Origin: Lentisphaerae bacterium RIFOXYA12_FULL_48_11 | Lineage (GTDB): Bacteria; Verrucomicrobiota; Kiritimatiellia; UBA8416; YA12-FULL-48-11 | Length of the DNA: 60,477 nt | Direction: 5' to 3' | NCBI GenBank assembly: GCA_001804885.1 | Contig: MHBM01000050.1 | Coordinates: forward strand, 1 to 60,477 | Notes under the pieces: generated by a model | Databases searched by the model: none | The model's input: only the letters and a program-made list of their open reading frames with translations | What the model was told of the DNA's origin: nothing | Position numbers and translations under genes: made by a program | Shown here: in pieces, positions 1 to 60,477 of the stretch | How the letters are laid out: each line of letters begins with the position of its first letter | Numbering within the stretch: the first letter of the stretch is position 1

Positions 1-1
1 C

Positions 2-1138
2 CGGCTTAATCATATGGTGACAGTCTGCGGTTATGGCTCCAACTGGTACCTGGTCGCCAATTCCTGGGGTACCGACTGGGGCAGCAATGGGTTCACCTAT
101 GTGGATGCCAATTATTTCGAGAACTATTTCGGCGATGTTTTCTATCCTCTGGAAGGAGTTTACACGCCGGCTACCAATTATATTACCCTAAAGGTCACTC
201 ATTCACTCCGCAGTGATTTGCAGGACATGCAACTGTTGATCAACGGTTCAGTCGCTCGCAGTTTTCCTCCTACACCGCAAGATATGCCAACTAATAGCGG
301 GGGCATTTATCTAACCGATAACAGGGATGATCTGAACCTGGCTGTTGATTTGTCGCTTGCAAACTGGCATGCATCCTCAAACCGGGTCACCATCCGTATC
401 GGCGATCGGAAGAGCGGCACGACCGGTACCATCCAGAATTTCACAGTGGTCTACAACGGTGCAACATATTCCAGCACTACCACTCCGGTAAACATTCCTG
501 ACTTAACCGGGTATGGGAGTAACGATGTGCTACTTTACCGGCTGGATACGGAAGCTACCACATACGGATCTGTTAGCGTGGGCGACCAATGGATTCTTGG
601 AGGTATAACAACGAACATAACGGCCATTGCAAATCAGTACTACCACTTCACTAACTGGACTGGTGACGTAACCGGCGGCATGATTTACACCAACCCGCTG
701 GCCCTGATAATGAATCAGCCCAAAGCAGTGACAGCAAATTTCACGGCTAATCTAACATCCAACACATCCACCCCTGAGGCATGGCTGGCAAATTATGGCT
801 ATACCAATTTCAACGAGGATGCAGTAAGAGATCCATTAGGCAAAGGCATGAAGCTTTGGCAGGAATATATCGCCGGAACGGATCCGACAAATGAACATGA
901 TGTGTTTGAGATAAAATCCATAACCAACGAATCGGGTTCTTTCGACATTACATTCTTTGGTCGAACCGGACGATTGTACTGCGCGAACTGCGAATCCAAT
1001 CTGATAGCAGGTCAAGGATGGGCAATTCTTGGCACCCAAAGCAATATTGTCGGCTCTAATGCGGTGATTGAAATTAAAGATCTGGATTTGCTCCCGTCAT
1101 TACGCTTCTATCGAATCGGCGTCCGGTTGCAGGAGTGA
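2..1138 (+). CDS. 5'-partial secreted papain-like (C1A) cysteine peptidase with P-domain-like region, InlB-B-like repeat and EYIAGTDP-type C-terminal domain
   Basis: Frame is open from base 2 and reads RLNHMVTVCGYG...WYLVANSWGTDWGSNGF, matching the catalytic His and Asn motifs of papain-family enzymes. C-terminus WQEYIAGTDPTN...RFYRIGV. Confidence 0.8.
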   Translation, partial: RLNHMVTVCGYGSNWYLVANSWGTDWGSNGFTYVDANYFENYFGDVFYPLEGVYTPATNYITLKVTHSLRSDLQDMQLLINGSVARSFPPTPQDMPTNSGGIYLTDNRDDLNLAVDLSLANWHASSNRVTIRIGDRKSGTTGTIQNFTVVYNGATYSSTTTPVNIPDLTGYGSNDVLLYRLDTEATTYGSVSVGDQWILGGITTNITAIANQYYHFTNWTGDVTGGMIYTNPLALIMNQPKAVTANFTANLTSNTSTPEAWLANYGYTNFNEDAVRDPLGKGMKLWQEYIAGTDPTNEHDVFEIKSITNESGSFDITFFGRTGRLYCANCESNLIAGQGWAILGTQSNIVGSNAVIEIKDLDLLPSLRFYRIGVRLQE

Positions 1139-1672
1139 TGAATAAATAACGATGCTAGAGCGGTTGAAATAATACTGTCATTCAGTCTCCATTTTCCGCG
1201 TTCGCGCGGAATGGAAACCGCAGTTAGCCGAAGCTTCGGCTCAAATGGGCCGGAGAAACGGCATTTAAAAGAATACGCTGATGACAGCGTACGCTACAGA
1301 TCGGAAGAATGCGTTGTGGACAACACACGCTTCCTAGACTCGGTTGCCTGCCTTGCTATAGCCTAGCGACAGCGGGGTCCTGACCCAATCTCTTCGGCTG
1401 TGACAGCCGACCCTATATCATCTCACCAGACGTGTAGCACCCTTTGGCAGCGGAACTTCACTTCGACAAAATCCCTCCTGCTTTCTCACGCTCAGTCGTG
1501 ACCATGAAGCTAGTCCGGATATAGCCCAGAGTAGCCCCTGAGGGGCCGCGCAGGGTTATATGCCGGCCAGCTCATTCGACGCTCATTTTGCATCGAAAAA
1601 ACGCGCTGGCATCTCGTTTGCTATGTGGTGTGGACATGCATGCATAATAAGTTTCTACGTGCGAAAGGTGAA

Positions 1673-3586
1673 ATGCGCGATTGCTTGAGAAAAGCCTTTA
1701 TTTTCGGGGTTTATGTGGGACTCGGCTGTGGCTTTGCCAGCCAGTTGCAGGGGCAAACTATTCACTATGTGGCCCTGAGCGGCGGCAATATTTTCCCCTA
1801 TACAAATTGGTCCGAGGCCGCAAACACAATTACCGGGGCGGTGGCGGCAAGCTCAAACGGTGATGTCATATTGGTGGCCGATGGACATTACCTGCTGACT
1901 GCACCAGTGGTTTTAACAAACAGCATTACACTGTCTGGCACAAACGAGGCTTGCGGAGCGCTTGTGGATGGACAGAACAGCGTTCGCTGTTTCGAATTGA
2001 ATCACGCGAATGCAGTTGTGGCTAATCTGACGGTACAGAAAGGGTATGCAACGGATTATGCCGGCGGGCTTGATATTGTCGCAGGAATGGTAACCAATTG
2101 TACGATCGTCAGTAATCGGGTGGATGCCGCTCGTGCAGACGGTGGCGGCATATGTTTGGGTCCCTGGGGAATCCTGACACACAGCCGTGTACGTTACAAT
2201 ACTGTCACCGGCAGTCTCGATACAGTAGGCGGCGGTGTTTCTGTCTGGGGCTCGGGCGGCGAATACGGGCACGTCTATTCCACCGAAATCAGCGGTAATC
2301 GGGCGTATTCAGATAGCACCAACAGCCTTGGCGGTGGAATCTTCTTTTATGAAGGCGGACTTGGTGAGGCACTACAATTAGAAAACAATATAGCACAAGG
2401 TGCAGGCGGGGGCGCAATGCTCGTTAGAGGTGGACTCTTAAATGACAGCCAACTTATTCGCAATGAAGCAGTCACGCGGGGCGGCGGAATAGCATTTTTT
2501 GAGGTCGGAGGACAGATTGTGGATTGTGATGTTGTCAGCAATAAGGCCGGCAATGTGGGTGGCGGCCTGGATTACTTCGAAGGGGGAAGCGCATCAGGAA
2601 TGTATTGCGTGTCAAACTATGCTGCCAAAGGAGGCGGAGCATACTTCTCCTCTGGCGGCGCAGCCACAAACTGTACGTTTGCCTATAACAGCGCTCAGAC
2701 AGGTGGTGGTATTTATACAACAAATGCACCGGCTACTGATCCTGGAAGACTGCATGCGTCCATCGTCAGCTTCAATCAACCGGATAATTACTTTTTTTCA
2801 AGTGCATTCAGTCAGTTTCTCGAATATTGCCTGATCACACCCAGTAACGCCTATTTCAATGGCGCCGGTGTTTTGATAGGTGAGCCAACGCTGCTGGCGG
2901 ACGGCTCAGGGCGCCTGCAAGTTGGTTCATTAGGGATTGATCAGGGTAGCAGCAGCGGGGCCCCCCGCCGTGAAGACCTTTTGCAGGATTATCCCGCCGA
3001 TGCGAATTTTGATGGAACTACTCTTTTCGACATAGGCGCATTCGAATTCAGCAATCTGCGTGATTCAGATAGTGACGGTATGCCTGATGGATGGGTATAC
3101 CGCTATTTTGGACAAATCACCGGGGTAGCCACCAACGACGACACCGATGGCGACTCAAGGAGCAATCTGGCAGAGTTTGAAAATAATACCAATCCGATCA
3201 ATGATCTGGACGATGGCTGGGCCTGGCTTGATGGCCTTCCATTGGGGTGGCGTTCTAAATACTTCCCTACCAATAATTTGACCGTACAACCTGGGGATGA
3301 CGCCGATAATGATGGAATGTCGAATCTCGAGGAAGCTATAGCGGGCACGAATCCGACCAATGAAGCTTCATATTTCAATTTATCTGTACTCAAAGAAGCC
3401 TCAGGCCGTTTGCTCTTATATTGGACAGGGGCTCCAGACAGAACTTATCACGTACATGGCGCAGATACGCTGATTTCCACCAATTCTTTCAATAAAATCC
3501 ACTCCCTGCCTTCAAGTCCTGTTTACAGGGATCTGGAATATATACCAGAAGGGGGCAATTTCTTCCGGTTATCTGTCGAATATTAA
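1673..3586 (+). CDS. secreted right-handed beta-helix (pectin-lyase-like/polymorphic repeat) protein with choice-of-anchor-Q-like motif, Ca-binding DxDxDG repeats and C-terminal domain
   Basis: Signal-peptide-like start after AAAGGTG; repeated N-x-A-x-x-GGG(I/A) units; DIGAFEF; DSDSDGMPDGW and DADNDGMSNLEEAIAGTNP; ends FFRLSVEY. Confidence 0.7.
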   Translation: MRDCLRKAFIFGVYVGLGCGFASQLQGQTIHYVALSGGNIFPYTNWSEAANTITGAVAASSNGDVILVADGHYLLTAPVVLTNSITLSGTNEACGALVDGQNSVRCFELNHANAVVANLTVQKGYATDYAGGLDIVAGMVTNCTIVSNRVDAARADGGGICLGPWGILTHSRVRYNTVTGSLDTVGGGVSVWGSGGEYGHVYSTEISGNRAYSDSTNSLGGGIFFYEGGLGEALQLENNIAQGAGGGAMLVRGGLLNDSQLIRNEAVTRGGGIAFFEVGGQIVDCDVVSNKAGNVGGGLDYFEGGSASGMYCVSNYAAKGGGAYFSSGGAATNCTFAYNSAQTGGGIYTTNAPATDPGRLHASIVSFNQPDNYFFSSAFSQFLEYCLITPSNAYFNGAGVLIGEPTLLADGSGRLQVGSLGIDQGSSSGAPRREDLLQDYPADANFDGTTLFDIGAFEFSNLRDSDSDGMPDGWVYRYFGQITGVATNDDTDGDSRSNLAEFENNTNPINDLDDGWAWLDGLPLGWRSKYFPTNNLTVQPGDDADNDGMSNLEEAIAGTNPTNEASYFNLSVLKEASGRLLLYWTGAPDRTYHVHGADTLISTNSFNKIHSLPSSPVYRDLEYIPEGGNFFRLSVEY

Positions 3587-3720
3587 GGATTATCACTTTG
3601 TATTTAAGCAATGGGTGGAAATGCCGATGATTGTTTCAAGCGGTTGTTTTTTAGCAGACATCAAACCAAGGAGGGTTAGTGATGTTTTTTTACAAACAGT
3701 TAAGGTCTAAGGAGAGAAAC

Positions 3721-6258
3721 ATGAGAGCAAATGGAGTGATAGGAGTGGTACTGGCAGCAGTTTTGAGTCTAACAATTGGGTTATCAGCATTTGCTGATCC
3801 GGTATCTGAAGATACCGCAATGAGACTGGTTAGCAATTGGCTGGTCGCTGAGAAAATGACAGGCTACACGGCAAAAAGCGTGCAAGCCGTCACCGCGGAG
3901 GATGGAACAATTCTCCATTATATCGTGAAATGTAACCCAAAGGGGTTTGTGATTATTGCGTCGGATACCCGCATGGAGCCCATCATTGCTTTTTCAGGGG
4001 CAGATAACACAAGAACTGATAACCCGCTGTTTAGTATAGCCCGGCAGGATACTACGACACGCCGAAAACTGCTGGACACCGCCGATGCTCTTCGTGCTAC
4101 AACAGCTTCGAAGAAAATGGCGCAACAGGACGCGCCTGTCACCGCTGACACATCAGCAGAGGATAATCTGATCACTCAGTTGGATGCAGTCGAGAAGGAA
4201 TCGGCTGACAAATGGAGTTCCATTCTGACTGCCAGTTCAAGACCCCGTAAAGGAAGCGGGAGTGACGATCCTATTGCAGCTCTCCGACCAACTCGCGACA
4301 TTGTGGCATATGATGCACCACCTGCTGAAGGCACCCCTACAGAGGCTTTTGCCCCAGCCGGACTAACCGTATGGACAGCACCAATCATAGAAACCTCATG
4401 GGATCAGAACAAACAGTTTGGTAATTTTGGTTCTAATCTTTATAACCTAATGACCCCCAGTAACCGTCTTGCGGGTTGCGGTCCAGTCGCATTGGCACAG
4501 GTCATGTTCTACCACAAATGGCCAATGCAGGAATTGGGTTCAACTGCAGGAACCGCTGTAGTTCAACAAGTCAATGGCACCTACAGTACTAATGCCTATA
4601 ATTACTTTGCGACCTATACGAACGCAACAGGCGTTTTGTCCATGACTAATATGTCCCTGGAATATAAGAACGACGCTTCAGCTTCCGTAACTTGGACAAA
4701 TGTATCAAAATTGATGGCTGATATTGGTGTTGCAGCTGGTGCCACCTATTATACAAACCAGACTGGAACAACCTTGCAGAATCTCCATACTGCAATGACT
4801 GACGTTTTCCAGTATCCGAGAGCTGTCTATGGCAGTACGTCCAATAATTTCATTGAAATTTTGAATCTCAATGTTCTTGGGAAAAAACCTGTGGTGATGG
4901 CATTCGCTAATTCCGCCGCACTTGATGCAGGTCATATCGCTGTTGTAGACGGGTATGCCGTCTCTGCCCAAAACACCAAGTTTCATCACTTGAACCTTGG
5001 GTGGGGTGAGGTTGGTGAAAACACAGCATGGTATAACCTGCCGACGATTATCGCGTACAATACCATACAGGGCTTTATTTATAATATCATGACCAATGGC
5101 GAAGAGCTTGTTACCGGCCGTATTCTTGACTCAGCCTCGTCGGCCCCGGTGGAGAATGTCACCATAACCATTGGTTCAAAAACCAGCACATCGGACGAAT
5201 ATGGCGTCTATGGCATAGAGGTGGATTCTGCCAGCGTTAATGAGGTAGTACTTTCCAAGATAGGGTATGTGACACAAACTTATACGGTCACCAACGGAAC
5301 GTCTTCTGCAAATACCCCTGGTAATAAATACAATTCTATTACGCTTGTAAAAGCACCAGACATGTCTTTTACGGCAGGGACCTACGGTAGTAACATTGTG
5401 CTATCATGGTCTTGCCCGACAAACTCCTATTATCCTAAGGATATTATCATTATTGCCACAACGAATGCCGGCGGCGCGGATACAGGCTATGCCACGTATT
5501 GGACCAACGCAACAATGCCAACGGAGTGGTTTACAAACTGGAGTGAGGGTACGTGGATAGCAGGGGCTACCAACTCCGCCCCAGCAGTGCTTTTACCGTC
5601 CAATCAGGTTTTCTGGGCCGATGGAGAAGCGACCACCAATCTGCTACTTTCTGATATGCCACTGAACGTTACCTACTACTTCAAAATGTGGGCTACGAAT
5701 GCAACGACGGGGTTCATTGAAATCGAGAATGGTACGTCAATGGCATATGTCACGCCTGATTCAAATAATGAAATTCTCTATTTCCAGGAGACGAATGCAA
5801 CAGGCAAGGCCTATTTCATGATGCCCAAAGCTGGTCAGCAAACTAGTGGGACTTATCAGTGGAAATATGAAGGCTGGTGTGCAGAAAGTAATATGTCACT
5901 CTACAACCTCGCCGGCTCTGCGGATTTCAACTCTAACGGTATTCCAGATATCGTCTGGCAACGGAAAACCGATTCAGCAAACAATGATGAGAATTATATT
6001 CTCTGGGATATGAATCTGGACGGAACACTGAACGAGGCGCATAGTATGTTGGCTTCTGTTAATATTGGGGCTGCTTGGCCGATGGTTGGCATCAAAGACA
6101 TGGATACCGATTCTCATCCTGATATTGTTCTAAGCAATACGAATGACAGTCGCATGTTAATCTACTATATGACTAGCGGCATCTACAATGCCTCGAGTCC
6201 CATCATTACCAATACACAGCCTTTGAGTGTTCAGTTCAGAGTACCGGGTAATCGGTAA
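3721..6258 (+). CDS. secreted C10 (streptopain-like) cysteine peptidase with Spi-like prodomain, carboxypeptidase-regulatory-like and FG-GAP-like domains
   Basis: GGAGAG RBS, signal peptide, prodomain motif GFVIIASD, catalytic AGCGPVALAQVM, GHIAVVDGY, HLNLGWG; ADFNSNGIPDIVW near the C-terminus. Confidence 0.85.
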   Translation: MRANGVIGVVLAAVLSLTIGLSAFADPVSEDTAMRLVSNWLVAEKMTGYTAKSVQAVTAEDGTILHYIVKCNPKGFVIIASDTRMEPIIAFSGADNTRTDNPLFSIARQDTTTRRKLLDTADALRATTASKKMAQQDAPVTADTSAEDNLITQLDAVEKESADKWSSILTASSRPRKGSGSDDPIAALRPTRDIVAYDAPPAEGTPTEAFAPAGLTVWTAPIIETSWDQNKQFGNFGSNLYNLMTPSNRLAGCGPVALAQVMFYHKWPMQELGSTAGTAVVQQVNGTYSTNAYNYFATYTNATGVLSMTNMSLEYKNDASASVTWTNVSKLMADIGVAAGATYYTNQTGTTLQNLHTAMTDVFQYPRAVYGSTSNNFIEILNLNVLGKKPVVMAFANSAALDAGHIAVVDGYAVSAQNTKFHHLNLGWGEVGENTAWYNLPTIIAYNTIQGFIYNIMTNGEELVTGRILDSASSAPVENVTITIGSKTSTSDEYGVYGIEVDSASVNEVVLSKIGYVTQTYTVTNGTSSANTPGNKYNSITLVKAPDMSFTAGTYGSNIVLSWSCPTNSYYPKDIIIIATTNAGGADTGYATYWTNATMPTEWFTNWSEGTWIAGATNSAPAVLLPSNQVFWADGEATTNLLLSDMPLNVTYYFKMWATNATTGFIEIENGTSMAYVTPDSNNEILYFQETNATGKAYFMMPKAGQQTSGTYQWKYEGWCAESNMSLYNLAGSADFNSNGIPDIVWQRKTDSANNDENYILWDMNLDGTLNEAHSMLASVNIGAAWPMVGIKDMDTDSHPDIVLSNTNDSRMLIYYMTSGIYNASSPIITNTQPLSVQFRVPGNR

Positions 6259-6271
6259 GAGTTAAGCGACC

Positions 6272-6305
6272 AAAAAGCTCCACCGGAATTCCGGTGGAGC
6301 TTTTT
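6272..6305. terminator. bidirectional intrinsic terminator (perfect 34-bp palindrome)
   Basis: AAAAAGCTCCACCGG-AATT-CCGGTGGAGCTTTTT between convergent genes. Confidence 0.85.
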
Positions 6306-6561
6306 GCGTTTATATACCCTATCCTTCCCGAGCCCTCTTCGTTCCCTTCGCGTCCTTCTATTTTGATCCCGCTCGATTCTCCAGTTCGTGAACTTTTGTA
6401 AAACACTCCGACAATCTGCGGTTACATCTTCCGACTCGAAGCCTACGGCTCCGCAAACGAAACACGGGCCTGCCCTGCGTAGTCAGTTCAAGACGAAGCA
6501 CGGGTGGTGAAAACTCTTCCTCTTCTTCGTAAGCGTTACCCGGGGCTCAGCCGCCGTATCT

Positions 6562-7704
6562 TCAAGGCACGAGATTTTCCAGGAACCAGGGAAGAGAACA
6601 GGAAACAAGTCCCCCTGATTCAAAACTGTCATTAGTTCGTGAAACAAGAATACATTTATCAGCAGAAATCATCGTGGCTGTCCTGGCAAGATTCTTCATG
6701 TCATCTTCAGAAGGCGAAGAAGAAAGCTTGACCTCTATAGCCCAGATTTGTTTCCTGACCTTTACCACCAGATCCAGTTCATACCCGTCAGAAGTTCGGA
6801 AGAAACTCGCGTCAGGATTCAATCCTGACAAGCACAGGCCAGTTATCAACTGTTCAATAACATATCCTTCCCAGCTGTGGCCTACCCACGGCTGGGAAAG
6901 AAGATCATCTTCGGATGTGATACCGGCTAAGGCATGAAGCAGGCCGGAATCCCGCCAGTAAAGCTTCGGACTTTTTGTTAGCCGTTTCCGCATGTTTACA
7001 TGATATGATTGAAGCCTTCTGACAATATAGGCTCCCTCCAGAAAGTCAACGTACGTGTTGACGGTATTGTGAGACAAGCCTAGACTTTTCCCGATTTGCG
7101 AGGCATTCCATAATTGGCCATTACATATAGTAAGCATTTTCAGCAGTCTTGATGTCAACTGAGGCCTTGCATGCATACCCCAATTCGGAAGATCACGTTG
7201 CGCCAGGAGGTTAAGATAATCAATTTGCCATTGCGGAAATTTGGAACCTCCAAGTATACCTCCATCGGGATAGCCACCATAAAACCAATGGTGGCGACTG
7301 TGTGCTTTGTGCAATTCCTGCAGCATGAGCGGGGTCAGCTCGACAAGGGATAGTCTGCCTGTCAGCGCCTCCGACACATGGGTCATCAGAAATGGAGAAA
7401 CCGATCCCAGGATAAGGAACCGCGCATTCCTTTTCCGGTCTAAGTCAATGGCTGATCGGATTCTCGGAAAGATTTCCGGCCATGCCTGAGCCTCATCGAG
7501 GATGATTAATTCGTTGGCTGAAATTAGATCGTTCCATTGTGTATCAAGTTTCAGGCGGCTTGATTCTGTTTCAAGGTCAAAATAGATACCTGCAAACGAC
7601 TTCGCCAACGTTGTTTTGCCGGCCTGGCGGGGCCCCAGCAGACCGACAGCCGGGAAGAGGGAAAGCCTTTTCTTAACTGTATCTTTTAACAAACGTTTAA
7701 TCAT
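6562..7704 (-). CDS. AAA_14 + DUF4143 ATPase (copy 1)
   Basis: Walker A GPRQAGKT, Walker B IILDEAQ, LGS motif, central HTH-like NASQIGKSLGLSHNTVNTY, KLYWRDSGL, C-terminal ELDLV...IEVK. Start reset to ATG 7704. Confidence 0.85.
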   Translation of the reverse strand: MIKRLLKDTVKKRLSLFPAVGLLGPRQAGKTTLAKSFAGIYFDLETESSRLKLDTQWNDLISANELIILDEAQAWPEIFPRIRSAIDLDRKRNARFLILGSVSPFLMTHVSEALTGRLSLVELTPLMLQELHKAHSRHHWFYGGYPDGGILGGSKFPQWQIDYLNLLAQRDLPNWGMHARPQLTSRLLKMLTICNGQLWNASQIGKSLGLSHNTVNTYVDFLEGAYIVRRLQSYHVNMRKRLTKSPKLYWRDSGLLHALAGITSEDDLLSQPWVGHSWEGYVIEQLITGLCLSGLNPDASFFRTSDGYELDLVVKVRKQIWAIEVKLSSSPSEDDMKNLARTATMISADKCILVSRTNDSFESGGLVSCSLPWFLENLVP

Positions 7705-8231
7705 CTTCTTGATGATTGTAAATGGATTTACAAATTGCAAGAACAATCATTCTGTTATTTCTCTCAAAATCCTTCGCTGCCTTCCATGGCACGCCATAGT
7801 TCCGAAGGAACGACGGCGGCTGTTAACAACGCCCCAGCCTCTTCACTTGGTGAACTTGGCGATCTTTGTGGTAAAGAATCTTCTCCTCTCGGATTTTTAA
7901 CACCCGCGCTTCCCAGCGCTCCCATCTTCGCCAAAGCGCTACGACGTGGCAAGCAAGTTGCCCAAGTACACGAAGGAAAGATTAAGCACCATCTTCGTAC
8001 TACTATCTGTCAGAATCGTGTTTTTTTATGCAGAAGCTAAGAATAGTTCACCACGAAGAAAGAACAAGGGTGCACGAAGTGAAGCAAAAAGTATTTCTTT
8101 GTGTCCTTCGGGCACTTGCCTGTCCGCCGCAGCTATGGATTACAGGGGCGAAGGCTGGAAGGCCGGGAGGCCGGGTGGTTAAAATATTCTTTGGTTGCGG
8201 CTTCCCGCGCTGTGAACTTTGCCGTAAGATC

Positions 8232-8645
8232 TCACCTTTGGAAACCGGCCAGCAATTCGTCAGGAGCAAAAACCTTCAGCGCGGCATGACGAAAATCCTT
8301 TTGATTTCGTGTAACAACAACCTCGGCTCCTGCCAGTCTGCCGGCTTGATCAAGAACTGCATCCTCAAAATCCGTGAGTTTACTTTTAAGAGCTTCTTCC
8401 AAAACGACACGATTAACCGACGCAATTTCAAACAGTTCCAATAACTTCCTCAGCGCTTGAGTGGCAGAGGAACGAGACATGGATTGCATAAGAAGATAGT
8501 CAATCGTTGTAATAGTTGTCGCGCACAAAAGTCCTTCGATTTTTGAGTGTTCAACCAGAGAGAATACTTCTGCAGAAGCGCCGACAAATGGCTGCCGTGC
8601 AAGAAGCACATCCAGTACAACGTTGGTATCGACCAGTATCCTCAC
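8232..8645 (-). CDS. PIN-domain (VapC-like) toxin
   Basis: N-terminal ILVDTNVVLD, DFEDA and VTRNQKDF acidic PIN motifs; 4-nt overlap with the upstream antitoxin. Confidence 0.85.
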   Translation of the reverse strand: MRILVDTNVVLDVLLARQPFVGASAEVFSLVEHSKIEGLLCATTITTIDYLLMQSMSRSSATQALRKLLELFEIASVNRVVLEEALKSKLTDFEDAVLDQAGRLAGAEVVVTRNQKDFRHAALKVFAPDELLAGFQR

Positions 8646-8881
8646 GAATACTTCTCCCTCAGGTGCTTCCGATATTCGGATTCAGTAATATCACGATCTT
8701 TCAAGATACCAATCAACGACTTCGTAACAGGGGGGAGTTCCTGTTCCGTACGACGCCCCGATGCCAGGGAATCAAAGAACTCCCCGACTATTTTTGAAAC
8801 CGACTTGCCTCGACGACCCGCCTCTTCTTTGGCTGTCCGAATCAGTTCAGTATCCATACGTAATGTGAGCTTTGTATTCAT
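8642..8881 (-). CDS. DUF6364-like ribbon-helix-helix antitoxin
   Basis: MNTKLTLRMDTELIRTAKEEAGRRGKSVSKIV, an RHH-type pattern, directly upstream of the PIN gene. Confidence 0.75.
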   Translation of the reverse strand: MNTKLTLRMDTELIRTAKEEAGRRGKSVSKIVGEFFDSLASGRRTEQELPPVTKSLIGILKDRDITESEYRKHLREKYS

Positions 8882-8917
8882 GACGTACAAGCTACTATAA
8901 TGTGTACGTCAAGTCAA
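8881..8917 (-). promoter_or_regulatory. TA promoter with palindromic operator
   Basis: Minus strand TTGACT-17-TAGCTT-7-ATG; 9-bp inverted repeat TGACGTACA (8881-8889) / TGTACGTCA (8903-8911). Confidence 0.6.
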
Positions 8918-9276
8918 TCCATTTTTTTTCGTTTCAGTCTCCCCATCGGCGTCATCCAGCCTTCGCTCGGAAGCTACGGCGGACAAGTCTGCGAAATCGG
9001 CGGTTACCTCATCTTCTTACACATCAGTGCTATCCTTCTAATCCGTGGTCAATAATCTTCTGCCCCCTTCGTGAACTCGGTGGTAAAAGAGCCTTTTCTG
9101 ATCCATCCCAAACACCCCAATCGGCAAAAATTTCCGCTTGTGGCATCCCCCCTGCTATTTAACCTCCTACAGTCAAAGATACCTGCATAATTGACGGGCA
9201 CGGAGTGTATCAATCACCAGCAAGTTACAATCTTCAATATGTTGCAAATGAATAACTTACACAAGGAGAATATCCG

Positions 9277-9483
9277 ATGAAGACCATATTCATGACTGCT
9301 GGAAAAGCCAGAGGAACCCCCCAGGCTAAGGCGCAAACGACAGCACCCGGAGTAATCAACTACACCCCGCCCCAATCATCTTTCTTAGCCCCAACCCAGA
9401 AAAAGCTGCAACTTATCCTCAAAACAGCCTTTTCAGAACATTCCTACGAATTTGCCATCGATTCCGACGGCCTGACAGCATGA
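9277..9483 (+). CDS. small hypothetical protein (68 aa)
   Basis: AAGGAG RBS 8 nt upstream of the ATG; no recognisable motif. Confidence 0.4.
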   Translation: MKTIFMTAGKARGTPQAKAQTTAPGVINYTPPQSSFLAPTQKKLQLILKTAFSEHSYEFAIDSDGLTA

Positions 9484-9642
9484 AAAACATGATCACCACA
9501 AAGTTCACCAAGAACACCAAGTTAAAATCCCTCTCTTGCCGAAATCATCCCGACCTCTTGGAGCGTCGGGATGTGGAGACCGTATGACGCATTTTGTTTC
9601 TTCGGGAAAAGATTTTATGTCAGATAGCCCAAAGCGCAAGGC

Positions 9643-9684
9643 GTCGCAGGTGGCGTCTGTATACGTATACGCGCCATCTGCGAC
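9643..9684. repeat. REP-like palindrome upstream of the glycan locus
   Basis: GTCGCAGGTGGCG...CGCCATCTGCGAC imperfect inverted repeat; a second hairpin ATCCCGAC...GTCGGGAT lies at 9547-9572. Confidence 0.6.
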
Positions 9685-9761
9685 AACACAGCGAATGAGG
9701 TAATATCACGTAAAAGAGTTTCTCGCGAAAGGCGTCATGCATTCTTGATTTCTCTCAACAC

Positions 9762-12700
9762 ATGAATATCTTTGATCAAAATCTGGAAACACTAAGCAAA
9801 CACTACCCGTCACTTGCCGAACGCGTCCTGTCCTACCCCGACAAAGACAACCTCGTCGCCTTCGAGACCAAAGATGGCGGCCTCGCCTACGCTCTAAAGA
9901 AAGATACCGGCATCGAATACCTCACCGACCCCGTAACCCCTGTGACTCGCATCGGCAACCAACTCCAGGCCAACTCCTCCAAGCTCAGCGACTTCACCCT
10001 CCCCGTCATGGTCATCGGCACCTACCCCGGCGATGAAATCCTTTACCTATTCGATCTCTGCGAAAAGGCACCGATACCACATGCCGGACAGAAGCTTTAT
10101 GTCTGCATCGACTCCATTGCCTGTTTCTGTGCTTTCCTCCAGACAATGGATGCCCAGCGGGTAATCCAGTCAGACCGGGTAAAATTCTTCTGGCATGAAG
10201 AAGCCGAAGCGCTTGCAAACGAGTTTCGCCAGAAACCTGATCTTTCTTATCTTTTTACACTCGTGAGCGGCGCCCTGAACGGATCTGTCAACAAGGTAAT
10301 GAAGCCTTTCATCAGCCTTGTACAGGAACGTTCTGCAGAAACCCAGCGCCTCATGAGCGAAAACGAAGCCTATTACGACGCGATAAGTGATGAAGAGTTA
10401 GCAGAAGTTATTAGCAATCAGTTCTCAGTTAACAGTCAAGTATCAGGAAATGGATGCCTGAAGTCAGAGGGATGGCAAGACGCTGGCGAGCCGTTTTCAT
10501 CCCACAACACAGAACTCGAAACCCGAAACTCGAAACTTCTTAACGCCCCTACTGATAACCGATCACTGCTAACTGATAACTCCTCCACTCGTGCTCCACG
10601 TTTAATGACCTTGACCTCCTCATGGTCCACCGTTACCCAATATGGCGCACGTGATCTTTGCGAAGCCATGGAATCAGCCGGCTGGCAGACAAGGAAACTC
10701 AATGTTGACGGCACCCCGACGGCACACTATATCGCCAAGCAGATCAACGAATTTAAGCCGGATATATTTGTTTTTATCAATCATCTTCGTACCGAGTGCT
10801 CCACCCTTTTCCCTAAGAACATGATGTTTATCACGTGGGTCCAGGACACCGTCCCGCAGATAAACAATCACGAAGCCGCCGCAAAGTGGAATTCTATGGC
10901 GACAGCAAAGTTAACCACGGAGTTCACAGAGACACAGAGTAATCAGGAAAACTCTTCTTCCTCTTCCCTTTGTGACCTTAGTGGTGAAAAATCTTCTTCC
11001 CCGTCGCGGAAACGCGATCTCATCATCGGTTACGTCGGCCAACTGAAGAAATATGGCTATCTCGAAGATCGCCTTGTTGAAATGCCCATGATTGTCAACC
11101 CCAACATCTTCAAGCCCAGGGTATTGACAGAAGAGCAAAAGGCAAAATATGGTTGTGATGTAATGTTTGCATCCCGTGCAGGACAGCCATCCTATGAACG
11201 TATAGAAGAAATGCTCACCGAATGGAATGAGGGTAAAAACCTGAATTGCCCGCGTAATGCGCTGACCGATCTTCATAACCGCTTATGGGACGCGTACCGG
11301 GACGGAGAAACTTTCTGTAGCTATACAGCGGTAGAAACCTTCGCTTTAACTGTCCCTTCCTTTGCGAAATGGTATTCTGCCCGGACAGAAGAAGAACGAG
11401 ATTACCTGCAACAACAAATATTCTGGTCACTAAACGATCTGATTTACCGTCAAGCCGTAATTGAATGGCTGGACGAACTGGCCTCCGGCCAAGAAACTAA
11501 AGACGACAAACAACAGACTCCTTTTAGACAGGATGAACATGATATACACAATACCGAGTCGCCATCCGGCGACATTAACCGAAATCTTTCTGATCCTGTA
11601 AATCCCGTCAAAATATCTTCCTCCGATAACTCGAAACTCGAAACCCAGAACTCAGAACCACGTAAACGCTTACGTTTGCATTTGTACGGCGATGGCTGGA
11701 ATCGTCATCCACGTTTTGCCAGATACTGGAAAGGTGTGCTGGGACATGGCGAGGAATTGTCTATTGCCTTTCAGTGCGCCCAGCGGTGCCTGCACTTGAA
11801 CTCAATGGAAAGCGGTCATCAGCGCCTGCTTGAAATCATCGCATCAGGTGGCCACCCCCTCACCCGTACCAGCTTGCCAGCCGATTCGGACAGCTCGTTA
11901 CTCCATTCTGCTTTGCGTGTCTATGCCCAAGATTCCTCGCGTTGGCTGGAAAAGTTGCCGGAAGAAGAATGCCTCTTCATCAACGCATGGCTTTACCCAG
12001 TTATTATCCGTATGCTGAAAAATGATCCGACACAAACCAACGCACAAATTGCACAAACCCTGCATGACGACATGATCCGGAAGCTGTGGAAACATCCCGA
12101 CTGGACAGTTTCCGGTTGGAATTCACTGGTGTTTCACTCCCGAGTTGACTTGGAACAGATGTTATCGGGTCCTGTCGCCGATTGTGATATGAATACCGCC
12201 GCACAACGCCTGGGGTCCATCAACGGTCGTTACTTGGCGCATGCCATCGTCAACATCTTGGCACGGTACCTCTTGAAAAAAGAAACGGCGAATATAACAT
12301 CGGAAAATCCATGGCAAGCTTTAATTCAATACGCAAGACTGCTGTCACAACCCGACATATCAATAGATGAACTTTTGAGCGCATTCCATGCAATCAGGCA
12401 TCCACACCAGCAAATTATCTTAGATACGGTTAAACGCCTGGAAGAAAAAGGCGCAAACGAGCAGATAGTTTTACTTCTGGATAAAGTAAGTCCCGAGAAC
12501 ATGCCCAGCCGTCAACTGACTACTTACGCTAACGGTCTTGCGAATAGTGGACGGTTTGATGATACGCTTGAGATAATTGACCTTGCCTACACCAAAAACC
12601 CCAACCTCAAAGACGTACACGCCCGCATCGCTTGGAAACACTTCTGGACACAAAAAGACCATGCCAAAGTCATAGAATGGATGCTTCTTGACGACACCGC

Positions 12701-13976
12701 TAACCGGTTGTCGCCCGGTCAGCGTTTGAATTTCGCCCAGGCACTGTCTGCTCAAGGCGACATAGCCACCGCCGAAAAACATGTCGAAACCGCCTATACC
12801 GCCGACCCCAATCTCAAAGATGGTTATGCACGAATAGGCTGGCAGGCTTATTGGGATACCAAGCAATATGCAAAAGTATTCAATCTTTGCAAACGTGACA
12901 TTCAGTCCCGCCAAATTTCTCCCGGCTGGCTCATCAATGCCGCCAAAGCCGCCGCCGGGATGGGCAAGATGAATCAAGCCGACGAACTCATCGAACAGGC
13001 CTACGCTGACTCTAGTGATATCAAAAACGGTTATGCCCAGATTGGATGGCAGGCTTTCGCACCTCTCAGCGCATTTGATCGAACCCTTCCATGGTTCGAA
13101 CGTGATTTTGCGCAGAACCGACTCAATCCCACATGGCTTCTCAACTATGCGCAAGCCCTCTCAGCTTGTGGCGATTACGACAAAGCTAACGAGCTAGTCG
13201 ATCAAGCCTATGAGTCTGATCCGACTCTGAATAATGGTTATGCCCGCTGCTCTTGGATGCGGTATGTTATGGTGTCATTCGAACCAGAAAAAGCACTTGC
13301 GAGTTTCGAAAAAGACAAAACACTGGGAAAGCTGGTTGGTCAGCACAAAATCCTGCATGCCATCGTCATGGCCGCTGCAGGTGATTTCGCTACAGCCTTA
13401 TCAATGGTCAAACAAACATACGACGAACATCCGGAATGCACGGATGGTTTTTCACTCATTGGTTGGTATCACTTTGTCGTTAATCACAATGGCGCTGAAA
13501 AAGCCCTCGAGTTATTCAAGCGGGATCGGGAGGTAGGGCGACTATCTCACCAGACGCAACTTCTTGAGGCCGCCGTCCATGCCAATATTGGCAATATTTC
13601 AGAAGCAACCGATATTGTTACAAACAGTTACACCACGTCTCGGACCGTAGTTGGCGGTTATACACTTGTTGGATGTCTCAACTACTTGAGCAACCATAAC
13701 ATTTCTTTCACTCTGGAAATGCTTCAGAAGGATCGCATTTCTGGGCGAATCCAAAATGGTTTCCTGAAATATATCCATGCCTCTTTCCTGATGAAAGACG
13801 GAAACATTGCTAAAGCAGATGAGCTTCTTAAGCAAACCGCCTGTTCCGCGATCAGTGAACAGTATGCCGTGTGCTGGCTACAACGTCTAGGTTTCCAGGC
13901 ACCCGACATTGTCGATTTAATAACACCTGAACTTCACCAACAATTCCAGAAGGTATTACATTTTTCGCGTACTTAG
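9762..13976 (+). CDS. large glycosyltransferase: Maf-like N-terminus + CgeB/YkvP-like (GT-B) core + C-terminal TPR-like repeats
   Basis: MNIFDQNLETL Maf-like start; FITWVQD, CDVMFAS, LYGDGW, HQRLLEIIASGG (CgeB-like); repeated AY..DP.LKDGYARIGW units; three low-complexity in-frame insertions. Confidence 0.7.
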   Translation: MNIFDQNLETLSKHYPSLAERVLSYPDKDNLVAFETKDGGLAYALKKDTGIEYLTDPVTPVTRIGNQLQANSSKLSDFTLPVMVIGTYPGDEILYLFDLCEKAPIPHAGQKLYVCIDSIACFCAFLQTMDAQRVIQSDRVKFFWHEEAEALANEFRQKPDLSYLFTLVSGALNGSVNKVMKPFISLVQERSAETQRLMSENEAYYDAISDEELAEVISNQFSVNSQVSGNGCLKSEGWQDAGEPFSSHNTELETRNSKLLNAPTDNRSLLTDNSSTRAPRLMTLTSSWSTVTQYGARDLCEAMESAGWQTRKLNVDGTPTAHYIAKQINEFKPDIFVFINHLRTECSTLFPKNMMFITWVQDTVPQINNHEAAAKWNSMATAKLTTEFTETQSNQENSSSSSLCDLSGEKSSSPSRKRDLIIGYVGQLKKYGYLEDRLVEMPMIVNPNIFKPRVLTEEQKAKYGCDVMFASRAGQPSYERIEEMLTEWNEGKNLNCPRNALTDLHNRLWDAYRDGETFCSYTAVETFALTVPSFAKWYSARTEEERDYLQQQIFWSLNDLIYRQAVIEWLDELASGQETKDDKQQTPFRQDEHDIHNTESPSGDINRNLSDPVNPVKISSSDNSKLETQNSEPRKRLRLHLYGDGWNRHPRFARYWKGVLGHGEELSIAFQCAQRCLHLNSMESGHQRLLEIIASGGHPLTRTSLPADSDSSLLHSALRVYAQDSSRWLEKLPEEECLFINAWLYPVIIRMLKNDPTQTNAQIAQTLHDDMIRKLWKHPDWTVSGWNSLVFHSRVDLEQMLSGPVADCDMNTAAQRLGSINGRYLAHAIVNILARYLLKKETANITSENPWQALIQYARLLSQPDISIDELLSAFHAIRHPHQQIILDTVKRLEEKGANEQIVLLLDKVSPENMPSRQLTTYANGLANSGRFDDTLEIIDLAYTKNPNLKDVHARIAWKHFWTQKDHAKVIEWMLLDDTANRLSPGQRLNFAQALSAQGDIATAEKHVETAYTADPNLKDGYARIGWQAYWDTKQYAKVFNLCKRDIQSRQISPGWLINAAKAAAGMGKMNQADELIEQAYADSSDIKNGYAQIGWQAFAPLSAFDRTLPWFERDFAQNRLNPTWLLNYAQALSACGDYDKANELVDQAYESDPTLNNGYARCSWMRYVMVSFEPEKALASFEKDKTLGKLVGQHKILHAIVMAAAGDFATALSMVKQTYDEHPECTDGFSLIGWYHFVVNHNGAEKALELFKRDREVGRLSHQTQLLEAAVHANIGNISEATDIVTNSYTTSRTVVGGYTLVGCLNYLSNHNISFTLEMLQKDRISGRIQNGFLKYIHASFLMKDGNIAKADELLKQTACSAISEQYAVCWLQRLGFQAPDIVDLITPELHQQFQKVLHFSRT
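10406..10581. repeat. nested ~7-bp-period palindromic repeat element inside CDS
   Basis: AGTTATTAGCAATCAGTTCTCAGTT ... AACTCGAAACCCGAAACTCGAAACT ... ACTGATAACCGATCACTGCTAACTGATAACT. Confidence 0.65.
10913..11000. repeat. ACCACRGAG / CTYYGTG-type palindromic repeat inside CDS
   Basis: AACCACGGAGTTCACAGAGACACAGAG ... CTTTGTGACCTTAGTGGTGAAAA; same family as intergenic copies at 7840-7885, 9066-9088 and 9493-9523. Confidence 0.75.
11522..11658. repeat. GACAGGAT / ATCCTGT-type palindromic repeat plus AACTCGA-type repeats inside CDS
   Basis: TTTTAGACAGGATGAACATGAT ... ATCCTGTAAATCCCGTCAAAA ... AACTCGAAACTCGAAACCCAGAACTCAGAAC; internal hairpin GTCGCC-ATCC-GGCGAC. Confidence 0.65.
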
Positions 13977-14009
13977 CGTGTTTCGTAGTCGAACCAATAT
14001 AATTAAGTC

Positions 14010-16844
14010 ATGAATCCTGGAAACGATATAGTAACTGAACTCAAAACAGCCCTATTCAAAAACGTCTTGAATCGACACGAATTTGAAACACGATACAAGG
14101 CCGACGTCACCAACCCAGCCACTCTTGATGAACTCTGCCGTTTTGTCAAAACCCAGTATGTAACCGATATGTCTCTTAAAGACGGTTATTCACGGATTGC
14201 CATGTTACTCCTCGCCAACAATAATGCAGCGGATGCCATCAATCTCTGGGAAGATGATCGCAAACAAAACCGTATCTCCTGGTGGCAGGAATTCCGATGT
14301 GCAGAGGCAATAATGGAGCTCAAAGGTATTGAAGAATCCAGAATTCATATCGAAAGCATTTATAAACAATATCCGACCGCGACCAATGGCTTTGCATCCC
14401 TTGGCTGGCGGCTGATGGACAAGGATGCCGCTTCCGCACTCGACCTCTTCCGTGCAGATGACCAACTTGGCCATCTCACCCCGGGTTTCCGCCTCAACTA
14501 TGCCGTTGCCCTATCTCGGCAGGGTCAAACTAAAGAATCAGAAATCCAGATTGATAAGGCATATAATCTCGATGCCAACCTCAAAGATGGATTTGTGCGC
14601 GCTGCATGGGCTGCCTTCGGCTCCAGACCAAATGAACGAATCAAGGCCCTGCCTTTCTTCGAAAGAGACTTCTCAGAAATCAGGATGACTCCCGCCCACA
14701 TGCTCACTCTCGCTCAACTACGCGCTGAAAACGGCACCTTCGATTCCACTCTCCCCATCATCGAACAAGCATATAAACTCGACAGCTCTCTCAGGGACGG
14801 CTATGCGCGCGCTGCATGGGCCGCCTTCGGTTCCAAGCCAAATGAACGAATCAAGGCCCTTCCTTCCTTCGAAAAAGACTTCGCTGCACAGCGCCTTTCT
14901 CCTGCACAGATGCTCACTCTCGCTCAACTACGCGCTGAAAACGGTAACCTCGATGCGGCTCTCCCTATCATCGAACAGGCATACAATCTCGATGCCAACC
15001 TCAAGGACGGCTATGCGCGCGCTGCTTGGGCCGCATTCGGTTCCAAACCAAACGAACGTCTCAAGGCTCTTACTTTCTTCGAAAAAGATTACGCCGCAGA
15101 TCGCCTCTCACCCGCTCATATGCTTGCCCTCGTCCAATTACGGGCTCAAAACGGTAACCTCGATTCCGCTCTCCCTATCATCGAACAAGCATACAATCTC
15201 GACAGCTCTCTCAGGGACGGCTATGCGCGGGCTGCTTGGGCCGCATTCGGTTCCAACCCAAATGAACGAATCAAGGCCCTTCCTTCCTTCGAAAAAGACT
15301 TCGCTGCACAGCGCCTTTCTCCTGCACAGATGCTCACACTCGCTCAATTACTAGCTCTAAACGGTAAACTCGACTCAGCGCTCCCTATCATCGAACAAGC
15401 ATATAATCTCGACAGCTCTCTCAGGGACGGCTATGCGCGGGCTGCTTGGGCCGCATTCGCCTCAAAACCTGAACAACATTTACAGGCTCTGCCTTACTTC
15501 GAAAAAGACTACGCCGCAGAAAAACTTTCTCCAGCCCACATGCTCACCCTCGCTCAACTACGCGCTGAAAACGGCAACTTCGATTCCACTCTCCCTATCA
15601 TCGATAAGGCATACAATCTCGATGCCAACCTCAAGGATGGCCTCAGTCGTATCGCTGGTGAGTTGATCAAGACTGGCGACCGGGAAAAGGCTTTAGTTTT
15701 ACTTCTGGATGACTTCCATACTGCCCACCAATCACCTGGATGGATGATACGCACGGCAACGATCTTGAGTGAAACAGGAGACATACAGAAAGCTCAAGCA
15801 ATAGTAGCAAAAGCTTATCAGATAGACCCCACGTTAAAGGACGGCTATACAGGTCTTATAGCGGCATCCCGAACAGGGTGCCCGATAGACACAGCAAATC
15901 AATTTTTACCAAAACACATTCTGCAACTGGTTGACATGGATCTCCGCCAAAAGCGACTCTCTCCAAAAGGCCGCCAGACGGCCCTCCATGTCCTGCGCCA
16001 GAATACTATGGTCGCTGCTGAAATTGCTCTGGCAGAAGAGCGATATAGCATGGATCTAGCCTCTCAATGGAACCACCTAGAGTCACTAACAAGAAGCGGA
16101 CAGAAAGTTGAAGAAAGAATCCCCATCCTAAACGCCAAATTGAAAATCGTTCAGGCAAGCGACATTCTTGTGCAATTTCGTGAAATTATCCTTCATGAGC
16201 AGTATCGCTTTGAAACGACGACCGCCGAACCAGTAATCATTGATGGGGGTGCTGATGCTGGCGTATCTATCGCTTATTTTAAGTGGCGTTACCCAACCAG
16301 TCACATTATTGCTTTTGAACCTAATCCCGCGATGTTTAAAATCTGCCAATCCAACATCCAGTACAACGGTTGGACCAATGTTACTCTTCTACCCTATGCC
16401 CTTTCGGATACTGACGGAGATGCTCAATTTAATGTCGTTGAGTCCATGCCCATGGCGTCCACACTCACCGATCGGCTTCCCAACTCAGTCGCCGTTGAAG
16501 ACATTCAGTCCATGGTGGTTCAAACAAGACGACTAAGTTCTTTCTTAAACGCCGAAGTGGATTTTATGAAGCTTGATATCGAAGGAATGGAAAGAAAGGT
16601 AATAGATGAACTGGGAATCCGTATTCGCCTGGTAAGATCCGGGTTCATCGAATACCATTATGATCCGCATAGCAGAGAAAATTCCCTGGTCAATCTTCTG
16701 CACTGTTTGGACCAAAACGACTATTTTTATGCGATGACCGATCAGCCAGGACGAGCTTTGAATGCAGTAAAGTACGCTGGAGATGTAAATGCATGTCAAA
16801 ACTGGTCGTGCGGAATATTTATTACAAGGAGATGTCTACTGTGA
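14010..16844 (+). CDS. TPR-like repeat protein fused to an FkbM-family methyltransferase
   Basis: 70-aa tandem repeats followed by IIDGGADAG, IAFEPNP and DFMKLDIEG motifs. Confidence 0.85.
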   Translation: MNPGNDIVTELKTALFKNVLNRHEFETRYKADVTNPATLDELCRFVKTQYVTDMSLKDGYSRIAMLLLANNNAADAINLWEDDRKQNRISWWQEFRCAEAIMELKGIEESRIHIESIYKQYPTATNGFASLGWRLMDKDAASALDLFRADDQLGHLTPGFRLNYAVALSRQGQTKESEIQIDKAYNLDANLKDGFVRAAWAAFGSRPNERIKALPFFERDFSEIRMTPAHMLTLAQLRAENGTFDSTLPIIEQAYKLDSSLRDGYARAAWAAFGSKPNERIKALPSFEKDFAAQRLSPAQMLTLAQLRAENGNLDAALPIIEQAYNLDANLKDGYARAAWAAFGSKPNERLKALTFFEKDYAADRLSPAHMLALVQLRAQNGNLDSALPIIEQAYNLDSSLRDGYARAAWAAFGSNPNERIKALPSFEKDFAAQRLSPAQMLTLAQLLALNGKLDSALPIIEQAYNLDSSLRDGYARAAWAAFASKPEQHLQALPYFEKDYAAEKLSPAHMLTLAQLRAENGNFDSTLPIIDKAYNLDANLKDGLSRIAGELIKTGDREKALVLLLDDFHTAHQSPGWMIRTATILSETGDIQKAQAIVAKAYQIDPTLKDGYTGLIAASRTGCPIDTANQFLPKHILQLVDMDLRQKRLSPKGRQTALHVLRQNTMVAAEIALAEERYSMDLASQWNHLESLTRSGQKVEERIPILNAKLKIVQASDILVQFREIILHEQYRFETTTAEPVIIDGGADAGVSIAYFKWRYPTSHIIAFEPNPAMFKICQSNIQYNGWTNVTLLPYALSDTDGDAQFNVVESMPMASTLTDRLPNSVAVEDIQSMVVQTRRLSSFLNAEVDFMKLDIEGMERKVIDELGIRIRLVRSGFIEYHYDPHSRENSLVNLLHCLDQNDYFYAMTDQPGRALNAVKYAGDVNACQNWSCGIFITRRCLL
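14553..15642 (+). repeat. 210-bp intragenic tandem repeat (five full units plus a partial sixth)
   Basis: Unit starts at 14553, 14763, 14973, 15183, 15393 and 15603; units 2 and 4 share long identical stretches. Confidence 0.95.
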
Positions 16845-17581
16845 ACGTTTTAGATTTAAATCGTACCTTAGAAGACCGGATTCCTAAGTCAAGCACGTAC
16901 ACCATAGATTCCACAGTATATCCTGCAGACCGCGAGGAAAGGATGATCAGACATTTAGATGATTTCTTCTGGAAGAGTTTTTTTTATCTGCGAATGAACA
17001 AAATCGATGGAGACTATCTTGAATTCGGATGCGGAAGTAATATTCGATCATTCAGACTGGCTGCAAAGTACAAAGCATTAGAATACCCTGTACCTCGACT
17101 GTTCGCTTTCGACTCATTCCTAGGACTGCCCGAGCCAAAGGGTATTGATGTGCATCCACATTGGAAAAAGGGAAGCATGGCCGTATCACTCGAAGAGTTC
17201 AGAGCCGTCATGAAACACCAAGGACTGGCCGATAAAGACTATCACCCATTTGAAGGTTTTTTCGATCAAACTTTGAGGAACCATAGTCCTGCTGAATATG
17301 GCATACACCGGGCTGCAATGGTTTTTATCGACTGCGATCTGTATGAATCAACATTGGATGTGTTGAACTTCGTACGAGATATCCTTATTCCTGGAGGAAT
17401 TCTTGCGTTTGACGACTGGTACTGTTTTTCAGGGGCACCTGACCGAGGAGAACAAAGAGCTTTCCACGAATTCAGGACTGTTTTAAAAGATGTTACCTTC
17501 ATCGACTACATGACCTTTGGCTGGCATGGACGTTCATTTATAACTCACATACAACAGACTTCACAAGGAGGTCACATATGA
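16841..17581 (+). CDS. TylF/MycF/NovP-family O-methyltransferase
   Basis: GDYLEFGC, LFAFDSFLGLP, FIDCDLYEST, GGILAFDDW; GTGA overlap with the upstream stop and AAGGAG RBS. Confidence 0.85.
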   Translation: MNVLDLNRTLEDRIPKSSTYTIDSTVYPADREERMIRHLDDFFWKSFFYLRMNKIDGDYLEFGCGSNIRSFRLAAKYKALEYPVPRLFAFDSFLGLPEPKGIDVHPHWKKGSMAVSLEEFRAVMKHQGLADKDYHPFEGFFDQTLRNHSPAEYGIHRAAMVFIDCDLYESTLDVLNFVRDILIPGGILAFDDWYCFSGAPDRGEQRAFHEFRTVLKDVTFIDYMTFGWHGRSFITHIQQTSQGGHI

Positions 17582-17682
17582 GGGAATTAATTCAGATACG
17601 AATTAAGTGTAACAGTAAATATGACCGTTTACTACATCTTTGATAACAAGAGGTAATGAACTAACAAAATCAGGAGTACGCG

Positions 17683-19017
17683 TTGATGCCGTTACATGAT
17701 CAAAACGAAATAGCAGCAATGGAGTGGATACAGAATCAGGTCTATGCATTATTTAAATCTCAGATTGAAACACTACCAAAAGGCTTTCGAGTAGCCATTG
17801 CAGGTGCAAACATACCCGGTCTTATAATCCTCCAATTATGCAAAACCAATAACATCCAGGTTGAAACCTTTTTTGATGATTACAAATCTGAGAAATATCA
17901 CGGAATACAAGTGGCGCCGTTCTCTACCATACCACATTTCCAACTTGACGCCGTAATTCTTGCTACCATTCGAAACGAAAAAGTGCTGCATAATAGATTA
18001 GTGCAATCAGGATATGTCGGTTATGTAATTAGTCGAAGACAAGATAACGCAACACCCTCGCAACACTCACTCCCAATGTCCAAGTCCGCCAAACCATTAA
18101 ATGGTTTACCAGGCAGAGACTGGCCTCTAAATGTGCAACTCCAGACATCCAGCGTCTGCAATGCACGCTGCATAATGTGCCCATACCAAAACTCCTGGCA
18201 CAAAAAACAACCTGGTATTATGAGTCACTCCCTCTTCGAAAAAATCATCACAGATATGGAACACTACAGAATTGGGAAGTTATGCCTGTATCTCCAGAAC
18301 GAGCCTCTCGCGGACAGGCGATGGCTTGACTTTGCAAAAACCGCTATTTCACGACTTAATTTTCAGCGCCTGGAAATCTCCACAAACTGCTCCCTCCTTG
18401 ATCAATCCAAAACCGATCAACTTTTTGACATCTTGCAAGGTATTCCTCATGAGGTATGGATCAGTTTCCATGGGTCTGATAAAAAGAACTACGAAAACAT
18501 CATGGGACTGAATTTTGATACAGTTGTAAGGAACATGGCATATTTCATAAAACAATCTCAAGAACGGAACGTTTCAGTCCGAGTGCATGCATGCGGAACA
18601 CCAGCTCGCAAAGATAAAGGGATACAGGAACTTGTCAATCGGGATGACTTCTTTGCATTCCTGAAACGATTCACCTCGGATCACGGCTTAAGCGAGTTCC
18701 CAAAGGCTTTTTTCCCTTTTCATGATAGAGCCGGCCACCTAGAGAAAAAAGATTTGTGTCTCGAATTCGTCCGCGAGAACCTGCGAAATTTCTATTGTCA
18801 TCGTATCGATACATGGATTCACATTCTTTACAATGGCGATGTAATCTCCTGTTGTAACGATTACCACCGGTCAACCGTTATGGGTAATTTGGAACAGGAG
18901 ACATTGATTGAGTTCTTTCGCTCCAAACCGTACACAGATTTCAGGGCTCAAGCACTTGGATTGACGGATTCTCCACCTGATTTCATCTGTAAACACTGTG
19001 CGGTCATAGGTGGCTAA
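17683..19017 (+). CDS. radical SAM/SPASM protein with N-terminal Rossmann-like module
   Basis: CNARCIMC (CxxxCxxC), NEPL, STNCSLL, NGDVISCCND and C-terminal CKHC. Confidence 0.85.
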   Translation: MMPLHDQNEIAAMEWIQNQVYALFKSQIETLPKGFRVAIAGANIPGLIILQLCKTNNIQVETFFDDYKSEKYHGIQVAPFSTIPHFQLDAVILATIRNEKVLHNRLVQSGYVGYVISRRQDNATPSQHSLPMSKSAKPLNGLPGRDWPLNVQLQTSSVCNARCIMCPYQNSWHKKQPGIMSHSLFEKIITDMEHYRIGKLCLYLQNEPLADRRWLDFAKTAISRLNFQRLEISTNCSLLDQSKTDQLFDILQGIPHEVWISFHGSDKKNYENIMGLNFDTVVRNMAYFIKQSQERNVSVRVHACGTPARKDKGIQELVNRDDFFAFLKRFTSDHGLSEFPKAFFPFHDRAGHLEKKDLCLEFVRENLRNFYCHRIDTWIHILYNGDVISCCNDYHRSTVMGNLEQETLIEFFRSKPYTDFRAQALGLTDSPPDFICKHCAVIGG

Positions 19018-20179
19018 AAGTGCTCATCTCACTACAGCTCAACAATCAAAGGAGAACAGTATTATGATAGAATCAAACGACTACAACAAGATTTCATGTG
19101 CCATACAATTTCTGTTGTCTCAGAAACGCTCTTATGCCATTTACGGCATGGGGAAATATACGCAATCACTAATAAAATGCTTGAAAGCTTTGAAGATTTC
19201 TTTTCCTGAATTCATTTTCGACGACAAACCCACAATCAATCTCCTCGAATCAATTCCTGTTTTCGACTCACGATCGGCACCCCTTGACAAAGTAGATGAA
19301 ATCATTCTTGGTTCTGACAAGCATCAAGAGGAAATGTATCGACGAATGCAAGAAATGTTACCAGGAAACCGCAAATGCATTGATCTGGCCACATTCCAGC
19401 TTAAATCGAATCAAACAACCACATCACCGAGCCCAAAACCAGGCCCGGGAAATATAAATTTTACCCTGCATAAGGACAATTTGAAACACTTTCATAATGC
19501 CCACGCAGGACAGCGGGCTTTTGTTGTCGGCAACGGGCCATCACTTCGTTCCATAGCCATCGAGAAACTCAAAAGCGAAATCACTTTAGGTTGCAACAGA
19601 GTCTTCCAGGGGTTTCCGATGTGGGGGTTTCACTTTAAGTATTGGACGGTCCTCGATGAAACGAACATACGACAGTCGGCAGAAGAGTACATGAGAGAAC
19701 TTCCCGACGATATGATCAAATTCATCCCCATACGTTTCTTGGACTATTTCGATCTTTCGCGTTTTCAGAATTGTCATCCGATTAACATAGCCTTCAACCC
19801 CAAACCTTTTCCAAGAATGTCCATTAGTCCAGAAATCGTCTATGACGGATGGTGTGCCGTATACTCGTTGATTCAACTGGCCATTATAATGGGTTGTCGA
19901 CCAATTTATCTTCTGGGCGTAGACTACAGATACGACATCAAGCCCAGTGAGATTGTTAATAAGCGATGGTCATCTACAGAAGGTCGCAATCATTTTATCA
20001 AGGATTACTGTAAAGCCGACAAGGGCCTAGTCTGGAATCTCCCATCCTTCGAACAAACCGATAAGGCTTTTGCATTGATGAAACACTGGAACGACAAGAA
20101 TGGACAAATCATCATGAATGCAACCCCGGGATCTGCATTGGAGGCGTTCCCTCGTACTGACTATAACTCTCTCTTTTGA
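19010..20179 (+). CDS. DUF115 / CstII-like putative sugar-acid transferase with N-terminal Rossmann-like module
   Basis: FVVGNGPSL, LGCNR, GCRPIYLLGVDY, NHF, NATPGSALEAFP. An alternative start is ATG 19064. Confidence 0.75.
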   Translation: MAKSAHLTTAQQSKENSIMIESNDYNKISCAIQFLLSQKRSYAIYGMGKYTQSLIKCLKALKISFPEFIFDDKPTINLLESIPVFDSRSAPLDKVDEIILGSDKHQEEMYRRMQEMLPGNRKCIDLATFQLKSNQTTTSPSPKPGPGNINFTLHKDNLKHFHNAHAGQRAFVVGNGPSLRSIAIEKLKSEITLGCNRVFQGFPMWGFHFKYWTVLDETNIRQSAEEYMRELPDDMIKFIPIRFLDYFDLSRFQNCHPINIAFNPKPFPRMSISPEIVYDGWCAVYSLIQLAIIMGCRPIYLLGVDYRYDIKPSEIVNKRWSSTEGRNHFIKDYCKADKGLVWNLPSFEQTDKAFALMKHWNDKNGQIIMNATPGSALEAFPRTDYNSLF

Positions 20180-20196
20180 GAGGAGAACATTACAAC

Positions 20197-21501
20197 ATGA
20201 AACGTCTTCTTGTAAATATGGGGGCAGGTTACTCCGCGCTGTTGCGCGCCGTTAATATTCTGGGAACAAACGAAACACTCTATGTATTTCAACGACTCGA
20301 CTACGAAGTCACGCCCAACGTTCACTTTATTGGCCATGCAGAATCCTTCCCTTTTCAGGATACTAAGATTCATTTAAATCGACTGAATCGTGAAGGCTTC
20401 GACGAGATTGTATTACTCTTGACCGGTGATCGCAAGAAAGACTCCGAAGCCATCCAGTTCACCAACCAAATTCAAGCGCCACACCATCTCTTCATTCAAG
20501 GCGCCAAGCTGCCGTGTTTGACTCCGGAAGCAGCATACAAATACAGTTCTGATCAGTGGGTCTCAACGAATGATAGTCCTGGCAGCACCAACAGGAAGTC
20601 GGCCACGCCCCTTTATGCGATCATTGGAACGTATAATGAAGAAGATATCGTGTACGCAACTGTAAAACACGCATTTCAACAAGGATGCAAGAAGGTTTTC
20701 CTGGTGGATAATGGAAGCAAGGATCGGACCGTGGCTGAAGCGTTGGCTGCCGGAGCCGAATTGGCACTATCATATGAAACCTCAAAGTACGTAGAACTTT
20801 TGCGAATCCGGCTCATGAACGATCTCGTAGAGCGACTTTCCCTTGAAAGTTCTTATGACGCAATTTGGTGGCTATGGCTCGATGCGGATGAGTTTCCAGA
20901 AGGACCAAACGGTCAGACGGTTGGCACCATGCTGGAACAACTGGGAGAGGAATACCGGATCGCTGGATGCTCGCTTGTCAATCACCTTCCCACATCGGAA
21001 CCCTATTATATCCAACGTTATCATCCAGGGGATTTCATGCAATATGGCGAAGCCTATAATCCTAGTTCGCTTAAAGTCAAACATTGTTCTTCATGCCACT
21101 GGAAGCATCCACTTCAAAAATTTGTGCGTCAGGCACCTATCGTGCGTTCTTTGTCCGGTTTTCACATGGCCATTTGTAAGGAGAAACTCCTGGAACCAAC
21201 TTCAACCATAGTATTTCACCATTTTCCATTCCGAGAAAAGGATTCCACGCTTCAGAAGTACGGAAAGCTCTGTGGCATCGAGGGTTCAAACGGGAATCGT
21301 GTATCATTCGATGACTCAGTCAGTCTAAATGGACGTTCCTGTATTAGGAGACGTTACGACAATCTCTTACACATCTACAATGCCCAATGGGACAAAGTAT
21401 CAATTACCCCAGGCGAAAATCCCACAACAGGCATCAAACTTTCCAAGTTTATGACTTCTGGAACGACTTGGCATCTAAGAACAGGCAATGAACGAACATA
21501 A
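20197..21501 (+). CDS. glycosyltransferase family 2 (Glyco_tranf_2_4-like)
   Basis: TYNEEDIV, VDNGSKDRT, WLWLDADEF, HHF; GAGAGGAG RBS. Confidence 0.8.
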   Translation: MKRLLVNMGAGYSALLRAVNILGTNETLYVFQRLDYEVTPNVHFIGHAESFPFQDTKIHLNRLNREGFDEIVLLLTGDRKKDSEAIQFTNQIQAPHHLFIQGAKLPCLTPEAAYKYSSDQWVSTNDSPGSTNRKSATPLYAIIGTYNEEDIVYATVKHAFQQGCKKVFLVDNGSKDRTVAEALAAGAELALSYETSKYVELLRIRLMNDLVERLSLESSYDAIWWLWLDADEFPEGPNGQTVGTMLEQLGEEYRIAGCSLVNHLPTSEPYYIQRYHPGDFMQYGEAYNPSSLKVKHCSSCHWKHPLQKFVRQAPIVRSLSGFHMAICKEKLLEPTSTIVFHHFPFREKDSTLQKYGKLCGIEGSNGNRVSFDDSVSLNGRSCIRRRYDNLLHIYNAQWDKVSITPGENPTTGIKLSKFMTSGTTWHLRTGNERT

Positions 21502-21578
21502 TATTCCACATTCTACTCACTTGTGCTTACTAGGCACGACAACTACAACCACAAAACATAACCAGCGAGGACCATACA

Positions 21579-22733
21579 ATGCAGTCACAAAACCCGGACA
21601 AAAAGAAAATAATTGCACTACTCAAAGAACATTCACCTGCTTTCCAACTCCAGAGTGGCATTCAAGAACTTCCCAGTTCCGAGGGATTCTTGGCGAATGG
21701 GCCACGAGCAACAGACAATCTTAAACGAAAATCTCATGCATCTTCTCTTGCACTGTTGGAGTACTTGACTGTTATTATCAAGCCCGGCTTCGTGACCCTT
21801 GAAACAGGGGGGGGATGGTCAACATGCGTGTTTGCAGCGTGCGCCGCACGTCACATTTGCGTAAATCCAGATATCACGGCGAATCGCCTAATCCAGAGTT
21901 TTCTGGATACTCACGCCGTTCAGCACGGAAACATCGAATTCGCAAACGATACTTCCGATCGCGCCTTGCCCCGCCTGTTTCAAACCCCTACCCCCAGTAT
22001 TGATGTCGCCTTGATCGACGGAAATCACAGTTTCCCCATTCCCGTGGTGGATTGGCACTATATCGACTTGGTCCTCAGAAAAGGTGGCATACTTCTTGTT
22101 GACGACACCAATGTCAAATCGGTGGCAGTATTATGCGACTACCTATCCTCAGAATTAAGTTATAAAAAATGCAAAGAGATCGAACGAACTGCCGTATACG
22201 AAAAAATTCGCGAAAATCGTGTGTGGGGATGGGCTGATCAAGGGTACAACCAGAAGTCAAACGATAAGCACGAATTGCCGCCTGCTACTTTAAAAGTTGA
22301 TCGCCAGAAAGAATTGCTCAATGCCGAAATCGTCATAACTTTTTTCACGCAAACAAAAAGACGCTACGCATTATTTGGAGCAGGCAAAGTTGCCAACCAG
22401 ATTATAGAAATGATTTCCGCCAAGAAACTCATGCCACCAATCTTTGTGCTAGACAACACACCCGGAATAAACACGTTCCAAGGCTTATCGGTAATCTTGC
22501 CACACCAGATTCCTAAAATGGGACACATTGACGAAATAATCCTTGCCACCACATGCTTTCAGGATAACATGCGCTCCGAATTGAAGGCCGCAGGGTGTAA
22601 CCTGAACCCAGTGGACCTGCGGGCGAATCTCATCCCAGAACCCACAGGGCAATCCAGTCTGCCGAAAGTCACATCAACGACGGTATCGGAAACATCAAAG
22701 GTGCGAGATACTGCAACCGGTAGACAAACATGA
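21579..22733 (+). CDS. class I SAM methyltransferase (Methyltransf_24-like) with C-terminal Rossmann-like module
   Basis: TLETGGGWST, ALIDGNH, GGILLVDD; C-terminal YALFGAGK module. Confidence 0.75.
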   Translation: MQSQNPDKKKIIALLKEHSPAFQLQSGIQELPSSEGFLANGPRATDNLKRKSHASSLALLEYLTVIIKPGFVTLETGGGWSTCVFAACAARHICVNPDITANRLIQSFLDTHAVQHGNIEFANDTSDRALPRLFQTPTPSIDVALIDGNHSFPIPVVDWHYIDLVLRKGGILLVDDTNVKSVAVLCDYLSSELSYKKCKEIERTAVYEKIRENRVWGWADQGYNQKSNDKHELPPATLKVDRQKELLNAEIVITFFTQTKRRYALFGAGKVANQIIEMISAKKLMPPIFVLDNTPGINTFQGLSVILPHQIPKMGHIDEIILATTCFQDNMRSELKAAGCNLNPVDLRANLIPEPTGQSSLPKVTSTTVSETSKVRDTATGRQT

Positions 22734-22818
22734 AATATGTGACGCGCACGGATTCCCTGGCGCCCAGGCCGTTATGATTCTGGATGGACAACTGTAAACG
22801 ACACAAGGAGCAGACACA

Positions 22819-23691
22819 GTGCTTAATCAATCTGAACATCAAAATGCTATCGAGGCCCTTGCCTTTCTTACCGTACAGAAACGGACCTATGCAATTTACG
22901 GAACCGGTCAGGTCGCCATGGAATTGCTGACAATAATACGCTCCGGCAAATACATATTTCCCGTCGCCTTCATAAAGGACAGTCCGGAAATTTCAATACT
23001 CGAAGGAATTAAAGTTATTTCGCCGGAACAAATCGACGAGACATCCATCAAAGAAGTGATACTGGGAACCAACAGTTTCCAGGAGGAAATGAGAAAAACA
23101 CTGGAATCAAATGGCCATTCCGACTTGGTACCAATTGACCTCAGCTCAAGCCGCGGCGATATCGCTGCCGCGCTGCAATCAAAACAAAGCCGCTCCGAAA
23201 CAGCCAAAGTCCGCCAGGCTCTGAAGCATTTTTGCATCGGCAACGGTCCTGACGTCGGCTTCGGCGGAGACCCGATTACAGACACGGCAATCTGTATTGA
23301 TCTGCCCAATCGCTACGCCGCATACCAGAATGCACCACAACACCTGCAGGGAGATGCACAGTCGCTCCCATGGTTCAAGGATAAGAGTATGGACTACGTT
23401 TACTCCTCTCACGTCCTTGAAGACTTCGAGAACACCAGAACTGTTCTAGATGAGTGGATTCGAGTATTGCGCGTTGGCGGCTCGTTAGTGCTTTTCTTAC
23501 CTGATGAACAGGCATATCGCAACCATTGCAAAAGCCAGAACAAACCGCCAAATGTACATCACGTTCATCTGGATTTCTCTCTGGATCTGGTGAAATCAAT
23601 CCTGCTAAAACGTGGCGACATGGAAATCATTCACGAAAAATCACCAAGCCATATTTACAGCTTCGAACTTATTGCCAGACGTATTCGATAA
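22819..23691 (+). CDS. Rossmann-like module + Methyltransf_11-like SAM methyltransferase
   Basis: YAIYGTGQ module; GPDVGFGGD, DYVYSSHVLED, EWIRVLRVGG. Confidence 0.75.
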   Translation: MLNQSEHQNAIEALAFLTVQKRTYAIYGTGQVAMELLTIIRSGKYIFPVAFIKDSPEISILEGIKVISPEQIDETSIKEVILGTNSFQEEMRKTLESNGHSDLVPIDLSSSRGDIAAALQSKQSRSETAKVRQALKHFCIGNGPDVGFGGDPITDTAICIDLPNRYAAYQNAPQHLQGDAQSLPWFKDKSMDYVYSSHVLEDFENTRTVLDEWIRVLRVGGSLVLFLPDEQAYRNHCKSQNKPPNVHHVHLDFSLDLVKSILLKRGDMEIIHEKSPSHIYSFELIARRIR

Positions 23692-23697
23692 AATATC

Positions 23698-24822
23698 ATG
23701 TCCTGTCTAGTCATCAAAAACGACGGTATCGGCGACCTAATACTGGCCTCCGGAATTATTTCAGGATTGGCTGAGATATATAATGGCGTCGATCTGGTTA
23801 CCTGCCGCGAGAACGAGGAAATCGCATCATTAATCCCTGGTGTCAATCGGATCATATACACCAGCCGGGACAATATCGCTTTGGGTACAAATCCGGCTTT
23901 TTGCGATAGCCCGGTTGACGACATCATAATGCTCAAACTGATGGAACAGCAATACCCTGTTGCAATCTCTTTGCGGCGTTACATCAGGCAAAGCACACTT
24001 GTTCTACAGCGCCTCGTAAATGCTGAGCAGAAATTCTGCTTCTGGAAATACCCGGGCAATGCAACTCAAGCCGAGGCTGAGGAATACAGCCAAGGATGGA
24101 ATCATATTGTTGACAATATACCCCTGACAAATGAAGCCGATTATTACAGAAACTGTCTGCGATTTGCACTTGGGAAAGAAATCAATCCGATCCCACAACT
24201 AAACATGCCGGCCCAACGTAAGCGGATTCCGAAGTCATTGGTTATAGGGTTATCGTCAAGCGGCAAAAACGGCTGGAATTACTTAAAATGGCTCAAAATT
24301 GCAGAGTTGTTTTACACAGATGGTTATAAGGTTCATATAGTCGGCGACAACAGATTCTCCAATGAAGTCGATTTATTCTGTAACAATTTCCCGGGCATGA
24401 AAAATCATATGGGGGAGTTAACGCTAACCGAGCTTTTAACACTTTATCAATCAACCACACATTACATGGGAAATGACACGGGTATTTCGCATTTAGCGTC
24501 CCTTACGGTGCCCTACAATCTTATCATTGTTGGCGGTGGCACAATTCCGCGATTCTTCCCATGGCCGGGGAACCATAATCAGGCTATCATCACCCATGCA
24601 ATGAAGTGTTTTGACTGTAACTGGGAGTGTAAGTATTTATCCACACTTTGCATGGAGCGTATACACACCATCGATATATTGCCTTTTGCACAACAGTTCT
24701 TTGCCGGCAAACAACCTCCCGGCTTATACAACTTGGGGCCTAAAGGAATCAAATTCACGGAGAACCTCAGTGGAACGAACAACCTATGTCTGGATGAGAT
24801 AAGTCATAATCTCAGTGAATAA
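23698..24822 (+). CDS. glycosyltransferase family 9 (heptosyltransferase-like)
   Basis: DGIGDLIL, LTELL, GNDTGISHLA. Confidence 0.85.
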   Translation: MSCLVIKNDGIGDLILASGIISGLAEIYNGVDLVTCRENEEIASLIPGVNRIIYTSRDNIALGTNPAFCDSPVDDIIMLKLMEQQYPVAISLRRYIRQSTLVLQRLVNAEQKFCFWKYPGNATQAEAEEYSQGWNHIVDNIPLTNEADYYRNCLRFALGKEINPIPQLNMPAQRKRIPKSLVIGLSSSGKNGWNYLKWLKIAELFYTDGYKVHIVGDNRFSNEVDLFCNNFPGMKNHMGELTLTELLTLYQSTTHYMGNDTGISHLASLTVPYNLIIVGGGTIPRFFPWPGNHNQAIITHAMKCFDCNWECKYLSTLCMERIHTIDILPFAQQFFAGKQPPGLYNLGPKGIKFTENLSGTNNLCLDEISHNLSE

Positions 24823-24843
24823 TCCACCTGGAGAAGAAAAACT

Positions 24844-25356
24844 ATGAGAGATCTGTCACTGCGTATTAAAGCTATGAAAATATTATGGCGTAGTTCTCCT
24901 GCTGCACTCCTCTGGATTACACGTCATTTCGGATATCTGGAGTGTCTGGTCGACGCTAAGAAATATGACCATGCAACCAATCCGAAAAGGTTGGCTGGAG
25001 CAAGATTTGATATAAAACCAATGGTTATCAATTTCTTTAAGTTTTCAAAAACTAGTCGCTTTGCTGTGTTCGGTGCAGGCAAGCATACTAAATGGCTGGA
25101 AACAATAACCGCAGCCGATATCCCTGTTAATGTTGTGGCAGTTCTGGATGATGTCCCAGATATGAATATTTTATTTTGGAAGAAACATGCAATTTTAGCG
25201 TCTAGCTTTGACCCATCGACCTGTGATGCTATCATAATCTCATCAGACTGCAGGCAAGAAGCGATGAAAAAACGTTGCGTAGAACTATATGGCGATAAAA
25301 TTCCATTGATCGACCTTTACGAGGGGTTACCACCCGGCCCTTATCAGAAAAGTTAA
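24844..25356 (+). CDS. near stand-alone Rossmann-like module protein
   Basis: FAVFGAGKHT...VLDD...DAIIISSD...; no other recognisable domain. Confidence 0.6.
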   Translation: MRDLSLRIKAMKILWRSSPAALLWITRHFGYLECLVDAKKYDHATNPKRLAGARFDIKPMVINFFKFSKTSRFAVFGAGKHTKWLETITAADIPVNVVAVLDDVPDMNILFWKKHAILASSFDPSTCDAIIISSDCRQEAMKKRCVELYGDKIPLIDLYEGLPPGPYQKS

Positions 25357-25385
25357 CGTTGCGCTGCAGAGCCGGGTATTTAACA

Positions 25386-26264
25386 ATGAATAGACATTCT
25401 ACAGTACCAAGTGACTTTGCCTTGGCGCAGCAGGCGGCAATGGAAGCTGGACGTTTGCTGCGGAAACAGCGGGCAGCCTGGAACCAGGTGACAAGTGTCA
25501 CTCAACACGATATCAAGCTGCAGGCGGACCGCGCCGCTGAAACGGTAATCCTGAAAATACTCAAAGAAGGATCACCTTACCCGATCCTGTCTGAAGAGGC
25601 TGGCGAACTGAAAGCTACCAACCCCAACTCTTCTCCACGGCTCAGTGGTGAGTCTTCCTCTTCCCTTCGTGGTCTTGGTGAACTTTGTGGTAAATCTTCC
25701 ATCTCTTCTGTCCCTCCAGACAAAGAATATCTCTGGATTGTAGATCCGCTGGACGGAACAGTAAATTATTCGCGTGGAACCCCTTTGTCAGCCGTATCAA
25801 TCGGACTATGGCAAAACAACAAACCGGTCTACGGTGTAATTTACGATTTCTGGCGTGATGAACTTTTCCACGGCGGATCTGGTTTTGGCGCATTTATGGG
25901 ATATCAGTCGATAAAAGTCAGCGGGACAACTGATCCACAACTTGCAATCCTTGCCACAGGGTTTCCCGCCAACAGCGACCACAATACTGCCCCGTTGCAG
26001 CAATTCCTGGAATCAGTACAGCGTTTCAAGAAAATTCGTTTACTCGGGACAGCAGCCCTTTCCATGGCCTACGTGGCCTGCGGTCGTACCGATGCATATA
26101 TGGAACGGGATATTATGCTTTGGGACATCGCCGCCGGCGCGGCAATAGTCCAGGGCGCTGGAGGAGTGATCTCTATCGAACCATCCAGTAGAGTACCTAA
26201 CGCCTGCTTGACGAAAGCCGCCGCATCCATCGATTTACTCAACGCCCTAGAAAGCAAAAAATGA
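25386..26264 (+). CDS. inositol monophosphatase family phosphatase with an in-frame repeat insertion
   Basis: ILSEE, WIVDPLDGTVNY, WDIAAG; a Ser-rich insert of about 30 aa lies between SEE and WIVDP. Confidence 0.9.
   Translation: MNRHSTVPSDFALAQQAAMEAGRLLRKQRAAWNQVTSVTQHDIKLQADRAAETVILKILKEGSPYPILSEEAGELKATNPNSSPRLSGESSSSLRGLGELCGKSSISSVPPDKEYLWIVDPLDGTVNYSRGTPLSAVSIGLWQNNKPVYGVIYDFWRDELFHGGSGFGAFMGYQSIKVSGTTDPQLAILATGFPANSDHNTAPLQQFLESVQRFKKIRLLGTAALSMAYVACGRTDAYMERDIMLWDIAAGAAIVQGAGGVISIEPSSRVPNACLTKAAASIDLLNALESKK
25628..25712. repeat. CTTGGTGAACTTTGTGGT-type repeat inside the IMPase CDS
   Basis: 25673-25691 is the exact reverse complement of intergenic 9495-9513 (19 nt). Confidence 0.8.
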
Positions 26265-26309
26265 GAAGTATGTCCGGCAGGAATCCGACGCGACGCGCAG
26301 GATGATCAC

Positions 26310-26372
26310 CCACCAGGACACTATGAACACCAAGAAGGCTAATACCTTTGTGTACTTCATGCCTCCATGGCA
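26310..26372. repeat. intergenic palindromic repeat of the same family
   Basis: CACCAGGACACTATGAACACCAAG ... CTTTGTGTACTTCATGCCTCCATGG. Confidence 0.55.
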
Positions 26373-26426
26373 CCTCGTTTGCTTACCTTAAATACACATA
26401 AGAACCATGATTTTAAGGGAAACAGT

Positions 26427-28304
26427 ATGTTAAAGATCGGTATTATTGGATCTGCTGGCAAGATGGGTGTAATTCGCCGTCATCTTTTTTCGCAAACCCC
26501 TGATTGCCAGGTTGTTGCACTTTGCGACACCTATAATCCTAACGGTTCGGATATTCCATTCACATCCGACCCATATGAGATCATTCGCAATCCCGACATT
26601 GATGCCGTCTGTATCTGCACCCCAAACTACATGATCAAGGACCTTGTCGTCTCTTCGCTTGACGAACACAAGGACGTTTTTTGCGAAAAGCCGCCCGGAA
26701 TATCACTTGCTGAAGTACGGGATATGAGAGCTGCCCTGGAGCGCAACAAGGGACTTAAACTTAAATTCGGATTTAATCACAGATATCATGACGCCATCCT
26801 TGAGGCAAAAAGACGCGTAGACACCGGCAAATATGGTCGCATTCTATGGGTTCGAGGCCGGTACGGCAAGAGCGTGGATGCGCAGTTCGCCAAAACATGG
26901 CGCGCCAACCGCAAACTTGCCGGTGGAGGTATCCTCCTTGATCAGGGCATCCACATGCTCGATCTCTTTCTCCTCTTCTGTAACAACTTCGATGAAGTAA
27001 AGGCTTTCTCTTCCAGCCAATACTGGAACTGGGATATCGAAGACAATGTTTTCGCCATCTTCCGCAACCGCCAGGGACAGACCGCCTCCCTGCACAGTAC
27101 GATGACACAGTGGCGGCAACTGTTCTCCCTTGAACTCTTTCTCGAGCGCGGCTACATGGTCGTCAATGGTATTCTATCGGCGTCGGGGGGATATACAAAT
27201 AACTACGCCAAGGAGGAATTGTCAATTGCCCTCAACCGGAGCCCCGCACCACAAGCACGGCATACTCATGAAGAACGCCTGGTGTTCGACCAGGATCACT
27301 CTTTCGCCCGCGAGGTCGAAGAGTTCACAAACGCTATCCAGCATAACGGCAAGATACGGGTAGGTAGCATCGACGATGCAGAAAAACTTATGACAGTGGT
27401 GGAGAAGATTTATACCAATGCCGACAAGGACCTGCCTGAGTATGCGCCAGAGGAATTCGCGGTGAGTGCTCCTGCAGTACGTTCGGCGACAGAAAAGAAT
27501 GAAACGCAGCATATTCAACCCATCAAGCAAACCGCTCCCGTCACATCAACAGAAATGCCAGTAAGTCGTTTTACGGGACGTATGAACAGGATTCAGGATA
27601 TGTTGATTCATACCGAAATAGCCAATGGCGGCCTGCAACCGATTAATGCCGATCAGGGATTTGCCAAGCTATTACTCTGGACACGCATGACGCAAACGCA
27701 TGGCGGAACGGTCTATCTCATAGGTAACGGGGCAAGTGCATCCATGGCCAGCCATATTGCCGCAGACCTTTGCAAAAACGGGAACCTTAGGACACAAGTA
27801 TTCACGGATCTCTCGCTCATCACAGCCGTGGCAAACGATATCGGGGCCCATGACATCTTCTCAACGCCCTTGGAGCGGTTCGCGGATCAGGACGATCTGC
27901 TGATTGCCATCAGTAGTTCAGGATCGTCACCGAACATCATTAAAGCGGTGAACAGCGCACTTGAGCGAAGGATGAAGGTTATTACTTTCTCAGCAATGAA
28001 ATCCGATAATCCGTTACGTTCATGTGGTCATATCAATTTTTACGTGCCGGCGCTTACCTATGGGGAAGCCGAAACCTGCCACGCAGCACTTCTTCACTAC
28101 TGGGTGGACCTGATGGTAGGCGACATACCTAAACAATCTTCCGAGCCCCAAAACAACTTTGAACCTTTAAATATTGATATCAATAATCGCTCCGATGACC
28201 AGAAGCTCCCGCTAAAGGCTGCAAAAGAAAAATCATGTACAGTCTCCAACCAACGGACTGCCAACAAGAATCGGCGTAAGTCACCATGCATGTCATCGCC
28301 ATGA
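26427..28304 (+). CDS. Gfo/Idh/MocA oxidoreductase fused to a GmhA-like SIS sugar-phosphate isomerase
   Basis: IGIIGSAGKMG, CEKPP, GGGILLDQGIHMLD; then GNGASASMASH, TAVAND, IAISSSGSSPNI. Confidence 0.85.
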   Translation: MLKIGIIGSAGKMGVIRRHLFSQTPDCQVVALCDTYNPNGSDIPFTSDPYEIIRNPDIDAVCICTPNYMIKDLVVSSLDEHKDVFCEKPPGISLAEVRDMRAALERNKGLKLKFGFNHRYHDAILEAKRRVDTGKYGRILWVRGRYGKSVDAQFAKTWRANRKLAGGGILLDQGIHMLDLFLLFCNNFDEVKAFSSSQYWNWDIEDNVFAIFRNRQGQTASLHSTMTQWRQLFSLELFLERGYMVVNGILSASGGYTNNYAKEELSIALNRSPAPQARHTHEERLVFDQDHSFAREVEEFTNAIQHNGKIRVGSIDDAEKLMTVVEKIYTNADKDLPEYAPEEFAVSAPAVRSATEKNETQHIQPIKQTAPVTSTEMPVSRFTGRMNRIQDMLIHTEIANGGLQPINADQGFAKLLLWTRMTQTHGGTVYLIGNGASASMASHIAADLCKNGNLRTQVFTDLSLITAVANDIGAHDIFSTPLERFADQDDLLIAISSSGSSPNIIKAVNSALERRMKVITFSAMKSDNPLRSCGHINFYVPALTYGEAETCHAALLHYWVDLMVGDIPKQSSEPQNNFEPLNIDINNRSDDQKLPLKAAKEKSCTVSNQRTANKNRRKSPCMSSP

Positions 28305-28954
28305 TTCCTGCCCGCATGGGCAGCCAACGACTGAAACAGAAAAACCTGCAATTACTCGGTGGTATACCGCTTATCACCAGGGCTATCAGGAAATGCAGGG
28401 ATACGGGAAGCTTCAATGAAATTTGGGTGAATTCCGAGCATCCCCGTTTCGGAGAAATCGCAACTGACGAAGGTGTACAGTTTCACCAGCGCCCGGAAGC
28501 ACTCGGCAACAACCAGGCTACAAGCGAGCAGTTTGTCCTGGAATTCCTTGATAAACACACTTGTGATTACCTGGTTCAAGTGCACAGTATAGCCCCCCTG
28601 CTTACCGCCGGACAGACCCGGGATTTCACACGCTTCGTGATTGACGGCGGTTTTGACACTGGGTTGAGCGTGGTATTGGAGCAGATCGAATGTGCCATGG
28701 GCGGAAAACCAATGAATTTCACTTTTGACCGCAAGACCAACTCCCAGGAACTTGAACCCATACAGCGAATCACCTGGAGCATCTCGGCATGGCGATCGAT
28801 CACATACAAGGAAGCCGCGCATGCCGGGCGATGTTCGACTTATTCTGGTAAGGTTGGTTTTTTCCCCATAGACAGGGCCGCCGGGCACATCATCAAGACC
28901 GAAGATGATCTACGCATGGCCGAATCTCTACTGGCCATGAAAAGCCATCCTTGA
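28286..28954 (+). CDS. acylneuraminate/KDO cytidylyltransferase family (CMP-sugar-acid synthetase)
   Basis: IPARMGSQRLKQKN, FHQRP, IKTEDD. Confidence 0.85.
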   Translation: MHVIAMIPARMGSQRLKQKNLQLLGGIPLITRAIRKCRDTGSFNEIWVNSEHPRFGEIATDEGVQFHQRPEALGNNQATSEQFVLEFLDKHTCDYLVQVHSIAPLLTAGQTRDFTRFVIDGGFDTGLSVVLEQIECAMGGKPMNFTFDRKTNSQELEPIQRITWSISAWRSITYKEAAHAGRCSTYSGKVGFFPIDRAAGHIIKTEDDLRMAESLLAMKSHP

Positions 28955-28988
28955 TATATGTTTAGTTACGATATGGAGCGTTGCACCG

Positions 28989-29465
28989 ATGATTCATTGT
29001 CGATTGCGGGATTGGAAGAATATTCCAGGAATGGCCTCACACAAAGCCTGGAAAACAGCTTTTTCATGGCTGGAAACTCACGCTTCCACGGCTGATGAAG
29101 GAATACACACCCTCTATTGCGACGGATTCCATGCAAAGGTCATGAGTTATGACCTCATACCACGAGAGCTGGCAAAGTTTGAAAGCCATCGGGAAACGAT
29201 TGATATACAGTTCACTGTCGCCGGAGCAGAAGGAATAGAAATCTCCACCCCTGAAAGCCTCGCCTCATTAAACGACTATGATCCTGTTAAGGAGGTCGAA
29301 CACTTCAAGACCCCTGATACAATTCATGGTTGGGTGAATAATTGTCAGGGATATTTCACAATACTATTTGCCGGTGAACCGCATATGCCCAAATTAATGG
29401 TTCCTGGAAACAAATCAGTTAAAAAAGTCGTCATCAAGTTGCCTGTAAAAATCCTGCAACCATGA
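28989..29465 (+). CDS. YhcH/YjgK/YiaL (NanQ/TabA-like) protein
   Basis: FESHRETIDIQF, ILFAGEPHMP, KKVVIK. Confidence 0.85.
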   Translation: MIHCRLRDWKNIPGMASHKAWKTAFSWLETHASTADEGIHTLYCDGFHAKVMSYDLIPRELAKFESHRETIDIQFTVAGAEGIEISTPESLASLNDYDPVKEVEHFKTPDTIHGWVNNCQGYFTILFAGEPHMPKLMVPGNKSVKKVVIKLPVKILQP

Positions 29466-30376
29466 AAATAGCCATCGGAACATCACTCTTTGCCGAGGAA
29501 GATCGTACCCCTCTTGAACGGCTTGAAAAAGCCGGTATTCAGGTAACACTCAATCCGTTCCGCCGTAAATTGACCGAAGATGAAACAATTGAATTTATTC
29601 GTGATGTTGACGGTCTGATTGCCGGCCTAGAACCGCTGAATCGCAACGTGCTCTCTGCGGCCCCTCATCTGAAAGCCATTGCCAGGGTCGGAAGCGGAAT
29701 GGACAATGTGGATCAGGTCACTGCAGCAGAGAAGGGAATAAAAGTCTCCAATACACCTGAAGGGCCGACAGACGCAGTGGCAGAGATAACAGTTTCAGCA
29801 ATGCTGACACTCGCTCGTCGACTGATTCCATTAAACGAAACAATGCATGCCGGCACCTGGAAAAAAATAATGGGCGACGGTCTTTCCGGAACAACCATCT
29901 TTATCGCGGGATTCGGTCGTATTGGCCGGCGTGTTTCCGAACTTCTTGTGCCATTCCGTCCCAAACTCATCGCTTACGACCCCGTTCTTTCTGATGGTCC
30001 CCTGCCCAACGGAGTACAAAGGGTTACATTAGAAGAAGGGCTTAAACGGGCTGATATTATCTCTCTTCATGTGGCAGGCACCGCCCGACTTATTGGCCCG
30101 GATGAGTTTTGCAGGATGCGTGATGGAGTTATTCTCCTGAATTCTGCACGTGGCGCACTCGTTGATGAACCCGCCCTGATTGCCGCTCTTGATTCCGGCA
30201 AGGTGCGCTCAGCCTGGTTCGATGTCTTTCCTGAAGAACCGTACAGCGGTCCATTGATTCGCTATCCACAGGTGATGTTGACGCCCCATATCAGCAGCAA
30301 CACACGGCAATGCCGTCGGGACATGGAAAGCGCTGCCGTCAGCAATATTCTACATGACCTTGGAATAACCATATGA
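29462..30376 (+). CDS. D-isomer-specific 2-hydroxyacid dehydrogenase (phosphoglycerate dehydrogenase-like)
   Basis: IARVGSGMDNVD, GFGRIG, LNSARG, DVFPEEP, LTPHI. Confidence 0.9.
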   Translation: MKIAIGTSLFAEEDRTPLERLEKAGIQVTLNPFRRKLTEDETIEFIRDVDGLIAGLEPLNRNVLSAAPHLKAIARVGSGMDNVDQVTAAEKGIKVSNTPEGPTDAVAEITVSAMLTLARRLIPLNETMHAGTWKKIMGDGLSGTTIFIAGFGRIGRRVSELLVPFRPKLIAYDPVLSDGPLPNGVQRVTLEEGLKRADIISLHVAGTARLIGPDEFCRMRDGVILLNSARGALVDEPALIAALDSGKVRSAWFDVFPEEPYSGPLIRYPQVMLTPHISSNTRQCRRDMESAAVSNILHDLGITI

Positions 30377-31500
30377 ATACAGACAACACCACACCAGCCA
30401 TAAACGTTTACGGAAGTCTGTTTTCGCTCGCACAACAGAGAACTGAAATTCTAAGCCGCCTCCTTGCCGCCAAGGCTAAAACAGTGGCCATATGGGGTGC
30501 CGGAATAAATGGAGATTTTGTCGCCCGCGCTCTTCTTGATTCTCCCGTAAAAATCGTCTCTTTCTATGATCGCGCCCTTGCCGGCAAACGGATTCTGGGA
30601 ATACCAGTACTGCCTGAACCCGACAGCGTGAAAGAACTGGATGCCATTCTTATCTGTATGAACGGTCCAGTAGAAGCCATCAAAAGAATCACCGGAATCT
30701 GCAAGACATCAAAAACAACCTGTATTCAGGTCATAAATATTGAACACGGCATGGCGACCACAACATGGACGGCAGCCGCAAAACATCATCGACTGGACGA
30801 ATACGCCGGGACCATGAAAGGACAGCGTTGTTTCGTCGTTGGAAATGGTCCCTCATTGAATAAGATCGACATGAGCCGCCTGGCCGGTGAGATCGTTATC
30901 GGATCAAACCGGTGTTTCATCGGTTTTGAAAAATGGGGTGTCCAGTTTCCGTTCTGGGGAGTCGAAGACATGGAAGTCGGGGGATGGCAGTCGGAAGGTT
31001 GGAAGAAAATGCGGGGAACCGTCAAGTTTGTTCCTGCGGATATGCTTAAATTCGCCGATCCAAACGATACTGACGTGTGTCCTATCCAACTCTTTAGAAC
31101 TAATTTCACCAGTACATATCCATTGTTCAGCATTTATCCCGACCTTCTTTTTTCCGGACGCACGGTGACATATGTTCTGCTCCAGCTTGCGGCAATTATG
31201 GGATGTTCTCCCATTTATCTCATTGGAGTCGATTTCCGTTTTACTCAGTCAAACGTTGCCCCGGAACCACACAGCGAGGTCTGGTGGCAAAAGGGAAAAG
31301 ATCAGAATCATTTTGACCCTTCATACATTCCCGAAGGTCGGTTCCTGCACCAACCCCATCTGGACCTGCAAAGACTGGCATTTATGAGCGCGCGTCAAAG
31401 CGCCAAGCTACACGGATTCGAGATATTTAACGCCACTCCCGGCTCCGCACTTGATGTCTTTCCGCATGTAGAGTATGCAAGCTTGTTCACAAAGAAATAA
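30373..31500 (+). CDS. second DUF115 / CstII-like putative transferase with N-terminal Rossmann-like module
   Basis: FVVGNGPSLNKID, GSNR, GCSPIYLIGVDF, NHF, NATPGSALDVFP. Confidence 0.75.
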   Translation: MNTDNTTPAINVYGSLFSLAQQRTEILSRLLAAKAKTVAIWGAGINGDFVARALLDSPVKIVSFYDRALAGKRILGIPVLPEPDSVKELDAILICMNGPVEAIKRITGICKTSKTTCIQVINIEHGMATTTWTAAAKHHRLDEYAGTMKGQRCFVVGNGPSLNKIDMSRLAGEIVIGSNRCFIGFEKWGVQFPFWGVEDMEVGGWQSEGWKKMRGTVKFVPADMLKFADPNDTDVCPIQLFRTNFTSTYPLFSIYPDLLFSGRTVTYVLLQLAAIMGCSPIYLIGVDFRFTQSNVAPEPHSEVWWQKGKDQNHFDPSYIPEGRFLHQPHLDLQRLAFMSARQSAKLHGFEIFNATPGSALDVFPHVEYASLFTKK

Positions 31501-31576
31501 TTTAGGACCTGAATTTTACGCAGCGACGCACAGAATTCACGTCAGGTCGCAACACTAGAAACCGGTCGGTTGTGGT

Positions 31577-31672
31577 GGGAACAGCAGACAGCCTGGAACC
31601 AGGTGACAGCACCACTCAACACGATATCAAGCTGAGGGCGGACCGCGCCACTGAAACGGTGATCCTGAAAAT
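31577..31672 (+). pseudogene. degenerate fragment of the inositol monophosphatase 5' region
   Basis: Aligns with 25462-25558 (shared CAGCCTGGAACCAGGTGACA, CACTCAACACGATATCAAGCTG, GCGGACCGCGCC); carries a 1-nt deletion and no start. Confidence 0.85.
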
Positions 31673-31737
31673 GCACAGGTGGAAGGACGAAGATATGCAG
31701 TTGACACCTGTCTGATAGTTTTGGTTATATCCTACAA

Positions 31738-32994
31738 ATGTCACAAAATAACACATCCATCGTCCATACAAGAAATCTCTACACAAAACGGATTCAACCG
31801 TTCATGGGCCGCCCGATGGTCAAGATCCTCACAGGAATGCGACGCGTCGGCAAGAGTTGTCTGCTGCACCTGCTACACGACGAGCTTCTGAAAAAAGGCA
31901 CAAAACATTCAAACATTTGCTTCATCGACAAGGAATCCCTTGATTTCGACACCATCCGAACAGACCATAACCTGCACGAGTTTGTCATCGCCACCTTCAA
32001 GAAATGCAAGGGACCCAGGACTCTCCTGATCGACGAGGTTCAACTCATAGAAAAATGGGAACGCGCAATAGGCTCTCTGGCAGGTAAAGGCGACATGGAT
32101 ATTGTGCTAACCGGTTCCAACGCACAGCTCCTTTCCTCAGAATTGGCAACCCGGCTGTCCGGACGTTATATCGAATTCCCTATCTTCGGCCTGGGTTTCT
32201 CGGAATTCCTGACATTCCGAGGTCGGGCCGTCGAAAACCGTGAAACGGAATTCCTCCGATTCCTGCGATATGGAGGACTTCCAGTGCTGCACCACATGGA
32301 AATGACCGACGAGGTCATTTTCCAATGTCTAAACTCCATTTACAGCACAATATTACTCAAAGACATTGTAAGCCGGCATTCCATACGTCAAGTGCCACTG
32401 CTCGAAAATATAATCCGTTTCGTATTCGATAATGTCGGACAACCCATCTCGGCCAACCGTATCGCCGCACATTTGAAGTCTCAACGCCTGCATGTTGGCG
32501 TCGATACGGTAATCAACTATCTCGGGTACTTCCAGGAGGCCTTGATCACCCACAAAGCGGCACGTTATGACATCAAAGGACGACGGCTCCTCGAAACGTA
32601 CGACAAGCATTACATTGGAGACCTCGGTCTGCGCCACGCCCTGCTGGGTTATCGGGAATCTGACATCTCGCACCTACTGGAGAACGTAGTCTACCTGGAA
32701 CTGCGCAGAAGAGGCTACAACGTAGCAATCGGCAAATGGGGCAACCGGGAGATTGACTTCATAGCCTTAAGAGAAAAGGAAAAAATATACATCCAAGTCG
32801 CGTATCTGCTGGCCACACCTGAAACCGTACAACGCGAGTTCAAGCCCCTTCAGGAAACGCCTGACAACTATCCCAAACTTGTGCTCAGCATGGATCCACT
32901 GTTTGGCGACGATCATGAAGGCGTCCGGCGCATGCACCTGCTCGATTTCCTTCTCCAAACAACATCCGACGAACAACGTGCTGCGGCAAAATGA
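31738..32994 (+). CDS. AAA_14 + DUF4143 ATPase (copy 2)
   Basis: GMRRVGKS, LLIDEVQ, TGSN, SGR, DLGLRH, LENVVY, EIDF...YIQVAY. Confidence 0.9.
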   Translation: MSQNNTSIVHTRNLYTKRIQPFMGRPMVKILTGMRRVGKSCLLHLLHDELLKKGTKHSNICFIDKESLDFDTIRTDHNLHEFVIATFKKCKGPRTLLIDEVQLIEKWERAIGSLAGKGDMDIVLTGSNAQLLSSELATRLSGRYIEFPIFGLGFSEFLTFRGRAVENRETEFLRFLRYGGLPVLHHMEMTDEVIFQCLNSIYSTILLKDIVSRHSIRQVPLLENIIRFVFDNVGQPISANRIAAHLKSQRLHVGVDTVINYLGYFQEALITHKAARYDIKGRRLLETYDKHYIGDLGLRHALLGYRESDISHLLENVVYLELRRRGYNVAIGKWGNREIDFIALREKEKIYIQVAYLLATPETVQREFKPLQETPDNYPKLVLSMDPLFGDDHEGVRRMHLLDFLLQTTSDEQRAAAK

Positions 32995-33102
32995 CCATAA
33001 CTCCTATAAAGCCAGCACATCAGGCCGCAACAGAAGCCGGAGAACTGGAAGCTATTTGCCTTGGTTGCCTGAACTTGCTATCTTCGACTAATAATTATCG
33101 TT

Positions 33103-33297
33103 ATGAAATCACCAGCTGAACAGAAAATAATACAGATCGACATCACAAACGCGTGCATCCATAAATGTTCCAACTGCACGCGCCATTGCGGTCATCATGA
33201 TAAACCTTTTTTCATGGATCTTAACACTTTCAAGAAGGCCGTGGATTCACTTGATGGATTTCGGGGCATGGTATCTTTGCTCGTAGGCTGGGTTTGA
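33103..33297 (+). pseudogene. truncated 5' copy of the radical SAM gene at 35153
   Basis: 51 of the first 57 aa are identical to the 35153 product; homology ends at 33273 and the frame stops 8 codons later. Confidence 0.9.
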
Positions 33298-33302
33298 AAA
33301 CG

Positions 33303-33331
33303 TTGACAATAATAAATCTATGGTTTATCTT
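33303..33331 (+). promoter_or_regulatory. sigma70-like promoter of the abiE operon
   Basis: TTGACA-17-TATCTT; short ATAAA / TTTAT inverted motifs nearby. Confidence 0.55.
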
Positions 33332-33390
33332 TAATTGTTTTAACGAACTGAATAGCGCACTTGGTTTGTTATAGGAAAAGAGAATAAACC

Positions 33391-34173
33391 TTGAGTATAC
33401 ATCACAAGACAAAGCTAAACAAGCTATTGCAGGCTATACATAGAAATGGAGTGGTGACGACCACTCGCCTGCAGGAACTCGCTATATCGCCACAGCTTGC
33501 AAGGATGTACGTCAAGAACGGCTGGCTGCAAAAACTCGGTGTAGGCGCTTTCGCAAGGGTTGGTGAATCCCCTGATTGGCTTGGTGGCGTCCATGCACTT
33601 CAATCCCAACTCGGATTGACGGTACACGTTGCAGCGGTAAGCGCCTTGGAGCTACAGGGACGAGCTCACTTCGTCCCGCTTGGCACGGGACGAAGCGTGA
33701 CGCTTGTCAGCGACCAAAGGGAGAGTCTCCCCAGGTGGTTCACCACGCATAAGTGGTCTGTCATTCTTAACCATCGCCGTCTTGGGTTATTCTCCTCTCT
33801 CCCTGGCGATAGCATCACACAGCTCGACTGTGGCGGGTTCTCTGTGCAGATATCTCCCCCAGAGAGGGCTATACTGGAGGAACTGCAACTCATACAGAGC
33901 AACAGTGCCCTCGAACATGCCATCCTGCTCATGGAGGGGTTGTCTACCCTCCGTCCAGGTATATTGCAGCAGTTGCTGGAGCTATGTACTTCAGTTAAGG
34001 CCAAGCGATTGCTCCTCTGGTCAGGCGAACACTGCCAGCACACCTGGATGAACCGGATTGACGTCACGAAGGTGGATCTTGGCGCCGGAAAGCGGCAGGT
34101 GTTCAAAGGGGGCGTTCTCGATCCCAAGTACCTGATCACGGTTCCAGGACCGGAGGAACTGCCAAATGTTTGA
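33391..34173 (+). CDS. abiEi: type IV TA AbiEi-family antitoxin
   Basis: KLNKLL start, GWLQKLGVGAF, SALELQGRAHF, SPPERAILE, SVKAKRL, DLGAGKR. Confidence 0.9.
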   Translation: MSIHHKTKLNKLLQAIHRNGVVTTTRLQELAISPQLARMYVKNGWLQKLGVGAFARVGESPDWLGGVHALQSQLGLTVHVAAVSALELQGRAHFVPLGTGRSVTLVSDQRESLPRWFTTHKWSVILNHRRLGLFSSLPGDSITQLDCGGFSVQISPPERAILEELQLIQSNSALEHAILLMEGLSTLRPGILQQLLELCTSVKAKRLLLWSGEHCQHTWMNRIDVTKVDLGAGKRQVFKGGVLDPKYLITVPGPEELPNV

Positions 34174-35077
34174 TCCCCGATTCCAAGCGCAAGTCTTTCT
34201 TGGTATTCGCTGTCTTCCTGAAGTTGCGAAGCATAACTGCTTCGCCCTTAAGGGCGGAACGGCAATCAATCTGTTTGTTCACGATTTGCCCAGGGTATCC
34301 GTGGATATCGATCTAACTTACCTTCCTTTGAAGTCACGCGATGAGTCACTCCAGGAAATCAGCGATACCCTCCAGCATATCAAGACAGAGATTGAAAGCT
34401 TAATTCCCGGCACTCGCGTTGCAGTGCGGCACGTGCAGGGATATGCCGCCAAGCTATCCGTTGCAACGGATTACACGGAGGTCAAGATTGAGCCCAATCT
34501 TGTTTTGCGTGGCGCCCTTTCTGCCCCCACTGTCCGAGAACTTTCCCCTCTCGCCCAGAAGCGCTTTAGATCAAGCGCCAGGATACAGACGCTGGCTAAC
34601 GCCGATCTTTACGGCGGAAAACTGTGTGCAGCTCTCGACCGGCAACATCCGAGGGATCTGTTCGACATCCGCCTTCTGTTGATGGACGAAGGCCTTACGC
34701 CTGCCATCCGTCGCGCATTTGTCGTCTATCTTGCCAGCCACACACGCCCGATCCATGAACTCCTGCAACCAAACCTAATCGACATGACCGATGCCTTCGA
34801 ACGACAGTTCGTCGGCATGACCATGGAGCCTGTAACTCTTGATGAGCTTGTCTGTACCCGTGAAAAGCTCATAGACATCCTGGTTCCGTCTCTGGACAAC
34901 AGCGAGAAGACATTTCTGCTCTCCATGAAGTCAGGCGATCCGGACTGGAGTGTCCTTGGTATCGAGAATCTGGAACGAATGCCGGCACTGCAGTGGAAGC
35001 TTATGAACATTCGCAGTATGGATGCTCGAAAACGTCAGGTACAATTGAGGTTGCTGCAGGAATTGCTATCCGCATAA
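34166..35077 (+). CDS. abiEii: type IV TA AbiEii-family nucleotidyltransferase toxin
   Basis: FALKGGTAINLF, RVSVDIDL, GKLCAALDRQHPRDLFD. Confidence 0.9.
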   Translation: MFDPRFQAQVFLGIRCLPEVAKHNCFALKGGTAINLFVHDLPRVSVDIDLTYLPLKSRDESLQEISDTLQHIKTEIESLIPGTRVAVRHVQGYAAKLSVATDYTEVKIEPNLVLRGALSAPTVRELSPLAQKRFRSSARIQTLANADLYGGKLCAALDRQHPRDLFDIRLLLMDEGLTPAIRRAFVVYLASHTRPIHELLQPNLIDMTDAFERQFVGMTMEPVTLDELVCTREKLIDILVPSLDNSEKTFLLSMKSGDPDWSVLGIENLERMPALQWKLMNIRSMDARKRQVQLRLLQELLSA

Positions 35078-35152
35078 AAAACGAGATCAGGAGGATGCCC
35101 GTGCAGATCAGTATTTGCCTAAACTTGCTGCCTTCGACTGATTATTATCACT

Positions 35153-37033
35153 ATGAAATCACCGGCTGATCAGAAAATTATTCAGATAGACATTACGAAC
35201 GCCTGCATACACAGGTGTTCCAACTGCACACGCCACTGTGGACATCATGATAAACCTTTTTTCATGGATCTTAACACTTTCAAGAAAGCCGTGGATTCAC
35301 TGGTGAAGCATCCCGGAATGGTAGGCATCATGGGCGGCGAGCCGACAATCCATCCCGATTTTGAAAAATTTATCGAATATTACCGCAGCAAAATTGGCCC
35401 GAAACAGAATTTCGAATTCGCCCGGAAACCGCTTGAAAACTTTACCGAACACGCCGAAGAGAATCTGGCGTTCGATACCACAAAACGTCGCGGCCTCTTC
35501 TCATCACTCGGAAATAAATACTACGAACATTTTGAAATCATACAGGACACCTTCTCATACCAGTGCCTTAATGATCATACCAATCCCGGCATGCATCAGG
35601 CACTGCTGGTAGCGCGGAAAGATCTCGGAATACCTGATGATGAATGGATAAAACTCCGGGACAAATGCTGGATCCAGAATCTCTGGAGTTCCTCCATCAC
35701 GCCTAAAGGGGCTTTCTTCTGCGAAGTGGCCGCCTCGCTGGATATGCTCTTTGACGGACCAGGCGGCTGGCCGATCGAACCCGACTGGTGGAAACGCACA
35801 CCCGCTGAGTTCGGCGACCAGCTCAAGTGGTGCGAACTCTGTGGAGCCGCACTCCAGGTACCCAGGCGGCGTGCCAACGAGGAAACAGACGACGTCTCGC
35901 CAACTATGTTCGAAAAACTTACCGCCGCCAATAGTCCGAAAACCCGCGAGCACAGAGTGGAAGTCATAAATACAACCGGCTATAATCCGGAAACATACAA
36001 ATGCAAACCGTCAAACGAATGGTATCTGCCTGAAGAAGATAATAAACAACGTATAAATGGCACTAACCACTCGCTATATCCACAGCATATTGATGCAATA
36101 ATAGTCTCGCGAAACGGCAAAACCATACAACACCTCGCCCAGTCAGCCGCCGAACAGTTCACCAATGTCATCCTGGCGTTGAACTCCAATCCGGACGACA
36201 TGAAACATCCGGCATCGAACATCAGCGTCTTAACCGTACCAAGCGCGTCGCGTGATGCACTCATCGCAGCAGCCGTAAAACAACTGAACCCGAAAAGCTG
36301 GGTCGCCGTTCTGGATGAAGACGTGGTGCTGTCGAAAGGTTTTGCAGACCAGCTGAAACGCTGGATACTCAATCCAGGCTGTATTTACCTGTTCAACCGC
36401 CACAACACATGGGGACTGGGCCACCGTCCTCTGATCCATACGGCTCACAATCAATCTCCGGACGATCTACGCGCCACCGCTTTTTGCTCGCTGTTCCACC
36501 CGAGAGCGCATGCAGTTCGCGATCTGATGAAAAATATTTCCAGCAGTGACCCGGTAAATCCCAGCAAACCGGAACACTGGCCTGACGGTAAACAAATAGA
36601 TATGCACTGGTTCTTCCTGCAACCGGATGCGCTGGCGGAACGCAAACAAACAGGCCGGGAAATGGCCGCGCACGCCGTATCTCTCTGGCAGGCCCTTCAG
36701 GATTGCCACAGAAAGATTGCACTCTACGGCGCCGGACACCACACACGCTGGTTCCTTCAACTTCTGGAAATTAAAAAGCTCCCGGCGCCTGTGGCTATTT
36801 TTGACGACAACCCGTTCTGCCAGGAAATAAACGGTATTCCCGTAATGCAACCTCAGACTGCCGATAGAAATTCATTCGATACGGTAGTCCTCTCCGTAGA
36901 CCCGGGCAGAATGACCGAGATTCTCAAGAACCGCTGCAAAGAACTCTGGGGAAATGCCTGTAACGTTGTGGAATTGTACCGTCAGTACCCTGAAGGGCGA
37001 TTTATGAAAATATTACCAAATCCGGGTCATTAA
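35153..37033 (+). CDS. radical SAM protein with C-terminal Rossmann-like module
   Basis: CIHRCSNC, GGEPTIHP, GAFFCE, CELCG; C-terminal IALYGAGHHT module. Confidence 0.85.
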   Translation: MKSPADQKIIQIDITNACIHRCSNCTRHCGHHDKPFFMDLNTFKKAVDSLVKHPGMVGIMGGEPTIHPDFEKFIEYYRSKIGPKQNFEFARKPLENFTEHAEENLAFDTTKRRGLFSSLGNKYYEHFEIIQDTFSYQCLNDHTNPGMHQALLVARKDLGIPDDEWIKLRDKCWIQNLWSSSITPKGAFFCEVAASLDMLFDGPGGWPIEPDWWKRTPAEFGDQLKWCELCGAALQVPRRRANEETDDVSPTMFEKLTAANSPKTREHRVEVINTTGYNPETYKCKPSNEWYLPEEDNKQRINGTNHSLYPQHIDAIIVSRNGKTIQHLAQSAAEQFTNVILALNSNPDDMKHPASNISVLTVPSASRDALIAAAVKQLNPKSWVAVLDEDVVLSKGFADQLKRWILNPGCIYLFNRHNTWGLGHRPLIHTAHNQSPDDLRATAFCSLFHPRAHAVRDLMKNISSSDPVNPSKPEHWPDGKQIDMHWFFLQPDALAERKQTGREMAAHAVSLWQALQDCHRKIALYGAGHHTRWFLQLLEIKKLPAPVAIFDDNPFCQEINGIPVMQPQTADRNSFDTVVLSVDPGRMTEILKNRCKELWGNACNVVELYRQYPEGRFMKILPNPGH

Positions 37034-37036
37034 CAT

Positions 37037-38854
37037 ATGTCAGCACCCGTATCTACTACTAACGCAAATTCCGGCACTAAAACCGGACATAACAGTCAAC
37101 TTGTCTTTACCACACGATTGATCCAGCTCTATTACCAACCAAATATCCATGTCATACCGGTCGAATTTCCCCTCCCCGCTAATGCAGCTGCAGTCCCTGA
37201 AAGTTTTATTACATGGCTATGTTCAGACCTGGCAAGCGTACCTGAAATAATCAATCAACTGGCCATCCCTGTCCTGTCGGTCAGTAATGAATCTGTTACC
37301 GCAGCCATTCTGAATTCCCGCATAGTCGCTTTTCGCGGATCCGAAAAAGATGCGCCCTCATGGCTATCTCTATGTCTCCGGACAGGACGGATTCCGGTAC
37401 TGACAGGTAATGCAATAACCCTGCCTTTCGCAGACAAGATTGACTACCGTAATACCGTATTCCTTCTTGGTGAGGAACCTGTGGAACTCGCAATGCTCAA
37501 ACAGTTTGACTCTATTCCAGAAAACGAGCTGCAAGCGATTGCGCAACGTTGTATCGAAATAGGAAACAACTACTTTACCCGGGCACAAATTGAAAAGCAG
37601 ATTCTCCTGATAAAGGCAAACGACCAGGTCGATGAACAAAATAAAAGAAATCAGGTAATACCATCTGAACCACCCAACCAATTCCCGGCCTTCACGCCCG
37701 ACGGTCAACTGATACGCGAAAACGACCTCATGCGATCGATGTGGATGGAACTGAGCCGGCAATTCCCGCCCCAAAGCTCCAAACCAATTATTTGTTTCGG
37801 GGCTGGACGATTCTTGCAACGGTTTCTGAACTGCATCGACGGCATGTCATACGGGCCAAGCATCCTGGGAGTCGCAGATGATAACGCGACAGAGGAACAG
37901 ACACTCAACGGGATTCCCGTAAGGAAACCTTCTGATTTCTCAAACACAGATTTTTCGGCAGTGCTGCTGGCAACTGACTCAATCGAAGATATACTCGCGG
38001 AACGCTGTAAGAAAGAATATGGAGAACGGGTTCAGCTTATACGGCCCAGTCAAAGCATGACCATAACTCCTGTATCTCAAGCCAATATTGCATCAACAAT
38101 TCAGGCCCGCTCTACGAAAATCCTGCATACGCCAAAACGAATCACACTTCCACGCAAACTGGAAGCCATCATTGTGTGCGCCGGCTACAGCGATATTTTA
38201 TCATGGACGCTTTCGTGGAACCGGGAACAATTTGACAACATTGCCATAGTAACATCATCCGCAGATACCAGAACACAGGAGATCGCCCGACAGCATAATG
38301 CCAGACTGATCATATCCGACCGGTATCGTGACAGCTCAGCAGGATTTAACAAAGGCAAAATGCTCAACGACGGAGTGACAGCTCTGGATATGGATGACTG
38401 GCTGCTTATCACCGACGCAGACATCCTCTTCCTCCCCAATATGCGCCAACGGGTAACGCAACGTATGCTTCACCCGGACTGTCTGTACTACGCAACCCGT
38501 GTAGACGCTCCTGAAAAGCATACTGAAGAATGGCTCACGTCGTTTATTAAAAACCCTCAAGTGACCAACTCACTGCCATTCAATCAGCCGGGTCGCAACC
38601 GTATGCCTTGGGGGTATTTCCAGCTTGTTAACGCCAGATCGGAGAACCTGACCAGCCATAATGGAAAAATTTTCAGCGAGGAGTTCGAGACCGCCTGTGA
38701 TATTGATTACGCCTTCCAGGAACAATGGCATCCGACAATGAAAATACTTTTGCCTGAACTGACTGTCCATATCCCACACGGCAAAGAAGGCACAAACTGG
38801 ACAGGAAGGAAAAGCCCGCCGATTAACTACCTGCAAAGTCCTGCCGAGAACTAA
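37037..38854 (+). CDS. multidomain glycosyltransferase: exostosin-like segment + Rossmann-like module + GT-A domain
   Basis: GRIPVL...LPFADKIDY (GT47-like); IICFGAGR module; FNKGKMLN, WLLITDADI, GYFQL. Confidence 0.6.
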   Translation: MSAPVSTTNANSGTKTGHNSQLVFTTRLIQLYYQPNIHVIPVEFPLPANAAAVPESFITWLCSDLASVPEIINQLAIPVLSVSNESVTAAILNSRIVAFRGSEKDAPSWLSLCLRTGRIPVLTGNAITLPFADKIDYRNTVFLLGEEPVELAMLKQFDSIPENELQAIAQRCIEIGNNYFTRAQIEKQILLIKANDQVDEQNKRNQVIPSEPPNQFPAFTPDGQLIRENDLMRSMWMELSRQFPPQSSKPIICFGAGRFLQRFLNCIDGMSYGPSILGVADDNATEEQTLNGIPVRKPSDFSNTDFSAVLLATDSIEDILAERCKKEYGERVQLIRPSQSMTITPVSQANIASTIQARSTKILHTPKRITLPRKLEAIIVCAGYSDILSWTLSWNREQFDNIAIVTSSADTRTQEIARQHNARLIISDRYRDSSAGFNKGKMLNDGVTALDMDDWLLITDADILFLPNMRQRVTQRMLHPDCLYYATRVDAPEKHTEEWLTSFIKNPQVTNSLPFNQPGRNRMPWGYFQLVNARSENLTSHNGKIFSEEFETACDIDYAFQEQWHPTMKILLPELTVHIPHGKEGTNWTGRKSPPINYLQSPAEN

Positions 38855-38890
38855 TACGGCACTCAGCCAACCCCATATTAAGCGCGGGTA

Positions 38891-40129
38891 TTACGCCACG
38901 GCTGCAGGCATCTCCGTATTCTCGATAAATGGCGGAATGATTTTCAACCTTTTGATCTCGGCAACGTATTCACAATTCAGGTTCTTCATGCATTCCGGAT
39001 ATAATAACCCCCTGGTGTGGGCAATTCGTGAACGCAGATACTTTACATTGCGGAAAAGAGGACCATCATAAATGTTTCCTATATCCACCCCTACGTTACA
39101 GCATGGATTCATGACGCCATTCAGTTGAACATGCACATCCTGCAGCCAGGGGCATCCCTTACAACTCAGGAATTTCTGATCTTCAGGGATCTCTACCTTG
39201 GAACTTGATTCTGCCAGGTTCGTCTTTGGCCCTGCACCAGTTGCTCCATCCCGCCTTTCTCCCTTCCTGTCCAGAGACTGTCCGGCAATTACAACATCTG
39301 CAGGCAACTCCAATCTAACTCCTGAACGTGAAGCAACTTGCTGCGCATCTTTGATAGCCTGGGGCCAATTTACATTACGCATAAAATCACCAGGCATATA
39401 GTCACGAAGCATGTGACTCAACAACACCCGCTCAGCCTCAAGCTCCGCTGCCAATTCCACAAATTCCGGCAACTGCTCGATGTTGTCCTCCATGCCTACC
39501 ATCAGCAGAGACATCGCCGGATACTTCACCCCGCGACTGCGTTTGGCATCACGAAAATTTCTTAGATTTCCAAGAACCCTGTCAAGCGATGCTCTACGAA
39601 TTGCCTGATAAGTTGCAGGTCTGCAGGCGTCTAGAGATATGTTGAGACGTGAAGCACCTGGATCAGACACCATAACATCTATCATCCTGTCGTTCAAAAG
39701 ATGTCCATTGGTGACTATATCCCAATTGGCCTTGTGTTCCCTCGTCAAACGCAGATTTCCGGCAAGTTCGGGATTCATTAGAGGTTCACTGTTGCCGGCA
39801 ACAAACGTTACCAGTTCGACTGTTGGGGTATTGATCAGCATTTTCTCAAGACGGGCCACTTCAAGGTAACTAAGTTTGCCCCGGCTCCCTCCACACATGC
39901 GACAGGCTAGATTGCAACAGCCCTCAACCGCGACAACGCTCAAGCGTCGGGGTAAGAGTAGAATCCAGAACATTTCACCGATTCCAGGAACATCCTGATG
40001 GGCTAGAATATAATCAGTAAGCGCTTCACGGGCATTCCCTTTGAGAAAATGGCGGGAAAGCAGGAAATTAACAAATTCCTGAGGATTCCTGGAGAATTCA
40101 ATTTGAACACGCGATGTCCAATCGCTCAT
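38891..40129 (-). CDS. radical SAM/SPASM protein, convergent with the glycan locus
   Basis: CNLACRMC, SEPLMNP, VTNGHLL, ISLDA, CPWL, NGVMNPCC. Confidence 0.85.
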   Translation of the reverse strand: MSDWTSRVQIEFSRNPQEFVNFLLSRHFLKGNAREALTDYILAHQDVPGIGEMFWILLLPRRLSVVAVEGCCNLACRMCGGSRGKLSYLEVARLEKMLINTPTVELVTFVAGNSEPLMNPELAGNLRLTREHKANWDIVTNGHLLNDRMIDVMVSDPGASRLNISLDACRPATYQAIRRASLDRVLGNLRNFRDAKRSRGVKYPAMSLLMVGMEDNIEQLPEFVELAAELEAERVLLSHMLRDYMPGDFMRNVNWPQAIKDAQQVASRSGVRLELPADVVIAGQSLDRKGERRDGATGAGPKTNLAESSSKVEIPEDQKFLSCKGCPWLQDVHVQLNGVMNPCCNVGVDIGNIYDGPLFRNVKYLRSRIAHTRGLLYPECMKNLNCEYVAEIKRLKIIPPFIENTEMPAAVA

Positions 40130-40332
40130 AAATCATATTATAGCAGTCCAGATGCCATAAAGAGGAAGCGCGCGCAGGCATCGATGTATTTCGGCTGTGG
40201 AGGGCGGCTACAAAACAGAAAAAAGCCGTTTTCTTCTGTGGCCGCGATCCGCGGACGCGGAAAATGGAGAATTAACCCGCATCTTTGAATTACACCCTTT
40301 ATTCTCCCTTGCCGGGGAGATTTATTCCTTTC

Positions 40333-40362
40333 TTGACAGTAATATGGTAATACAGTTATATT
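40333..40362 (+). promoter_or_regulatory. TA promoter with GTAATA-type repeats
   Basis: TTGACA-18-TATATT, 6 nt before ATG 40369; GTAATAT / GTAATAC / GTTATAT / CTAATAT repeats. Confidence 0.55.
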
Positions 40363-40368
40363 GCTAAT

Positions 40369-40659
40369 ATGAAAACGACGATAGATATTCCAGAAATGAT
40401 ATACCGCAAGGTTAAGGCAAAGAGCGCCATCGAAGGACGGCCAGTCCGGGATGTAGCCATCAAACTCTTCAGCGCTTGGGTGGATCAGAGCGATATGCCA
40501 GCGTATTTGGACAAAAAACCGTTCAAAACCGGGGATCAAAACCTCCCGACATGGTTTGCATCCCTACGCAAATATGCACATAATGCCAGCGGACAATACG
40601 ATATGGTCGCAATCCGCCGCAGTATCTCGCGGGGCCGAGCCAGGGAGGAATTAATATAG
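40369..40659 (+). CDS. RHH/CopG-like antitoxin
   Basis: MKTTIDIPEMIYRKVKAKSAIEGRPVRDV, upstream of and coupled to a PIN gene. Confidence 0.7.
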   Translation: MKTTIDIPEMIYRKVKAKSAIEGRPVRDVAIKLFSAWVDQSDMPAYLDKKPFKTGDQNLPTWFASLRKYAHNASGQYDMVAIRRSISRGRAREELI

Positions 40660-41060
40660 TGACGGCAGGCATGGACACCTCGGTTGTACTACGACTCTTG
40701 ATAGGCGAGCCGGCCGGTCAGGCTCGTACCGCCCTTGAGTGGCTGCGTAAAGCCAAAGCTTCTGGAACTGCGGCGGTCATTTCGGACTTGGTGATCAGCG
40801 AAGCCTATTTCGCACTTCAACATCACTTCGGCGTCTCCAAAGCGGAAGCACTGCGGCATCTTACGCTGTTACTGGCCAGTGGCGACGTCTCCGCCGATGG
40901 AGTCGTTGCCAAGGTTCTGGCTACACCAGGACTGGCAACAGCCAAGCCTGGCTTTGTGGACAGATTGATCCATGAGCAATATTTGCAAGGTGGCGCCTCC
41001 TGTATCGTCACTTTCGAAAAAGCGGCGCGCACACTGAAGAACGTCGAGATTCTTTTCTGA
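40659..41060 (+). CDS. PIN-domain toxin
   Basis: GMDTSVVLRLL, VISEAYFAL, GFVDRLI, IVTFEK. Confidence 0.8.
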   Translation: MTAGMDTSVVLRLLIGEPAGQARTALEWLRKAKASGTAAVISDLVISEAYFALQHHFGVSKAEALRHLTLLLASGDVSADGVVAKVLATPGLATAKPGFVDRLIHEQYLQGGASCIVTFEKAARTLKNVEILF

Positions 41061-41148
41061 TCTTCCGGAGTACTAGGATTTACTCTCATAAACGGATGTA
41101 TCCCTTTTCACTGTTGACTACGCCACCCGCGGCGCTTACCCTTTATTC

Positions 41149-41355
41149 ATGAAAATGATCCGGAAAAACTCACGAAATGCGATTACGTCGTCACGTCATT
41201 CTGCATGGAAAATCGCCGAAGAGCATGGAGTTGATATGTCGCTTATCGAAAACAACCTGCGGATATCGCCAATCAAGCGCATCATGAGACACGAAATGGC
41301 ACGACATGCGCTTATAATGCTCAGCACCGCCGGGAGAAACTTGAATGACCGGTAA
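41149..41355 (+). CDS. small protein coupled to a nucleotidyltransferase
   Basis: GVDMSLIENNLRISPIKRI; promoter TTGACT-17-TACCCT-6-ATG; overlaps the next gene by 11 nt. Confidence 0.55.
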   Translation: MKMIRKNSRNAITSSRHSAWKIAEEHGVDMSLIENNLRISPIKRIMRHEMARHALIMLSTAGRNLNDR

Positions 41356-41827
41356 TCTTATTGATATCCTTCATAGATTGTCGGTACACCATGTTGATTT
41401 TGTGATCATAGGCGGCTTCGCTGCCGTAACTCATGGAAGCACTCTTGTAACCCAGGATATTGATATTTGCTGTGAATTCTCTGAAACAAACCTCAAGAAA
41501 CTCCAAAAAGCCATTGAGGATCTTCATCCAGTTCATCGTTTGACTCCAAAACGTATTCCGCTTCAAATAACACCGGAATTTTGCAAGGGCCTTAATAATC
41601 TTTATCTTAATACCGACATTGGCATTCTCGATTGCCTGAGTTCTGTACTCGGTATCGGCAACTTTAAAAAGGTCAGGAAATGTAGCGTCACAATCAAGGG
41701 TATGAACAACCAGAAATTCAGGGTTCTATCACTTGATGCCTTGATTGTTGCCAAGAAAGCCATGGGGCGTGCCAAAGACAAGGAGACAGTTATTCAGCTG
41801 CAGGCCATCCTTGATAAAAAATCTTAG
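41345..41827 (+). CDS. minimal nucleotidyltransferase (Pol beta superfamily)
   Basis: FVIIGGFAAVTHG, TQDIDI, LIVAKKAMGRAKD. Confidence 0.8.
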   Translation: MTGNLIDILHRLSVHHVDFVIIGGFAAVTHGSTLVTQDIDICCEFSETNLKKLQKAIEDLHPVHRLTPKRIPLQITPEFCKGLNNLYLNTDIGILDCLSSVLGIGNFKKVRKCSVTIKGMNNQKFRVLSLDALIVAKKAMGRAKDKETVIQLQAILDKKS

Positions 41828-41892
41828 AGGCAACCCATAAGCCCGTCATAACGTGACACGGGCAATTCATTGGTCACCTTGAGTCTATTGTC

Positions 41893-41954
41893 CTCTTCTC
41901 ACATACACTCTCTACAGCCCGGGAAATCTGATCCCAAGGCGGCGTCAGAGTGAC
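41893..41954 (+). repeat. 62-bp direct repeat, copy 1
   Basis: 48/62 identical to 43293-43354 without gaps; can fold into a stem-loop with a TCTGA loop. Confidence 0.75.
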
Positions 41955-41987
41955 AAAACGTAGTCAAAACAGGCTGAAAAAGGTTCT

Positions 41988-43148
41988 TTACACAGGGGAG
42001 ATATCCTGCAATAGACGGTTAATTGAGACTGCTCGTATCTTCTCCGAAAGTGGAAATGTCTTCTCACCGGCATGTATGATATCCAGGCTTGTCAAATGAA
42101 GATCAACCATCGCATGTCGCATGGAAGGTGTTATGTCCGGCATACTGGTTCGCTTTATCTCAAATCCATATTTTTTTCCGCCTCGAACAATCAGCAGATC
42201 CAGCTCTGCACCGTTATGCGTGGCCCAGAAGTAACACTCATCAGGAGTTACACCAAGGATTCTTGCAACCTGATCAAGAATAAAGCCCTCCCAGGATGCT
42301 CCAAGTTTAGGATGTGACTCAATATCATTCTTTTCGCGCAGATTAAGTAAAGCATGTAAAATACCGCTGTCACCGATATATATTTTGGGGGCCTTTACCT
42401 GACGCTTTGACAGATTCTCATGCCATGGTTGCAGCTGCCTCACCACCAAAGCAGAGGCAAGATGATCCAAATAACTTCTTACTGTGTTATCTGAAACACC
42501 GAATGAACGCGCAAATTCTGAGGCATTCCATGTCTGTCCGTGATAGTGAGCCAACATCGTCCAAAAACGCCGCATTGTATGCGAACTCACACTAATACCC
42601 AACTGTGGAAGGTCCTTCTCAAGGAATGTACGGATATATCCTGTCCGCCACTCAAAACTTTCTGTTTGTGATTTTGCAAGAAATGAACGAGGCAATCCGC
42701 CACGCAACCAGAGCTTTGTTACTTCTCTTGCACCCGCCTCCTCTAGCGAGAAACCATTCAGTTCATGGTAAAATATTCGACCCGCTAATGTTTCAGAACT
42801 CTGCCTGAGCAGTTCAGGAGATGCACTACCAAGAATCAGAAAACGTGCCGGATTCGGCGACCGGTCAACTAAAACCCTGAGTACTTTAAAAATATCCGGA
42901 TAACGTTGAATCTCATCGATTACAATTGTTCCTTTTAGATCCTTTAACGCTACCATAGGATCAGTCAGACGGGCATAGTCTTCAGGGTTCTCAAGATCAA
43001 AGATATAAGAGTTTCCAGGCAAGTTTCTGACACAATCCTGCGCAAGCGTTGTTTTACCAACCTGTCGCGCGCCAAGAAGTCCCACCACGCGATGCCTCTG
43101 TAGAAGACCCTTTACTTCATGTAATTCCCTGGTTCGCTTGATTGTCAT
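41988..43148 (-). CDS. AAA_14 + DUF4143 ATPase (copy 3)
   Basis: GARQVGKT, IVIDEIQ, LGSAS, LAGR, HTH-like NASEFARSFGVSDNTVRSY, DSGIL, ELDLL...FEIK. Start reset to ATG 43148. Confidence 0.9.
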   Translation of the reverse strand: MTIKRTRELHEVKGLLQRHRVVGLLGARQVGKTTLAQDCVRNLPGNSYIFDLENPEDYARLTDPMVALKDLKGTIVIDEIQRYPDIFKVLRVLVDRSPNPARFLILGSASPELLRQSSETLAGRIFYHELNGFSLEEAGAREVTKLWLRGGLPRSFLAKSQTESFEWRTGYIRTFLEKDLPQLGISVSSHTMRRFWTMLAHYHGQTWNASEFARSFGVSDNTVRSYLDHLASALVVRQLQPWHENLSKRQVKAPKIYIGDSGILHALLNLREKNDIESHPKLGASWEGFILDQVARILGVTPDECYFWATHNGAELDLLIVRGGKKYGFEIKRTSMPDITPSMRHAMVDLHLTSLDIIHAGEKTFPLSEKIRAVSINRLLQDISPV

Positions 43149-43156
43149 AGAAAACA

Positions 43157-43201
43157 CATACCATGAAATATCGAAGGTGTCTATCGATATTTCATGGTAT
43201 G
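43157..43201. promoter_or_regulatory. perfect 18-bp inverted repeat (operator-like) upstream of ATPase copy 3
   Basis: CATACCATGAAATATCGA - 9 nt - TCGATATTTCATGGTATG. Confidence 0.65.
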
Positions 43202-43292
43202 TACAACATACGCCTTGCATCTCCTGTTGAGCCAGGCTTTGGCTGCAATACAGGAATTACGTAGCTTTCCGCAAAGCATACGATCTATCGCT

Positions 43293-43354
43293 CTCTTCTC
43301 ACGTACACTATCTGCGGCTTAGGGAGTCTGAATCCGAAGCGGCGCCAGAGTGAC
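43293..43354 (+). repeat. 62-bp direct repeat, copy 2
   Basis: Matches 41893-41954. Confidence 0.75.
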
Positions 43355-43455
43355 CAGGAAGAAACAACCATCAGGATGACAAGCAATATATACACAATCT
43401 TCTCCACAACGAATGTTTCGCAGACTTTTCAGCAAAATTTAACCGGCAAACAATC

Positions 43456-44046
43456 TTACGCTACCGCCTGTATTCCCATCCGGGATGCAGCCAATGCAAC
43501 AGCCCTGTCTGCATTCGATGACTCTCCCCCGCCCATCGCCGCCCTTCCTATAATCCGCGCCTTCATTGCCGTGGCTTCCGGCGTAGCTTCCGTACTAAGA
43601 TCAACTGTCACGGAACCACCCACCGCATAAGCCCTGCCATCAGGACCCATCTGGTAATTAAATGAAGGCCCACCTATCGCATAGCGACCTAATAAAGCTA
43701 TATGCGCCTGTTCATGCGACCTGACTTCGCGATCCCGTGCCTCAAGTTCAGATATCATCTGCCGGCCAGATTTATCCGAACCATCTGGTTGTTCACGAGC
43801 GCCCAGCAATATATCCTCCTCCGTGTATATACCGGCAGATTCTTCCGCTTCACCATTCAGAAGAACAACATCACCTTCCGGATAACCTCGATCTTCGGAA
43901 GTACGCCCAGTATGACTAATACCTTGCCCAGGGAAAGAAAGGAGAGGATCAGAGCCAATATTCGAAACACCAATCATGTATAAATCTTCGGCATAAGAGG
44001 AAGAAAACTTAAACAAAAGATTCCAGGCCCCTACCCCTATTTCCAT
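43456..44046 (-). CDS. SprA-related (CJM1_0395-like) family protein
   Basis: DREVRSHEQAH, YQMGPDGRAYAVGGSV, AMKARII, SNADRAVA. The start may be ATG 43977. Confidence 0.8.
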   Translation of the reverse strand: MEIGVGAWNLLFKFSSSYAEDLYMIGVSNIGSDPLLSFPGQGISHTGRTSEDRGYPEGDVVLLNGEAEESAGIYTEEDILLGAREQPDGSDKSGRQMISELEARDREVRSHEQAHIALLGRYAIGGPSFNYQMGPDGRAYAVGGSVTVDLSTEATPEATAMKARIIGRAAMGGGESSNADRAVALAASRMGIQAVA

Positions 44047-44143
44047 GCTTGGATACGTAAGCTGTGCTGACTATCTGGTTTCGGCCAGAATAGACTCAAG
44101 ATCAGCAAGATAAGATATGTAACCACAGATGGATACACCATCG

Positions 44144-44301
44144 TTTGGTCGCACATTTTATCTTTGAAATGCCAAAATTGGTTAAAAAGTTACTATTGTG
44201 ACAAATGTTACAGTAGTTACAGAAATGCTTGAAATTCCTAGAAAACCTGCGCTTGTATCGGCGTTTTACGAAGCATGTCACGCTGGAGACTCTGCGAAGG
44301 C
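44144..44301 (+). repeat. att-arm-like direct repeat, copy A
   Basis: Aligns with 48786-48951 (shared GTTACAGAAATGCTTGAAATTC, AGAAAACCTGCG, TTGTATCGGCGTTTTA, GCATGTCACGC, CTCTGCGAAGG). Confidence 0.85.
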
Positions 44302-44356
44302 TGTCAGCTAATAATAAACTTGACTTTACATTACTCGTCTTTATATAAAGTAGGCT

Positions 44357-45601
44357 ATGTTTTCACGATGGAAAACTCGTTTGTTGGCAGAGAAGCTCAA
44401 AAAGCCTTACGTGCATATTCTGTTTGGAGCGCGTCAGACCGGTAAATCAACTTTGCTGAAGACTTTGATCCCCAAACCTGATCTTTTCATTGATCTTTCC
44501 AACCCGGAAGAGCGTTCTCGCTATCTCGCAAGGCCCGGAGATCTTGTTGCTGAATGCCGGGCCCTTAGTCCTGCCGGAAGAACTCCCCCGTTGGTATTTA
44601 TTGATGAAGTTCAGGCGGTGCCCGAAATGTTCAATGCCGTTCAAAACCTTTATGATGGAGACAAGCACGGCTGGCGGTTTATACTGTGCGGCAGTTCTGC
44701 CCGTAAACTGCGTCAAACAGGGGCAAACATGCTGCCGGGTCGGTCAATGTTACATCGACTTTATCCGTTGACCCTGGCGGAACATCCATCAACCGAACAT
44801 GTGGCACCAAATATAGAATCACCGTTGCCTTTTCCATGGGATAAAAAAGAGAAGAACCCTCGTCCTTTCCCTGCATGGGATTTATTTACCCGCTTGACGT
44901 ATGGAGAACTACCAGGGATTGTGACAGCAGATAAAGAGGACAGGGCCGGCCTTCTCAAGTCTTATGCAATCATACACCTTGAAGAGGAAATTCGCAGGGA
45001 AGCACTGATAAAGGACTGGGGTGCTTTTACCCGTTTTCTGCAACTTGCAGCCATGGAATCCGGCACTTTATTGAATTATGCAAACATCTCGCAGCATGTT
45101 GGAGTATCTCAGCCGACAATCAAGTCCTATTACCAGCTTCTTGAAGACATGTTCGTTGGCTTCAGCGTGCCCGCTTTCTCAAAAAGCCCGAGAAAGAATC
45201 TTTTGTCTACACCGAAATTCTTTTTTTTCGATACGGGGGTTCGCCATGCTGCAGCAAGACTCGAGATTACCCAGGAAATTGTTAAAGCTAATCCTGGCCC
45301 AGTCTTTGAACAATGGGTTGGAACGGAACTTTGGAAACGACTCCAATATTCCGGAGGGACTTTATACCATCTGCGTACCAAAGATGGTGCCGAGATTGAC
45401 TTCATTGTCGAACACAAAGGGCGATATGTCCCAGTGGAAGTCAAATGGACGGAGCATCCGTCTCTGTCTGATGCCCGGCATATATTGAGATTTCTGGATG
45501 AATCTCCGGATAGAAAAAGCAAGGGATACATAATATGCCGTTGCTCTAAACCTATGTTACTGCATGACAGAGTCATGGCGTTACCGTGGTTTCACTTGTA
45601 A
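44357..45601 (+). CDS. AAA_14 + DUF4143 ATPase (copy 4)
   Basis: GARQTGKS, VFIDEVQ, CGSS, LPGR, FFDTGV, FEQWV, EIDF...VEVK. Confidence 0.9.
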   Translation: MFSRWKTRLLAEKLKKPYVHILFGARQTGKSTLLKTLIPKPDLFIDLSNPEERSRYLARPGDLVAECRALSPAGRTPPLVFIDEVQAVPEMFNAVQNLYDGDKHGWRFILCGSSARKLRQTGANMLPGRSMLHRLYPLTLAEHPSTEHVAPNIESPLPFPWDKKEKNPRPFPAWDLFTRLTYGELPGIVTADKEDRAGLLKSYAIIHLEEEIRREALIKDWGAFTRFLQLAAMESGTLLNYANISQHVGVSQPTIKSYYQLLEDMFVGFSVPAFSKSPRKNLLSTPKFFFFDTGVRHAAARLEITQEIVKANPGPVFEQWVGTELWKRLQYSGGTLYHLRTKDGAEIDFIVEHKGRYVPVEVKWTEHPSLSDARHILRFLDESPDRKSKGYIICRCSKPMLLHDRVMALPWFHL

Positions 45602-45626
45602 TAACCCTCAAATTCATGCAGGACAT

Positions 45627-45720
45627 AGAAATGCTTGAAATTCCTAGAAAACCTGCGATTGTATCGGCGTTTTACGAAACATGGGGCAGCATGTCACGCC
45701 GTAGGCTCTGCGAAGGTGGA
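45627..45720 (+). repeat. att-arm-like direct repeat, copy B (right half)
   Basis: AGAAATGCTTGAAATTCCTAGAAAACCTGCGATTGTATCGGCGTTTTACGAAACATGGGGCAGCATGTCACGCC...GCGAAGG. Confidence 0.9.
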
Positions 45721-46043
45721 TATATATATCGGAATCCTGTCGGGTGTTGGTTGTTTAGCGGGGTAGAATTTGCTTTGCGTTTAACGACCTTGTTTTCCGA
45801 TGCAATACCGATACGCCTCTTATTGCTTAACTCTTTCAGTTTTGTCGAGATTGTTCCAAATGAAAACGCCAATCGTTGTGCAATAGTTTCGTTTGTAATG
45901 GTTGTAAAGCGTTTCGCCGAACCAATATCCTGTTCAACTATCTTGTAGACGACCTTGGATTCTAATGAAATCGTTTTATCCGCAAGCAGTTCATCAGATA
46001 ATAATATACCCTCAGTTTCATCATCAGCAGAAACAACAGGCAA
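45672..46043 (-). pseudogene. winged-HTH protein (phage/plasmid replication-initiator-like N-terminus), probably truncated
   Basis: SLESKVVY...TNETIAQRLAFSFGTISTKLKEL HTH pattern; the 3' end runs into repeat copy B. Confidence 0.5.
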
Positions 46044-46271
46044 ATATCCTTTAGAAATTGCTAATTGCCCATTGAGTAAGACCGTTTATTTGATTCGGAA
46101 TACAGGATAAAGCAAGATTGATTAAATTTTAAAATGAATTGTCCTTCACCTGACAGATCGTGTAAGAGTGAATCCTTGACCCTGCTTTATCAATTATTAT
46201 AGTGGTTCCGAATTAATGCTTGGGATATCGTTAAGAAATTTATCCGAATAATACTTCAATGGAATGAATAA

Positions 46272-46556
46272 ATGAATATATGGCTACTGAGCAGTTTAAA
46301 CGCAGCAATAACTCGTCATATTAAAATTATTGAGATGATTGGTGTGCTGATGAGGATCTTCAGCTTCACTCTGGTAAGTTGGTTTGGCCCCAAAAGCCCC
46401 TTTCTCTTTATCTGGGCAGTCAATACAACAGATGCGGTATTACTCTCGTGGTGTGCAATAATCAAGAAAGACCCGGCTTACACAGTCCTCAATGTCTTCT
46501 GGATTGGGGTTGGTATCGTTGGAATGATTAGAGCGGTTGGGTTTTCGCATCTATAA
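46272..46556 (+). CDS. small membrane protein (CBU_0592-like)
   Basis: About three hydrophobic segments, ending DPAYTVLNVFWIGVGIVGMIR. Confidence 0.5.
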   Translation: MNIWLLSSLNAAITRHIKIIEMIGVLMRIFSFTLVSWFGPKSPFLFIWAVNTTDAVLLSWCAIIKKDPAYTVLNVFWIGVGIVGMIRAVGFSHL

Positions 46557-46848
46557 GTTTACAGTATTTTCAACCCCTCCCTCTCCTCAAGCTCAAGTAT
46601 GCCGTTAGAATTGCCGGGATAGAATTCATGCCCAACTAATGACAGGAAAATATTCTGCGAGATACATCTAGCTAATTTAACGGGAATAGCGGAATGTCTG
46701 AAGAAAGAGCGGAAGTTAGCATTTCCAAAACGGGCATTTAAATCCCCCCTTTAAATTGAAGGCATCAGTAACGACAGTAGGGTTTTACCCCATAGCATAG
46801 ATTTTAACCCATCGTATAAACTGTTTAAGCAAATAGAATAATGACTCA

Positions 46849-47274
46849 ATGACAAATACAATTATAGAAACGAACATTCCAACGTTTGAGGAGTTTCAAA
46901 AGCGGTGGCTAAAAGAAATGGAATCGCTCTCAATGAAACTCGCCAGGAATTCAGAAGCGTTCTCTATAGAAATGGAGCATTATCCTCAGACATTCCTCAA
47001 GACCTACAATATTCGAGGGAAAGATCGGCAGAACTTCCTAAAAGCCGCACTAGATTTTGTTATCGAAATGAAACAACTGTCAGAAGCAAATGTTCTGCAA
47101 AGGAATAAGAAGCTATGGGACAAGATAGGGATAGCACATGAGACAATAAATCGAGTTGCTGAACATCATAACATCCCAATGAACAAAAACGGAATGGCAG
47201 GATTTGTTGGATACTTGTTTCTGATGCTAAATCGGTTTCCAGATACCTTTGCCAAATTTTACCACATTAAATAG
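46849..47274 (+). CDS. hypothetical protein
   Basis: 141-aa ORF in an AT-rich segment; no motif recognised. Confidence 0.5.
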   Translation: MTNTIIETNIPTFEEFQKRWLKEMESLSMKLARNSEAFSIEMEHYPQTFLKTYNIRGKDRQNFLKAALDFVIEMKQLSEANVLQRNKKLWDKIGIAHETINRVAEHHNIPMNKNGMAGFVGYLFLMLNRFPDTFAKFYHIK

Positions 47275-47332
47275 AATTCTCCTGGAAGCAATTGGGTGGA
47301 TACTAACACCTTCTTGTTAGCATCTTGTTTCC

Positions 47333-47369
47333 AAATCCGTGGCATTTTGGTGGCACATTTTGTCTTTGA
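47333..47369 (+). repeat. att-arm-like direct repeat, copy C (left part)
   Basis: AAATCCGTGGCATTTTGGTGGCACATTTTGTCTTTGA, one mismatch to 48772-48808. Confidence 0.85.
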
Positions 47370-47420
47370 GGTGGTCAAAAAACAACCTAGTCATACCCTC
47401 AACCTTTTATAACTCTACCT

Positions 47421-48701
47421 CTAATTGGTTATTGTTACACCAGCGTCATAATAGAATTCCACTGGAAGTATATTTGTATTCCACACCTTGATAGCTGTCA
47501 GCATGTTATTTACTGCATTAACATAACTCAGGTTTGAGCATGTGGATAAATCTAAAACACCTGTTATACTATTGTTGAAACAGGATAGCTGGGTTAGCAT
47601 CCTACAATCTGTCACGTTAAGACTATTCAACATATTCTTATAACAGCCCAGTACGTTCAGATTCGTAAAACCAGCGAGGTCAAGACTCGTCAGATAATTA
47701 TCACCTACATTCAGATAGCTTAGATTTGTACATCCAGTCAAATGGAGATTCGTTAGACTATTATTAGTACACGACAAGCGGTTAAGATGTACGAAGCCAG
47801 ACAAATCGAGATTCGTCAGTCGGTTATCACTAAATTCTACATCATAAAGGTTCGTGCATCCGACCAGAGAGACATTCCTCAATGTATTTCCGTCACAATA
47901 AAGATAAGTCAGATTTGTATGTCCAGACAGGTCGAGATTTGTAAGGCTATTAGTCCAATTATGCTTACAGGATAAATAGTAGAGATTTGTACAGTCAGAT
48001 AGGTCAAGATATGACAATTGATTCGCATAACATTTAAGCCATTTAAGATTTATACAGCCAGTCAGGTCGAGATTTGTGAGTACAGGTGGATCGAAGCCTG
48101 TATGCTGATAATTACAGTCAAGATAGTATAGATTTGCAAAACCAGCCAGATTGATATTCGACAACAAGTTAACTTGACAGTCTAGATATCCTAGATTTGT
48201 TAATCCTGTTATGTCGAGATTTGTTAGTTGATTAAACCTGCAAATCAAAGAATACAAACTATTGAATTCAGTTATCCCTGTCAAATTGGAGACACCAGAA
48301 ACATCCAGAGTGAGATTAGTCAACGTTATAATATCTATGTCATATATCTGATTCGTTGGATAATACTTCACCTCAAGGTTGGCACGTATACCTTTATCAA
48401 AATTCTTGTCAGCAAAAGTTAATGCCCTTACTTCTCTGATACGGTAATAACAACTATCAGAAACATTACTCACTGAATGCAGATTTGTAGCAACAACCTG
48501 ATCAACATACTGCCACGTACCGGTTAACAATGATACTCTTTGTTGGACAATGTAGTTTGTTGTTACATGAGTCCACGATAGGTCAACTGTACCCGTTGAT
48601 GATATTGTAAAATTGCTTATCTGTAATTGACAGAAAGTTGCCTCACCCATTAAGAGGAGAGAGGCTATAACAGCGATGATCTTCGGAATGCTTACTTTCA
48701 T
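47421..48701 (-). CDS. secreted leucine-rich repeat protein
   Basis: Signal peptide; about a dozen LTNLDLSG(C/F)TNL..L.C..N repeats; the N-terminal region ends in CYYRIREV. Confidence 0.85.
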   Translation of the reverse strand: MKVSIPKIIAVIASLLLMGEATFCQLQISNFTISSTGTVDLSWTHVTTNYIVQQRVSLLTGTWQYVDQVVATNLHSVSNVSDSCYYRIREVRALTFADKNFDKGIRANLEVKYYPTNQIYDIDIITLTNLTLDVSGVSNLTGITEFNSLYSLICRFNQLTNLDITGLTNLGYLDCQVNLLSNINLAGFANLYYLDCNYQHTGFDPPVLTNLDLTGCINLKWLKCYANQLSYLDLSDCTNLYYLSCKHNWTNSLTNLDLSGHTNLTYLYCDGNTLRNVSLVGCTNLYDVEFSDNRLTNLDLSGFVHLNRLSCTNNSLTNLHLTGCTNLSYLNVGDNYLTSLDLAGFTNLNVLGCYKNMLNSLNVTDCRMLTQLSCFNNSITGVLDLSTCSNLSYVNAVNNMLTAIKVWNTNILPVEFYYDAGVTITN

Positions 48702-48770
48702 AGTTTCCCGCCAGTTAAAATAATGTATCTTTTCTCGCTGTTAAACTCAAGTATGCTAACTTTTCGGTAG

Positions 48771-48954
48771 CAAATCCGTGGCATTTTGGTGGCATATTTT
48801 GTCTTTGAAACGCTGAAAACGGTTTAAAAGTTACAAGTGTGACAATTGTTACAGTTGTTACAGAAATGCTTGAAATTCTTAGAAAACCTGCGATTGTATC
48901 GGCGTTTTAGAAGCATGGGGCAGCATGTCACGCCGGAGGCTCTGCGAAGGCGGA
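48771..48954 (+). repeat. att-arm-like direct repeat, copy D (full)
   Basis: Contains 11-bp-period GTGGCATTTTG / GTGGCATATTT, GTTACA repeats, and the blocks shared with copies A, B and C. Confidence 0.9.
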
Positions 48955-49040
48955 TAGCTTCCGCCGTCGCTTTAAAAGCTATGGCGGGACAAGTCTTGCT
49001 TCGCTCGTAAGCAACACAGGACAGGCAAGTTGGTGGAAAC

Positions 49041-49116
49041 GGGGCAGTAGCTCAGTTGGTAGAGCATCACGTTCGCAACGTGGGGGTCGTGAGTTCGAAT
49101 CTCATCTGCTCCACCA
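49041..49116 (+). tRNA. tRNA-Ala(CGC)
   Basis: Cloverleaf GGGGCAG / CTGCTCC with the G3:U70 Ala identity pair, anticodon arm TCACG-TTCGCAA-CGTGG, TTCGAAT T-loop and encoded CCA. Confidence 0.97.
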
Positions 49117-49284
49117 CTTCGCCATCATCGATTACGTCGGCTCTTGGCTACGGGTGGCAGGCCATGTTTTAGCTCGTAGTAACTTCTGCATCGGAGTACA
49201 TAGCCATATTCAAAAACATCTCCAAATATATCCATAGACGACGTTTGACAGGATCATGTGATTTGGATATATATGGATATTGTT

Positions 49285-50325
49285 ATGGATACTCCTAATA
49301 TAACGATTGATCCGGAAACGCTGAAACTCATTGCAGGAATAGATGAGTTCAAGGGCGCCTGGCGGGCATTTCAGAACCTGGCCCCCGACAGGCTTAACGT
49401 CCTTCGGAAAGTTGCAACCATCGAATCTGTCGGATCGTCCACCCGCATTGAAGGGGTGAAACTGACCGATGGCGAGATCGAGCGCCTTTTGTCCGGCGTG
49501 GGATTGAAGAAGTTCCGGTCGCGTGATGAACAGGAGGTTGCCGGGTATGCCGAGGCCATGAACGTGGTATTCGAGTCGTTTGGCGAAATTCCAGTCACGG
49601 AAAACCATATCAAGCAGCTCCACCAGATCCTGCTAAAGCGCTCCTCCAAAGACAACCGGCACCGCGGGGAATACAAAAAGCTCTCAAACAACGTGGAGGC
49701 CTTCGACGCCGGAGGCAAGAGCGTGGGCATCATATTCGAGACGGCCACGCCTTTTGATACGCCCCGAAAGATGCAGGAGCTGGTTGAGTGGTTCAACAGG
49801 GAAACTCCGGAAAGCCGTCACCATGTCCTGATCCTGATAGCAGTTTTCGTTGTTCACTTTCTTGCCATCCACCCGTTTCAGGACGGCAATGGCCGGCTGT
49901 CCAGAATACTTACGACGCTCCTGCTTTTGAAAGCCGGATACCTCTACGTTCCCTATGCCTCTCTGGAACGCATCATCGAGGAGAACAAGGACAAGTACTA
50001 TCTGTCTCTCAGGAAGGCGCAGGGCTCCCTCTACACCAACAACCGCCAGATGGGTGTCTGGATCAAGTTCTTCCTGAAATCCTTGAAGAGGCAATCCGAG
50101 GTGCTGGAACACAAGCTTCAGGGCGAGAAAGACATGCTGTCGCTGCCCAGGCTGTCTCAAGCTATTCTTGTGGCCGCCAGGGAACATGGTCGAGTCACGG
50201 TTAGCGACATTCAGCGACTCACCAAAACCAACCGGAACACCATAAAGGCTCACCTGAAGAGATTGGTTCAGAACCGACAATTGAACAAGGAAGGCAAGGG
50301 CAAGGGAACCTGGTATCGGTTGTAG
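49285..50325 (+). CDS. Fic/DOC family protein with C-terminal wHTH
   Basis: Canonical HPFQDGNGRLSR, SSTRIEG; promoter TTGACA-17-TATATA at 49245-49273. Confidence 0.95.
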   Translation: MDTPNITIDPETLKLIAGIDEFKGAWRAFQNLAPDRLNVLRKVATIESVGSSTRIEGVKLTDGEIERLLSGVGLKKFRSRDEQEVAGYAEAMNVVFESFGEIPVTENHIKQLHQILLKRSSKDNRHRGEYKKLSNNVEAFDAGGKSVGIIFETATPFDTPRKMQELVEWFNRETPESRHHVLILIAVFVVHFLAIHPFQDGNGRLSRILTTLLLLKAGYLYVPYASLERIIEENKDKYYLSLRKAQGSLYTNNRQMGVWIKFFLKSLKRQSEVLEHKLQGEKDMLSLPRLSQAILVAAREHGRVTVSDIQRLTKTNRNTIKAHLKRLVQNRQLNKEGKGKGTWYRL

Positions 50326-50418
50326 AAGAATTATGTCCACGCATTATCTCACCATCCTGAAAACTTTCTAGTCGCGACAGAAAGTTGCCTGCCCCGTCCG
50401 CCCATCCCTCGCACTTTC

Positions 50419-50440
50419 CCGTGGTAAGTCCGTGGTAACT
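50419..50440 (+). promoter_or_regulatory. putative integrase arm-type sites
   Basis: CCGTGGTAAGT-CCGTGGTAACT 11-bp tandem, 118 nt before the att core and separated from it by AT-rich DNA. Confidence 0.55.
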
Positions 50441-50557
50441 ACTTTACTTTACCTTGAGGAAATTGAGGTTTTTGAGTTTTTTACCAACTTGCACAAACCC
50501 CTGATAATGCAATAACATACGGTAATTATTGGGTTTTCTGAAAAAGCTTTGGAAGAA

Positions 50558-50602
50558 TTCGCAACGTGGGGGTCGTGAGTTCGAATCTCATCTGCTCCAC
50601 CA
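50558..50602 (+). repeat. attR: duplicated 3' half of tRNA-Ala
   Basis: Identical to 49072-49116; no 5' half upstream. Confidence 0.95.
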
Positions 50603-50635
50603 GCCTTCGCTCGCAGCGCAGTGGAGAGTGAAGGC
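50603..50635. terminator. hairpin after attR
   Basis: GCCTTCGCTC...GAGAGTGAAGGC stem; lacks a U tract, so it may be REP-like rather than a terminator. Confidence 0.35.
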
Positions 50636-50713
50636 TGTCACGCCGTAGTCATTCGAATGAAGTAAAGAATGCGGAGGTGGACCGTTTATTCTGCTGCGAG
50701 ACTACGGCTTGGT

Positions 50714-50890
50714 ATGCCAGCAGGCACATATCATTACGTTTATATTCTAACCAGTTCTGTAGATACCAGCCGTCATTATGTCGGACGTCCAGGAACGTTT
50801 AAGAAAGCACAACGAAGGCGGTTGTCCTCACACATCGCAATTCAAACCCTGGACTCTGGAAACTCGTCTTGCTTTCCGTAACAAAGACCT
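50714..50890 (+). pseudogene. frameshifted GIY-YIG (YhbQ-like) nuclease
   Basis: HYVYILTSSVDTSRHYVG in one frame continues as DVQERLRKHNEG...TSQFKPW in another frame; the 3' end is replaced by a REP-like repeat at 50901-50934. Confidence 0.8.
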
Positions 50891-51048
50891 CCCTTCGGAC
50901 TTCCGGCGTCGCCAAAGAGGCTATGACGAACAAGACGTGTGGCATGGTCATGGTTCATTCCGGGCACATGGTTTACACTTTGCAAACAAGGTTCAACACC
51001 AAACAACCGCTGGAAGTCTGAGAATGTTGTGCTATAATTGATCGTCGT

Positions 51049-52278
51049 ATGCATTTTTTTGATAAAATCGCCAGAAGCTGTACGGGACTGCTCGCCCTTA
51101 TTATGGCCTGTTTTCTCCTGAGTTCATGCACTCTACCTGTCGGCTACAGGGGTATGATCGAGCAGAACCTGATTCAGGATAGCAATTCCCGGAGTACCCT
51201 AAGGGACAATTACGAGCACAAGTTCCTGGTGGTTGTGGGGATCGACAATTACGAGTACGCTGATCGGCTGCGCCATGCTGTGCGTGATGCCGCATCCATG
51301 GCCACCATGTTCAAAGCGTCGGGATTTGAAATAGCAGAGCTCTACGACGCTCAGGCGACAAGACGGAATATCATGTCTTTGATAGAGTCAATTCTACAGA
51401 AAGCCGGCCCTGATGATCTTGTTGTTGTCTTTTTCGCAGGACACGGTACAGACCTTAAAGATCCTGACGAGAGCATAAAGGGATACCTCGTTCCAGTTGA
51501 AGGCAGGATAAAGGATTCAAAAAGCCTCATCCCCATGAACTGGCTGCAGGTTGATCTGCTCGCAGGCAACAATACCCGGGCCAAACATCTCCTGTTCATG
51601 CTTGATGCATGCAGTTCCGGAATTGTTGCGGCAAGGGCCACCGTTAACGTTGACAGCAGTGTAAGAAACTATATATCCGAACTGATGAAACGCGAGGCCA
51701 GGCAGGTCATCACCGCCGGAACCGGAAACCAGCAGGTACTTGACGGTGGCTACAAGGGCCACAGCATATTTGCCGGCCTGGTCCTGCAGGGCCTTGAAGA
51801 CTGTGCCGCTGATCTCAATGGCGATTATCACATCACGGCAACGGAACTTGGTTTATTCCTTTCGCAGAAAGTCTACGTACAGTCAAAGGGCGCGCAGAAA
51901 CCTGACTTTGCCAAATTGCTCGGAACGAAGGGTGGCGAGGTAATTCTTAAATTCCCGAACGACCGCGAGAAACAGATTCTTGAAGAAAGAAAAAAGAATA
52001 CTGAGGCGGCAACCGCAGACCTGGCCGTAAGCGCAAGGCCGGTTGCAGCGGATATAATTGTTTATGACCTGGCCGGGAAACTCATTGCAGAAAAGCGGAA
52101 TATCACCGACCGGGTAACAATCCAGAACCTTCCCGCAGGAGATTACCAGGTAATCGTGAAGTCGCGGGACAGCAGGTATGATTCTGTCATGATGGTGCTT
52201 GGCCTTTACGGACCGGTGGCAAAGGACATCACTCTCCCCCGCCGAATGCTGAACGTTTCTTCTGTTCCCCTGCTTTAG
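51049..52278 (+). CDS. caspase-like (peptidase C14) lipoprotein
   Basis: Lipobox LSSC; VVGIDNY, FFAGHG (His), LDACSSG (Cys), GHSIF. Confidence 0.9.
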   Translation: MHFFDKIARSCTGLLALIMACFLLSSCTLPVGYRGMIEQNLIQDSNSRSTLRDNYEHKFLVVVGIDNYEYADRLRHAVRDAASMATMFKASGFEIAELYDAQATRRNIMSLIESILQKAGPDDLVVVFFAGHGTDLKDPDESIKGYLVPVEGRIKDSKSLIPMNWLQVDLLAGNNTRAKHLLFMLDACSSGIVAARATVNVDSSVRNYISELMKREARQVITAGTGNQQVLDGGYKGHSIFAGLVLQGLEDCAADLNGDYHITATELGLFLSQKVYVQSKGAQKPDFAKLLGTKGGEVILKFPNDREKQILEERKKNTEAATADLAVSARPVAADIIVYDLAGKLIAEKRNITDRVTIQNLPAGDYQVIVKSRDSRYDSVMMVLGLYGPVAKDITLPRRMLNVSSVPLL

Positions 52279-53294
52279 AAAAGAACATCCAGCGCGACAA
52301 ACATGCTCTGGTGCCCATCATAGAAAGTGCTTTTGTATATGAAAGGGGAGAATCCGTCTGTGGAATTCAGGGCATGGCCCCTGTAACCCAGCCTTAGTGA
52401 ACTATGCAAGGTCAATGGATGCTGCAGGCCAAGAGAACCGTTGAAGGCATAAGCCATGCATGTATCTTTCCTGTATGTTGCATCAATAGCCCCATCATCC
52501 CAGGCTGTATCCTTTTTGTCCACGGCCATTCCGTGGACCATTCCGATGGAAATTGTGCCGGATACAAAGCCATAAAGCGGATAATCAGGGAAGAAACGTC
52601 CTGACAGGAAAAGTCCGAAATTAAACATTTCCCACTCATTGATTCCCTCGAATCTCTCTTCATCCTGGAGCGCTCCATTTGCCTGGGACATTTCAAGAGT
52701 CTTGTCGGACCGCAGATACTTCGCACCCCAGAGGTAACCAAATCCCAGCCGTTCATTCCTTATCGTCATACGCGTCCATGCAACATCAATATCAATACGC
52801 TCATTTGTTTTTTTGTTTACACTGGATATGTCAGGCGGTGAATAACTCTCGCTTTTGGCATCGTATTCGCCCTGGTAAACAGTGATGCCGTAACGATCCT
52901 TGTCCTTGCCTGCAGAAAAGGCAAGCCCGGTCATCAATCCGCCGGTATCGAAGCCGCCCACGCCTTTGAAAACGGCATCACCGGAATCGAAAACGTCAAA
53001 CAACATAAGGCTGGCTGAATAATTCCACACATGTGATTCGAGCAGAATACCGGACTTGTCCGTGCCTGTTGAATCAGTGTGAACCGTTTCCAGATCCTTG
53101 ATCTTGCGCCTCAGTTCAAGCAGTTCCACGGTTTGGAGTTCTGTTGTTTTTCGTAATTGGCTGTTTTCTTTTTCCAGTTCCCTGTTGCGTTGACGTAAAG
53201 TTTCCGTCTCCTGGGCATGGATGGGAAGAGGCATGAAGGCTCTAAAAGAAACAGACAGAACCAAAACAGTTATTATTAACCGTTCCCGGAACAT
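52275..53294 (-). CDS. putative outer-membrane beta-barrel protein with N-terminal coiled coil (paralog 1)
   Basis: Signal peptide, heptad segment LRQRNRELEKEN..., alternating aromatic/Gly strands, terminal Phe (ALDVLF). Confidence 0.65.
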   Translation of the reverse strand: MFRERLIITVLVLSVSFRAFMPLPIHAQETETLRQRNRELEKENSQLRKTTELQTVELLELRRKIKDLETVHTDSTGTDKSGILLESHVWNYSASLMLFDVFDSGDAVFKGVGGFDTGGLMTGLAFSAGKDKDRYGITVYQGEYDAKSESYSPPDISSVNKKTNERIDIDVAWTRMTIRNERLGFGYLWGAKYLRSDKTLEMSQANGALQDEERFEGINEWEMFNFGLFLSGRFFPDYPLYGFVSGTISIGMVHGMAVDKKDTAWDDGAIDATYRKDTCMAYAFNGSLGLQHPLTLHSSLRLGYRGHALNSTDGFSPFIYKSTFYDGHQSMFVALDVLF

Positions 53295-53372
53295 GAAGAC
53301 CTCCCTTTGACTGAAATGATAGGGAATTGGACATTCCAGGGCAAGACAAGAAAATCCGGCATTGATTAAATT

Positions 53373-54392
53373 CTAGAATAGAAAGTCCAGTGCCACGAAA
53401 ATGCTTTTCTGTCCATCGTAAAAGGTACCTGTATTCACATACGGAGAGAAACCATCTATCGAATTAAGCGCATGCCCCCTGTAGCCTATCCTGACAGAAC
53501 TGAATGAAGTTAGAGGATGCTGCAGGCCGAACGAACCGTTCAGAGCCCAGGCCATGTGTGAATCCGTCCTGTATGTCGAGTCAATTATACCATCATCCCA
53601 GGCACTGTCCGGTTTATCAACAGCCACGCCGTGAACCATTCCAAGCGATACTGTGCCGGAGATAAAAGCATAAAGGGGATAATCCGAAAAAGGTTTCCCG
53701 GAAATGAAAAGCCCGAAATCGACCATTTCCCACTCGTTTATGCCCTGGACCTTTTTCTCGTCATGAATGGTTCCTCTTGTCTGTGAACTTTCAAGCGTCT
53801 TATCGGACCGCAGATACTTTGCTCCCCAAAGGTAGCCAAATCCAAACCGCTCGCTCCTTACCGTCATGCGCGTCCATGCGACATCTATGTCGATACGATT
53901 GTTTGTCTTCTTGTTGATATTGGATATGTCAGGAGGGACACCGCCATTGTTTTTAACATCATATTCACCCTGGTAAACTGTGATGCCGTAACGGTCCTTG
54001 CCTCTGCCCATTGAAAAGGCACAGCCGTACATCAGTCCACCAGTATCAAGCCCGCCGACATCCTTAAACACGGCGTCACTGGAGTCGAAAACATCAAACA
54101 ACATCAAAGTGGCAGAATAACTCCACACGTGCGATTCCAGCATTATGCGTGATGGATCCTCACCCGCCGAACCCGGATGGACCGCTTCCATATCCTTTAT
54201 CTTTCGCCTCAGCTCAAGCAGTTCATTGGACTGGAGTTCCGTTGCTGTTCTCAGACGCGTATTTTCATCTTCCAGTTCCTTGATGCGTTTATGAAGCGAT
54301 TCACTGTCCTGAGCGATTACATGAAACTGGAAACAGGAAAGCAGAAATAGTGTAAAAACCAGGAAGGTTGTACCCTGCCATTTTCGGGACAT
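53373..54392 (-). CDS. putative outer-membrane beta-barrel protein (paralog 2)
   Basis: Same length (339 aa) and collinear with paralog 1; ends ALDFLF. Confidence 0.65.
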   Translation of the reverse strand: MSRKWQGTTFLVFTLFLLSCFQFHVIAQDSESLHKRIKELEDENTRLRTATELQSNELLELRRKIKDMEAVHPGSAGEDPSRIMLESHVWSYSATLMLFDVFDSSDAVFKDVGGLDTGGLMYGCAFSMGRGKDRYGITVYQGEYDVKNNGGVPPDISNINKKTNNRIDIDVAWTRMTVRSERFGFGYLWGAKYLRSDKTLESSQTRGTIHDEKKVQGINEWEMVDFGLFISGKPFSDYPLYAFISGTVSLGMVHGVAVDKPDSAWDDGIIDSTYRTDSHMAWALNGSFGLQHPLTSFSSVRIGYRGHALNSIDGFSPYVNTGTFYDGQKSIFVALDFLF

Positions 54393-54535
54393 TTGTTCTC
54401 TCCTTGTTTCAAGATGCTAGACAAAAAAAAACCGAAGGGCAAGTAATGTTGATAACAAGAGAGTTTTCCTATATACAATTGTGTCTGGAATACTCCGGCG
54501 GAAAATGTTTTACTGTGTCTGTTCCGGGAGGTTAC

Positions 54536-55198
54536 GTGAGAAGCTTAAGGATATTGTTATTATCGGCATTTGCAGGATCATTCCTGGTATTGGCATATGC
54601 CCCGGCAGCCAGCAAGCCTTTCGCCGCCGACAATCTGTTACAGTTCAAATGGGCTTTTATTCACCGCGACCAGGATGGAAAAACAAAGACGGTGGATTTC
54701 AAGGACAAGGTTGTAATGCGCAAAGGTGATGGACTGCGGGTATATCTCGAACCTTTGTCAGGCGTGTACCTCTACCTGTACATGTTCGATTCGCAGAAGC
54801 AGCTGCGCTGTATCTTCCCGTCATCTCCCGATTTCTATGAAAAGAAAATTGAGGTCGGGCATTCTTATCTTCTTCCATCCGATGAAAAATGGTTCATCAT
54901 GGATGAACAGGCTGGCACAGAGAATTTCTTCCTGCTGGCTTCGTCAACCCGGCTTGTTGATATAGAAAACCTTACGAAGAAAATGATCGCCGTGCCCGGT
55001 GATGCCGAGATAAAGGCCAGGTTACTGGATGAAATCAAGACAGTCCGAAGGTCAAAAGGTGATTTCAGTACTCCTGTTGAGAAAGGTGTGCCGATTGCCG
55101 GGACTGTTATTGCCGTAACACGAGGACCTTCATCCGAAGCCACCATGATCGAAGCATCCGTTTTTTATTCAAAAACTTTGCGGATAATTCATGAGTAA
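54536..55198 (+). CDS. DUF4384-domain secreted protein
   Basis: GGGAGG RBS before the GTG; signal peptide; GDGLRVYL, YLYLYMFDSQ, IFP, GTENFFLLAS. Confidence 0.7.
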   Translation: MRSLRILLLSAFAGSFLVLAYAPAASKPFAADNLLQFKWAFIHRDQDGKTKTVDFKDKVVMRKGDGLRVYLEPLSGVYLYLYMFDSQKQLRCIFPSSPDFYEKKIEVGHSYLLPSDEKWFIMDEQAGTENFFLLASSTRLVDIENLTKKMIAVPGDAEIKARLLDEIKTVRRSKGDFSTPVEKGVPIAGTVIAVTRGPSSEATMIEASVFYSKTLRIIHE

Positions 55199-57077
55199 TG
55201 GATGGAAACATTGTCCGTGCTTTCTCGTTCCCGGCTGTTTTATTTTTGCCTGGCTTCTCTTTCTTATCCTGCCCGGCTTGTTCGGTACGTGGCACTTGCG
55301 GGCCAGTGACCATCTCTTCAAACTTCGCCATATGTTTCGCGGGAACCTGCACGTGAGTCCGGCAATTGTACATCTGGATGTGGACAATGCCAGCATCCGG
55401 ACTTTGGGTGCTTCCGTGGAGACCGGCAGCCGCTACGAGAAGATTATCCGCATTCTGTCTGATGCCGGTGTCAAGGCGATTGCCTTTGATTATGTTTTCC
55501 TGACTGCGACCGAAGGCATGGTTTCTGCCACGAAGAACAGCGGCCGCGTTTATTACCCCGTTGCCATAGGTCCTGATTATTCCCCTTTTCCCGATAATCT
55601 GCTGTGGCATCCAGTGATTCCAGAAAATATCGGCATGGACAGGCAGGGTGTTGCATTTGCAACCTGTAATGAGCTGACATCTGTTGCCCGTGGTGTGGGT
55701 CACATCACCTGTTACCCCGACGAAGATGGTGTTTACAGGAAATTTGCCCTCCTGATCCCTTTGAAAAATGGCTTTGTCCCATCGCTTTCCCTGAGGGTTG
55801 TTTGTGATTATCTCAAGGTCACGCCTGACCGTATTGCTGTTGAACCCGGTCGTTCGATAACCCTGTGCGGCGCCGAGTTTCCTGACGGCAGGAAAAAAGA
55901 CATCAAGATCCCGGTGGATGAACAATGCCGGACGATCATAAATTTCGCCGGATATGAATCCGCTTCTTTCGCCCATTTCTCCCTCGGAAAGATAATGGGT
56001 ATCGCGGACGATCAAAGCAGATTCGAATTGCTGAGAGACGATATCGAGGACGGCATTGTGATCGTGGCCGATATTTCAACTGCGAAAGACGTCTGCCCGG
56101 TTCCGATGGAGCGGGTATTCCACCGGCCGGGCCTTCATTCAAACGTTATTAATTCCATACTTAACAGCGAGTTTGTCAGGGAGATATCCGTACCTGTCGC
56201 CCTGCTGTTCGATTTCGCCGTGATTGCAATTCTAATGTTTATTGCGGGTAGGATCAGATCGGGCATCAGGTTTGTTGTTGCAACACTCGTATTCTTTGCG
56301 GTGTTTCTCTGCATGTATCTGGCACTTTTCCTGTATGGTGATGTTATAATGAACGGTACGCGAACGTCCTTTGGAATAGTACTTTCTCTCATAGCCATCA
56401 CAATCCACAAGTATGTGCAGGAGGAAAAACAGCGTACTTTCCTGCGTGCAAGATTTGAGAGCTATTTTGCCCCTGAACTCATGGACAAGATCCTGGCTTC
56501 AGGGGGAATACTCGATACCCGCGAGAAAAAGAAAATAACCATCCTTTTCAGCGATATTGCCGGATTCACAAAATGGAGCTCCACAAGGTCACCGGAAGAG
56601 ATACACCGGACCTTGAACGAATATTTCGCAGCCATGACGGCCATTGTGTTCAAGAACGAGGGAACCGTTGACAAATACATAGGCGATGGCCTGATGGTGT
56701 TTTTCGGTGATCCGGTTGAACATCCGGACCATGCCCTGCGGGCCGTGCGGGCGGCAGTTGAAATGCAGCAGAAGGCACGGGAACTTAAGACAAAATGGGC
56801 TTCCGCAGGTGGCATGGAACTCAAGATCCGTATCGGAATCAATACCGGAGATGCAGTGGTAGGCAACATGGGTTCCGAGAAAAGAGTGGATTACACGGCT
56901 ATCGGCGCAAATGTCAACCTTGCCCAGCGCCTTGAATCAAATGCCCCGGTGGAGGGGATACTGATATCGCGGTCGGTATACGATCAGGTCAGGGATTCAG
57001 TCAAAACAAAACCCGCCAGCATGATCAAGGCCAAGGGTTTCGACAACGAAGTCGAGACATTTGAAGTAATTATCTAG
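55191..57077 (+). CDS. CHASE2-domain adenylate/guanylate cyclase (class III)
   Basis: IVHLDVD, IAFDYVF, DEDGVYR; three TM segments; LFSDIAGFT, DKYIGDG, RIGINTG, YTAIGANVNLAQRLE. Confidence 0.95.
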   Translation: MSNGWKHCPCFLVPGCFIFAWLLFLILPGLFGTWHLRASDHLFKLRHMFRGNLHVSPAIVHLDVDNASIRTLGASVETGSRYEKIIRILSDAGVKAIAFDYVFLTATEGMVSATKNSGRVYYPVAIGPDYSPFPDNLLWHPVIPENIGMDRQGVAFATCNELTSVARGVGHITCYPDEDGVYRKFALLIPLKNGFVPSLSLRVVCDYLKVTPDRIAVEPGRSITLCGAEFPDGRKKDIKIPVDEQCRTIINFAGYESASFAHFSLGKIMGIADDQSRFELLRDDIEDGIVIVADISTAKDVCPVPMERVFHRPGLHSNVINSILNSEFVREISVPVALLFDFAVIAILMFIAGRIRSGIRFVVATLVFFAVFLCMYLALFLYGDVIMNGTRTSFGIVLSLIAITIHKYVQEEKQRTFLRARFESYFAPELMDKILASGGILDTREKKKITILFSDIAGFTKWSSTRSPEEIHRTLNEYFAAMTAIVFKNEGTVDKYIGDGLMVFFGDPVEHPDHALRAVRAAVEMQQKARELKTKWASAGGMELKIRIGINTGDAVVGNMGSEKRVDYTAIGANVNLAQRLESNAPVEGILISRSVYDQVRDSVKTKPASMIKAKGFDNEVETFEVII

Positions 57078-57242
57078 TAAAAAGATTGCCGAAGACATGC
57101 TGTTCAATTTGGAATTCTTTCCGGTTTGGACGTTGCATATGCAACCGTCAATTTGGTATTTTTAATTCCAGTTGAGCAAAGGGAACGGCTCGATTTCACG
57201 GCCTGGATCTCAGGCAAACACAGCCAGCAAAGGAGTCACATC

Positions 57243-58262
57243 ATGGAGTCTTCTGATCAACAGGATTTAACACGTGCACAAACTCTCGTCTCTACCTACC
57301 AGAAAGTTGTTTCGGAACTCGGTAAGCTGATCGTTGGCCAGACTGAAGTTATCGAACAGCTGATGATCGCCATTCTTGCCAGCGGCCACTGCCTGCTTGA
57401 GGGTGTGCCCGGCCTTGCCAAGACTCTCATGGTCCGCGGCCTTTCGCAGGTCATGGACCTTTCTTTCCGCCGTATCCAATTCACGCCCGACCTGATGCCG
57501 GCCGACATAACCGGAACAGAAGTCATACAGGAGGATTCGACAACGGGCCAGCGGACACTATCCTTCCTGCAGGGTCCGATCTTTGCGCAGATGATACTTG
57601 CGGATGAAATCAACCGTACACCTCCGAAAACCCAGTCTGCTCTGCTGGAGGCGATGCAGGAGCACTCCGTAACCATTGGTGGCAACACCTATCCGCTAGC
57701 CGAGCCTTTCTTTGTGCTTGCCACGCAGAACCCTATTGAACAGGAAGGTACATATCCCCTGCCCGAGGCCCAGCGCGACAGGTTCCTTTTTCACGTAAAG
57801 GTTGTTTATCCACTGCGTGAACAGGAACGCGAAATCGTATCCCGCACAACAAGTGCGTTCGAAGCCAACATGGGTGCGGTTATCACAGGTCCGGATATTA
57901 TTGCCTGCCAGGAGCTGGTTCGCAAGGTACCGGTTCCGGATCACGTGATGGACTTCGTTCTTGATCTGGTACGTTGTACTCGGCCAAAAGAACCCGAGGC
58001 GGTATCCTTTGTCAAAGAACTGATCGAGTGGGGAGCCGGTCCGCGCGCCAGTCAGTACCTGATCCTGGCAGGAAAAGTCAGAGCCGTTCTGCAGGGGCGT
58101 TTCCATGTCACAGTTGACGACATTGAGGCTCTGGCGCACCCTGTCCTGCGGCACCGCATAGTACCGACTTTTAATGCCGAGGCTGAAGGTATCAATGTGG
58201 ATGACATCATTGACCGTGTTCTCAAGGCCGTACCGCGTAAAATTCCCGAGAATATCCTGTAG
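57243..58262 (+). CDS. moxR: MoxR-family AAA+ ATPase
   Basis: [51 protein letters not shown]. Confidence 0.95.
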
Positions 58263-58270
58263 GAACAGAA

Positions 58271-59167
58271 ATGGCCATTGCTTCTGATTTCCTGACTCCC
58301 GCTGATCTGCAGAAGATTTCCAACCTGCAGGTCCTCGCCCGTCTTGTTGTGGAAGGATTCTGTTCCGGACTGCACACATCTCCGCACAAGGGTTTCAGCG
58401 TGGAGTTTCGCGAACACCGCCAGTATGTTACCGGCGATGAGATCAGGCGGCTCGACTGGAAGGTTTACGGGAAAACAGACCGTCTTTACATCAGGGAATA
58501 CGAAGAAGAGACAAACCTTCGCGCCACACTCCTCGTGGATGCCAGCGGTTCAATGGCTTATGCCGGCAAGGGTATAAGCAAGTATGCCTACGCCGTACGG
58601 CTTGCGGCGTGCCTTTCCTACCTGATGCTGCGTCAACAGGACAGCGTCGGGCTGGTGACTTTTGACAAGAAAGTACGCGAATATATCCCCCCGCGTTCGC
58701 GTCCAAGCCATTTGCGCGTACTGCTCGATACGCTCCAGAACACCAAAACGGGTGGTGAAACTGAACTGGCAAAGGTATTTCACAATCTTGTTCCAAAGAT
58801 TCATCGCCGCGGCCTTTTGATAATTCTTTCCGACTGTTTTGGCAGCGTCACTGAACTGATGTCGGCACTGGCGCATTTCAGGCATGCCCATCATGAGATA
58901 ATCATCTTTCAGATATGGGACAGGGATGAGCTGGAATTTCCATTCCGGCAGTGGACCCGTTTCGACTCGCTGGAAACGGATGAGGACAAGCGGCTGATTG
59001 ATCCGGTTGCGGTCAGGGCGGCATACATGGAGAGTTTGGACAAATTCCGTTTGGACCTCAAGAACGGATGTCACCGCCATCGCATAGACCTGGTTCCTGT
59101 TGTCACCGACACACCGTATGCCGAGACGCTTGCTTATTACCTTGCGAGGAGGAAAAAGCAGGTATGA
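58271..59167 (+). CDS. DUF58 protein
   Basis: [35 protein letters not shown]. Confidence 0.95.
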
Positions 59168-60477
59168 GTTTTCTTAATATCATCCTCCTTGGCGGAATAG
59201 CGGCAGCGAGCATTCCGCTGATCATTCACCTTTTCCATCGCAGTCATTTCAAGGTGATCCAGTGGGGAGCAATGCATCTTCTTGAGCCCCTGCAGCGTAC
59301 CCAGAAGAGCCGGCTCAGAATCGAGCAACTGCTTCTCCTGCTTATCCGCTGTGCAATACCGGCAGCACTTGCCTTATGCATGGCGCGGCCTGTTCTGACG
59401 GGAATGCGTGCCCTGCTTGGTAATGCCAAGACATCTGTTGTCATTGCGCTGGACAACAGTTACTCGATGGGGGTAGGCGCCTCGGACCGTACCTCATTTA
59501 CTCAGGCGCGTGATGCCGCGAGCCAGATCATCCGCGACCTGGCCCGCGGCTCGGAACTTTCTGTTGTTCTTATGGGCGGCATACCCCGTCCCCTTCTTGA
59601 TGAACCTACTTTCAATACCGAGCGGGCAATAAGAGAGCTTGGCAAACTTCAGACTGGTTACGGTGCGGCTGTTGTGCCGGCATCTCTCGAACTTAGCCTG
59701 GGTACACTCGGGAAAATGCATGAGGTTCAGCGCGAGTTGATAGTAATCAGCGATTTCCAGAGGATCAGCTGGCTGGATACTGAGGATGGCGAACGGGCCC
59801 GTGCGGCACACCTTCTGAAAAACATGCCGGTTCCGCCGGTCGTTACATTCATCCATGCCGGCCAGGAAGAGCGCAACAATGTAAGTGTGCAATCCCTGGA
59901 TTTTTCACGTTTCATGCTGGGTGTTGGCCAGCCTTTCCAGGTACGTGCTCATCTGAAGAATCACGGTGTTACGCGTTATCCTAACCTTCGCGTTTATTTC
60001 CGCGTGGATGGTGTCGAAAAGGCTGTCTCACAGATTGAACTGGGCGCAAATGAATCGGGCCAGGTTCTGTTTACGCATGCTTTTGACAAGGCCGGCTCGC
60101 ACGTCATTTCGGTTGATACCGATGCTCCTGATGTCCTGAAGTCCGACAATACTATTCTGGCAGCAGTCCCTGCATGGGACAAACTGCCGGTGCTGCTTGT
60201 GAATGGAAACCCCGGCCGTGAGCCGCTCGAAGGGGAAACTGATTTTCTCGAGATTGCCCTGCAACCCTACAACGCAACAAAAGGCACTCTCGCCGACCTC
60301 ATTTCAACACGCGTTGTCAACAAGGACCAGGTTGACGCAAATTGTCTGAAGGATGTCCGCGTTGCTGTTCTTGCAAATGTTCAGCAGCTTCACGATCACC
60401 AGGTGCATGCACTTGAAGAATTTGTACGTAATGGCGGTGGTTTAATAGTTTTCCCCGGTAATCGTCTCAACACCACA
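59164..60477 (+). CDS. 3'-partial BatA-domain / vWA membrane protein
   Basis: Not in the ORF track because it runs off the window. [19 protein letters not shown] BatA-like start, MARP, vWA MIDAS-like [11 protein letters not shown]. Confidence 0.9.

What the first reader, a model, noticed from the sequence alone, without database searches (positions are those of the whole stretch)
10406..11658. Three intergenic-type palindromic repeat elements inserted in frame inside one glycosyltransferase
Seen: three low-complexity peptide stretches (VISNQFSVNSQ...TDNRSLLTDNS, TTEFTETQSNQENSSSSSLCDLSGEKSS, FRQDEHD...DPVNPVKISSSDNSKLETQNSE) are encoded by DNA with inverted arms and short-period repeats, from three different repeat families. 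The second is the same family as intergenic copies 1-3 kb upstream. The frame stays open for 1404 codons and conserved CgeB-like motifs resume after each insert. Established: Rickettsia palindromic elements insert in frame into proteins. Inference: an analogous, multi-family mechanism of loop creation in this lineage.
Basis: partly seen in the sequence, partly recalled or inferred. Interest (0 to 1): 0.75.

Follow-up and report, generated by a model that had tools for sequence, protein, structure and literature searches.

The report
Repeat DNA translated inside a glycosyltransferase
Three pieces of repeat DNA of kinds that normally lie between genes sit in frame in three floppy loops of a sugar-transferring enzyme of an uncultured Lentisphaerae-type bacterium; this is real and recurs in related genes, but it is a further example of a phenomenon already described in Rickettsia and other bacteria.

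Summary
ORF 9762-13976 (1404 aa) encodes a Maf-like domain, a GT-B/CgeB-like glycosyltransferase and TPR repeats. It carries three lineage-specific in-frame insertions, about +54, +32 and +58 aa. They are absent from roughly 36 of about 38 homologues at each site, including the closest ones.

An AlphaFold model puts its only three long low-confidence segments exactly on the inserts.

All three are built from repeat classes that are mostly intergenic:
- Insert 1 is an inverted pair of TAACTGA-type heptamer arrays around a small hairpin plus an (AACTCGA)n array.
- Insert 2 is a (CTTnGTG)n…GTGGTGAA hairpin with an A-run/TCTTCC tail. It has about 30 mostly intergenic relatives in this genome, and relatives in 38 of 61 genomes of the order.
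- Insert 3 is an ACAGGAT/ATCCTGT hairpin plus a second (AACTCGA)n array.

Inserts 1 and 3 therefore share a module; the families are not fully distinct.

Other homologues carry their own repeat inserts in the same loops, and each has insert-free sister sequences. A second in-frame copy lies in an inositol monophosphatase in the same window. Sixteen of 26 heptamer-periodic segments genome-wide lie inside long ORFs.

How the DNA arrives is unknown, and I found no link to the genome's RAYT-type transposases. This is a new member of a known kind (RPE, intragenic REP and heptamer-array insertions).

The parts
9762..13976 (+). Host gene (1404 aa). Maf-like N-terminal domain (about 1-215), GT-B / Glyco_trans_1_2 (CgeB-like) glycosyltransferase (about 277-800), C-terminal TPR repeats.
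   Evidence: ORF. TPR Pfam hits. Foldseek best match is the Maf glycosyltransferase 5mu5, E 1e-5, followed by weaker matches (E 0.003-0.1) to GT-B/GT4 glycosyltransferase structures. Homologues P0006 and P0010 hit PF13524 above cut-off just after site 3; this protein hits it only below cut-off, E 0.02.
10413..10589 (+). Insert 1: 59 aa where homologues have 5 (net about +54 aa). Lies between helix 210-227 and strand 280-286.
   Evidence: Alignment lengths. pLDDT<50 for residues 223-274. In relatives, matches break at residues 219/275 while subject coordinates stay contiguous.
10403..10436 (+). Left arm of insert 1: degenerate reverse TAACTGA-type heptamer array (AGTTATT AGCAATC AGTTCTC AGTTAAC AGT). 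It encodes EVISNQFSVNSQ. Its first unit overlaps the ancestral E-V-I codons.
   Evidence: Inverted repeat I1. Pattern hits. The reverse TAACTGA repeat is reported to encode LSVISYQ (PMC4679880). The empty site in P0002 reads GAA GTA ATT.
10469..10503 (+). Small inner hairpin of insert 1 (GGGATGG...CCGTTTTCATCCC).
   Evidence: Minimum-energy fold of 10400-10590.
10513..10537 (+). (AACTCGA)3.6 heptamer array inside insert 1.
   Evidence: Tandem Repeats Finder score 43. Period-7 track. Related to 11618-11665 (D2).
10551..10584 (+). Right arm of insert 1: forward TAACTGA-type array (ACTGATA ACCGATC ACTGCTA ACTGATA ACT). It is stop-free in the frame used because of the TAACCGA and TCACTGC unit variants.
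   Evidence: A perfect forward array has stops in all frames (PMC4679880). The same unit variants are common in relatives.
10896..11006 (+). Insert 2: 37 aa where homologues have 4-6 (net about +32 aa). Lies between helix 370-381 and strand 419-423.
   Evidence: pLDDT<50 for residues 384-414.
10911..10939 (+). Left arm of the insert 2 hairpin (TTAACCAC GGAG TTCACAGAG ACACAGAG).
   Evidence: Read from the sequence. Pairs with the right arm in the minimum-energy fold.
10968..11001 (+). Right arm of insert 2 (CTTTGTGAC CTTAGTGGTGAAAAA) plus pyrimidine tail TCTTCTTCC.
   Evidence: Pattern family of 41 arms against 7 in the shuffled genome. Alignment A3 with intergenic copies. A pyrimidine-rich tail follows 44% of arms against 9% of control positions.
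11478..11675 (+). Insert 3: 66 aa where homologues have 4-9 (net about +58 aa). Lies between helix 543-575 and strand 639-642.
   Evidence: pLDDT<50 for residues 578-633.
11522..11613 (+). Hairpin of insert 3: TTTTAGACAGGATGAACATGAT ... (inner GTCGCC/GGCGAC stem 11558-11573) ... ATCTTTCTGATCCTGTAAATCCCGTCAAAA.
   Evidence: Inverted repeat I7. Minimum-energy fold, z = -2.1. Relatives of the ATCCTGT..ATCCTGTCAAAA end at C90:6204, C101:13354 and C218:25796.
11614..11664 (+). Tail of insert 3: TATCTTCCTCC followed by the heptamer array AACTCGA AACTCGA AACCCAG AACTCAG AAC.
   Evidence: Shares the module with insert 1 (D2).
25628..25712 (+). Second in-frame copy of the insert 2 family, inside the inositol monophosphatase gene 25359-26264. 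Same orientation; encodes GESSSSLRGLGELCGKSS.
   Evidence: ORF. Pfam Inositol_P. Clean 30-32 aa indel against homologues. 15-nt exact match to insert 2, and 19 nt identical to the intergenic copy at 9494-9512.
7842..7885 (+). Intergenic copy of the (CTTnGTG)n GTGGTAA + TCTTC family.
9486..9525 (-). Intergenic copy of the same family, inverted relative to 7842-7872 (31 nt, 84% complementary). The pair brackets a PIN_3/DUF6364 module.
   Evidence: (I1).
9060..9095 (+). Intergenic copy of the same family.
6504..6529 (+). Intergenic partial copy (GTGGTGAAAACTCTTCCTCTTCTTCG).
   Evidence: (D1).

Best explanation
The three stretches are pieces of dispersed, mostly intergenic repeat DNA that entered the coding sequence of a Maf/GT-B glycosyltransferase. 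They survive because each lies in a surface loop between secondary-structure elements, has a length divisible by three, and is stop-free in the frame used. They are translated as Ser/Asn/Thr-rich disordered loops.

The repeats are modular. Their arms are tandem 7-9-nt units: TAACTGA-type, AACTCGA-type, CTTnGTG-type and ACAGGAT-type. The arms are often paired in inverted orientation around a short core and followed by an A-run and a TCTTCC-like pyrimidine tail.

Shown:
- the inserts are insertions relative to homologues;
- they are of repeat origin;
- they fall in predicted loops;
- homologues have acquired inserts at the same loops independently.

Inferred:
- the inserts are translated and functionally neutral;
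- the sites recur because few loops tolerate inserts.

Not known: how the DNA arrives. It could be transposition by an unidentified enzyme, or microhomology- or recombination-mediated copying from another locus, followed by slippage and decay.
For: - Clean indels. The three sites measure 59, 37 and 66 aa here against 5, 4-6 and 4-9 aa in about 36 of roughly 38 homologues at each site. Invariant motifs resume straight after each insert: R280; D419/G423/Y424; L641/Y642/G643/W646. Relatives align as blocks 1-219 / 275-381 / 415-575 / 610-799 with contiguous DNA.
- Structure. The only long pLDDT<50 segments of the AlphaFold model are 223-274, 384-414 and 578-633.
- Reading frame. Only the frame used is stop-free on the coding strand in each insert. 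Ser+Asn+Thr make up 38% of insert residues against 17% of the core.
- Repeat origin. The CTTnGTG arm family has 41 arms against 7 in the shuffled genome, and 32 of the 41 are intergenic. It occurs in 38 of 61 genomes of the order, with near-zero control counts. An intergenic twin of insert 1's architecture lies at C71:66578-66675, and similar elements occur in a relative's genome (L027, L028, L033). TAACTGA arrays are abundant in relatives, e.g. 329 hits against 0 control hits in G030.
- Independent recurrence. P0005 (site 2), P0016 (site 3), L042 (site 1, inverted GAAGTCA arrays) and L035 (sites 2 and 3) carry their own repeat-built inserts. Each has insert-free sister sequences in the tree, and the protein studied here groups with the insert-free P0002 and P0003.
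- Generality. The IMPase insert in the same window. Sixteen of 26 period-7 segments lie inside long ORFs, including a kinase activation loop, a histidine-kinase ATPase domain and glycosyltransferases.
- Not an assembly artefact. The gene and 1.5 kb upstream are 100% identical in separate ENA and JGI metagenome assemblies.
Against: - No close relative (>60% identity) with empty sites was available, so no target-site duplication or exact insertion boundary could be defined. The same-genus genome lacks the gene.
- Sequence similarity between copies is short, 13-19 nt exact. Family membership therefore rests on architecture and short motifs.
- Copy numbers of the heptamer and ACAGGAT families in this genome are low.
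- The palindromes fold only modestly better than shuffles.
- No mobilising enzyme was found. The genome's Y1/RAYT-type genes are flanked by other repeats.
- Translation and retention in the mature protein were not tested.
Confidence: 0.75

Rival explanations
1. In-situ growth: the loops expanded locally by replication slippage or duplication of short seeds already in the gene (long simple-sequence repeats), with no DNA imported from elsewhere.
For: - The first unit of insert 1's left array (AGTTATT) overlaps the ancestral E-V-I codons. The empty site in P0002 reads GAA GTA ATT.
- Heptamers are the unit size most prone to slippage-type expansion in bacteria (Mrazek 2007, as summarised in PMC4679880).
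- Copies of these unit types are few in this genome.
Against: - Slippage does not produce inverted arrays, inner hairpins or the A-run/TCTTCC tails.
- The same unit types and the same composite architecture occur at unlinked loci and in other genomes.
- Insert 2 and the IMPase insert share about 40 nt, including the loop motif TCTTCCTCTTCC.
Confidence: 0.1
2. The tracts are kept for a function. Heptamer arrays in glycan-synthesis genes could act as contingency (phase-variation) switches, because gain or loss of one 7-nt unit shifts the frame. Alternatively the loops could serve as selected flexible linkers or docking segments.
For: - Many in-frame heptamer tracts lie in glycosyltransferase or glycan genes. 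One is a perfect (CAGAATC)3.9 tract near the 5' end of a GT4 gene on contig C46.
- Simple-repeat-driven phase variation of surface-glycan genes is well established in other bacteria (background in PMC4679880).
Against: - The arrays in this gene are short and imperfect, with at most 2 perfect units.
- Three independent assemblies are identical.
- The inserts differ in sequence between lineages at the same loop.
- The inserts are predicted to be disordered.
Confidence: 0.1
3. Artefact or dead gene: a mis-assembly, or a decaying pseudogene whose frame is open by chance.
For: The genome is a draft metagenome-assembled genome (314 contigs, 84% complete). The protein itself reaches Pfam Glyco_trans_1_2 only below threshold.
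Against: - The DNA is identical in separate ENA and JGI assemblies.
- The frame is open for 1404 codons, and all 31 family-invariant residues are present.
- Only the frame used is open across each insert.
- The AlphaFold model is confident outside the inserts.
Confidence: 0.03

Closest known systems
Rickettsia palindromic elements (RPE; Ogata et al. 2000, as summarised in PMC10969869 and PMC3733652)
   Same: Several families of palindromic repeat DNA, also found between genes, inserted in frame in unrelated enzymes. They are compatible with the protein fold because they lie in surface loops.
   Different: - RPEs are sequence-conserved units of about 100-150 bp, each with a conserved peptide, present at high copy in Rickettsia.
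- Here the arms are tandem 7-9-nt units with little sequence conservation, copy numbers are low, and the phylum is different (PVC group).
- No sequence relation to RPEs was tested.
GTAG- and CGTC-tagged REPs inside genes, e.g. in the verrucomicrobium Opitutus terrae (Di Nocera et al. 2013, PMC3733652)
   Same: Small hairpin repeats, mostly intergenic, found in frame inside known genes of a PVC bacterium. Dimers or clusters encode 20-80 aa, and some genes are hit twice.
   Different: - The three inserts carry no GTAG or CGTC tag.
- This genome does hold GTAG REPs and 10 Y1-transposase genes, but those genes are flanked by GTAG REPs or long terminal inverted repeats, not by the families studied here.
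TAACTGA heptamer direct repeats of Beggiatoaceae, Cyanobacteria and Bacteroidetes (MacGregor 2015, PMC4679880)
   Same: Same heptamer unit as the arms of insert 1. They are mostly intergenic and mixed with other heptamers. Reverse-oriented copies inside ORFs encode LSVISYQ (here EVISNQFSVNSQ).
   Different: - That paper reports intragenic copies mainly at protein termini, forward copies only at ORF ends (stops in all frames), and a single inverted set.
- Here an inverted pair, including a stop-free forward array, sits in an internal loop.
- The host clade (Lentisphaerae-type, PVC) is not among the taxa that paper lists.
GGGAATC heptamer arrays of Xanthomonas, many in convergent inverted pairs, and GGGGA(C/T)T arrays of Nostoc (PMC4692102)
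   Same: Dispersed heptamer arrays of a few units. About 70 convergent inverted pairs per Xanthomonas genome. 7-11% are intragenic in Xanthomonas and about a third in Nostoc.
   Different: Those units are G-rich and form quadruplexes; the units here are not G-rich. Loop insertions mapped against homologues were not described there.

Membership tests
RPE-like in-frame palindromic insertions (the phenomenon) | The segment is an insertion relative to homologues and keeps the reading frame | tested here: met
   Net +54, about +32 and about +58 aa, with conserved motifs resuming after each.
RPE-like in-frame palindromic insertions (the phenomenon) | The inserted DNA is palindromic and belongs to families that also have intergenic copies | tested here: met
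   Arms. Intergenic copies. The palindromes are decayed (z-scores -0.7 to -2.1).
RPE-like in-frame palindromic insertions (the phenomenon) | The insert lies in a surface loop compatible with the fold | tested here: met
   AlphaFold model: pLDDT<50 only at 223-274, 384-414 and 578-633, each between a helix and a strand. This is a prediction, not an experiment.
Rickettsia RPE families proper | Sequence similarity to the RPE-1 to RPE-10 consensus, or the CGTC tag | tested here: not met
   No CGTC-tagged stem is visible at the ends of any arm when the sequence is read. No comparison with RPE consensus sequences was run.
GTAG REP / REPIN with RAYT | GTAG tetranucleotide at one end of the stem | tested here: not met
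   None of the three hairpins carries it. GTAG REPs of this genome are a separate family, GTAGGGCGGGGCC....
GTAG REP / REPIN with RAYT | The same repeat flanks a Y1 (RAYT) transposase gene | tested here: not met
   Ten Y1_Tnp genes were found. Their flanks hold GTAG REPs or GGGTCACG... terminal inverted repeats, not CTTnGTG, ACAGGAT or heptamer arrays.
TAACTGA heptamer repeats | Two or more tandem copies of TAACTGA or close variants | tested here: met
   10551-10581: 4.4 copies, 75% matches. The reverse array lies at 10403-10436. The unit variants TAACCGA and TCACTGA also occur in arrays of relatives.
Simple-sequence contingency locus (phase variation) | A perfect repeat tract whose unit number varies between cells or strains and switches the frame | tested here: inconclusive
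   The tracts are imperfect. Three assemblies are identical, but they may be one strain. Read-level data were unavailable.
Known RNA families (Rfam 15) | A match to a curated covariance model | tested here: not met
   No match in the window except a tRNA at gathering threshold. Nothing relevant at E<=5 in 6200-11800.

The most novel reading that the evidence does not exclude
The inserts may belong to an undescribed, order-wide class of modular repeats in PVC bacteria. In this class the architecture is fixed, while the unit sequence is free. The fixed parts are arms made of tandem 7-9-nt units, often inverted around a small core, followed by an A-run and a TCTTCC-type tail.

This class would be made or moved by a mechanism that does not involve RAYT transposases and that has site preference. 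That would explain why the same three loops of this glycosyltransferase family were hit independently in at least five lineages. In two of them the same ATCCTGTAAATCC + heptamer-array composite lies at the same loop.

Heptamer tracts in glycan genes could additionally serve as frameshift switches.
Probability: 0.2. Interest if true: 0.75.

Novelty: new member of a known kind. Interest (0 to 1): 0.45.

Why it matters
- **Scope of the phenomenon.** Non-coding repeat DNA being translated inside proteins is not confined to Rickettsia, Wolbachia or REP-rich proteobacteria. It also operates in free-living Lentisphaerae/Kiritimatiellae-type bacteria, with repeat classes (inverted heptamer arrays, CTTnGTG hairpins) that, as far as my searches went, have not been described in this role.
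- **Practical consequences.** Such inserts weaken domain detection. This protein misses the Pfam glycosyltransferase threshold that its insert-free relatives pass. They also lengthen proteins and can mislead annotation and structure prediction.
- **A natural experiment.** The recurrent use of the same three loops in independent lineages shows which positions of a GT-B enzyme tolerate 30-100 extra residues.
- **Distribution of a known repeat.** The abundance of TAACTGA-type arrays in relatives extends the puzzling, patchy distribution of that repeat.

Tried and rejected
- **Exact-word counts and short-query BLAST of the inserts against the own genome** found no long copies. The families are too degenerate, so I moved to pattern and architecture searches.
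- **12-mer census** showed CRISPR repeats and GTAG REPs, not the families of interest.
- **Low-score tandem arrays** (Tandem Repeats Finder score 30) are near chance level: 1391 real against 766 shuffled. Only arrays scoring >=38, or the period-7 track, are informative.
- **Pattern hits inside long ORFs on C143, C265 and C49** look like chance matches or are unproven. I did not count them.
- **RAYT/Y1 transposase link.** Rejected for these families.
- **XisH link suggested for TAACTGA repeats in PMC4679880.** No XisH in any of 61 genomes, but no positive control rang, so this is weak.
- **Rfam.** Nothing.
- **My first idea about the forward TAACTGA arm** was that it had been purged of stops by point mutations after insertion. 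I softened this, because the stop-free unit variants TAACCGA and TCACTGA are common in arrays of relatives. Selection among pre-existing variants is equally possible.
- **Orientation of intergenic copies relative to neighbouring genes.** No clear bias with a crude gene map.
- **The same-genus genome lacks the gene**, so no close empty-site comparison was possible.
Full report
**What is there.** The window (contig C50 of a 5.68-Mb, 314-contig draft genome, 48% G+C) carries one ORF at 9762-13976 on the + strand, 1404 codons long.

The DNA under them has the properties described:
- Insert 1 has inverted arms at 10403-10436 and 10551-10584 (34 nt, 74% complementary), and both arms have 7-nt periodicity.
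- A separate (AACTCGA)3.6 array lies between those arms at 10513-10537.
- Insert 2 folds as CCACGGAGUUCACAGAG...CUUUGUGACCUUAGUGG.
- Insert 3 has arms at 11528-11543 and 11584-11599 around a small GUCGCC/GGCGAC stem, and is followed by a second (AACTCGA)n array at 11628-11651.

This exceeds chance:
- The two heptamer patterns give 5 and 6 matches in the window against 0.24 and 0.12 expected, all in this gene.
- The only strongly period-7 stretches in 60 kb are 10494-10544 and 11623-11664.
- Genome-wide there are 26 such stretches against 1 in a shuffled genome. Periods 8 and 10 show no such excess.

The palindromes are decayed, with fold z-scores of -1.9, -0.7 and -2.1.

**The host protein.**
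- Pfam sees only TPR repeats in the C-terminal half.
- The N-terminal 800 residues were modelled with 15 homologues (mean pLDDT 75). The best structural match is the Maf glycosyltransferase 5mu5 (E 1e-5), followed by weaker matches (E 0.003-0.1) to GT-B/GT4 glycosyltransferases.
- Homologues P0006 and P0010 reach Pfam Glyco_trans_1_2 (the CgeB-like family) above threshold in the block just after site 3. This protein scores only E 0.02 there.

'Glycosyltransferase' is therefore supported, through relatives and fold.

**They are insertions.** In an alignment with 15 database homologues and 23 further homologues from species-representative genomes, the three places compare as follows:

| Site | This protein | About 36 of 38 homologues |
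|---|---|---|
| 1 | 59 aa | 5 aa |
| 2 | 37 aa | 4-6 aa |
| 3 | 66 aa | 4-9 aa |

- Family-invariant residues resume immediately after each insert: R280; D419, G423, Y424; L641, Y642, G643, W646.
- In whole-genome searches, relatives align as blocks 1-219 / 275-381 / 415-575 / 610-799 on contiguous DNA.
- The closest relatives, P0002 and P0003 (58-60% identity over the N-terminal part), lack all three inserts. Their DNA shows the empty sites.
- The AlphaFold model has exactly three long low-confidence segments, 223-274, 384-414 and 578-633. Each joins a helix to the next strand.
- Only the frame in use is stop-free on the coding strand across each insert. The inserts are rich in Ser, Asn and Thr.
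- The gene, with its inserts and 1.5 kb upstream, is identical base for base in separate ENA and JGI metagenome assemblies. It is not an assembly artefact.

**What the inserted DNA is.**

*Insert 2* is a full hairpin of a family whose arm reads (CTTnGTGn1-3)2-3 GTGGT(G/A/T)AA, usually followed by an A-run and a pyrimidine tail such as TCTTCC.
- This genome has 41 such arms against 7 in a shuffled control. Thirty-two are intergenic by a crude gene map, and several form complete hairpins.
- The pyrimidine tail follows 44% of arms against 9% of random positions.
- The motif occurs in 38 of 61 genomes of the same order, with near-zero counts for the reversed control pattern. It is typically seen as inverted pairs 35-130 nt apart.

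*Insert 1* has arms that are degenerate arrays of the heptamer TAACTGA.
- This repeat is described in Beggiatoaceae, Cyanobacteria and Bacteroidetes. There the reverse orientation encodes LSVISYQ (here EVISNQFSVNSQ), and the forward orientation has stops in all frames (PMC4679880).
- Here the forward arm is open because its units are TAACCGA and TCACTGC.
- Those variants are common in arrays of related genomes. The stop-free state may therefore reflect selection among existing variants rather than later mutation.
- An intergenic element with the same plan (reverse array, core, forward array) lies at C71:66578-66675 of this genome.
- Several more lie between genes in a relative whose genome holds 329 TAACTGA-type hits against 0 in the control.

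*Insert 3* combines a TTTTAGACAGGAT...ATCCTGTAAATCCCGTCAAAA hairpin with a TCTTCC tail and the AACTCGA array.
- The hairpin end has three other copies in the genome, one of them abutting a CTTnGTG element.
- The AACTCGA module is shared with insert 1: 48 nt at 73% identity, in the same frame. The 'three different families' are thus three different hairpin or arm types with one shared module.

No Rfam family matches any of this.

**It is a general habit of the lineage.** Other members of this protein family carry their own inserts at the same loops, built from the same classes of DNA:
- P0005 at site 2: about 100 aa of TAGTGAA and GAAnCCG heptamers plus a CCCAGGGCGACGCCCTGGG palindrome.
- P0016 at site 3: an (ACACGGAA)n arm. 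It also has an insert at an extra site.
- L042 at site 1: inverted GAAGTCA/GACCTCT arrays around TTCTTCTCTGCCTTCTTCTCC.
- L035 at sites 2 and 3. Site 3 reads ATCCTGTAAATCCTG followed by (GACCAAG)5, the same composite as insert 3.

In a tree built without the insert columns, every insert-bearing protein has insert-free sister sequences. The protein studied here groups with P0002 and P0003. At least five independent acquisitions are the economical reading.

Within this genome:
- A second in-frame copy of the insert 2 family sits in an inositol monophosphatase at 25628-25712. It has the same orientation and a similar peptide, and is a clean 30-32 aa indel against homologues.
- Sixteen of the 26 period-7 segments lie inside long ORFs that Pfam confirms as real genes. 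These include a protein-kinase activation loop, a histidine-kinase ATPase domain, three adjacent glycosyltransferases and an epimerase.

**How it most likely works.**
- Shown: repeat-type DNA has entered coding DNA repeatedly.
- Inferred: what survives is filtered by three conditions, namely a tolerant loop, a length divisible by three, and no stop in frame. The DNA is then translated as a disordered loop and decays.
- Not shown: how it arrives. The genome has ten Y1 (IS200/RAYT-type) transposase genes, but they are flanked by GTAG REPs or by GGGTCACG... terminal inverted repeats, not by these families. XisH, whose distribution was noted to parallel TAACTGA repeats, was found in none of 61 genomes, though without a positive control.
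- One hint: the first unit of insert 1's left array (AGTTATT) coincides with the ancestral Glu-Val-Ile codons, which read GAA GTA ATT in the empty site of P0002. This would fit microhomology-guided integration or local seeding. It is a single case.

**Rivals.**
- Pure in-situ slippage does not explain the inverted arrays, inner hairpins, shared tails and shared modules at unlinked loci.
- A selected role cannot be excluded. Options are phase variation through 7-nt steps in glycan genes, or functional linkers. However, the tracts here are short and imperfect, the three assemblies are identical, and the loops differ between lineages.
- An artefact or pseudogene reading is contradicted by the independent assemblies and the intact invariant residues.

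**Comparison with what is known.** In-frame palindromic repeats are classic in Rickettsia (RPE). They have also been reported for GTAG/CGTC REPs in several bacteria, including the verrucomicrobium Opitutus terrae (PMC10969869, PMC3733652). Heptamer arrays are known in Xanthomonas, Nostoc and Beggiatoaceae, including convergent inverted pairs and a minority of intragenic copies (PMC4692102, PMC4679880).

What this case adds:
- a new host clade;
- hairpin families with no GTAG or CGTC tag;
- an internal, stop-free forward TAACTGA array;
- three modules stacked in one enzyme;
- documented recurrence at the same loops.

I therefore file it as a new member of a known kind, of moderate interest.

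**Limits.** No relative close enough to define exact boundaries or target duplications was found. Family assignments rest on short motifs and architecture. The literature search covered open-access papers only.

Noticed in passing
window 25628-25712 (in ORF 25359-26264): An inositol monophosphatase carries a 30-32 aa in-frame insert of the same CTTnGTG/TCTTCC family as insert 2. It has the same orientation and a similar peptide (GESSSSLRGLGELCGKSS), and lies between the SEE and WIVDPLDGT motifs.
   Followed up: yes
window 7842-7872 and 9495-9525, around 8232-8890: Two inverted copies of the CTTnGTG family (31 nt, 84% complementary) bracket a PIN_3 / DUF6364 toxin-antitoxin-like pair. This could be a composite unit or a repeat-rich insertion hot spot.
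   Followed up: partly
genome contig C291:27062-27094: One CRISPR spacer (TTTGTTACCTTCGTGTCCTTTGTGGTGAACTCT) is itself an arm of the CTTnGTG family. The best self-match is 18 nt, so there is no full protospacer in the genome. Some foreign DNA carrying this repeat class was sampled.
   Followed up: partly
genome contigs C2:16701-16755, C260:3660-3717, C46 (five segments), C147:7824-7885, C234:43314-43372, C157:121148-121173: Heptamer arrays lie in frame inside real genes: a Ser/Thr kinase activation loop, a histidine-kinase HATPase_c domain, three adjacent glycosyltransferases, a CheA-like protein, a large hydrolase-like protein and an epimerase. One is a perfect (CAGAATC)3.9 tract near the 5' end of a GT4 gene, a possible frameshift switch.
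   Followed up: partly
related genomes G030, G044, G025, G020, G033, G042, G054, G017 (loci L027-L034): TAACTGA-type heptamer arrays are abundant in several genomes of the same order (329 hits against 0 control hits in G030). They often form inverted pairs around a core hairpin between genes. This extends the published distribution of this repeat to PVC bacteria.
   Followed up: partly
genome contigs C16, C234, C3, C199, C255 and C218, C33, C6: There are ten Y1 (IS200/RAYT-type) transposase genes. The roughly 350-aa ones have 25-30-nt terminal inverted repeats (GGGTCACGTCTCGACAATCGACAATT...). The short ones are flanked by GTAG REPs.
   Followed up: partly
window 14557-15622: About 4.9 tandem copies of a 210-bp unit (82% matches) lie inside the neighbouring TPR/FkbM-methyltransferase gene 14010-16844. 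This is a recently amplified 70-aa helical repeat related to the TPR region of the glycosyltransferase.
   Followed up: no
window 10403-10415 against locus L121 (P0002 empty site): The first heptamer unit of insert 1 (AGTTATT) overlaps ancestral codons that read GAA GTA ATT in the insert-free relative. This is a possible microhomology at the insertion point.
   Followed up: partly

Follow-up and report, generated by a model that had tools for sequence, protein, structure and literature searches.

The window analysed here is a 60,477-nt stretch of DNA from Lentisphaerae bacterium RIFOXYA12_FULL_48_11 (contig MHBM01000050.1, assembly GCA_001804885.1), and it raises the question of whether a single small domain is reused in eight genes of one locus and, if so, what such a domain would contribute to each of them. 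The island in which these genes lie also encodes TPR proteins, FkbM, TylF, and GT2 and GT9 genes, and is broken up by an AAA_14 gene and an AbiEi/AbiEii pair at 31738–35077. The original prediction placed one Rossmann-like module of approximately 80 aa in each of eight named ORFs. Each ORF does contain one copy, all on the + strand and at exactly the positions claimed within the products; the module is shared as proposed and slightly longer, at 95–100 aa. The E-values in the following list are those of a profile of non-window relatives searched against the genome.

9762–38854, + strand: co-oriented glycan-tailoring island with all eight module copies (ORF list and domain matches)
17743–18042, + strand: copy 1, aa 21–120 of orf17683 (17683–19017), N-terminal to radical SAM and SPASM; E 7.3e-7
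19100–19393, + strand: copy 2, aa 31–128 of orf19010 (19010–20179), N-terminal to MptE-like/DUF115; E 2.2e-21
22332–22625, + strand: copy 3, aa 252–349 of orf21579 (21579–22733), C-terminal to Methyltransf_24; E 2.7e-17
22855–23148, + strand: copy 4, aa 13–110 of orf22819 (22819–23691), N-terminal to Methyltransf_11; E 4.6e-18
25024–25353, + strand: copy 5 with C-terminal tail LYEGLPPGPYQKS, aa 61–170 of the 170-aa orf24844 (24844–25356); E 5.3e-28
25359–30376, + strand: activated-sugar supply genes, without module (domain matches and related loci)
30451–30747, + strand: copy 6, aa 27–125 of orf30373 (30373–31500), N-terminal to MptE-like/DUF115; E 7.9e-5
36674–36982, + strand: copy 7, aa 508–610 of orf35153 (35153–37033), C-terminal to radical SAM and a middle region; E 3.5e-32
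37754–38053, + strand: copy 8, aa 240–339 of orf37037 (37037–38854), between an N-terminal region and a GT2-like domain; E 2.3e-20

The attachment to radical SAM, DUF115, methyltransferase and GT domains that had been read from the translations is confirmed by Pfam, which identifies radical SAM and SPASM in orf17683, MptE-like/DUF115 in orf19010 and orf30373, Methyltransf_24 in orf21579, Methyltransf_11 in orf22819 and radical SAM in orf35153; the GT2 domain of orf37037 falls just under threshold (21.8 versus 23.3 bits). Copy 5 is a near stand-alone form, with the module proper at aa 61–160 preceded by a helical N-terminus of about 60 aa. Long low-complexity linkers lie on both sides of copy 8, and copy 2 is followed by an S/T/P-rich linker. 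The nearest module to copy 3 is copy 4, and copy 6 is the most divergent of the eight; orf30373 also matches the N-terminus of NCBIfam NeuD_NnaD (E 0.0019).

The eight copies are of common origin. When leave-one-out profiles were searched against the 50,345 six-frame ORFs of the whole 5.68-Mb genome, six copies were found again at E-values of 7e-10 to 8e-21 and orf17683 at 8.4e-4; orf30373 was not found among these ORFs. A profile from non-window relatives only, which had themselves been collected with the window profile, found all eight (E 3.5e-32 to 7.9e-5, the weakest match being that of orf30373) and gave no other match at E<1 anywhere in the 5.68-Mb genome. Nor did the true Rossmann enzymes of the genome, including the GFO/IDH/MocA protein and 2-hydroxyacid dehydrogenase of the island itself, match the module profile at E<1. 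That there is no shared module, and that a generic GxG...D Rossmann fingerprint occurs by chance in unrelated proteins, is highly improbable. The leave-one-out results for orf30373 and orf17683 would fit such a coincidence, as would the weak matches of relatives to generic NAD(P)-Rossmann families; against it stand the recovery of six copies by profiles without their own sequence, the recovery of all eight from non-window relatives and the failure of any true Rossmann enzyme of the genome to match. The leave-one-out and non-window profiles refute chance resemblance for at least seven copies and bear out the original prediction of one homologous, portable Rossmann-like module on differing catalytic domains. 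Pairwise identity among the eight copies is only 12–36%, and they are therefore old paralogues rather than recent DNA repeats.

With 46 aligned sequences as input, AlphaFold models aa 70–160 of orf24844 at pLDDT above 90, in agreement with the expectation of a compact Rossmann-like domain: a five-stranded alpha/beta unit with the order b1-aA-b2-b3-b4-aE-b5. Foldseek searches with this model returned only NAD(P)-Rossmann domains, 3NKL and VioB, the neighbours including ASADH, Rex, D-amino-acid dehydrogenase and GFO-type enzymes. No match had an E-value at or below 1e-3, and structure therefore backs the fold class only. The Rossmann signature is present in the sequence as b1-loop-aA-b2 whose loop reads GxGxx(G/A/T) and whose b2 ends on an acidic residue (consensus GAGxHT...DD). 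The consensus derived earlier from the window also holds across 163 family members, in which GAGxHT, (V/I)LDD, GIPV and DAIxLS(S/T)D are conserved. The most conserved residues (G77 99%, G79 98%, D102 95%, D103 81%, D135 79%, D128 75%) fall within the b1 loop and where b2 and b4 end. Three elements are near-invariant: the GxG loop that follows strand 1, the Asp-Asp with which strand 2 ends and the Asp that comes after strand 4. For module-only relatives, the b1-aA-b2 part gives further matches to dinucleotide-binding N-termini, including Gp_dh_N, DapB_N, GFO_IDH_MocA and TrkA_N, the matches to the first three spanning the first 30–40 positions.

The top PDB match of the module profile is 3nkl_A (E 1.3e-7, 75 positions), the accessory domain of a PglF/WbpM-type dehydratase, which Foldseek aligns with the module at a probability of 1.00 and a TM-score of 0.53 on the target. 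A further profile match is to Neisseria PglB (4M98; E 0.028). Pfam PglD_N is reached by 27 of 100 relatives (E<1e-3, best 7.5e-14) and Methyltransf_14 (PF08484) by six (best 9.9e-8), and together with 3NKL these matches uphold the proposed likeness to CoA_binding_3 and to sugar C-methyltransferase C-terminal folds. In hhalign, the GAGKHT...LDD of the module lies in register with the GAGGHA...LLD of the genome's own PglD-type protein. No curated Pfam or NCBIfam threshold is reached by the module of any window copy. The PglD_N (PF17836) gathering score of 23.4 bits is attained by none of the eight, orf35153 scoring best (22.5 bits, E 1.8e-4) and the remaining copies giving 13.4 bits or less or no match; the Methyltransf_14 cut-off of 23.5 bits is likewise not attained in the window, where only orf35153 matches (13.1 bits, E 0.084). 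The PF13727 model, searched genome-wide, matched none of the eight genes; its three hits lie on contigs C148, C71 and C4. The canonical CoA_binding_3 proteins of the genome are encoded elsewhere, and its one canonical PglD_N protein is on contig C245, outside the island; the module profile matches neither. Judged by sequence, the module is a divergent branch of the PglD_N/CoA_binding_3 lineage that current models do not annotate.

The module family comprises about 2,400 protein clusters and is rare, being present in 9 of 301 and 17 of 251 genomes of two phyla (3–7%). It recurs as many copies per island in several genomes, for example as seven copies in about 20 kb, eight on one contig and five in 18 kb of a Desulfobacterales chromosome. 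Fusions to GT2, GT1, radical SAM, methyltransferase and DUF115 domains are found in the family, as are module-only proteins; among 100 relatives the partner domains are GT2 (23), GT1 (9), radical SAM (9), FkbM (5) and MptE-like (4). The supply genes of the window encode an IMPase-like phosphatase, a GFO/IDH/MocA and SIS fusion, a CTP_transf_3 cytidylyltransferase, YhcH and a 2-hydroxyacid dehydrogenase, and their homologues adjoin module-bearing genes in related loci. The cytidylyltransferase cassette is kept beside module-bearing genes in loci L001, L003 and L005. Only 4 of the 39 related loci combine it with the module, and consequently a CMP-specific ligand is not general.

We give an even chance to the module being an autonomous, nucleotide-handle-binding Rossmann-like unit with a pathway-shared nucleotide ligand and probable dimerisation. 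The original prediction had named a nucleotide sugar or a lipid carrier as ligand. The lipid carrier is without support, and a nucleotide or nucleotide sugar is the best-supported choice, since the Gly loop and strand-2 Asp, which contact the NDP in VioB/PglD, are near-invariant in the module. In VioB, the Gly loop lies within 4 Å of the ribose and beta-phosphate of dTDP, with a hydrogen bond from the b2 Asp to the ribose (PMC9271549). In WbaP, uridine nucleotides and UDP-sugars are bound by the PF13727 domain, which is also the dimer interface and supplies most dimer contacts (PMC10942596). By this mechanism, the tailoring enzymes (of radical SAM, methyltransferase, DUF115 transferase and GT2 type) would grip, through their tethered modules, the nucleotide part of a ligand common to the whole pathway, most probably the NMP/NDP handle of an activated sugar from the adjacent cytidylyltransferase cassette, and catalytic domains that are in themselves generic would thereby become specific to the pathway. 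Dimerisation of the module is probable, by analogy with the related WbaP/PglF domain, and the stand-alone orf24844 would be a free binder of the same nucleotide ligand. The partner domains, which from their family matches appear to use or modify nucleotide sugars, are a point in favour. Several observations count against such binding. The module is N-terminal, C-terminal or internal on flexible low-complexity linkers, in tandem or alone, in contrast to the fixed half-active-site geometry of PglD_N. SAM enzymes make up half of the partners in the window, and they may act on either a nucleotide sugar or a finished glycan. Finally, orf17683 has the most degenerate Gly loop of the eight (G-A-N, with the second Gly lost), and acidic positions are altered in the copies of orf21579, orf22819 and orf30373.

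Alternatively, the modules could pair as homo- or heterodimers and gather the island enzymes into a multi-enzyme complex, in which the stand-alone and module-only proteins would be hubs and any nucleotide binding structural or vestigial. The grouping of copies in a single island in several genomes, the varying module position on flexible linkers, and the existence of proteins of only two or three modules (tandem copies occur in 42 of the 150 top relatives) are consistent with assembly, as are the dimer contacts of the related WbaP domain (PMC10942596) and the TPR-repeat proteins, possible scaffolds, at the head of the window island and of loci L001, L004 and L005. However, the residues conserved family-wide form the ligand edge and no surface patch, and the 12–36% identity among the eight copies makes one shared heterotypic interface less likely. 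We regard an assembly domain as unlikely; it is compatible with nucleotide-handle binding, the two not being mutually exclusive. The proposal that orf24844 acts as a hub or regulator is plausible, given that stand-alone and module-only proteins recur elsewhere. A further reading, which we consider decidedly unlikely, would make the module the hallmark of a horizontally mobile system of glycan-tailoring islands; besides binding substrate, it would dock many unrelated catalytic domains and module-only hubs into a metabolon that hands a nucleotide-activated sugar between enzymes, with the conserved C-terminal tail of the family (LPPGPYxK) and the TPR-repeat proteins at the island head as a second docking pair.

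Another candidate function is that of an allosteric sensor in the style of Rex or KTN/RCK, which would bind NAD(H), a CMP/UMP end-product or similar and switch the attached enzyme, so that every pathway step would answer to one metabolite. A tethered, position-independent layout suits a regulatory domain, and the inhibition of full-length WbaP by UMP follows a profile pointing to a site outside the active site (PMC10942596). Rex repressors are among the Foldseek neighbours, relatives match CoA_binding (Rex type) and TrkA_N, and the TrkA/KTN proteins 3L4B and 2G1U are weak PDB profile matches (E 0.06–0.07). The Rex and TrkA matches are nevertheless weak as a whole (E 0.01–0.08), the nearest sequence relatives are of the substrate-binding PglD_N type and the 3NKL type, and nothing ties the island to redox control. 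A sensor thus seems quite improbable.

The module is blank under current family models in all eight proteins even though about 2,400 clusters carry it. A dedicated profile would annotate many radical SAM, methyltransferase and GT proteins with an unknown extension and would bring to light glycan-tailoring islands of a kind that recurs in Verrucomicrobiota, Planctomycetota and Desulfobacterota. Should the module recognise the nucleotide handle of a single activated sugar, its presence would mark the island enzymes that act at the nucleotide-sugar level; for radical SAM enzymes and methyltransferases, this level is otherwise difficult to foresee. The small stand-alone orf24844 is a convenient reagent for ligand finding. 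If the module instead mediates assembly, it would exemplify a glycan metabolon in bacteria that relies on one adaptor domain used repeatedly.

Among known systems, Rex/CoA_binding (PF02629) and KTN/RCK (TrkA_N) are small, tethered, dimerising, nucleotide-binding Rossmann domains with weak sequence and structure matches to the module; unlike theirs, its context is glycan tailoring, without a DNA-binding or channel partner. Methyltransf_14, the TcaB9-type C-terminal domain, is a Rossmann-like accessory joined to a SAM methyltransferase with an NDP-sugar as substrate, and it binds the dTDP-sugar; the module differs from its length of about 160 aa and fixed C-terminal position. CoA_binding_3 (PF13727), found in WbaP and PglF/WbpM-type dehydratases, is like the module an accessory, non-catalytic, Rossmann-like domain of glycan enzymes. 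It differs in covering about 175 positions and in its place after a four-helix membrane bundle and before the catalytic domain of a PGT or dehydratase, and no N-terminal hydrophobic four-helix bundle was seen in the window protein sequences. PglD_N, from the PglD/NeuD/VioB/PerB class I sugar N-acetyltransferases, resembles the module in size (about 80–90 aa), in its five-stranded sheet with flanking helices and in the motif register GAG(G/K)H(A/T)...(L)DD...G.PV, and VioB (7TXP) is matched by the module model in Foldseek over 88 columns with an rmsd of 3.0. PglD_N shares its active site with the left-handed beta-helix acetyltransferase domain that comes after it; the module never precedes such a domain, Hexapep being absent from all eight window proteins in Pfam and NCBIfam. 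Unlike PglD_N, the module is carried on flexible linkers, at either end or internally, by radical SAM, methyltransferase, DUF115 and GT enzymes, and it also occurs in tandem arrays and alone.

The eight genes that carry the Rossmann-like module (named orfN after their start coordinate in the window) belong to a single glycan-tailoring island at 9.8-38.9 kb, in which all genes have the same orientation. As read from the sequence, the linkers between module and partner domain are 20-40 aa long and rich in S/T/P or Q/N.

Module-bearing genes and activated-sugar cassette of the island
orf17683, + strand: module N-terminal; partner radical SAM + SPASM (Pfam)
orf19010, + strand: module N-terminal; partner MptE-like, DUF115 (Pfam)
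orf21579, + strand: module C-terminal; partner Methyltransf_24 (Pfam)
orf22819, + strand: module N-terminal; partner Methyltransf_11 (Pfam)
orf24844, + strand: 170 aa; the module is nearly the entire protein
25359-30376, + strand: activated-sugar cassette of IMPase-like phosphatase, GFO/IDH/MocA + SIS fusion, CTP_transf_3 cytidylyltransferase, YhcH and 2-hydroxyacid dehydrogenase
orf30373, + strand: module N-terminal; partner MptE-like, DUF115 (Pfam)
orf35153, + strand: module C-terminal; partner radical SAM (Pfam)
orf37037, + strand: module internal; partner GT2-like, slightly below the Pfam threshold

Besides the module-bearing genes and the activated-sugar cassette, the island encodes a TylF methyltransferase, a GT2, a GT9 and two large TPR proteins, of which one also has FkbM. 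The cassette genes share 41-69% identity with genes of L001, L003 and L005, three related loci in other genomes; there is no condensing synthase among them, and the sugar product is not obvious. At 31738-35077, downstream of the second DUF115 gene and upstream of orf35153 (radical SAM), the island is broken by a toxin-antitoxin pair, AbiEi/AbiEii, and by an ATPase gene of the AAA_14/DUF4143 type. Three other AAA_14/DUF4143 genes are found in the window (6562-7746, 41988-43220 and 44357-45601), and a module-free radical SAM gene (38891-40129, - strand) is convergent to the island end.

All eight open reading frames named in the original prediction are present, and each contains one copy of the module in the predicted position, whether N-terminal, C-terminal, internal or nearly stand-alone. 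At 95-100 aa the copies are somewhat longer than the ~80 aa first proposed, and their consensus is h-A-h-(F/Y)-G-A-G-x-H-T ... h-h-D-D-x-P ... G-I-P-V ... D-A-I-x-L-S-(S/T)-D ... h-D-L. A profile built from the eight copies, the check that the original prediction had called for, was run over the 5.68-Mb genome in six frames (50,345 ORFs) and matched these eight only. Leave-one-out profiles regained six copies at E 7e-10 to 8e-21 and orf17683 at E 8.4e-4, and missed orf30373, which matches the N-terminus of the NCBIfam model NeuD_NnaD (E 0.0019). A profile made exclusively from relatives in other organisms, themselves first gathered by the window profile, matched all eight copies (E 3.5e-32 to 7.9e-5) and gave no further match in the genome at E<1. 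The observation of one module in eight genes is confirmed, and chance resemblance is ruled out for at least seven of the copies. Since identity between copies is just 12-36%, they are old paralogues rather than DNA-level repeats.

The GT2 protein orf20176 was considered as the carrier of a ninth, degenerate copy: the ~140 aa before its GT2 domain (20176-20616) include a GAG loop and an FDEIVLLL strand (LLVNMGAG...FDEIVLLL) that resemble the module. This candidate is not supported, as it gave no HMM match even with filters off and just 17 aligned columns in hhalign. The segment is either a Rossmann-like stub unrelated to the module or a copy decayed past recognition.

None of the eight window copies reaches a curated Pfam or NCBIfam threshold. 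The closest curated model is PglD_N (PF17836), whose cut-off of 23.4 bits is approached by orf35153 at 22.5. With orf24844 or the eight-copy alignment as query, word-indexed homologue searches returned almost nothing besides self; 1.84 billion representative proteins, searched exhaustively with a profile, yielded 2,433 clusters at E<=1e-3, of which 222 remain at E<=1e-10. Against all PDB sequences, the module profile matched 3NKL at E 1.3e-7 and, at E 0.028, Neisseria PglB in its PglD-type acetyltransferase domain; 3NKL comprises just the accessory domain of a PglF/WbpM-type 'UDP-D-quinovosamine 4-dehydrogenase'. Among 100 of the best relatives (module-bearing proteins outside the window), PglD_N is matched by 27 (top match 7.5e-14), Methyltransf_14 (PF08484) by six, and CoA_binding and TrkA_N by four each. 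The canonical PglD_N and CoA_binding_3 (PF13727) proteins of the same genome lie on other contigs and are not matched by the module profile; hhalign with its PglD-type protein aligned GAGKHT...LDD in register with GAGGHA...LLD.

An AlphaFold model of orf24844 with a 46-sequence alignment has pLDDT >90 over aa 70-160, with the order b1-aA-b2-b3-b4-aE-b5; modelled from the single sequence, mean pLDDT was 40. In a Foldseek search of the PDB every match was an NAD(P)-Rossmann domain (ASADH, Rex, D-amino-acid dehydrogenase or GFO-type enzymes), VioB, or 3NKL, for which the TM on the target is 0.53. E-values were weak throughout (0.01-0.08). Taken together, these profile, alignment and fold matches place the module in the Rossmann superfamily, as a separate and so far unannotated branch of the PglD_N / CoA_binding_3 group. 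The kinship to CoA_binding_3 and C-methyltransferase domains proposed originally is supported by the 3NKL and Methyltransf_14 matches, respectively.

The position of the module also varies outside the window. In the 150 best relatives it is C-terminal in 94, internal in 57 and N-terminal in 35; two or three tandem modules occur in 42 proteins, and 17 cases are proteins of <200 aa. Partner domains among 100 of the best relatives include GT2 (23), GT1 (9), radical SAM (9), FkbM (5), MptE-like (4) and also class I methyltransferases, and several relatives are module-only proteins with no other Pfam domain. Seven proteins of 229-559 aa (P0033, P0122, P0058, P0016, P0011, P0031 and P0057) are built from two or three modules in tandem and show no further recognisable domain, which makes them candidate hubs or multivalent binders.

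A scan of 185,579 species genomes found 39 loci, a count biased to the orf24844-like subfamily because a narrower subfamily alignment was used, the broad 46-sequence one being too little conserved. Nearly all are from Verrucomicrobiota (Victivallales, Kiritimatiellae, Pontiellaceae) and Planctomycetota (Phycisphaerales), with one from Desulfobacterales, and 20 of the 39 have two to eight module-bearing ORFs in ~10 kb flanks. Within the window's phylum the module is found in just 9 of 301 sampled genomes, at 1-9 copies each (eight in its own genome), and in Planctomycetota in 17 of 251. The copies are clustered in several genomes: a Victivallales genome has seven in ~20 kb, a Pontiellaceae genome eight on one contig, and a complete Desulfobacterales chromosome five in 18 kb. 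In the nearest loci (L001, L003 and L005), genes for a cytidylyltransferase, a GFO+SIS fusion, a 2-hydroxyacid dehydrogenase and a phosphatase adjoin module-bearing DUF115 and methyltransferase genes.

The best match of most window modules is the orthologous enzyme in another genome. The exceptions are the modules of orf19010 (19100-19393), orf21579 (22332-22625) and orf22819 (22855-23148), which are among each other's top matches (phmmer E 1e-16 to 5e-19). Because these three are mutually close and sit on three different catalytic domains, at different ends, their sequences indicate domain shuffling inside the island.

The near stand-alone copy, orf24844, follows the GT9 gene (23698-24822) in frame, with the TAA stop of that gene and 21 nt between the two (24820-24846). 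It could be regarded as the broken-off C-terminus of that gene; this was rejected, given its own GGAG ribosome-binding site and the stand-alone proteins of like layout elsewhere. Because the GGAG site precedes the ATG, we treat the two as separate genes, although an ancestral GT9-module fusion may lie behind them. The orf24844 module shares 49-53% identity with C-terminal modules of larger L001 enzymes, and proteins of 130-220 aa in other organisms have the same layout, in which the module comes after an N-terminal helix that varies and is partly hydrophobic. The C-terminus of orf24844 (25300-25353), LYEGLPPGPYQKS, is a conserved tail: of the 150 best relatives, 40 have its PxGP(Y/F/T) core within 15 residues of their C-terminus, always directly behind a C-terminal module. 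This tail could be a docking peptide or a ligand-site lid. The C-terminal end of orf35153 is a degenerate version, LYRQYPEGRFMK.

The best conserved residues across 163 family members are two glycines in the loop that follows strand 1 (99% and 98%), the Asp-Asp that ends strand 2 (95% and 81%) and two Asp around strand 4 (75% and 79%). These residues map to the C-terminal strand edges, which form the ligand-binding side in Rossmann folds. In the VioB structure, the beta-phosphate and ribose of dTDP are <=4 A from the equivalent glycines, and the ribose accepts a hydrogen bond with the strand-2 Asp (PMC9271549). The near-invariant residues of the module are the nucleotide-holding residues of its closest characterised relatives. 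The 3NKL-type domain of WbaP is reported to bind uridine nucleotides and UDP-sugars and to supply most of the dimer interface, and PglF-like dehydratases also contain this domain (PMC10942596).

The findings agree best with the module being an autonomous nucleotide-binding domain common to the whole pathway. Each copy would bind the NMP or NDP handle of the island's activated sugar, lending specificity to generic catalytic domains, and would probably dimerise. We give this proposal an even chance, based on the shared nucleotide-holding residues, on partners that use or modify nucleotide sugars, and on the cytidylyltransferase cassette in the nearest islands. The same residues support the portable nucleotide-sugar-binding domain of the original prediction, with binding itself predicted from sequence; its suggestion of lipid-carrier binding found no support. 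A role in assembly, or as a sensor, would account equally well or better for the flexible tethers, the tandem arrays, the proteins made only of modules and the island-wise copy number. We hold assembly, which would include the complex formation and hub role put forward in the original prediction, to be a tentative and rather unlikely role, and a sensor function to be improbable. The three readings are mutually compatible, and none excludes another.

The literature on PF17836 and PglD_N contained no account that we found of such promiscuous use. The fold and lineage of the module are already known; the subfamily itself, the range of radical SAM, methyltransferase, DUF115 and GT domains to which it is promiscuously fused, and a distribution that is rare yet clustered, with many copies per island, appear to be previously undescribed.

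Follow-up and report, generated by a model that had tools for sequence, protein, structure and literature searches.

It is established for the Rickettsia palindromic elements (RPE; Ogata et al. 2000, summarised in PMC10969869), which are about 150 bp long, palindromic, and encode a conserved peptide, that repeats from between genes can also insert into genes in frame. The same has been reported for ERIC and other MITEs (PMC10969869, PMC2759123, PMC3184786). The ERIC and RU repeats of enterobacteria (Delihas 2007, PMC2759123; Delihas 2011, PMC3184786) are extragenic hairpin repeats that occasionally lie within ORFs and contribute peptide there; they are 100-170 bp long with terminal inverted repeats, and are unrelated in sequence and size to the repeat discussed below.

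The case described here concerns a gene for an inositol monophosphatase (IMPase)-family protein; the bacterium, a member of the Victivallales (Lentisphaerota), is free-living and comes from an environmental metagenome. The gene lies in the window, by which we mean the whole 60,477-nt stretch of DNA that was analysed. As with RPE, short interspersed repeats are found between genes and also in frame in unrelated metabolic genes, where a peptide segment is added and the host protein is not destroyed, while homologues elsewhere are without the segment. Unlike RPE, the copy in the phosphatase gene comprises one arm of about 50 recognisable bases built of 9-nt tandem units, the host is free-living, and two flavours of repeat occupy the same loop in orthologues. 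The features that characterise RPE-type insertions and were found here are a mainly extragenic multi-copy family, a preserved reading frame, homologues without the segment and, in the structural model, a surface location. The single-arm IMPase copy is not palindromic, whereas the glycosyltransferase copy and many extragenic copies are two-armed. The present case works like the RPE-type insertions, yet by sequence and anatomy it is neither an RPE nor a MITE. The features on which the analysis rests are collected in Table 1.

Table 1. Phosphatase gene, its insert and related repeat copies in the window (window coordinates).
Feature	Position	Strand	Details
IMPase-family phosphatase gene	25386..26264	+	292 aa from ATG 25386; frame open from TTG 25359
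In-frame insert, about 33 codons, residues ~78-110, TNPNSSPRLSGESSSSLRGLGELCGKSSISSVP	25617..25715	+	approximate boundaries, measured against orthologues
Pyrimidine tract TCTTCCTCTTCC	25653..25664	+	just 5' of the repeat core; common to the copy at 10956-10967
Repeat core, three 9-nt units CTTCGTGGT CTTGGTGAA CTTTGTGGT	25665..25691	+	reads LRGLGELCG
Repeat tail AAATCTTCCATCTC	25692..25705	+	like the tails after other copies
Extragenic copy	7840..7887	+	profile E 4.2e-4
Extragenic copy, weaker	9053..9094	+	profile E 7e-3
Extragenic copy, closest match to the IMPase copy	9480..9525	-	repeat search and profile
Two-arm hairpin copy, in frame in the 1404-aa ORF 9762-13976	10911..10997	+	profile and RNA fold
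Decayed duplicate of the 5' part of the IMPase gene	31553..31700	+	79-91% nt identity, indels; repeat families D12 and D14, alignment A2

The phosphatase gene and its setting

In a Pfam profile search, the product of 25386-26264 matched PF00459 at 164.9 bits (E 3.5e-48; cut-off 27). Its AlphaFold (AF2) model, built on 23 aligned homologues, was confident overall (pTM 0.81), and a Foldseek search with this model returned the IMPase 5zhh as the best match (TM-score 0.83 normalised to the target); the top matches were exclusively IMPase/SuhB structures with TM-scores of 0.80-0.87, normalised in the same way. Residues E70, E71, D120, P121, D123, G124, T125 and D247 were invariant among the 23 sequences of alignment A1, and W246, also present, was conserved in at least 90% of them without being invariant. 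The gene encodes an intact IMPase-family enzyme with the IMPase fold and the metal-binding motifs EE, DPxDGT and WD. Fold and motifs are common to this protein and to the IMPase/SuhB/FBPase-type phosphatases (PF00459; solved structures 5zhh, 2qfl and 2hhm); unlike the known members, the window protein has a 33-residue loop and reaches no equivalog cut-off. All seven matches to NCBIfam equivalogs (SuhB, HisN, CysQ, FBPase/IMPase) fell far under their cut-offs, the best one scoring 123.6 bits against a cut-off of 264.

The gene is part of a long co-directional glycan-tailoring operon, together with methyltransferases, a radical SAM enzyme, MptE-like proteins, GT2 and GT9 glycosyltransferases, a GFO-SIS fusion, a CMP-sugar-type cytidylyltransferase and YhcH. 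Because of the scores below the equivalog cut-offs and this operon context, the enzyme is named only to the level of the IMPase family: it is an IMPase-family phosphatase to which neither the equivalogs nor the glycan operon assign a substrate.

Two observations on the surroundings may be added. A decayed fragment of the same gene follows the last gene of the operon and stops at the LSEE codons, just short of the loop, and an unrelated 418-aa gene starting at 31738 comes after it; since the fragment ends before the loop, it is uninformative on the insert. In contigs of the type that carries the closest orthologue (G013, see below), a sulfotransferase gene (PF13469/PF00685) lying upstream runs into the IMPase gene (L024 4084-5849, L025 2039-3813), the overlap being 4 nt as called in L024 and about 55 nt in the longest ORFs of L025. 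It is a hint of a possible activity of the clade on PAP, the by-product of sulfotransferases, like that of CysQ; the 14 Pfam-scanned genes beside the window IMPase showed no sulfotransferase.

A repeat arm within an extended loop

Between its two motifs the IMPase reads SEEAGELKATNPNSSPRLSGESSSSLRGLGELCGKSSISSVPPDKEYLWIVDPLDGT, the peptide between SEE and WIVDPLDGT being NSSPRLSGESSSSLRGLGELCGKSSISSVPP. This peptide had been pointed out in a sequence-only reading of the window, which placed it at 25628-25712. The peptide is indeed present in the ORF 25359/25386-26264 and the location is right, whereas the boundaries are 2-3 nt off the codons (N is encoded by 25626-25628, and the second P by 25716-25718). 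The same reading held that IMPases normally have a short loop at this place, which agrees with what we found: the EE-to-DPxDG spacing is 48 residues in the window protein, while in the 120 best homologues from a search of 5.8 billion proteins its mode is 16, with about 100 of the 120 having 13-18 residues. Only one other cluster among these homologues, P0002, has a long spacing, of 33 residues. In alignment A1 the insert is missing in 20 of the 22 other sequences; the exceptions are G013 and P0002, each with a long loop of its own, and 3-4 extra residues are present in P0003 and P0008. In a phmmer comparison with the PDB the match breaks at query positions 75/112 versus chain positions 75/79, which leaves about 33 IMPase residues without a counterpart. 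Taken at the level of sequence, these comparisons establish the segment as an insertion relative to nearly all homologues.

In the AlphaFold model, residues 76-111 have pLDDT values below 50 and the rest is modelled confidently. The insert is accordingly predicted to form a disordered, Ser-rich loop on the surface, between two confidently modelled strands. The intact reading frame indicates that it would be translated.

The DNA of the insert contains a recognisable copy of a repeat that is found elsewhere in the genome. The stretch 25673-25691 (TCTTGGTGAACTTTGTGGT) is the exact reverse complement of 9495-9513, as had been noticed before, and the complementarity extends to 25 of 27 nt (25665-25691 versus 9495-9521); by hand calculation, about 3e-5 exact matches of 19 nt would be expected by chance between an 85-nt segment and both strands of the 60-kb window. 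The likeness of the loop to a translation of intergenic 7840-7885 was likewise confirmed, with 7840-7884 reading SSLGELGDLCGKESS. From the upstream pyrimidine tract into the core, 25653-25680 is 86% identical to 10956-10983 (repeat family D15). Downstream of it stands the tail AAATCTTCC, which also follows many other copies of the family; comparable tails are AAAAATCTTCCCTCTC on contig C71, AAAGAATCTTCTCC at window position 7873 and GAAATCTTCCGTCTC in the G013 IMPase gene. When a profile was made from 14 other copies, with the IMPase and glycosyltransferase copies left out, an nhmmer search of the whole 5.68-Mb genome found the IMPase copy (25664-25696) at rank 8, with 22.9 bits and an E value of 2.5e-4. 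About 50 of the approximately 99 inserted bases are demonstrably repeat-like, and in a search of 25617-25652 for a decayed left arm only CCACG matched, which is not significant. As judged from these matches, the inserted DNA belongs to the interspersed repeat family of this genome.

Since the core consists of three similar 9-nt units in tandem and its flanks are of low complexity (TCT/TCC codons), the loop might be thought to have grown on the spot into a Ser-rich tract, by slippage or by duplication of such a unit; the extragenic likeness would then be due to chance or to extragenic copies derived from coding sequence. We regard this as highly improbable: the exact 19-nt and the 25/27-nt match are to another copy, upstream tract and tail are shared, the leave-out profile recovers the copy at the E value given above, the family is strongly extragenic and occurs in both orientations, and the G013 insert equally matches a triple-unit family of its own genome. 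Equally improbable is an assembly artefact, with a repeat misjoined into the contig, or a decaying pseudogene. It is true that the genome is known from a single assembly (a cluster with one contig) and that a decayed second copy of the 5' part of the gene lies 6 kb downstream. Against this, the segment is bordered on either side by IMPase sequence that runs on in a single open frame and retains every catalytic residue, and a chimeric join would not restore the gene; moreover, the analogous G013 insert is identical in two independent assemblies, the second being a Logan assembly.

The three frames of this repeat arm differ in what they encode: one contains TGA, one is open but hydrophobic (FVVLVNFVV) and one is both open and hydrophilic. 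The IMPase uses the last of these, and the hydrophilic frame is the expected survivor of a filter for tolerated surface insertions. Neither a direct repeat (target-site duplication) flanking 25617-25715 nor, on reading of the sequence, terminal inverted repeats at these positions were found, and assignment to the MITEs was rejected on this account. A search for an adjacent transposase at the insert found none. A DnaA box was also considered, as the last unit with the tail (TTTACCACA, other strand) is 1-2 mismatches away from one; the resemblance is inconsistent among the copies and was put down to chance.

The same loop in orthologues

An orthologue is present in only 3 of 64 Victivallales species genomes, and the same-genus genome G001 is without the gene; a metagenome scan for closer relatives gave none above 50% identity. 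The orthologue in G002 (55% identity) has a short loop. The closest one, 65-69% identical, belongs to the Victivallales MAG G013. There, as in the window genome, a GFO/SIS gene follows the IMPase gene, which supports orthology of the two. The G013 loop has 27 residues, LQLSTSSIRAHSRSSRLKSSVSDNNCR, and its DNA reads CATTCGCGCC CATTCGCGTA GTTCGCGGTT GAAATCTTCC, that is, three TTCGCG units with a period of 10 and the same kind of tail.

These units are typical of the G013 genome. The pattern TTCGCG-N3-4-TTCGCG-N3-4-TTCGCGG occurs seven times in it, the IMPase copy included (control 0), and is found in none of G000 (the window genome), G001 and G002; the remaining copies in G013 look extragenic and comprise arms as well as hairpins. 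The GTG-flavour pattern, for its part, has 17 occurrences in the window genome and 3 in G013. These counts show, as far as pattern matching goes, that the flavour of each orthologue's loop is the one typical of its own genome. A long loop shared by homologues without DNA similarity to repeats, which would have told against a repeat origin, was not seen: the only long-loop homologue, G013/P0002, carries the flavour of its own genome. What is new here is that one loop is occupied by different, genome-specific repeat flavours in orthologues.

Maximum likelihood grouped the proteins as (window,(P0003,(G013,P0002))), the supports being 99/94 and 100/99. P0003, which is 76% identical to G013, has a loop that reads ...GESELPSGSDRGYRW, with 18 residues between EE and DP, which is the ancestral length. 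Given two flavours and the insert-free P0003 between them, either the loop was hit twice or an insert was overwritten by gene conversion. We favour two independent hits as the more probable course, a reading based on parsimony and a single intermediate protein, P0003.

The competing possibility is a single ancestral insertion in the four-member clade, followed by a clean deletion in P0003 and by overwriting through gene conversion in at least one lineage (concerted evolution). It would account for both inserts occupying the same loop of about 11 ancestral residues in syntenic orthologues, for their starting near CCACG and ending with AAATCTTCC(A/G)TCTC, and for their common frame (K-S-S-I/V-S). 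However, CCACG and AAATCTTCC are consensus parts of the repeat family and are no proof of common descent, and the loop of P0003 is at ancestral length (18 versus the mode of 16). Three units of 9 nt of the GTG type cannot turn into three units of 10 nt of the GCG type by point mutation, only gene conversion being able to do so, and the single insertion takes three events in place of two. We therefore consider it the less probable course, though one with a real share of the probability. Under either reading, the repeat family was active after the enzyme clade had diversified.

The repeat family and the status of the insert

The pattern CTTBGTGNNCTTNGTGGT has 17 copies in the 5.68-Mb genome and none in a reversed control; a slightly wider pattern gives 19 copies, again against none. 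ORFs of 200 aa or more make up 84% of the genome but hold only 5 of 20 family copies (binomial P 7e-9). Roughly half the copies are located 1-90 nt downstream of a gene end, many form inverted pairs able to fold into a hairpin, and both orientations occur. The family is mainly extragenic, of the hairpin type and REP-like. Since it is extragenic, the transfer was most simply from an extragenic repeat into coding sequence, and we infer that the direction was from extragenic DNA to gene. The copies of this genome represent a derived flavour (CTTGGTGA...), which the IMPase copy shares; this argues for its local and fairly recent origin.

Apart from the IMPase gene, the 1404-aa ORF of the window contains a copy in frame (the glycosyltransferase copy; glycosyltransferase at 10406-11658), and the RNA fold of 10911-10997 pairs both arms (z -1.6). 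The earlier claim of a second gene with an in-frame repeat of the family found at 7840, 9053 and 9495 is thus sound, whereas the domestication it attached to these repeats does not follow, as discussed below. A core CTTGGTGTCCTTCGTGGT on contig C143 (3441-3473, - strand), within an 1886-aa ORF (629-6289) and in a different frame reading GLVSFVVSS, may be a third in-frame copy or due to chance (profile E 0.046). The 1404-aa ORF also contains, at window positions 10496-10543 and 11618-11665, two copies of a second repeat type, AACTCGAAACTCGAAACCC..., and a motif similar to it precedes a 9-mer family copy on contig C71. In the repeat-rich 2-kb gap of the window between 7750 and 9760, two small overlapping ORFs (137 and 82 aa; 8232-8890, - strand) resemble a toxin-antitoxin pair by their arrangement only. 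A CRISPR array with the repeat GTCGCGCCCCTCGTGGGCGCGTGGATTGAAAC stands at the end of contig C291 (about 26900-27224), and one of its spacers, TTTGTTACCTTCGTGTCCTTTGTGGTGAACTCT, contains the full two-unit core of the family. The best match of this spacer elsewhere in the genome has 7 mismatches, and among viral contigs there was no exact match; such a spacer suggests that foreign DNA also carries these repeats.

The family is not confined to this genome. Of 64 Victivallales genomes, 31 contain a GTG core, the controls giving close to none; its commonest form is CTTCGTG(T/C)(C/T)CTTCGTGGT. The copies are often paired in inverted orientation, at distances of 35-110 nt, and some form alternating arrays. 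In G028, another Victivallales genome, arrays in which the 18-nt core changes orientation from copy to copy, about 80-90 nt apart (C174:59-749 and C261:8357-8617), resemble strings of hairpins. Like REP/BIME, these repeats are imperfect palindromes of short length that often stand in inverted pairs or arrays; a genome has tens of copies, about half of them after gene ends; unlike REP/BIME, their arms consist of 2-3 tandem units of 9 or 10 nt, and the core is conserved across an order and not just a species. A REP/RAYT system was considered and rejected, as the Y1 transposase genes of the genome are not flanked by the repeats: no family copy lies closer than 1.2 kb to any of the 10 Y1 (PF01797) matches, and C218 is the one contig with copies 1.3-4 kb from a Y1 transposase gene. 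In the window, Rfam at the gathering score detected only a tRNA and no repeat family, and our literature search found no paper that describes this one.

That the core is conserved in 31 of 64 genomes is no less compatible with a functional cis-element than with a selfish mobile element. It may be speculated, as a reading of rather low probability, that the 9-10-nt tandem-unit hairpins are a still active and, as far as we could find, undescribed family, with an order-wide core, genome-specific flavours and some route of spreading or homogenising, for which the EE-DPxDGT loop would be a preferred site of landing or conversion, or in which the element would be kept for its action in cis. The route envisaged here would do without terminal inverted repeats, target-site duplication and an adjacent transposase.

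Co-option of the segment itself, either as a DNA or mRNA cis element of the glycan operon (protein binding, RNA processing or pausing) or as a peptide tag of the enzymes of the locus, seems to us unlikely. Conservation of the 9-nt core in many Victivallales families suggests constraint on the motif, the same loop is occupied in two orthologues, and two enzymes of the locus carry the repeat in the same frame (glycosyltransferase SSSSLCDLSGEKSSS, IMPase SSSSLRGLGELCGKSS). This shared frame, however, is simply the open hydrophilic one. The segment is missing in P0003 and all other homologues, the loop is predicted to be disordered, promoter and terminator signals are not above chance, and the RNA of the IMPase copy, which has one arm, forms no hairpin and folds no better than shuffled sequences (z +0.5). 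The sequence-only reading had spoken of domestication of the repeat; with the segment predicted to be disordered, devoid of an RNA hairpin and missing in the close relative P0003, that term is not supported. In view of no sign of gained function, 'tolerated passenger' is the defensible wording: the insert is presumably neutral and is best read as such a passenger.

Our preferred explanation, which we hold to be quite probable, is that a one-arm copy of an interspersed repeat became coding sequence of the IMPase gene and was tolerated as a passenger, in a loop that was hit twice or converted. A copy consisting of the pyrimidine tract, the three 9-nt units and the tail would have entered the coding sequence, embedded in about 99 inserted bases. 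It would have landed in the surface connection between the strand bearing EE and the strand bearing DPLDGT, and its translation in the sole frame both open and hydrophilic would give a disordered loop, rich in Ser and about 33 residues long. The insert leaves the catalytic machinery intact and is, on this reading, a passenger and not a new functional module. The same loop of the nearest orthologue carries the other flavour, either because a permissive site was hit a second time or because an old insert was gene-converted.

The finding leaves the knowledge of IMPase function unchanged. It provides a clean example, outside Rickettsia and enterobacteria, of extragenic repeat DNA turned into protein sequence in a conserved enzyme, and shows that the same permissive loop can hold different repeat flavours in orthologues. 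Annotators gain an explanation for the odd Ser-rich loops and the spurious matches of low complexity met with in genomes of Lentisphaerota and of the wider Planctomycetes-Verrucomicrobia-Chlamydiae (PVC) group. On the evolutionary side, it amounts to a small natural experiment on the protein sites that tolerate random insertions, and is evidence of recent activity of the repeat family.

Follow-up and report, generated by a model that had tools for sequence, protein, structure and literature searches.

Organization of the tRNA-Ala(CGC) locus

The analysed window, i.e., the whole stretch of 60,477 nt, belongs to a metagenome-assembled genome of the Kiritimatiellae (5.68-Mb assembly, 84% complete). 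Four copies of a repeat, designated A, B, C and D, are located upstream of a tRNA-Ala gene, all in direct orientation and in the order A, ATPase gene, B, small genes, C, leucine-rich-repeat (LRR) gene, D and tRNA (Table 1). A previous sequence-only reading of the locus had listed these elements with the same order and orientation, and all of them were recovered by the sequence comparison within the window. Relative to D, the identity was 88% over ~130 nt for A, 95% over 96 nt for B and 97% over the 38-nt core of C; in this comparison the copies spanned 44144–44306 (A), 45627–45722 (B), 47315–47380 (C) and 48754–48956 (D). A profile HMM made from repeat copies of several genomes matched only A–D in the assembly (E = 1e-47, 4e-37, 6e-27 and 6e-18), a four-copy match far beyond chance, and the genome-wide BLAST search proposed earlier, conducted with D as the query, pointed to the same four places only. 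An assembly artefact at the locus was ruled out by at least 12 contigs from other samples, which reproduced it with 99.9–100% identity.

Table 1. Features of the array, the tRNA gene and its downstream flank (positions in the window).
Feature	Position	Strand	Remarks
Repeat A	44132-44306	+	near-full copy of the tRNA-Ala upstream unit
AAA_14 + DUF4143 ATPase, 414 aa	44357-45601	+	matches PADLOC candidate defence family PDC-S01
Repeat B	45627-45722	+	proximal block, GGGGCAG and first 33 nt of the palindromic insert
123-aa open frame	45672-46043	-	winged-helix C-terminus likeness by eye
94-aa small membrane-type ORF	46272-46556	+	PF26604 (CBU_0592) in the collection's gene calls
141-aa ORF	46849-47274	+	no assigned function
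Repeat C	47280-47381	+	distal block only
LRR protein, 426 aa	47421-48701	-	AT-rich
Repeat D	48717-48923	+	full unit
117-nt insert	48924-49040	+	separates upstream block from tRNA; GGGGCAG at both edges
tRNA-Ala(CGC)	49041-49116	+	sole copy in the assembly
Fic islet	49117-50602	+	Fic-wHTH, P-arm tandem, 45-nt tRNA repeat

The cargo between the copies is compositionally foreign, with a GC content of 36–41% between B and D (36–38% in the LRR gene) compared with 48–52% in the surroundings. The ATPase gene has the same orientation as A and begins 80 nt past the proximal block of that copy. The 123-aa frame, previously described as an HTH remnant, is indeed present; the profile search gave no family match for it and its HTH identity was not confirmed, so it may be a gene remnant at most. 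The segment 46570–47281 has a paralogous copy on contig C297 (88–90% identical). The LRR gene occupies the strand and the position at which members of the integrase family described below have the integrase beside the tandem. Based on the PDC-S01 match and a SoFic match downstream of the tRNA, some of the cargo genes are candidate defence genes.

Structure of the repeat unit

The unit is ~200 bp long and the alignment of 12 copies revealed three blocks: a distal block with a tandem, a variable spacer and a 55-nt proximal block, the best-conserved portion of the unit. In D, the GTGGCA tandem (11-bp period) is located at 48778–48795, and the proximal block at 48862–48916 is followed by GGGGCAG (48917–48923), which repeats the initial 7 nt of the tRNA gene. 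The heptamer CATGGGG, reported before at ~115 nt from this tandem, was found at 48914–48920, with a measured distance of 118 nt. Copy C consists of CTTCTTGTTAGCATCTTGTTTCCAAATC, the tandem CGTGGCATTTTGGTGGCAC (GTGGCA, 47339–47356) and ATTTTGTCTTTGA, and its whole proximal half is missing. A motif search detected no GTGGCA tandem elsewhere in the genome. In copy A, a single degenerate arm unit GGTCGCAC precedes the spacer and the proximal block of 55 nt. Its GGGGCAG disappeared with 10 nt deleted between two GCAT(G) repeats, and ~30 nt of the palindromic insert follow.

The first 66 nt of the insert (48926–48991) form a long imperfect hairpin composed of a dispersed motif family, TGTCACGCCGKAG...GCGAAGGCGG. 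The insert is missing from the genome G001 (same genus) and from contigs L039, L044 and L047. A similar one occupies the same place in L048, where the proximal block is followed by GGGGCAG and then the insert before the tRNA, as in D. The similarity of B to D stops at the hairpin apex, and both A and B end ~30–33 nt into the insert, at this apex and not at the anticodon loop; either two deletions at the same hairpin or another joining mechanism is therefore needed.

The repeat unit is the native DNA immediately upstream of tRNA-Ala(CGC). In G001, L039, L044 and L047, the proximal block runs directly into the tRNA start GGGGCAGTAGCTCAG; the unmodified state would have the tRNA 5′ half directly after this block. 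The sequence-only reading had not recognised the repeat as upstream DNA of the tRNA gene itself and had seen a likeness of CATGGGG to a tRNA-Pro(GGG) anticodon loop. The heptamer joins the GCAT ending the upstream block to GGGG(CAG), the first bases of tRNA-Ala, and is hence unrelated to tRNA-Pro. The proximal block is probably the tRNA-Ala promoter; since a sigma-70 consensus scan did not detect it, this designation is based solely on its position and conservation.

Fic islet and the search for integrase traces in the window

Downstream of the tRNA, the Fic islet contains a Fic-wHTH gene (49258–50325; PADLOC SoFic match) and a tandem CCGTGGTAA(GT)CCGTGGTAA at 50419–50437, ~120 nt ahead of a 45-nt direct repeat (50558–50602). 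This repeat starts at the anticodon loop of the tRNA, extends through CCA and is 100% identical to 49072–49116. The site is empty in G001. The parallel between the geometry of D and that of the islet, drawn before, holds, and the same layout was observed in genome G344, in which a 22-kb integrase-bearing island is closed by a repeat starting at the anticodon loop, with the P-arm tandem ~118 nt before it. We read the Fic islet as a decayed member of this family that has the usual orientation and provides the tRNA 3′ half.

The earlier statement that the window lacks an integrase was borne out. No tyrosine-integrase domain (PF00589) was detected on the window contig, all 17 matches in the genome being on other contigs, and tblastn with the family integrases revealed no remnant in the region 43000–51100, thus none between A and D. 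A close homologue of the family integrase was not found in the 84%-complete assembly. At the A and B junctions, a sequence search detected neither the tRNA 5′ half nor the anticodon-loop core, and none of the displaced copies A–C keeps either. A direct repeat of a tRNA part whose boundary falls in the anticodon loop is present in the Fic islet, G001 and L047, and absent from A, B and C.

Islands bordered by the repeat in related genomes

In G001, the repeat is followed by a 41-nt 5′ half of the tRNA, 100% identical and ending ...TTCGCAACGT, and 56 nt beyond it lies a P′ arm with the tandem TCGGTGGCATGTTCGGTGGCAT. After the P′ arm comes a 5.4-kb island with a C-terminal remnant of a tyrosine integrase, and its far side is closed by a second repeat and an intact tRNA. 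An array of three units, two of them separated by one small gene, is also present in G001. In L047, the proximal block precedes the same 41-nt 5′ half with the same boundary in the anticodon loop, and an intact 374-aa integrase follows, with an HTH_17 excisionase-like gene pointing towards it. Beyond the integrase, defence- and ICE-type genes extend over more than 39 kb. The L047 contig ends inside its island, and for an integrase-bearing 5′-supplying element the right end, with P arm and restored tRNA, was observed in the decayed island of G001 alone. G017 contains a third displaced 5′ half with a tandem after it. The integrase thus stands beside the att junction in L047 (intact) and G001 (remnant), not in the window. 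It had been asked whether the repeat abuts integrases or tRNA-Pro in relatives: it borders islands with an integrase or its remnant, and the tRNA is tRNA-Ala.

The G001 integrase remnant showed 65%, 58% and 49% identity to the integrases of L057, L058 and L047, respectively. Among the integrase homologues in other genomes of the class, 7 of 10 are located beside intact tRNAs in the usual orientation, three of these seven at Ala-CGC. An exact tandem with a period of 11–13 was detected in 10 of 11 integrase 3′ flanks, L047 included, compared with 12% of random 300-nt genome pieces. The motifs of the Ala-targeting members, CGGTGGCACAT and CGGTGGTACAT, resemble those in C, D and the Fic islet, all three of which carry tandem motifs typical of the family in form and spacing and regarded as putative integrase binding sites. 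In the predicted structure, the integrase has an N-terminal three-strand-plus-helix domain, and its best fold matches are full-length lambda integrase. The suggestion that the repeat is att-arm-like is in accordance with these data, the distal-block tandem being of the type found beside the lambda-like integrases of the family. This tandem would constitute arm-type integrase sites of the form CGTGGCAT N4 GTGGCAY ATTTTG.

The comparison demonstrated that the elements in relatives cross over in the anticodon loop, like ordinary members of the family, and that they supply the promoter and the 5′ half at the integrase-distal end, not the 3′ half beside the integrase. The anticodon loop of the tRNA-Ala (49072–49078) is the crossover site for both sides.

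Origin of the array

Because the repeat borders integrase islands in L047 and G001, accretion and pruning is the best reading of the array, as had already been put forward in the form of tandem accretion of integrative elements pruned to cargo. The array probably consists of P-arm/promoter copies derived from serial integration of lambda-like islands at tRNA-Ala, followed by decay. In this Kiritimatiellae lineage, the unit may also serve lambda-like tyrosine-integrase elements as the P arm of their attachment site. As the repeat is the tRNA's own upstream region, the elements would enter from the 5′ side, bringing the promoter and the 5′ half, and each integration would therefore push the previous unit further upstream and place a fresh one beside the tRNA. 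Since neither a displaced tRNA half or core nor an integrase remnant is present in the window, we infer several integrations there from the relatives rather than see them. Later deletions would have removed the integrase, the excisionase, the P′ arms and the displaced tRNA halves, leaving a cargo of individual genes that include candidate defence genes.

A less likely, though conceivable, origin of A and B does not involve an integrase. Circular or linear foreign DNA sharing part of the resident unit (proximal block, GGGGCAG and the first palindrome arm) could have entered by a RecA-type single crossover or by homology-facilitated illegitimate recombination, and exactly this shared stretch would then flank the cargo as a duplication. 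Such a route agrees with the position of the right ends of A and B at the insert apex, which is not the integrase crossover site, with the lack of any detected P′ arm, tRNA half or integrase remnant and with the divergence of the copies (84–96% identity), as for imported homologous DNA. However, it leaves unexplained why the unit has the tandem sites typical of a putative integrase arm of the family and why the same unit stands at true integrase junctions in relatives. Donors carrying the unit would still be needed, and the simplest donors are integrative elements.

An active cassette platform, in which an integrase encoded elsewhere would insert and excise repeat-bounded single-gene cassettes in trans, with the repeat serving as a recombination site and outward promoter in an integron-like manner, is very improbable. 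Single genes lie between repeats both in the window and in G001, an ORF on the same strand comes within 35–550 nt after three of the four displaced proximal blocks, and there are candidate defence genes among the cargo. Yet C lacks the whole proximal half, and A and B lack the core, so the family integrase has no substrate there; the trans-mobilised cassette platform suggested previously is thus unsupported and the array is a fossil. Moreover, the repeats are not attC-like hairpins, the cassette orientation is mixed, the contig carries no integrase and the assembly no close family member, the locus is identical in at least 12 assemblies and the GTGGCA tandem is confined to it. Equally improbable is a purely local origin without mobile elements, by segmental duplication of a strong tRNA promoter region whose copies were kept to drive neighbouring genes: it would suit the conservation of the proximal block and the position of A before the ATPase gene, whereas C is a distal, non-promoter block only, the segments between the copies are foreign in composition and the unit is tied to integrases and tRNA halves in relatives.

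A further proposal is rather doubtful: that one lambda-like integrase family aimed at the same anticodon loop has evolved two interchangeable attP forms that keep the single-copy tRNA-Ala alive, one with the 3′ half beside int and the other with the promoter and 5′ half in the P-arm spacer. In the second form, each integration would leave a displaced, active promoter driving the cargo of the older element, and if this were true, single defence genes would accumulate in a growing array punctuated by promoters. The examples of promoter and cargo proposed are A, ahead of the PDC-S01 ATPase gene, and copy 3 of G001, ahead of a gene for a small lipoprotein.

Relation to known systems

Islands of lambda-type (heterobivalent) tyrosine integrases crossing over in the tRNA anticodon loop belong to the Williams 2002 classification, as cited in PMC6563490 and PMC1635311. 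The present elements share with them the crossover region (the 7-nt anticodon loop, the Fic repeat starting at tRNA position 32 and the displaced halves ending at position 41), the xis-then-int order reading towards the att site (in relatives), tandem repeats of putative arm type in the P and P′ arms and a modelled integrase fold nearest to full-length lambda Int. They differ in that the elements of the window's genus carry the promoter and 5′ half in the P arm, not the 3′ half beside int, and in that the window itself has no integrase. In comparison with the 3′-supplying relatives, the position of int relative to the tRNA is unchanged and only the supplied half differs. According to the review PMC6563490, which lists Zhao and Williams 2002 and archaeal cases, 5′-distal tRNA recombination is 'considerably less frequent' than 3′-distal. 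G001 likewise has a displaced 5′ fragment at one end and the restored gene at the other. Supply of the 5′ part with displacement of the old one was demonstrated in G001 (41-nt half, 5.4-kb island), and the window keeps the upstream units only.

Tandem accretion, in which integration, decay and further integration at the site give att-bounded arrays of remnants, and cis-mobilizable elements (CIMEs) are known from Pavlovic 2004 and Bellanger 2011, as reviewed in PMC5704250, and the history proposed here has the same three steps. The Fic islet, with int lost and attL and attR retained, is a CIME by definition. The upstream cassettes are not, because they lost the core at their left junctions and thus do not combine retained attL and attR with loss of int and transfer genes; growth on the 5′ side, with a promoter copy added per step, is another difference from CIME accretion. 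Integron cassette arrays are likewise built of short, mostly single-gene units split by a recurring sequence, but neither IntI nor attI is present in the window, its repeats being direct arms of 100–200 bp without inverted-repeat structure of their own instead of imperfect-palindrome attC sites; the contig carries no integrase and the genes lie on both strands.

The locus is therefore best read as a decayed hotspot for islands, known in kind though rare in its use of the 5′ side, and it reveals no new recombination mechanism. The repeat array becomes legible as the history of a single tRNA gene, both sides of which served as a landing pad, in the poorly studied phylum Kiritimatiellota. It also provides a clean comparative case of the rare 5′-side way to insert without killing the gene, close relatives of the same family using the 3′-side way. 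The layout of attP in the family is defined, with a core in the anticodon loop and each arm carrying putative tandem arm sites, which makes defence-rich islands easier to delimit in metagenome-assembled genomes.

Organisation of the repeat array

Repeat search, genome-wide BLAST, multiple alignment and a multi-genome repeat profile all recovered the four direct repeats (A–D) near the tRNA-Ala gene that had been described from the sequence alone. In the 5.68-Mb assembly the profile detected these four sites and no others (E-values from 1e-47 to 6e-18), and the GTGGCA tandem of C and D was absent from the rest of the genome. The contig of the window carried no tyrosine-integrase domain. The locus was found again, with 99.9–100% identity, in 12 or more contigs of other samples and is thus not an assembly artefact; these contigs represent the same strain and are uninformative on between-strain variation. 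The sole structural difference among the copies was observed in one outside contig, L072, in which 43 nt were swapped for 10 other bases.

Coordinates of the features of the tRNA-Ala locus and of related loci (window positions unless another contig is named)
Feature	Position	Strand or orientation	Remarks
Repeat A	44144-44306	direct	repeat search, genome-wide BLAST, multiple alignment
Repeat B	45627-45722	direct	repeat search, genome-wide BLAST, multiple alignment
Repeat C	47315-47380	direct	repeat search, genome-wide BLAST, multiple alignment
Repeat D	48754-48956	direct	repeat search, genome-wide BLAST, multiple alignment
GTGGCA tandem in C	47339-47356		
GTGGCA tandem in D	48778-48795		
CATGGGG	48914-48920		118 nt past the GTGGCA tandem
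tRNA-Ala(CGC)	49041-49116		single copy in assembly
Perfect repeat of the last 45 nt of the tRNA	50558-50602		anticodon loop to CCA; bounds the Fic islet
117-nt palindromic insert	48924-49040		copy of TGTCACGCCGKAG-N-GCGAAGGCGG
Other TGTCACGCCGKAG-N-GCGAAGGCGG copies	44276-44303; 45692-45719; 50626-50648		
Segment replaced in L072	43569-43611		
Further DUF4143/PDC-S01-type ATPase genes	41988-43220; 6562-7746		
0.7-kb segment with a 141-aa ORF	46570-47281		
Second copy of the 0.7-kb segment	C297 3698-4395		88–90% identical
dCTP-deaminase-like gene and two unknown genes	L035 11460-14039		174 and 469 aa (unknown genes)
Second P' arm	L082, G344:C181:51200-51700		
Split tRNA-Ala(CGC)	L033 (G006:C37) 150-462	minus	

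The repeat as the upstream region of tRNA-Ala

The window organism is a member of Kiritimatiellae. The last 55 nt on the right of the repeat (RGAAATGCTTGAAAT...GTATCGGCGTTTTACGAAGCAT) abutted GGGGCAGTAGCTCAG, the start of tRNA-Ala, in G001, a genome congeneric with the window organism, and in the outside contigs L039, L044 and L047. Twelve repeat copies aligned as three parts: two conserved blocks, one distal (CTTCTTGTTGGCATCTTGTTTGCAAATC-CGTGGCATTTYGGTGGCAY-ATTTTGTCTTTGAAAC) and one proximal, with a variable spacer between them. The junction with the tRNA in relatives and the 12-copy alignment identify the repeat as the tRNA-Ala gene's own upstream region. The CATGGGG sequence, previously likened to the anticodon loop of tRNA-Pro(GGG), spans the end of the upstream block and the start of tRNA-Ala, which rules out the link to tRNA-Pro. 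Judged by its position and conservation, the proximal block is probably the promoter; it was not flagged in a scan for the sigma-70 consensus.

In this genome the putative promoter block is separated from the tRNA by a 117-nt insert flanked by a 7-nt duplication, since GGGGCAG precedes the insert and is met again at the tRNA start. The insert opens with a 66-nt imperfect hairpin belonging to a motif family (TGTCACGCCGKAG...GCGAAGGCGG) dispersed in this genome and its order, with 19 sites genome-wide and many copies in G043 and G034, two genomes of the same order. The outside locus L048 carries a comparable insert in this position and shows the same arrangement as D (55-nt block, GGGGCAG, insert, tRNA). 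A and B extend over 30–33 nt of the palindromic insert and have their right ends at the apex of the hairpin.

As A and B end at the centre of the palindrome GCGAAGGCGGA-TAGC-TTCCGCCGTCGC, this sequence was considered as an alternative core. It was rejected because it is unlike the anticodon stem-loop and because the A and B junctions are not followed by the right half-site that such a core would leave. GGGGCAG and the insert were also compared by eye with a decayed tRNA 5' half and gave no convincing alignment.

Displaced tRNA 5' halves and islands in relatives

Read in the direction of the tRNA, the G001 locus began with an upstream unit joined to a 41-nt tRNA 5' half, 100% identical, which ended ...TTCGCAACGT and stopped just beyond the anticodon loop. 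The tandem TCGGTGGCATGTTCGGTGGCAT was located 56 nt past this half. An island of 5.4 kb came next, and after it a second upstream unit and the intact tRNA. The island retained a tyrosine-recombinase remnant, the C-terminal 85 residues, with an in-frame stop. G001 also had its own stack of three upstream units with a single small gene between two of them, and a third displaced 5' half with a tandem after it was found in the genome G017.

In L047, the proximal block and the same 41-nt half, with a boundary identical to that of G001, were followed by an intact 374-aa integrase (PF00589 and SAM_5). The integrase was preceded by an HTH_17 excisionase-like gene, and both genes read towards the junction. 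The G001 remnant showed 49% identity to this integrase, 65% to that of L057 and 58% to that of L058. The island, read across L047, L049, L051, L053 and L054 (Ga0172375_10001281), extended for more than 39 kb behind the integrase, the contig stopping inside it, short of the far junction. It encoded ParB_N, DUF5131, MoxR-type AAA with VWA (DUF2201), NERD, two GmrSD, an Eco57I-type (type IIG) restriction-methylase, two large helicases, a beta-clamp-like protein, PDDEXK, RadC and DUF932.

The G001 island also contained a dCTP-deaminase-like gene and two unknown genes, in the stretch that runs from the att junction to the integrase remnant. This trio may be a nucleotide-depletion defence module; PADLOC gave no match for it.

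Integrase family and its putative arm sites

Of 401 genomes sampled from the phylum, 8 contained homologues of the L047 integrase (31–51% identity), and all 8 belong to the same class. Seven of the ten copies had an intact tRNA as neighbour (Ala-CGC in three cases, Val in two and Pro in two), lying 60–140 nt from its 3' end and convergent with it, which is the usual orientation, with the 3' half supplied by the element. In all seven, the tRNA–integrase interval contained a tandem direct repeat with TTTTG after it; TCGGTGGCACATTCGGTGGTAGTTTTTG and TCGGTGGTACATCCGGTGGTACATTTTG are examples. An exact tandem with a period of 11–13 was found in 10 of 11 integrase 3' flanks, including that of L047, compared with 12% of 300-nt pieces drawn at random from this genome.

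One family member, in the genome G344, formed a 22-kb island whose closing repeat begins at the anticodon loop. In its far (P) arm, CCGGTGGTACATCGGTGGCAAC ended about 118 nt before the core repeat, so the spacing noted from the sequence in the Fic islet, on the 3' side of the tRNA, has a parallel here. A further P' arm with its own tandem followed the closing repeat, showing that G344 stacks elements on the 3' side.

The AlphaFold model of the L047 integrase (pLDDT 81) contained an N-terminal three-strand-plus-helix domain at residues 8–50, and the folds that it matched best were structures of full-length lambda integrase, with alignments spanning almost the entire length. Pfam recognised no arm-binding family at the N-terminus; the model suggests an arm-binding domain there. 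The tandems are regarded as putative arm-type integrase sites. The distal block of C and D would then represent a P arm, and the tandem of the Fic islet the P arm of a family member in the usual orientation.

Proposed accretion and decay of integrated elements

In relatives, elements supplying the 3' half were identical to the tRNA from position 32 on and those supplying the 5' half up to position 41, which places the crossover in the anticodon loop. In the genus of the window organism, the P-arm spacer would hold the promoter of the tRNA together with its 5' half; integration would thus restore the single-copy tRNA at the integrase-distal end and displace the old upstream unit further upstream. 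Successive integrations would stack upstream units, and later decay would leave short cargo segments, following the accretion-and-decay scheme reviewed in PMC5704250.

The cargo between B and D is compositionally foreign (GC 36–41% versus 48–52% around it). A PDC-S01-type ATPase is among the array cargo, and a SoFic-type gene lies in the Fic islet; the proposed HTH remnant had no profile support and was unlike the Fic wHTH. Additional DUF4143/PDC-S01-type ATPase genes occur in the window, one immediately to the left of the array with a SprA-related gene as its neighbour, and at least seven in the genome. A 0.7-kb segment of the array has a second copy on contig C297, adjoining a response-regulator gene; an outside contig joining window sequence to that copy (L073) may be chimeric.

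Accretion of integrative elements pruned to cargo, one of two origins previously proposed, is supported through the relatives, while the displaced units of the window lack a tRNA half and the core and no integrase remnant is left. The other, an active trans-mobilised platform, was not supported, as no displaced unit in the window keeps a tRNA half or core. No integrase or excisionase remnants were found inside the array. Palindromes are deletion-prone, so the ends of A and B could possibly reflect two deletions stopping at one hairpin. One may speculate that C is a P arm that has been truncated or, alternatively, a P/P' hybrid that arose when the two directly repeated tandems of a single element recombined. 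Import of DNA already carrying this stretch by homologous or homology-facilitated recombination would produce the same picture and is considered unlikely.

Relation to known tRNA-associated islands

An integron-like reading of the array was rejected: the contig has no integrase, the repeats are direct without inverted-repeat structure, and the genes run on both strands. The Fic islet corresponds to a CIME by definition, whereas the upstream cassettes differ from CIMEs because the core is missing at their left junctions. In another family of the same order (locus L033), an insert of roughly 270 nt splits tRNA-Ala(CGC) at the anticodon loop and brings with it a full replacement copy of the tRNA-Ala(CGC) gene and a hairpin resembling a terminator, which is a third way to keep the tRNA after insertion. 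In its working, the locus described here resembles lambda-type tRNA islands of the anticodon-loop class, and among them the rare 5'-distal form, which a passage of PMC6563490 citing Zhao and Williams 2002 calls 'considerably less frequent'. The array is a known type of system with a modestly unusual att layout.
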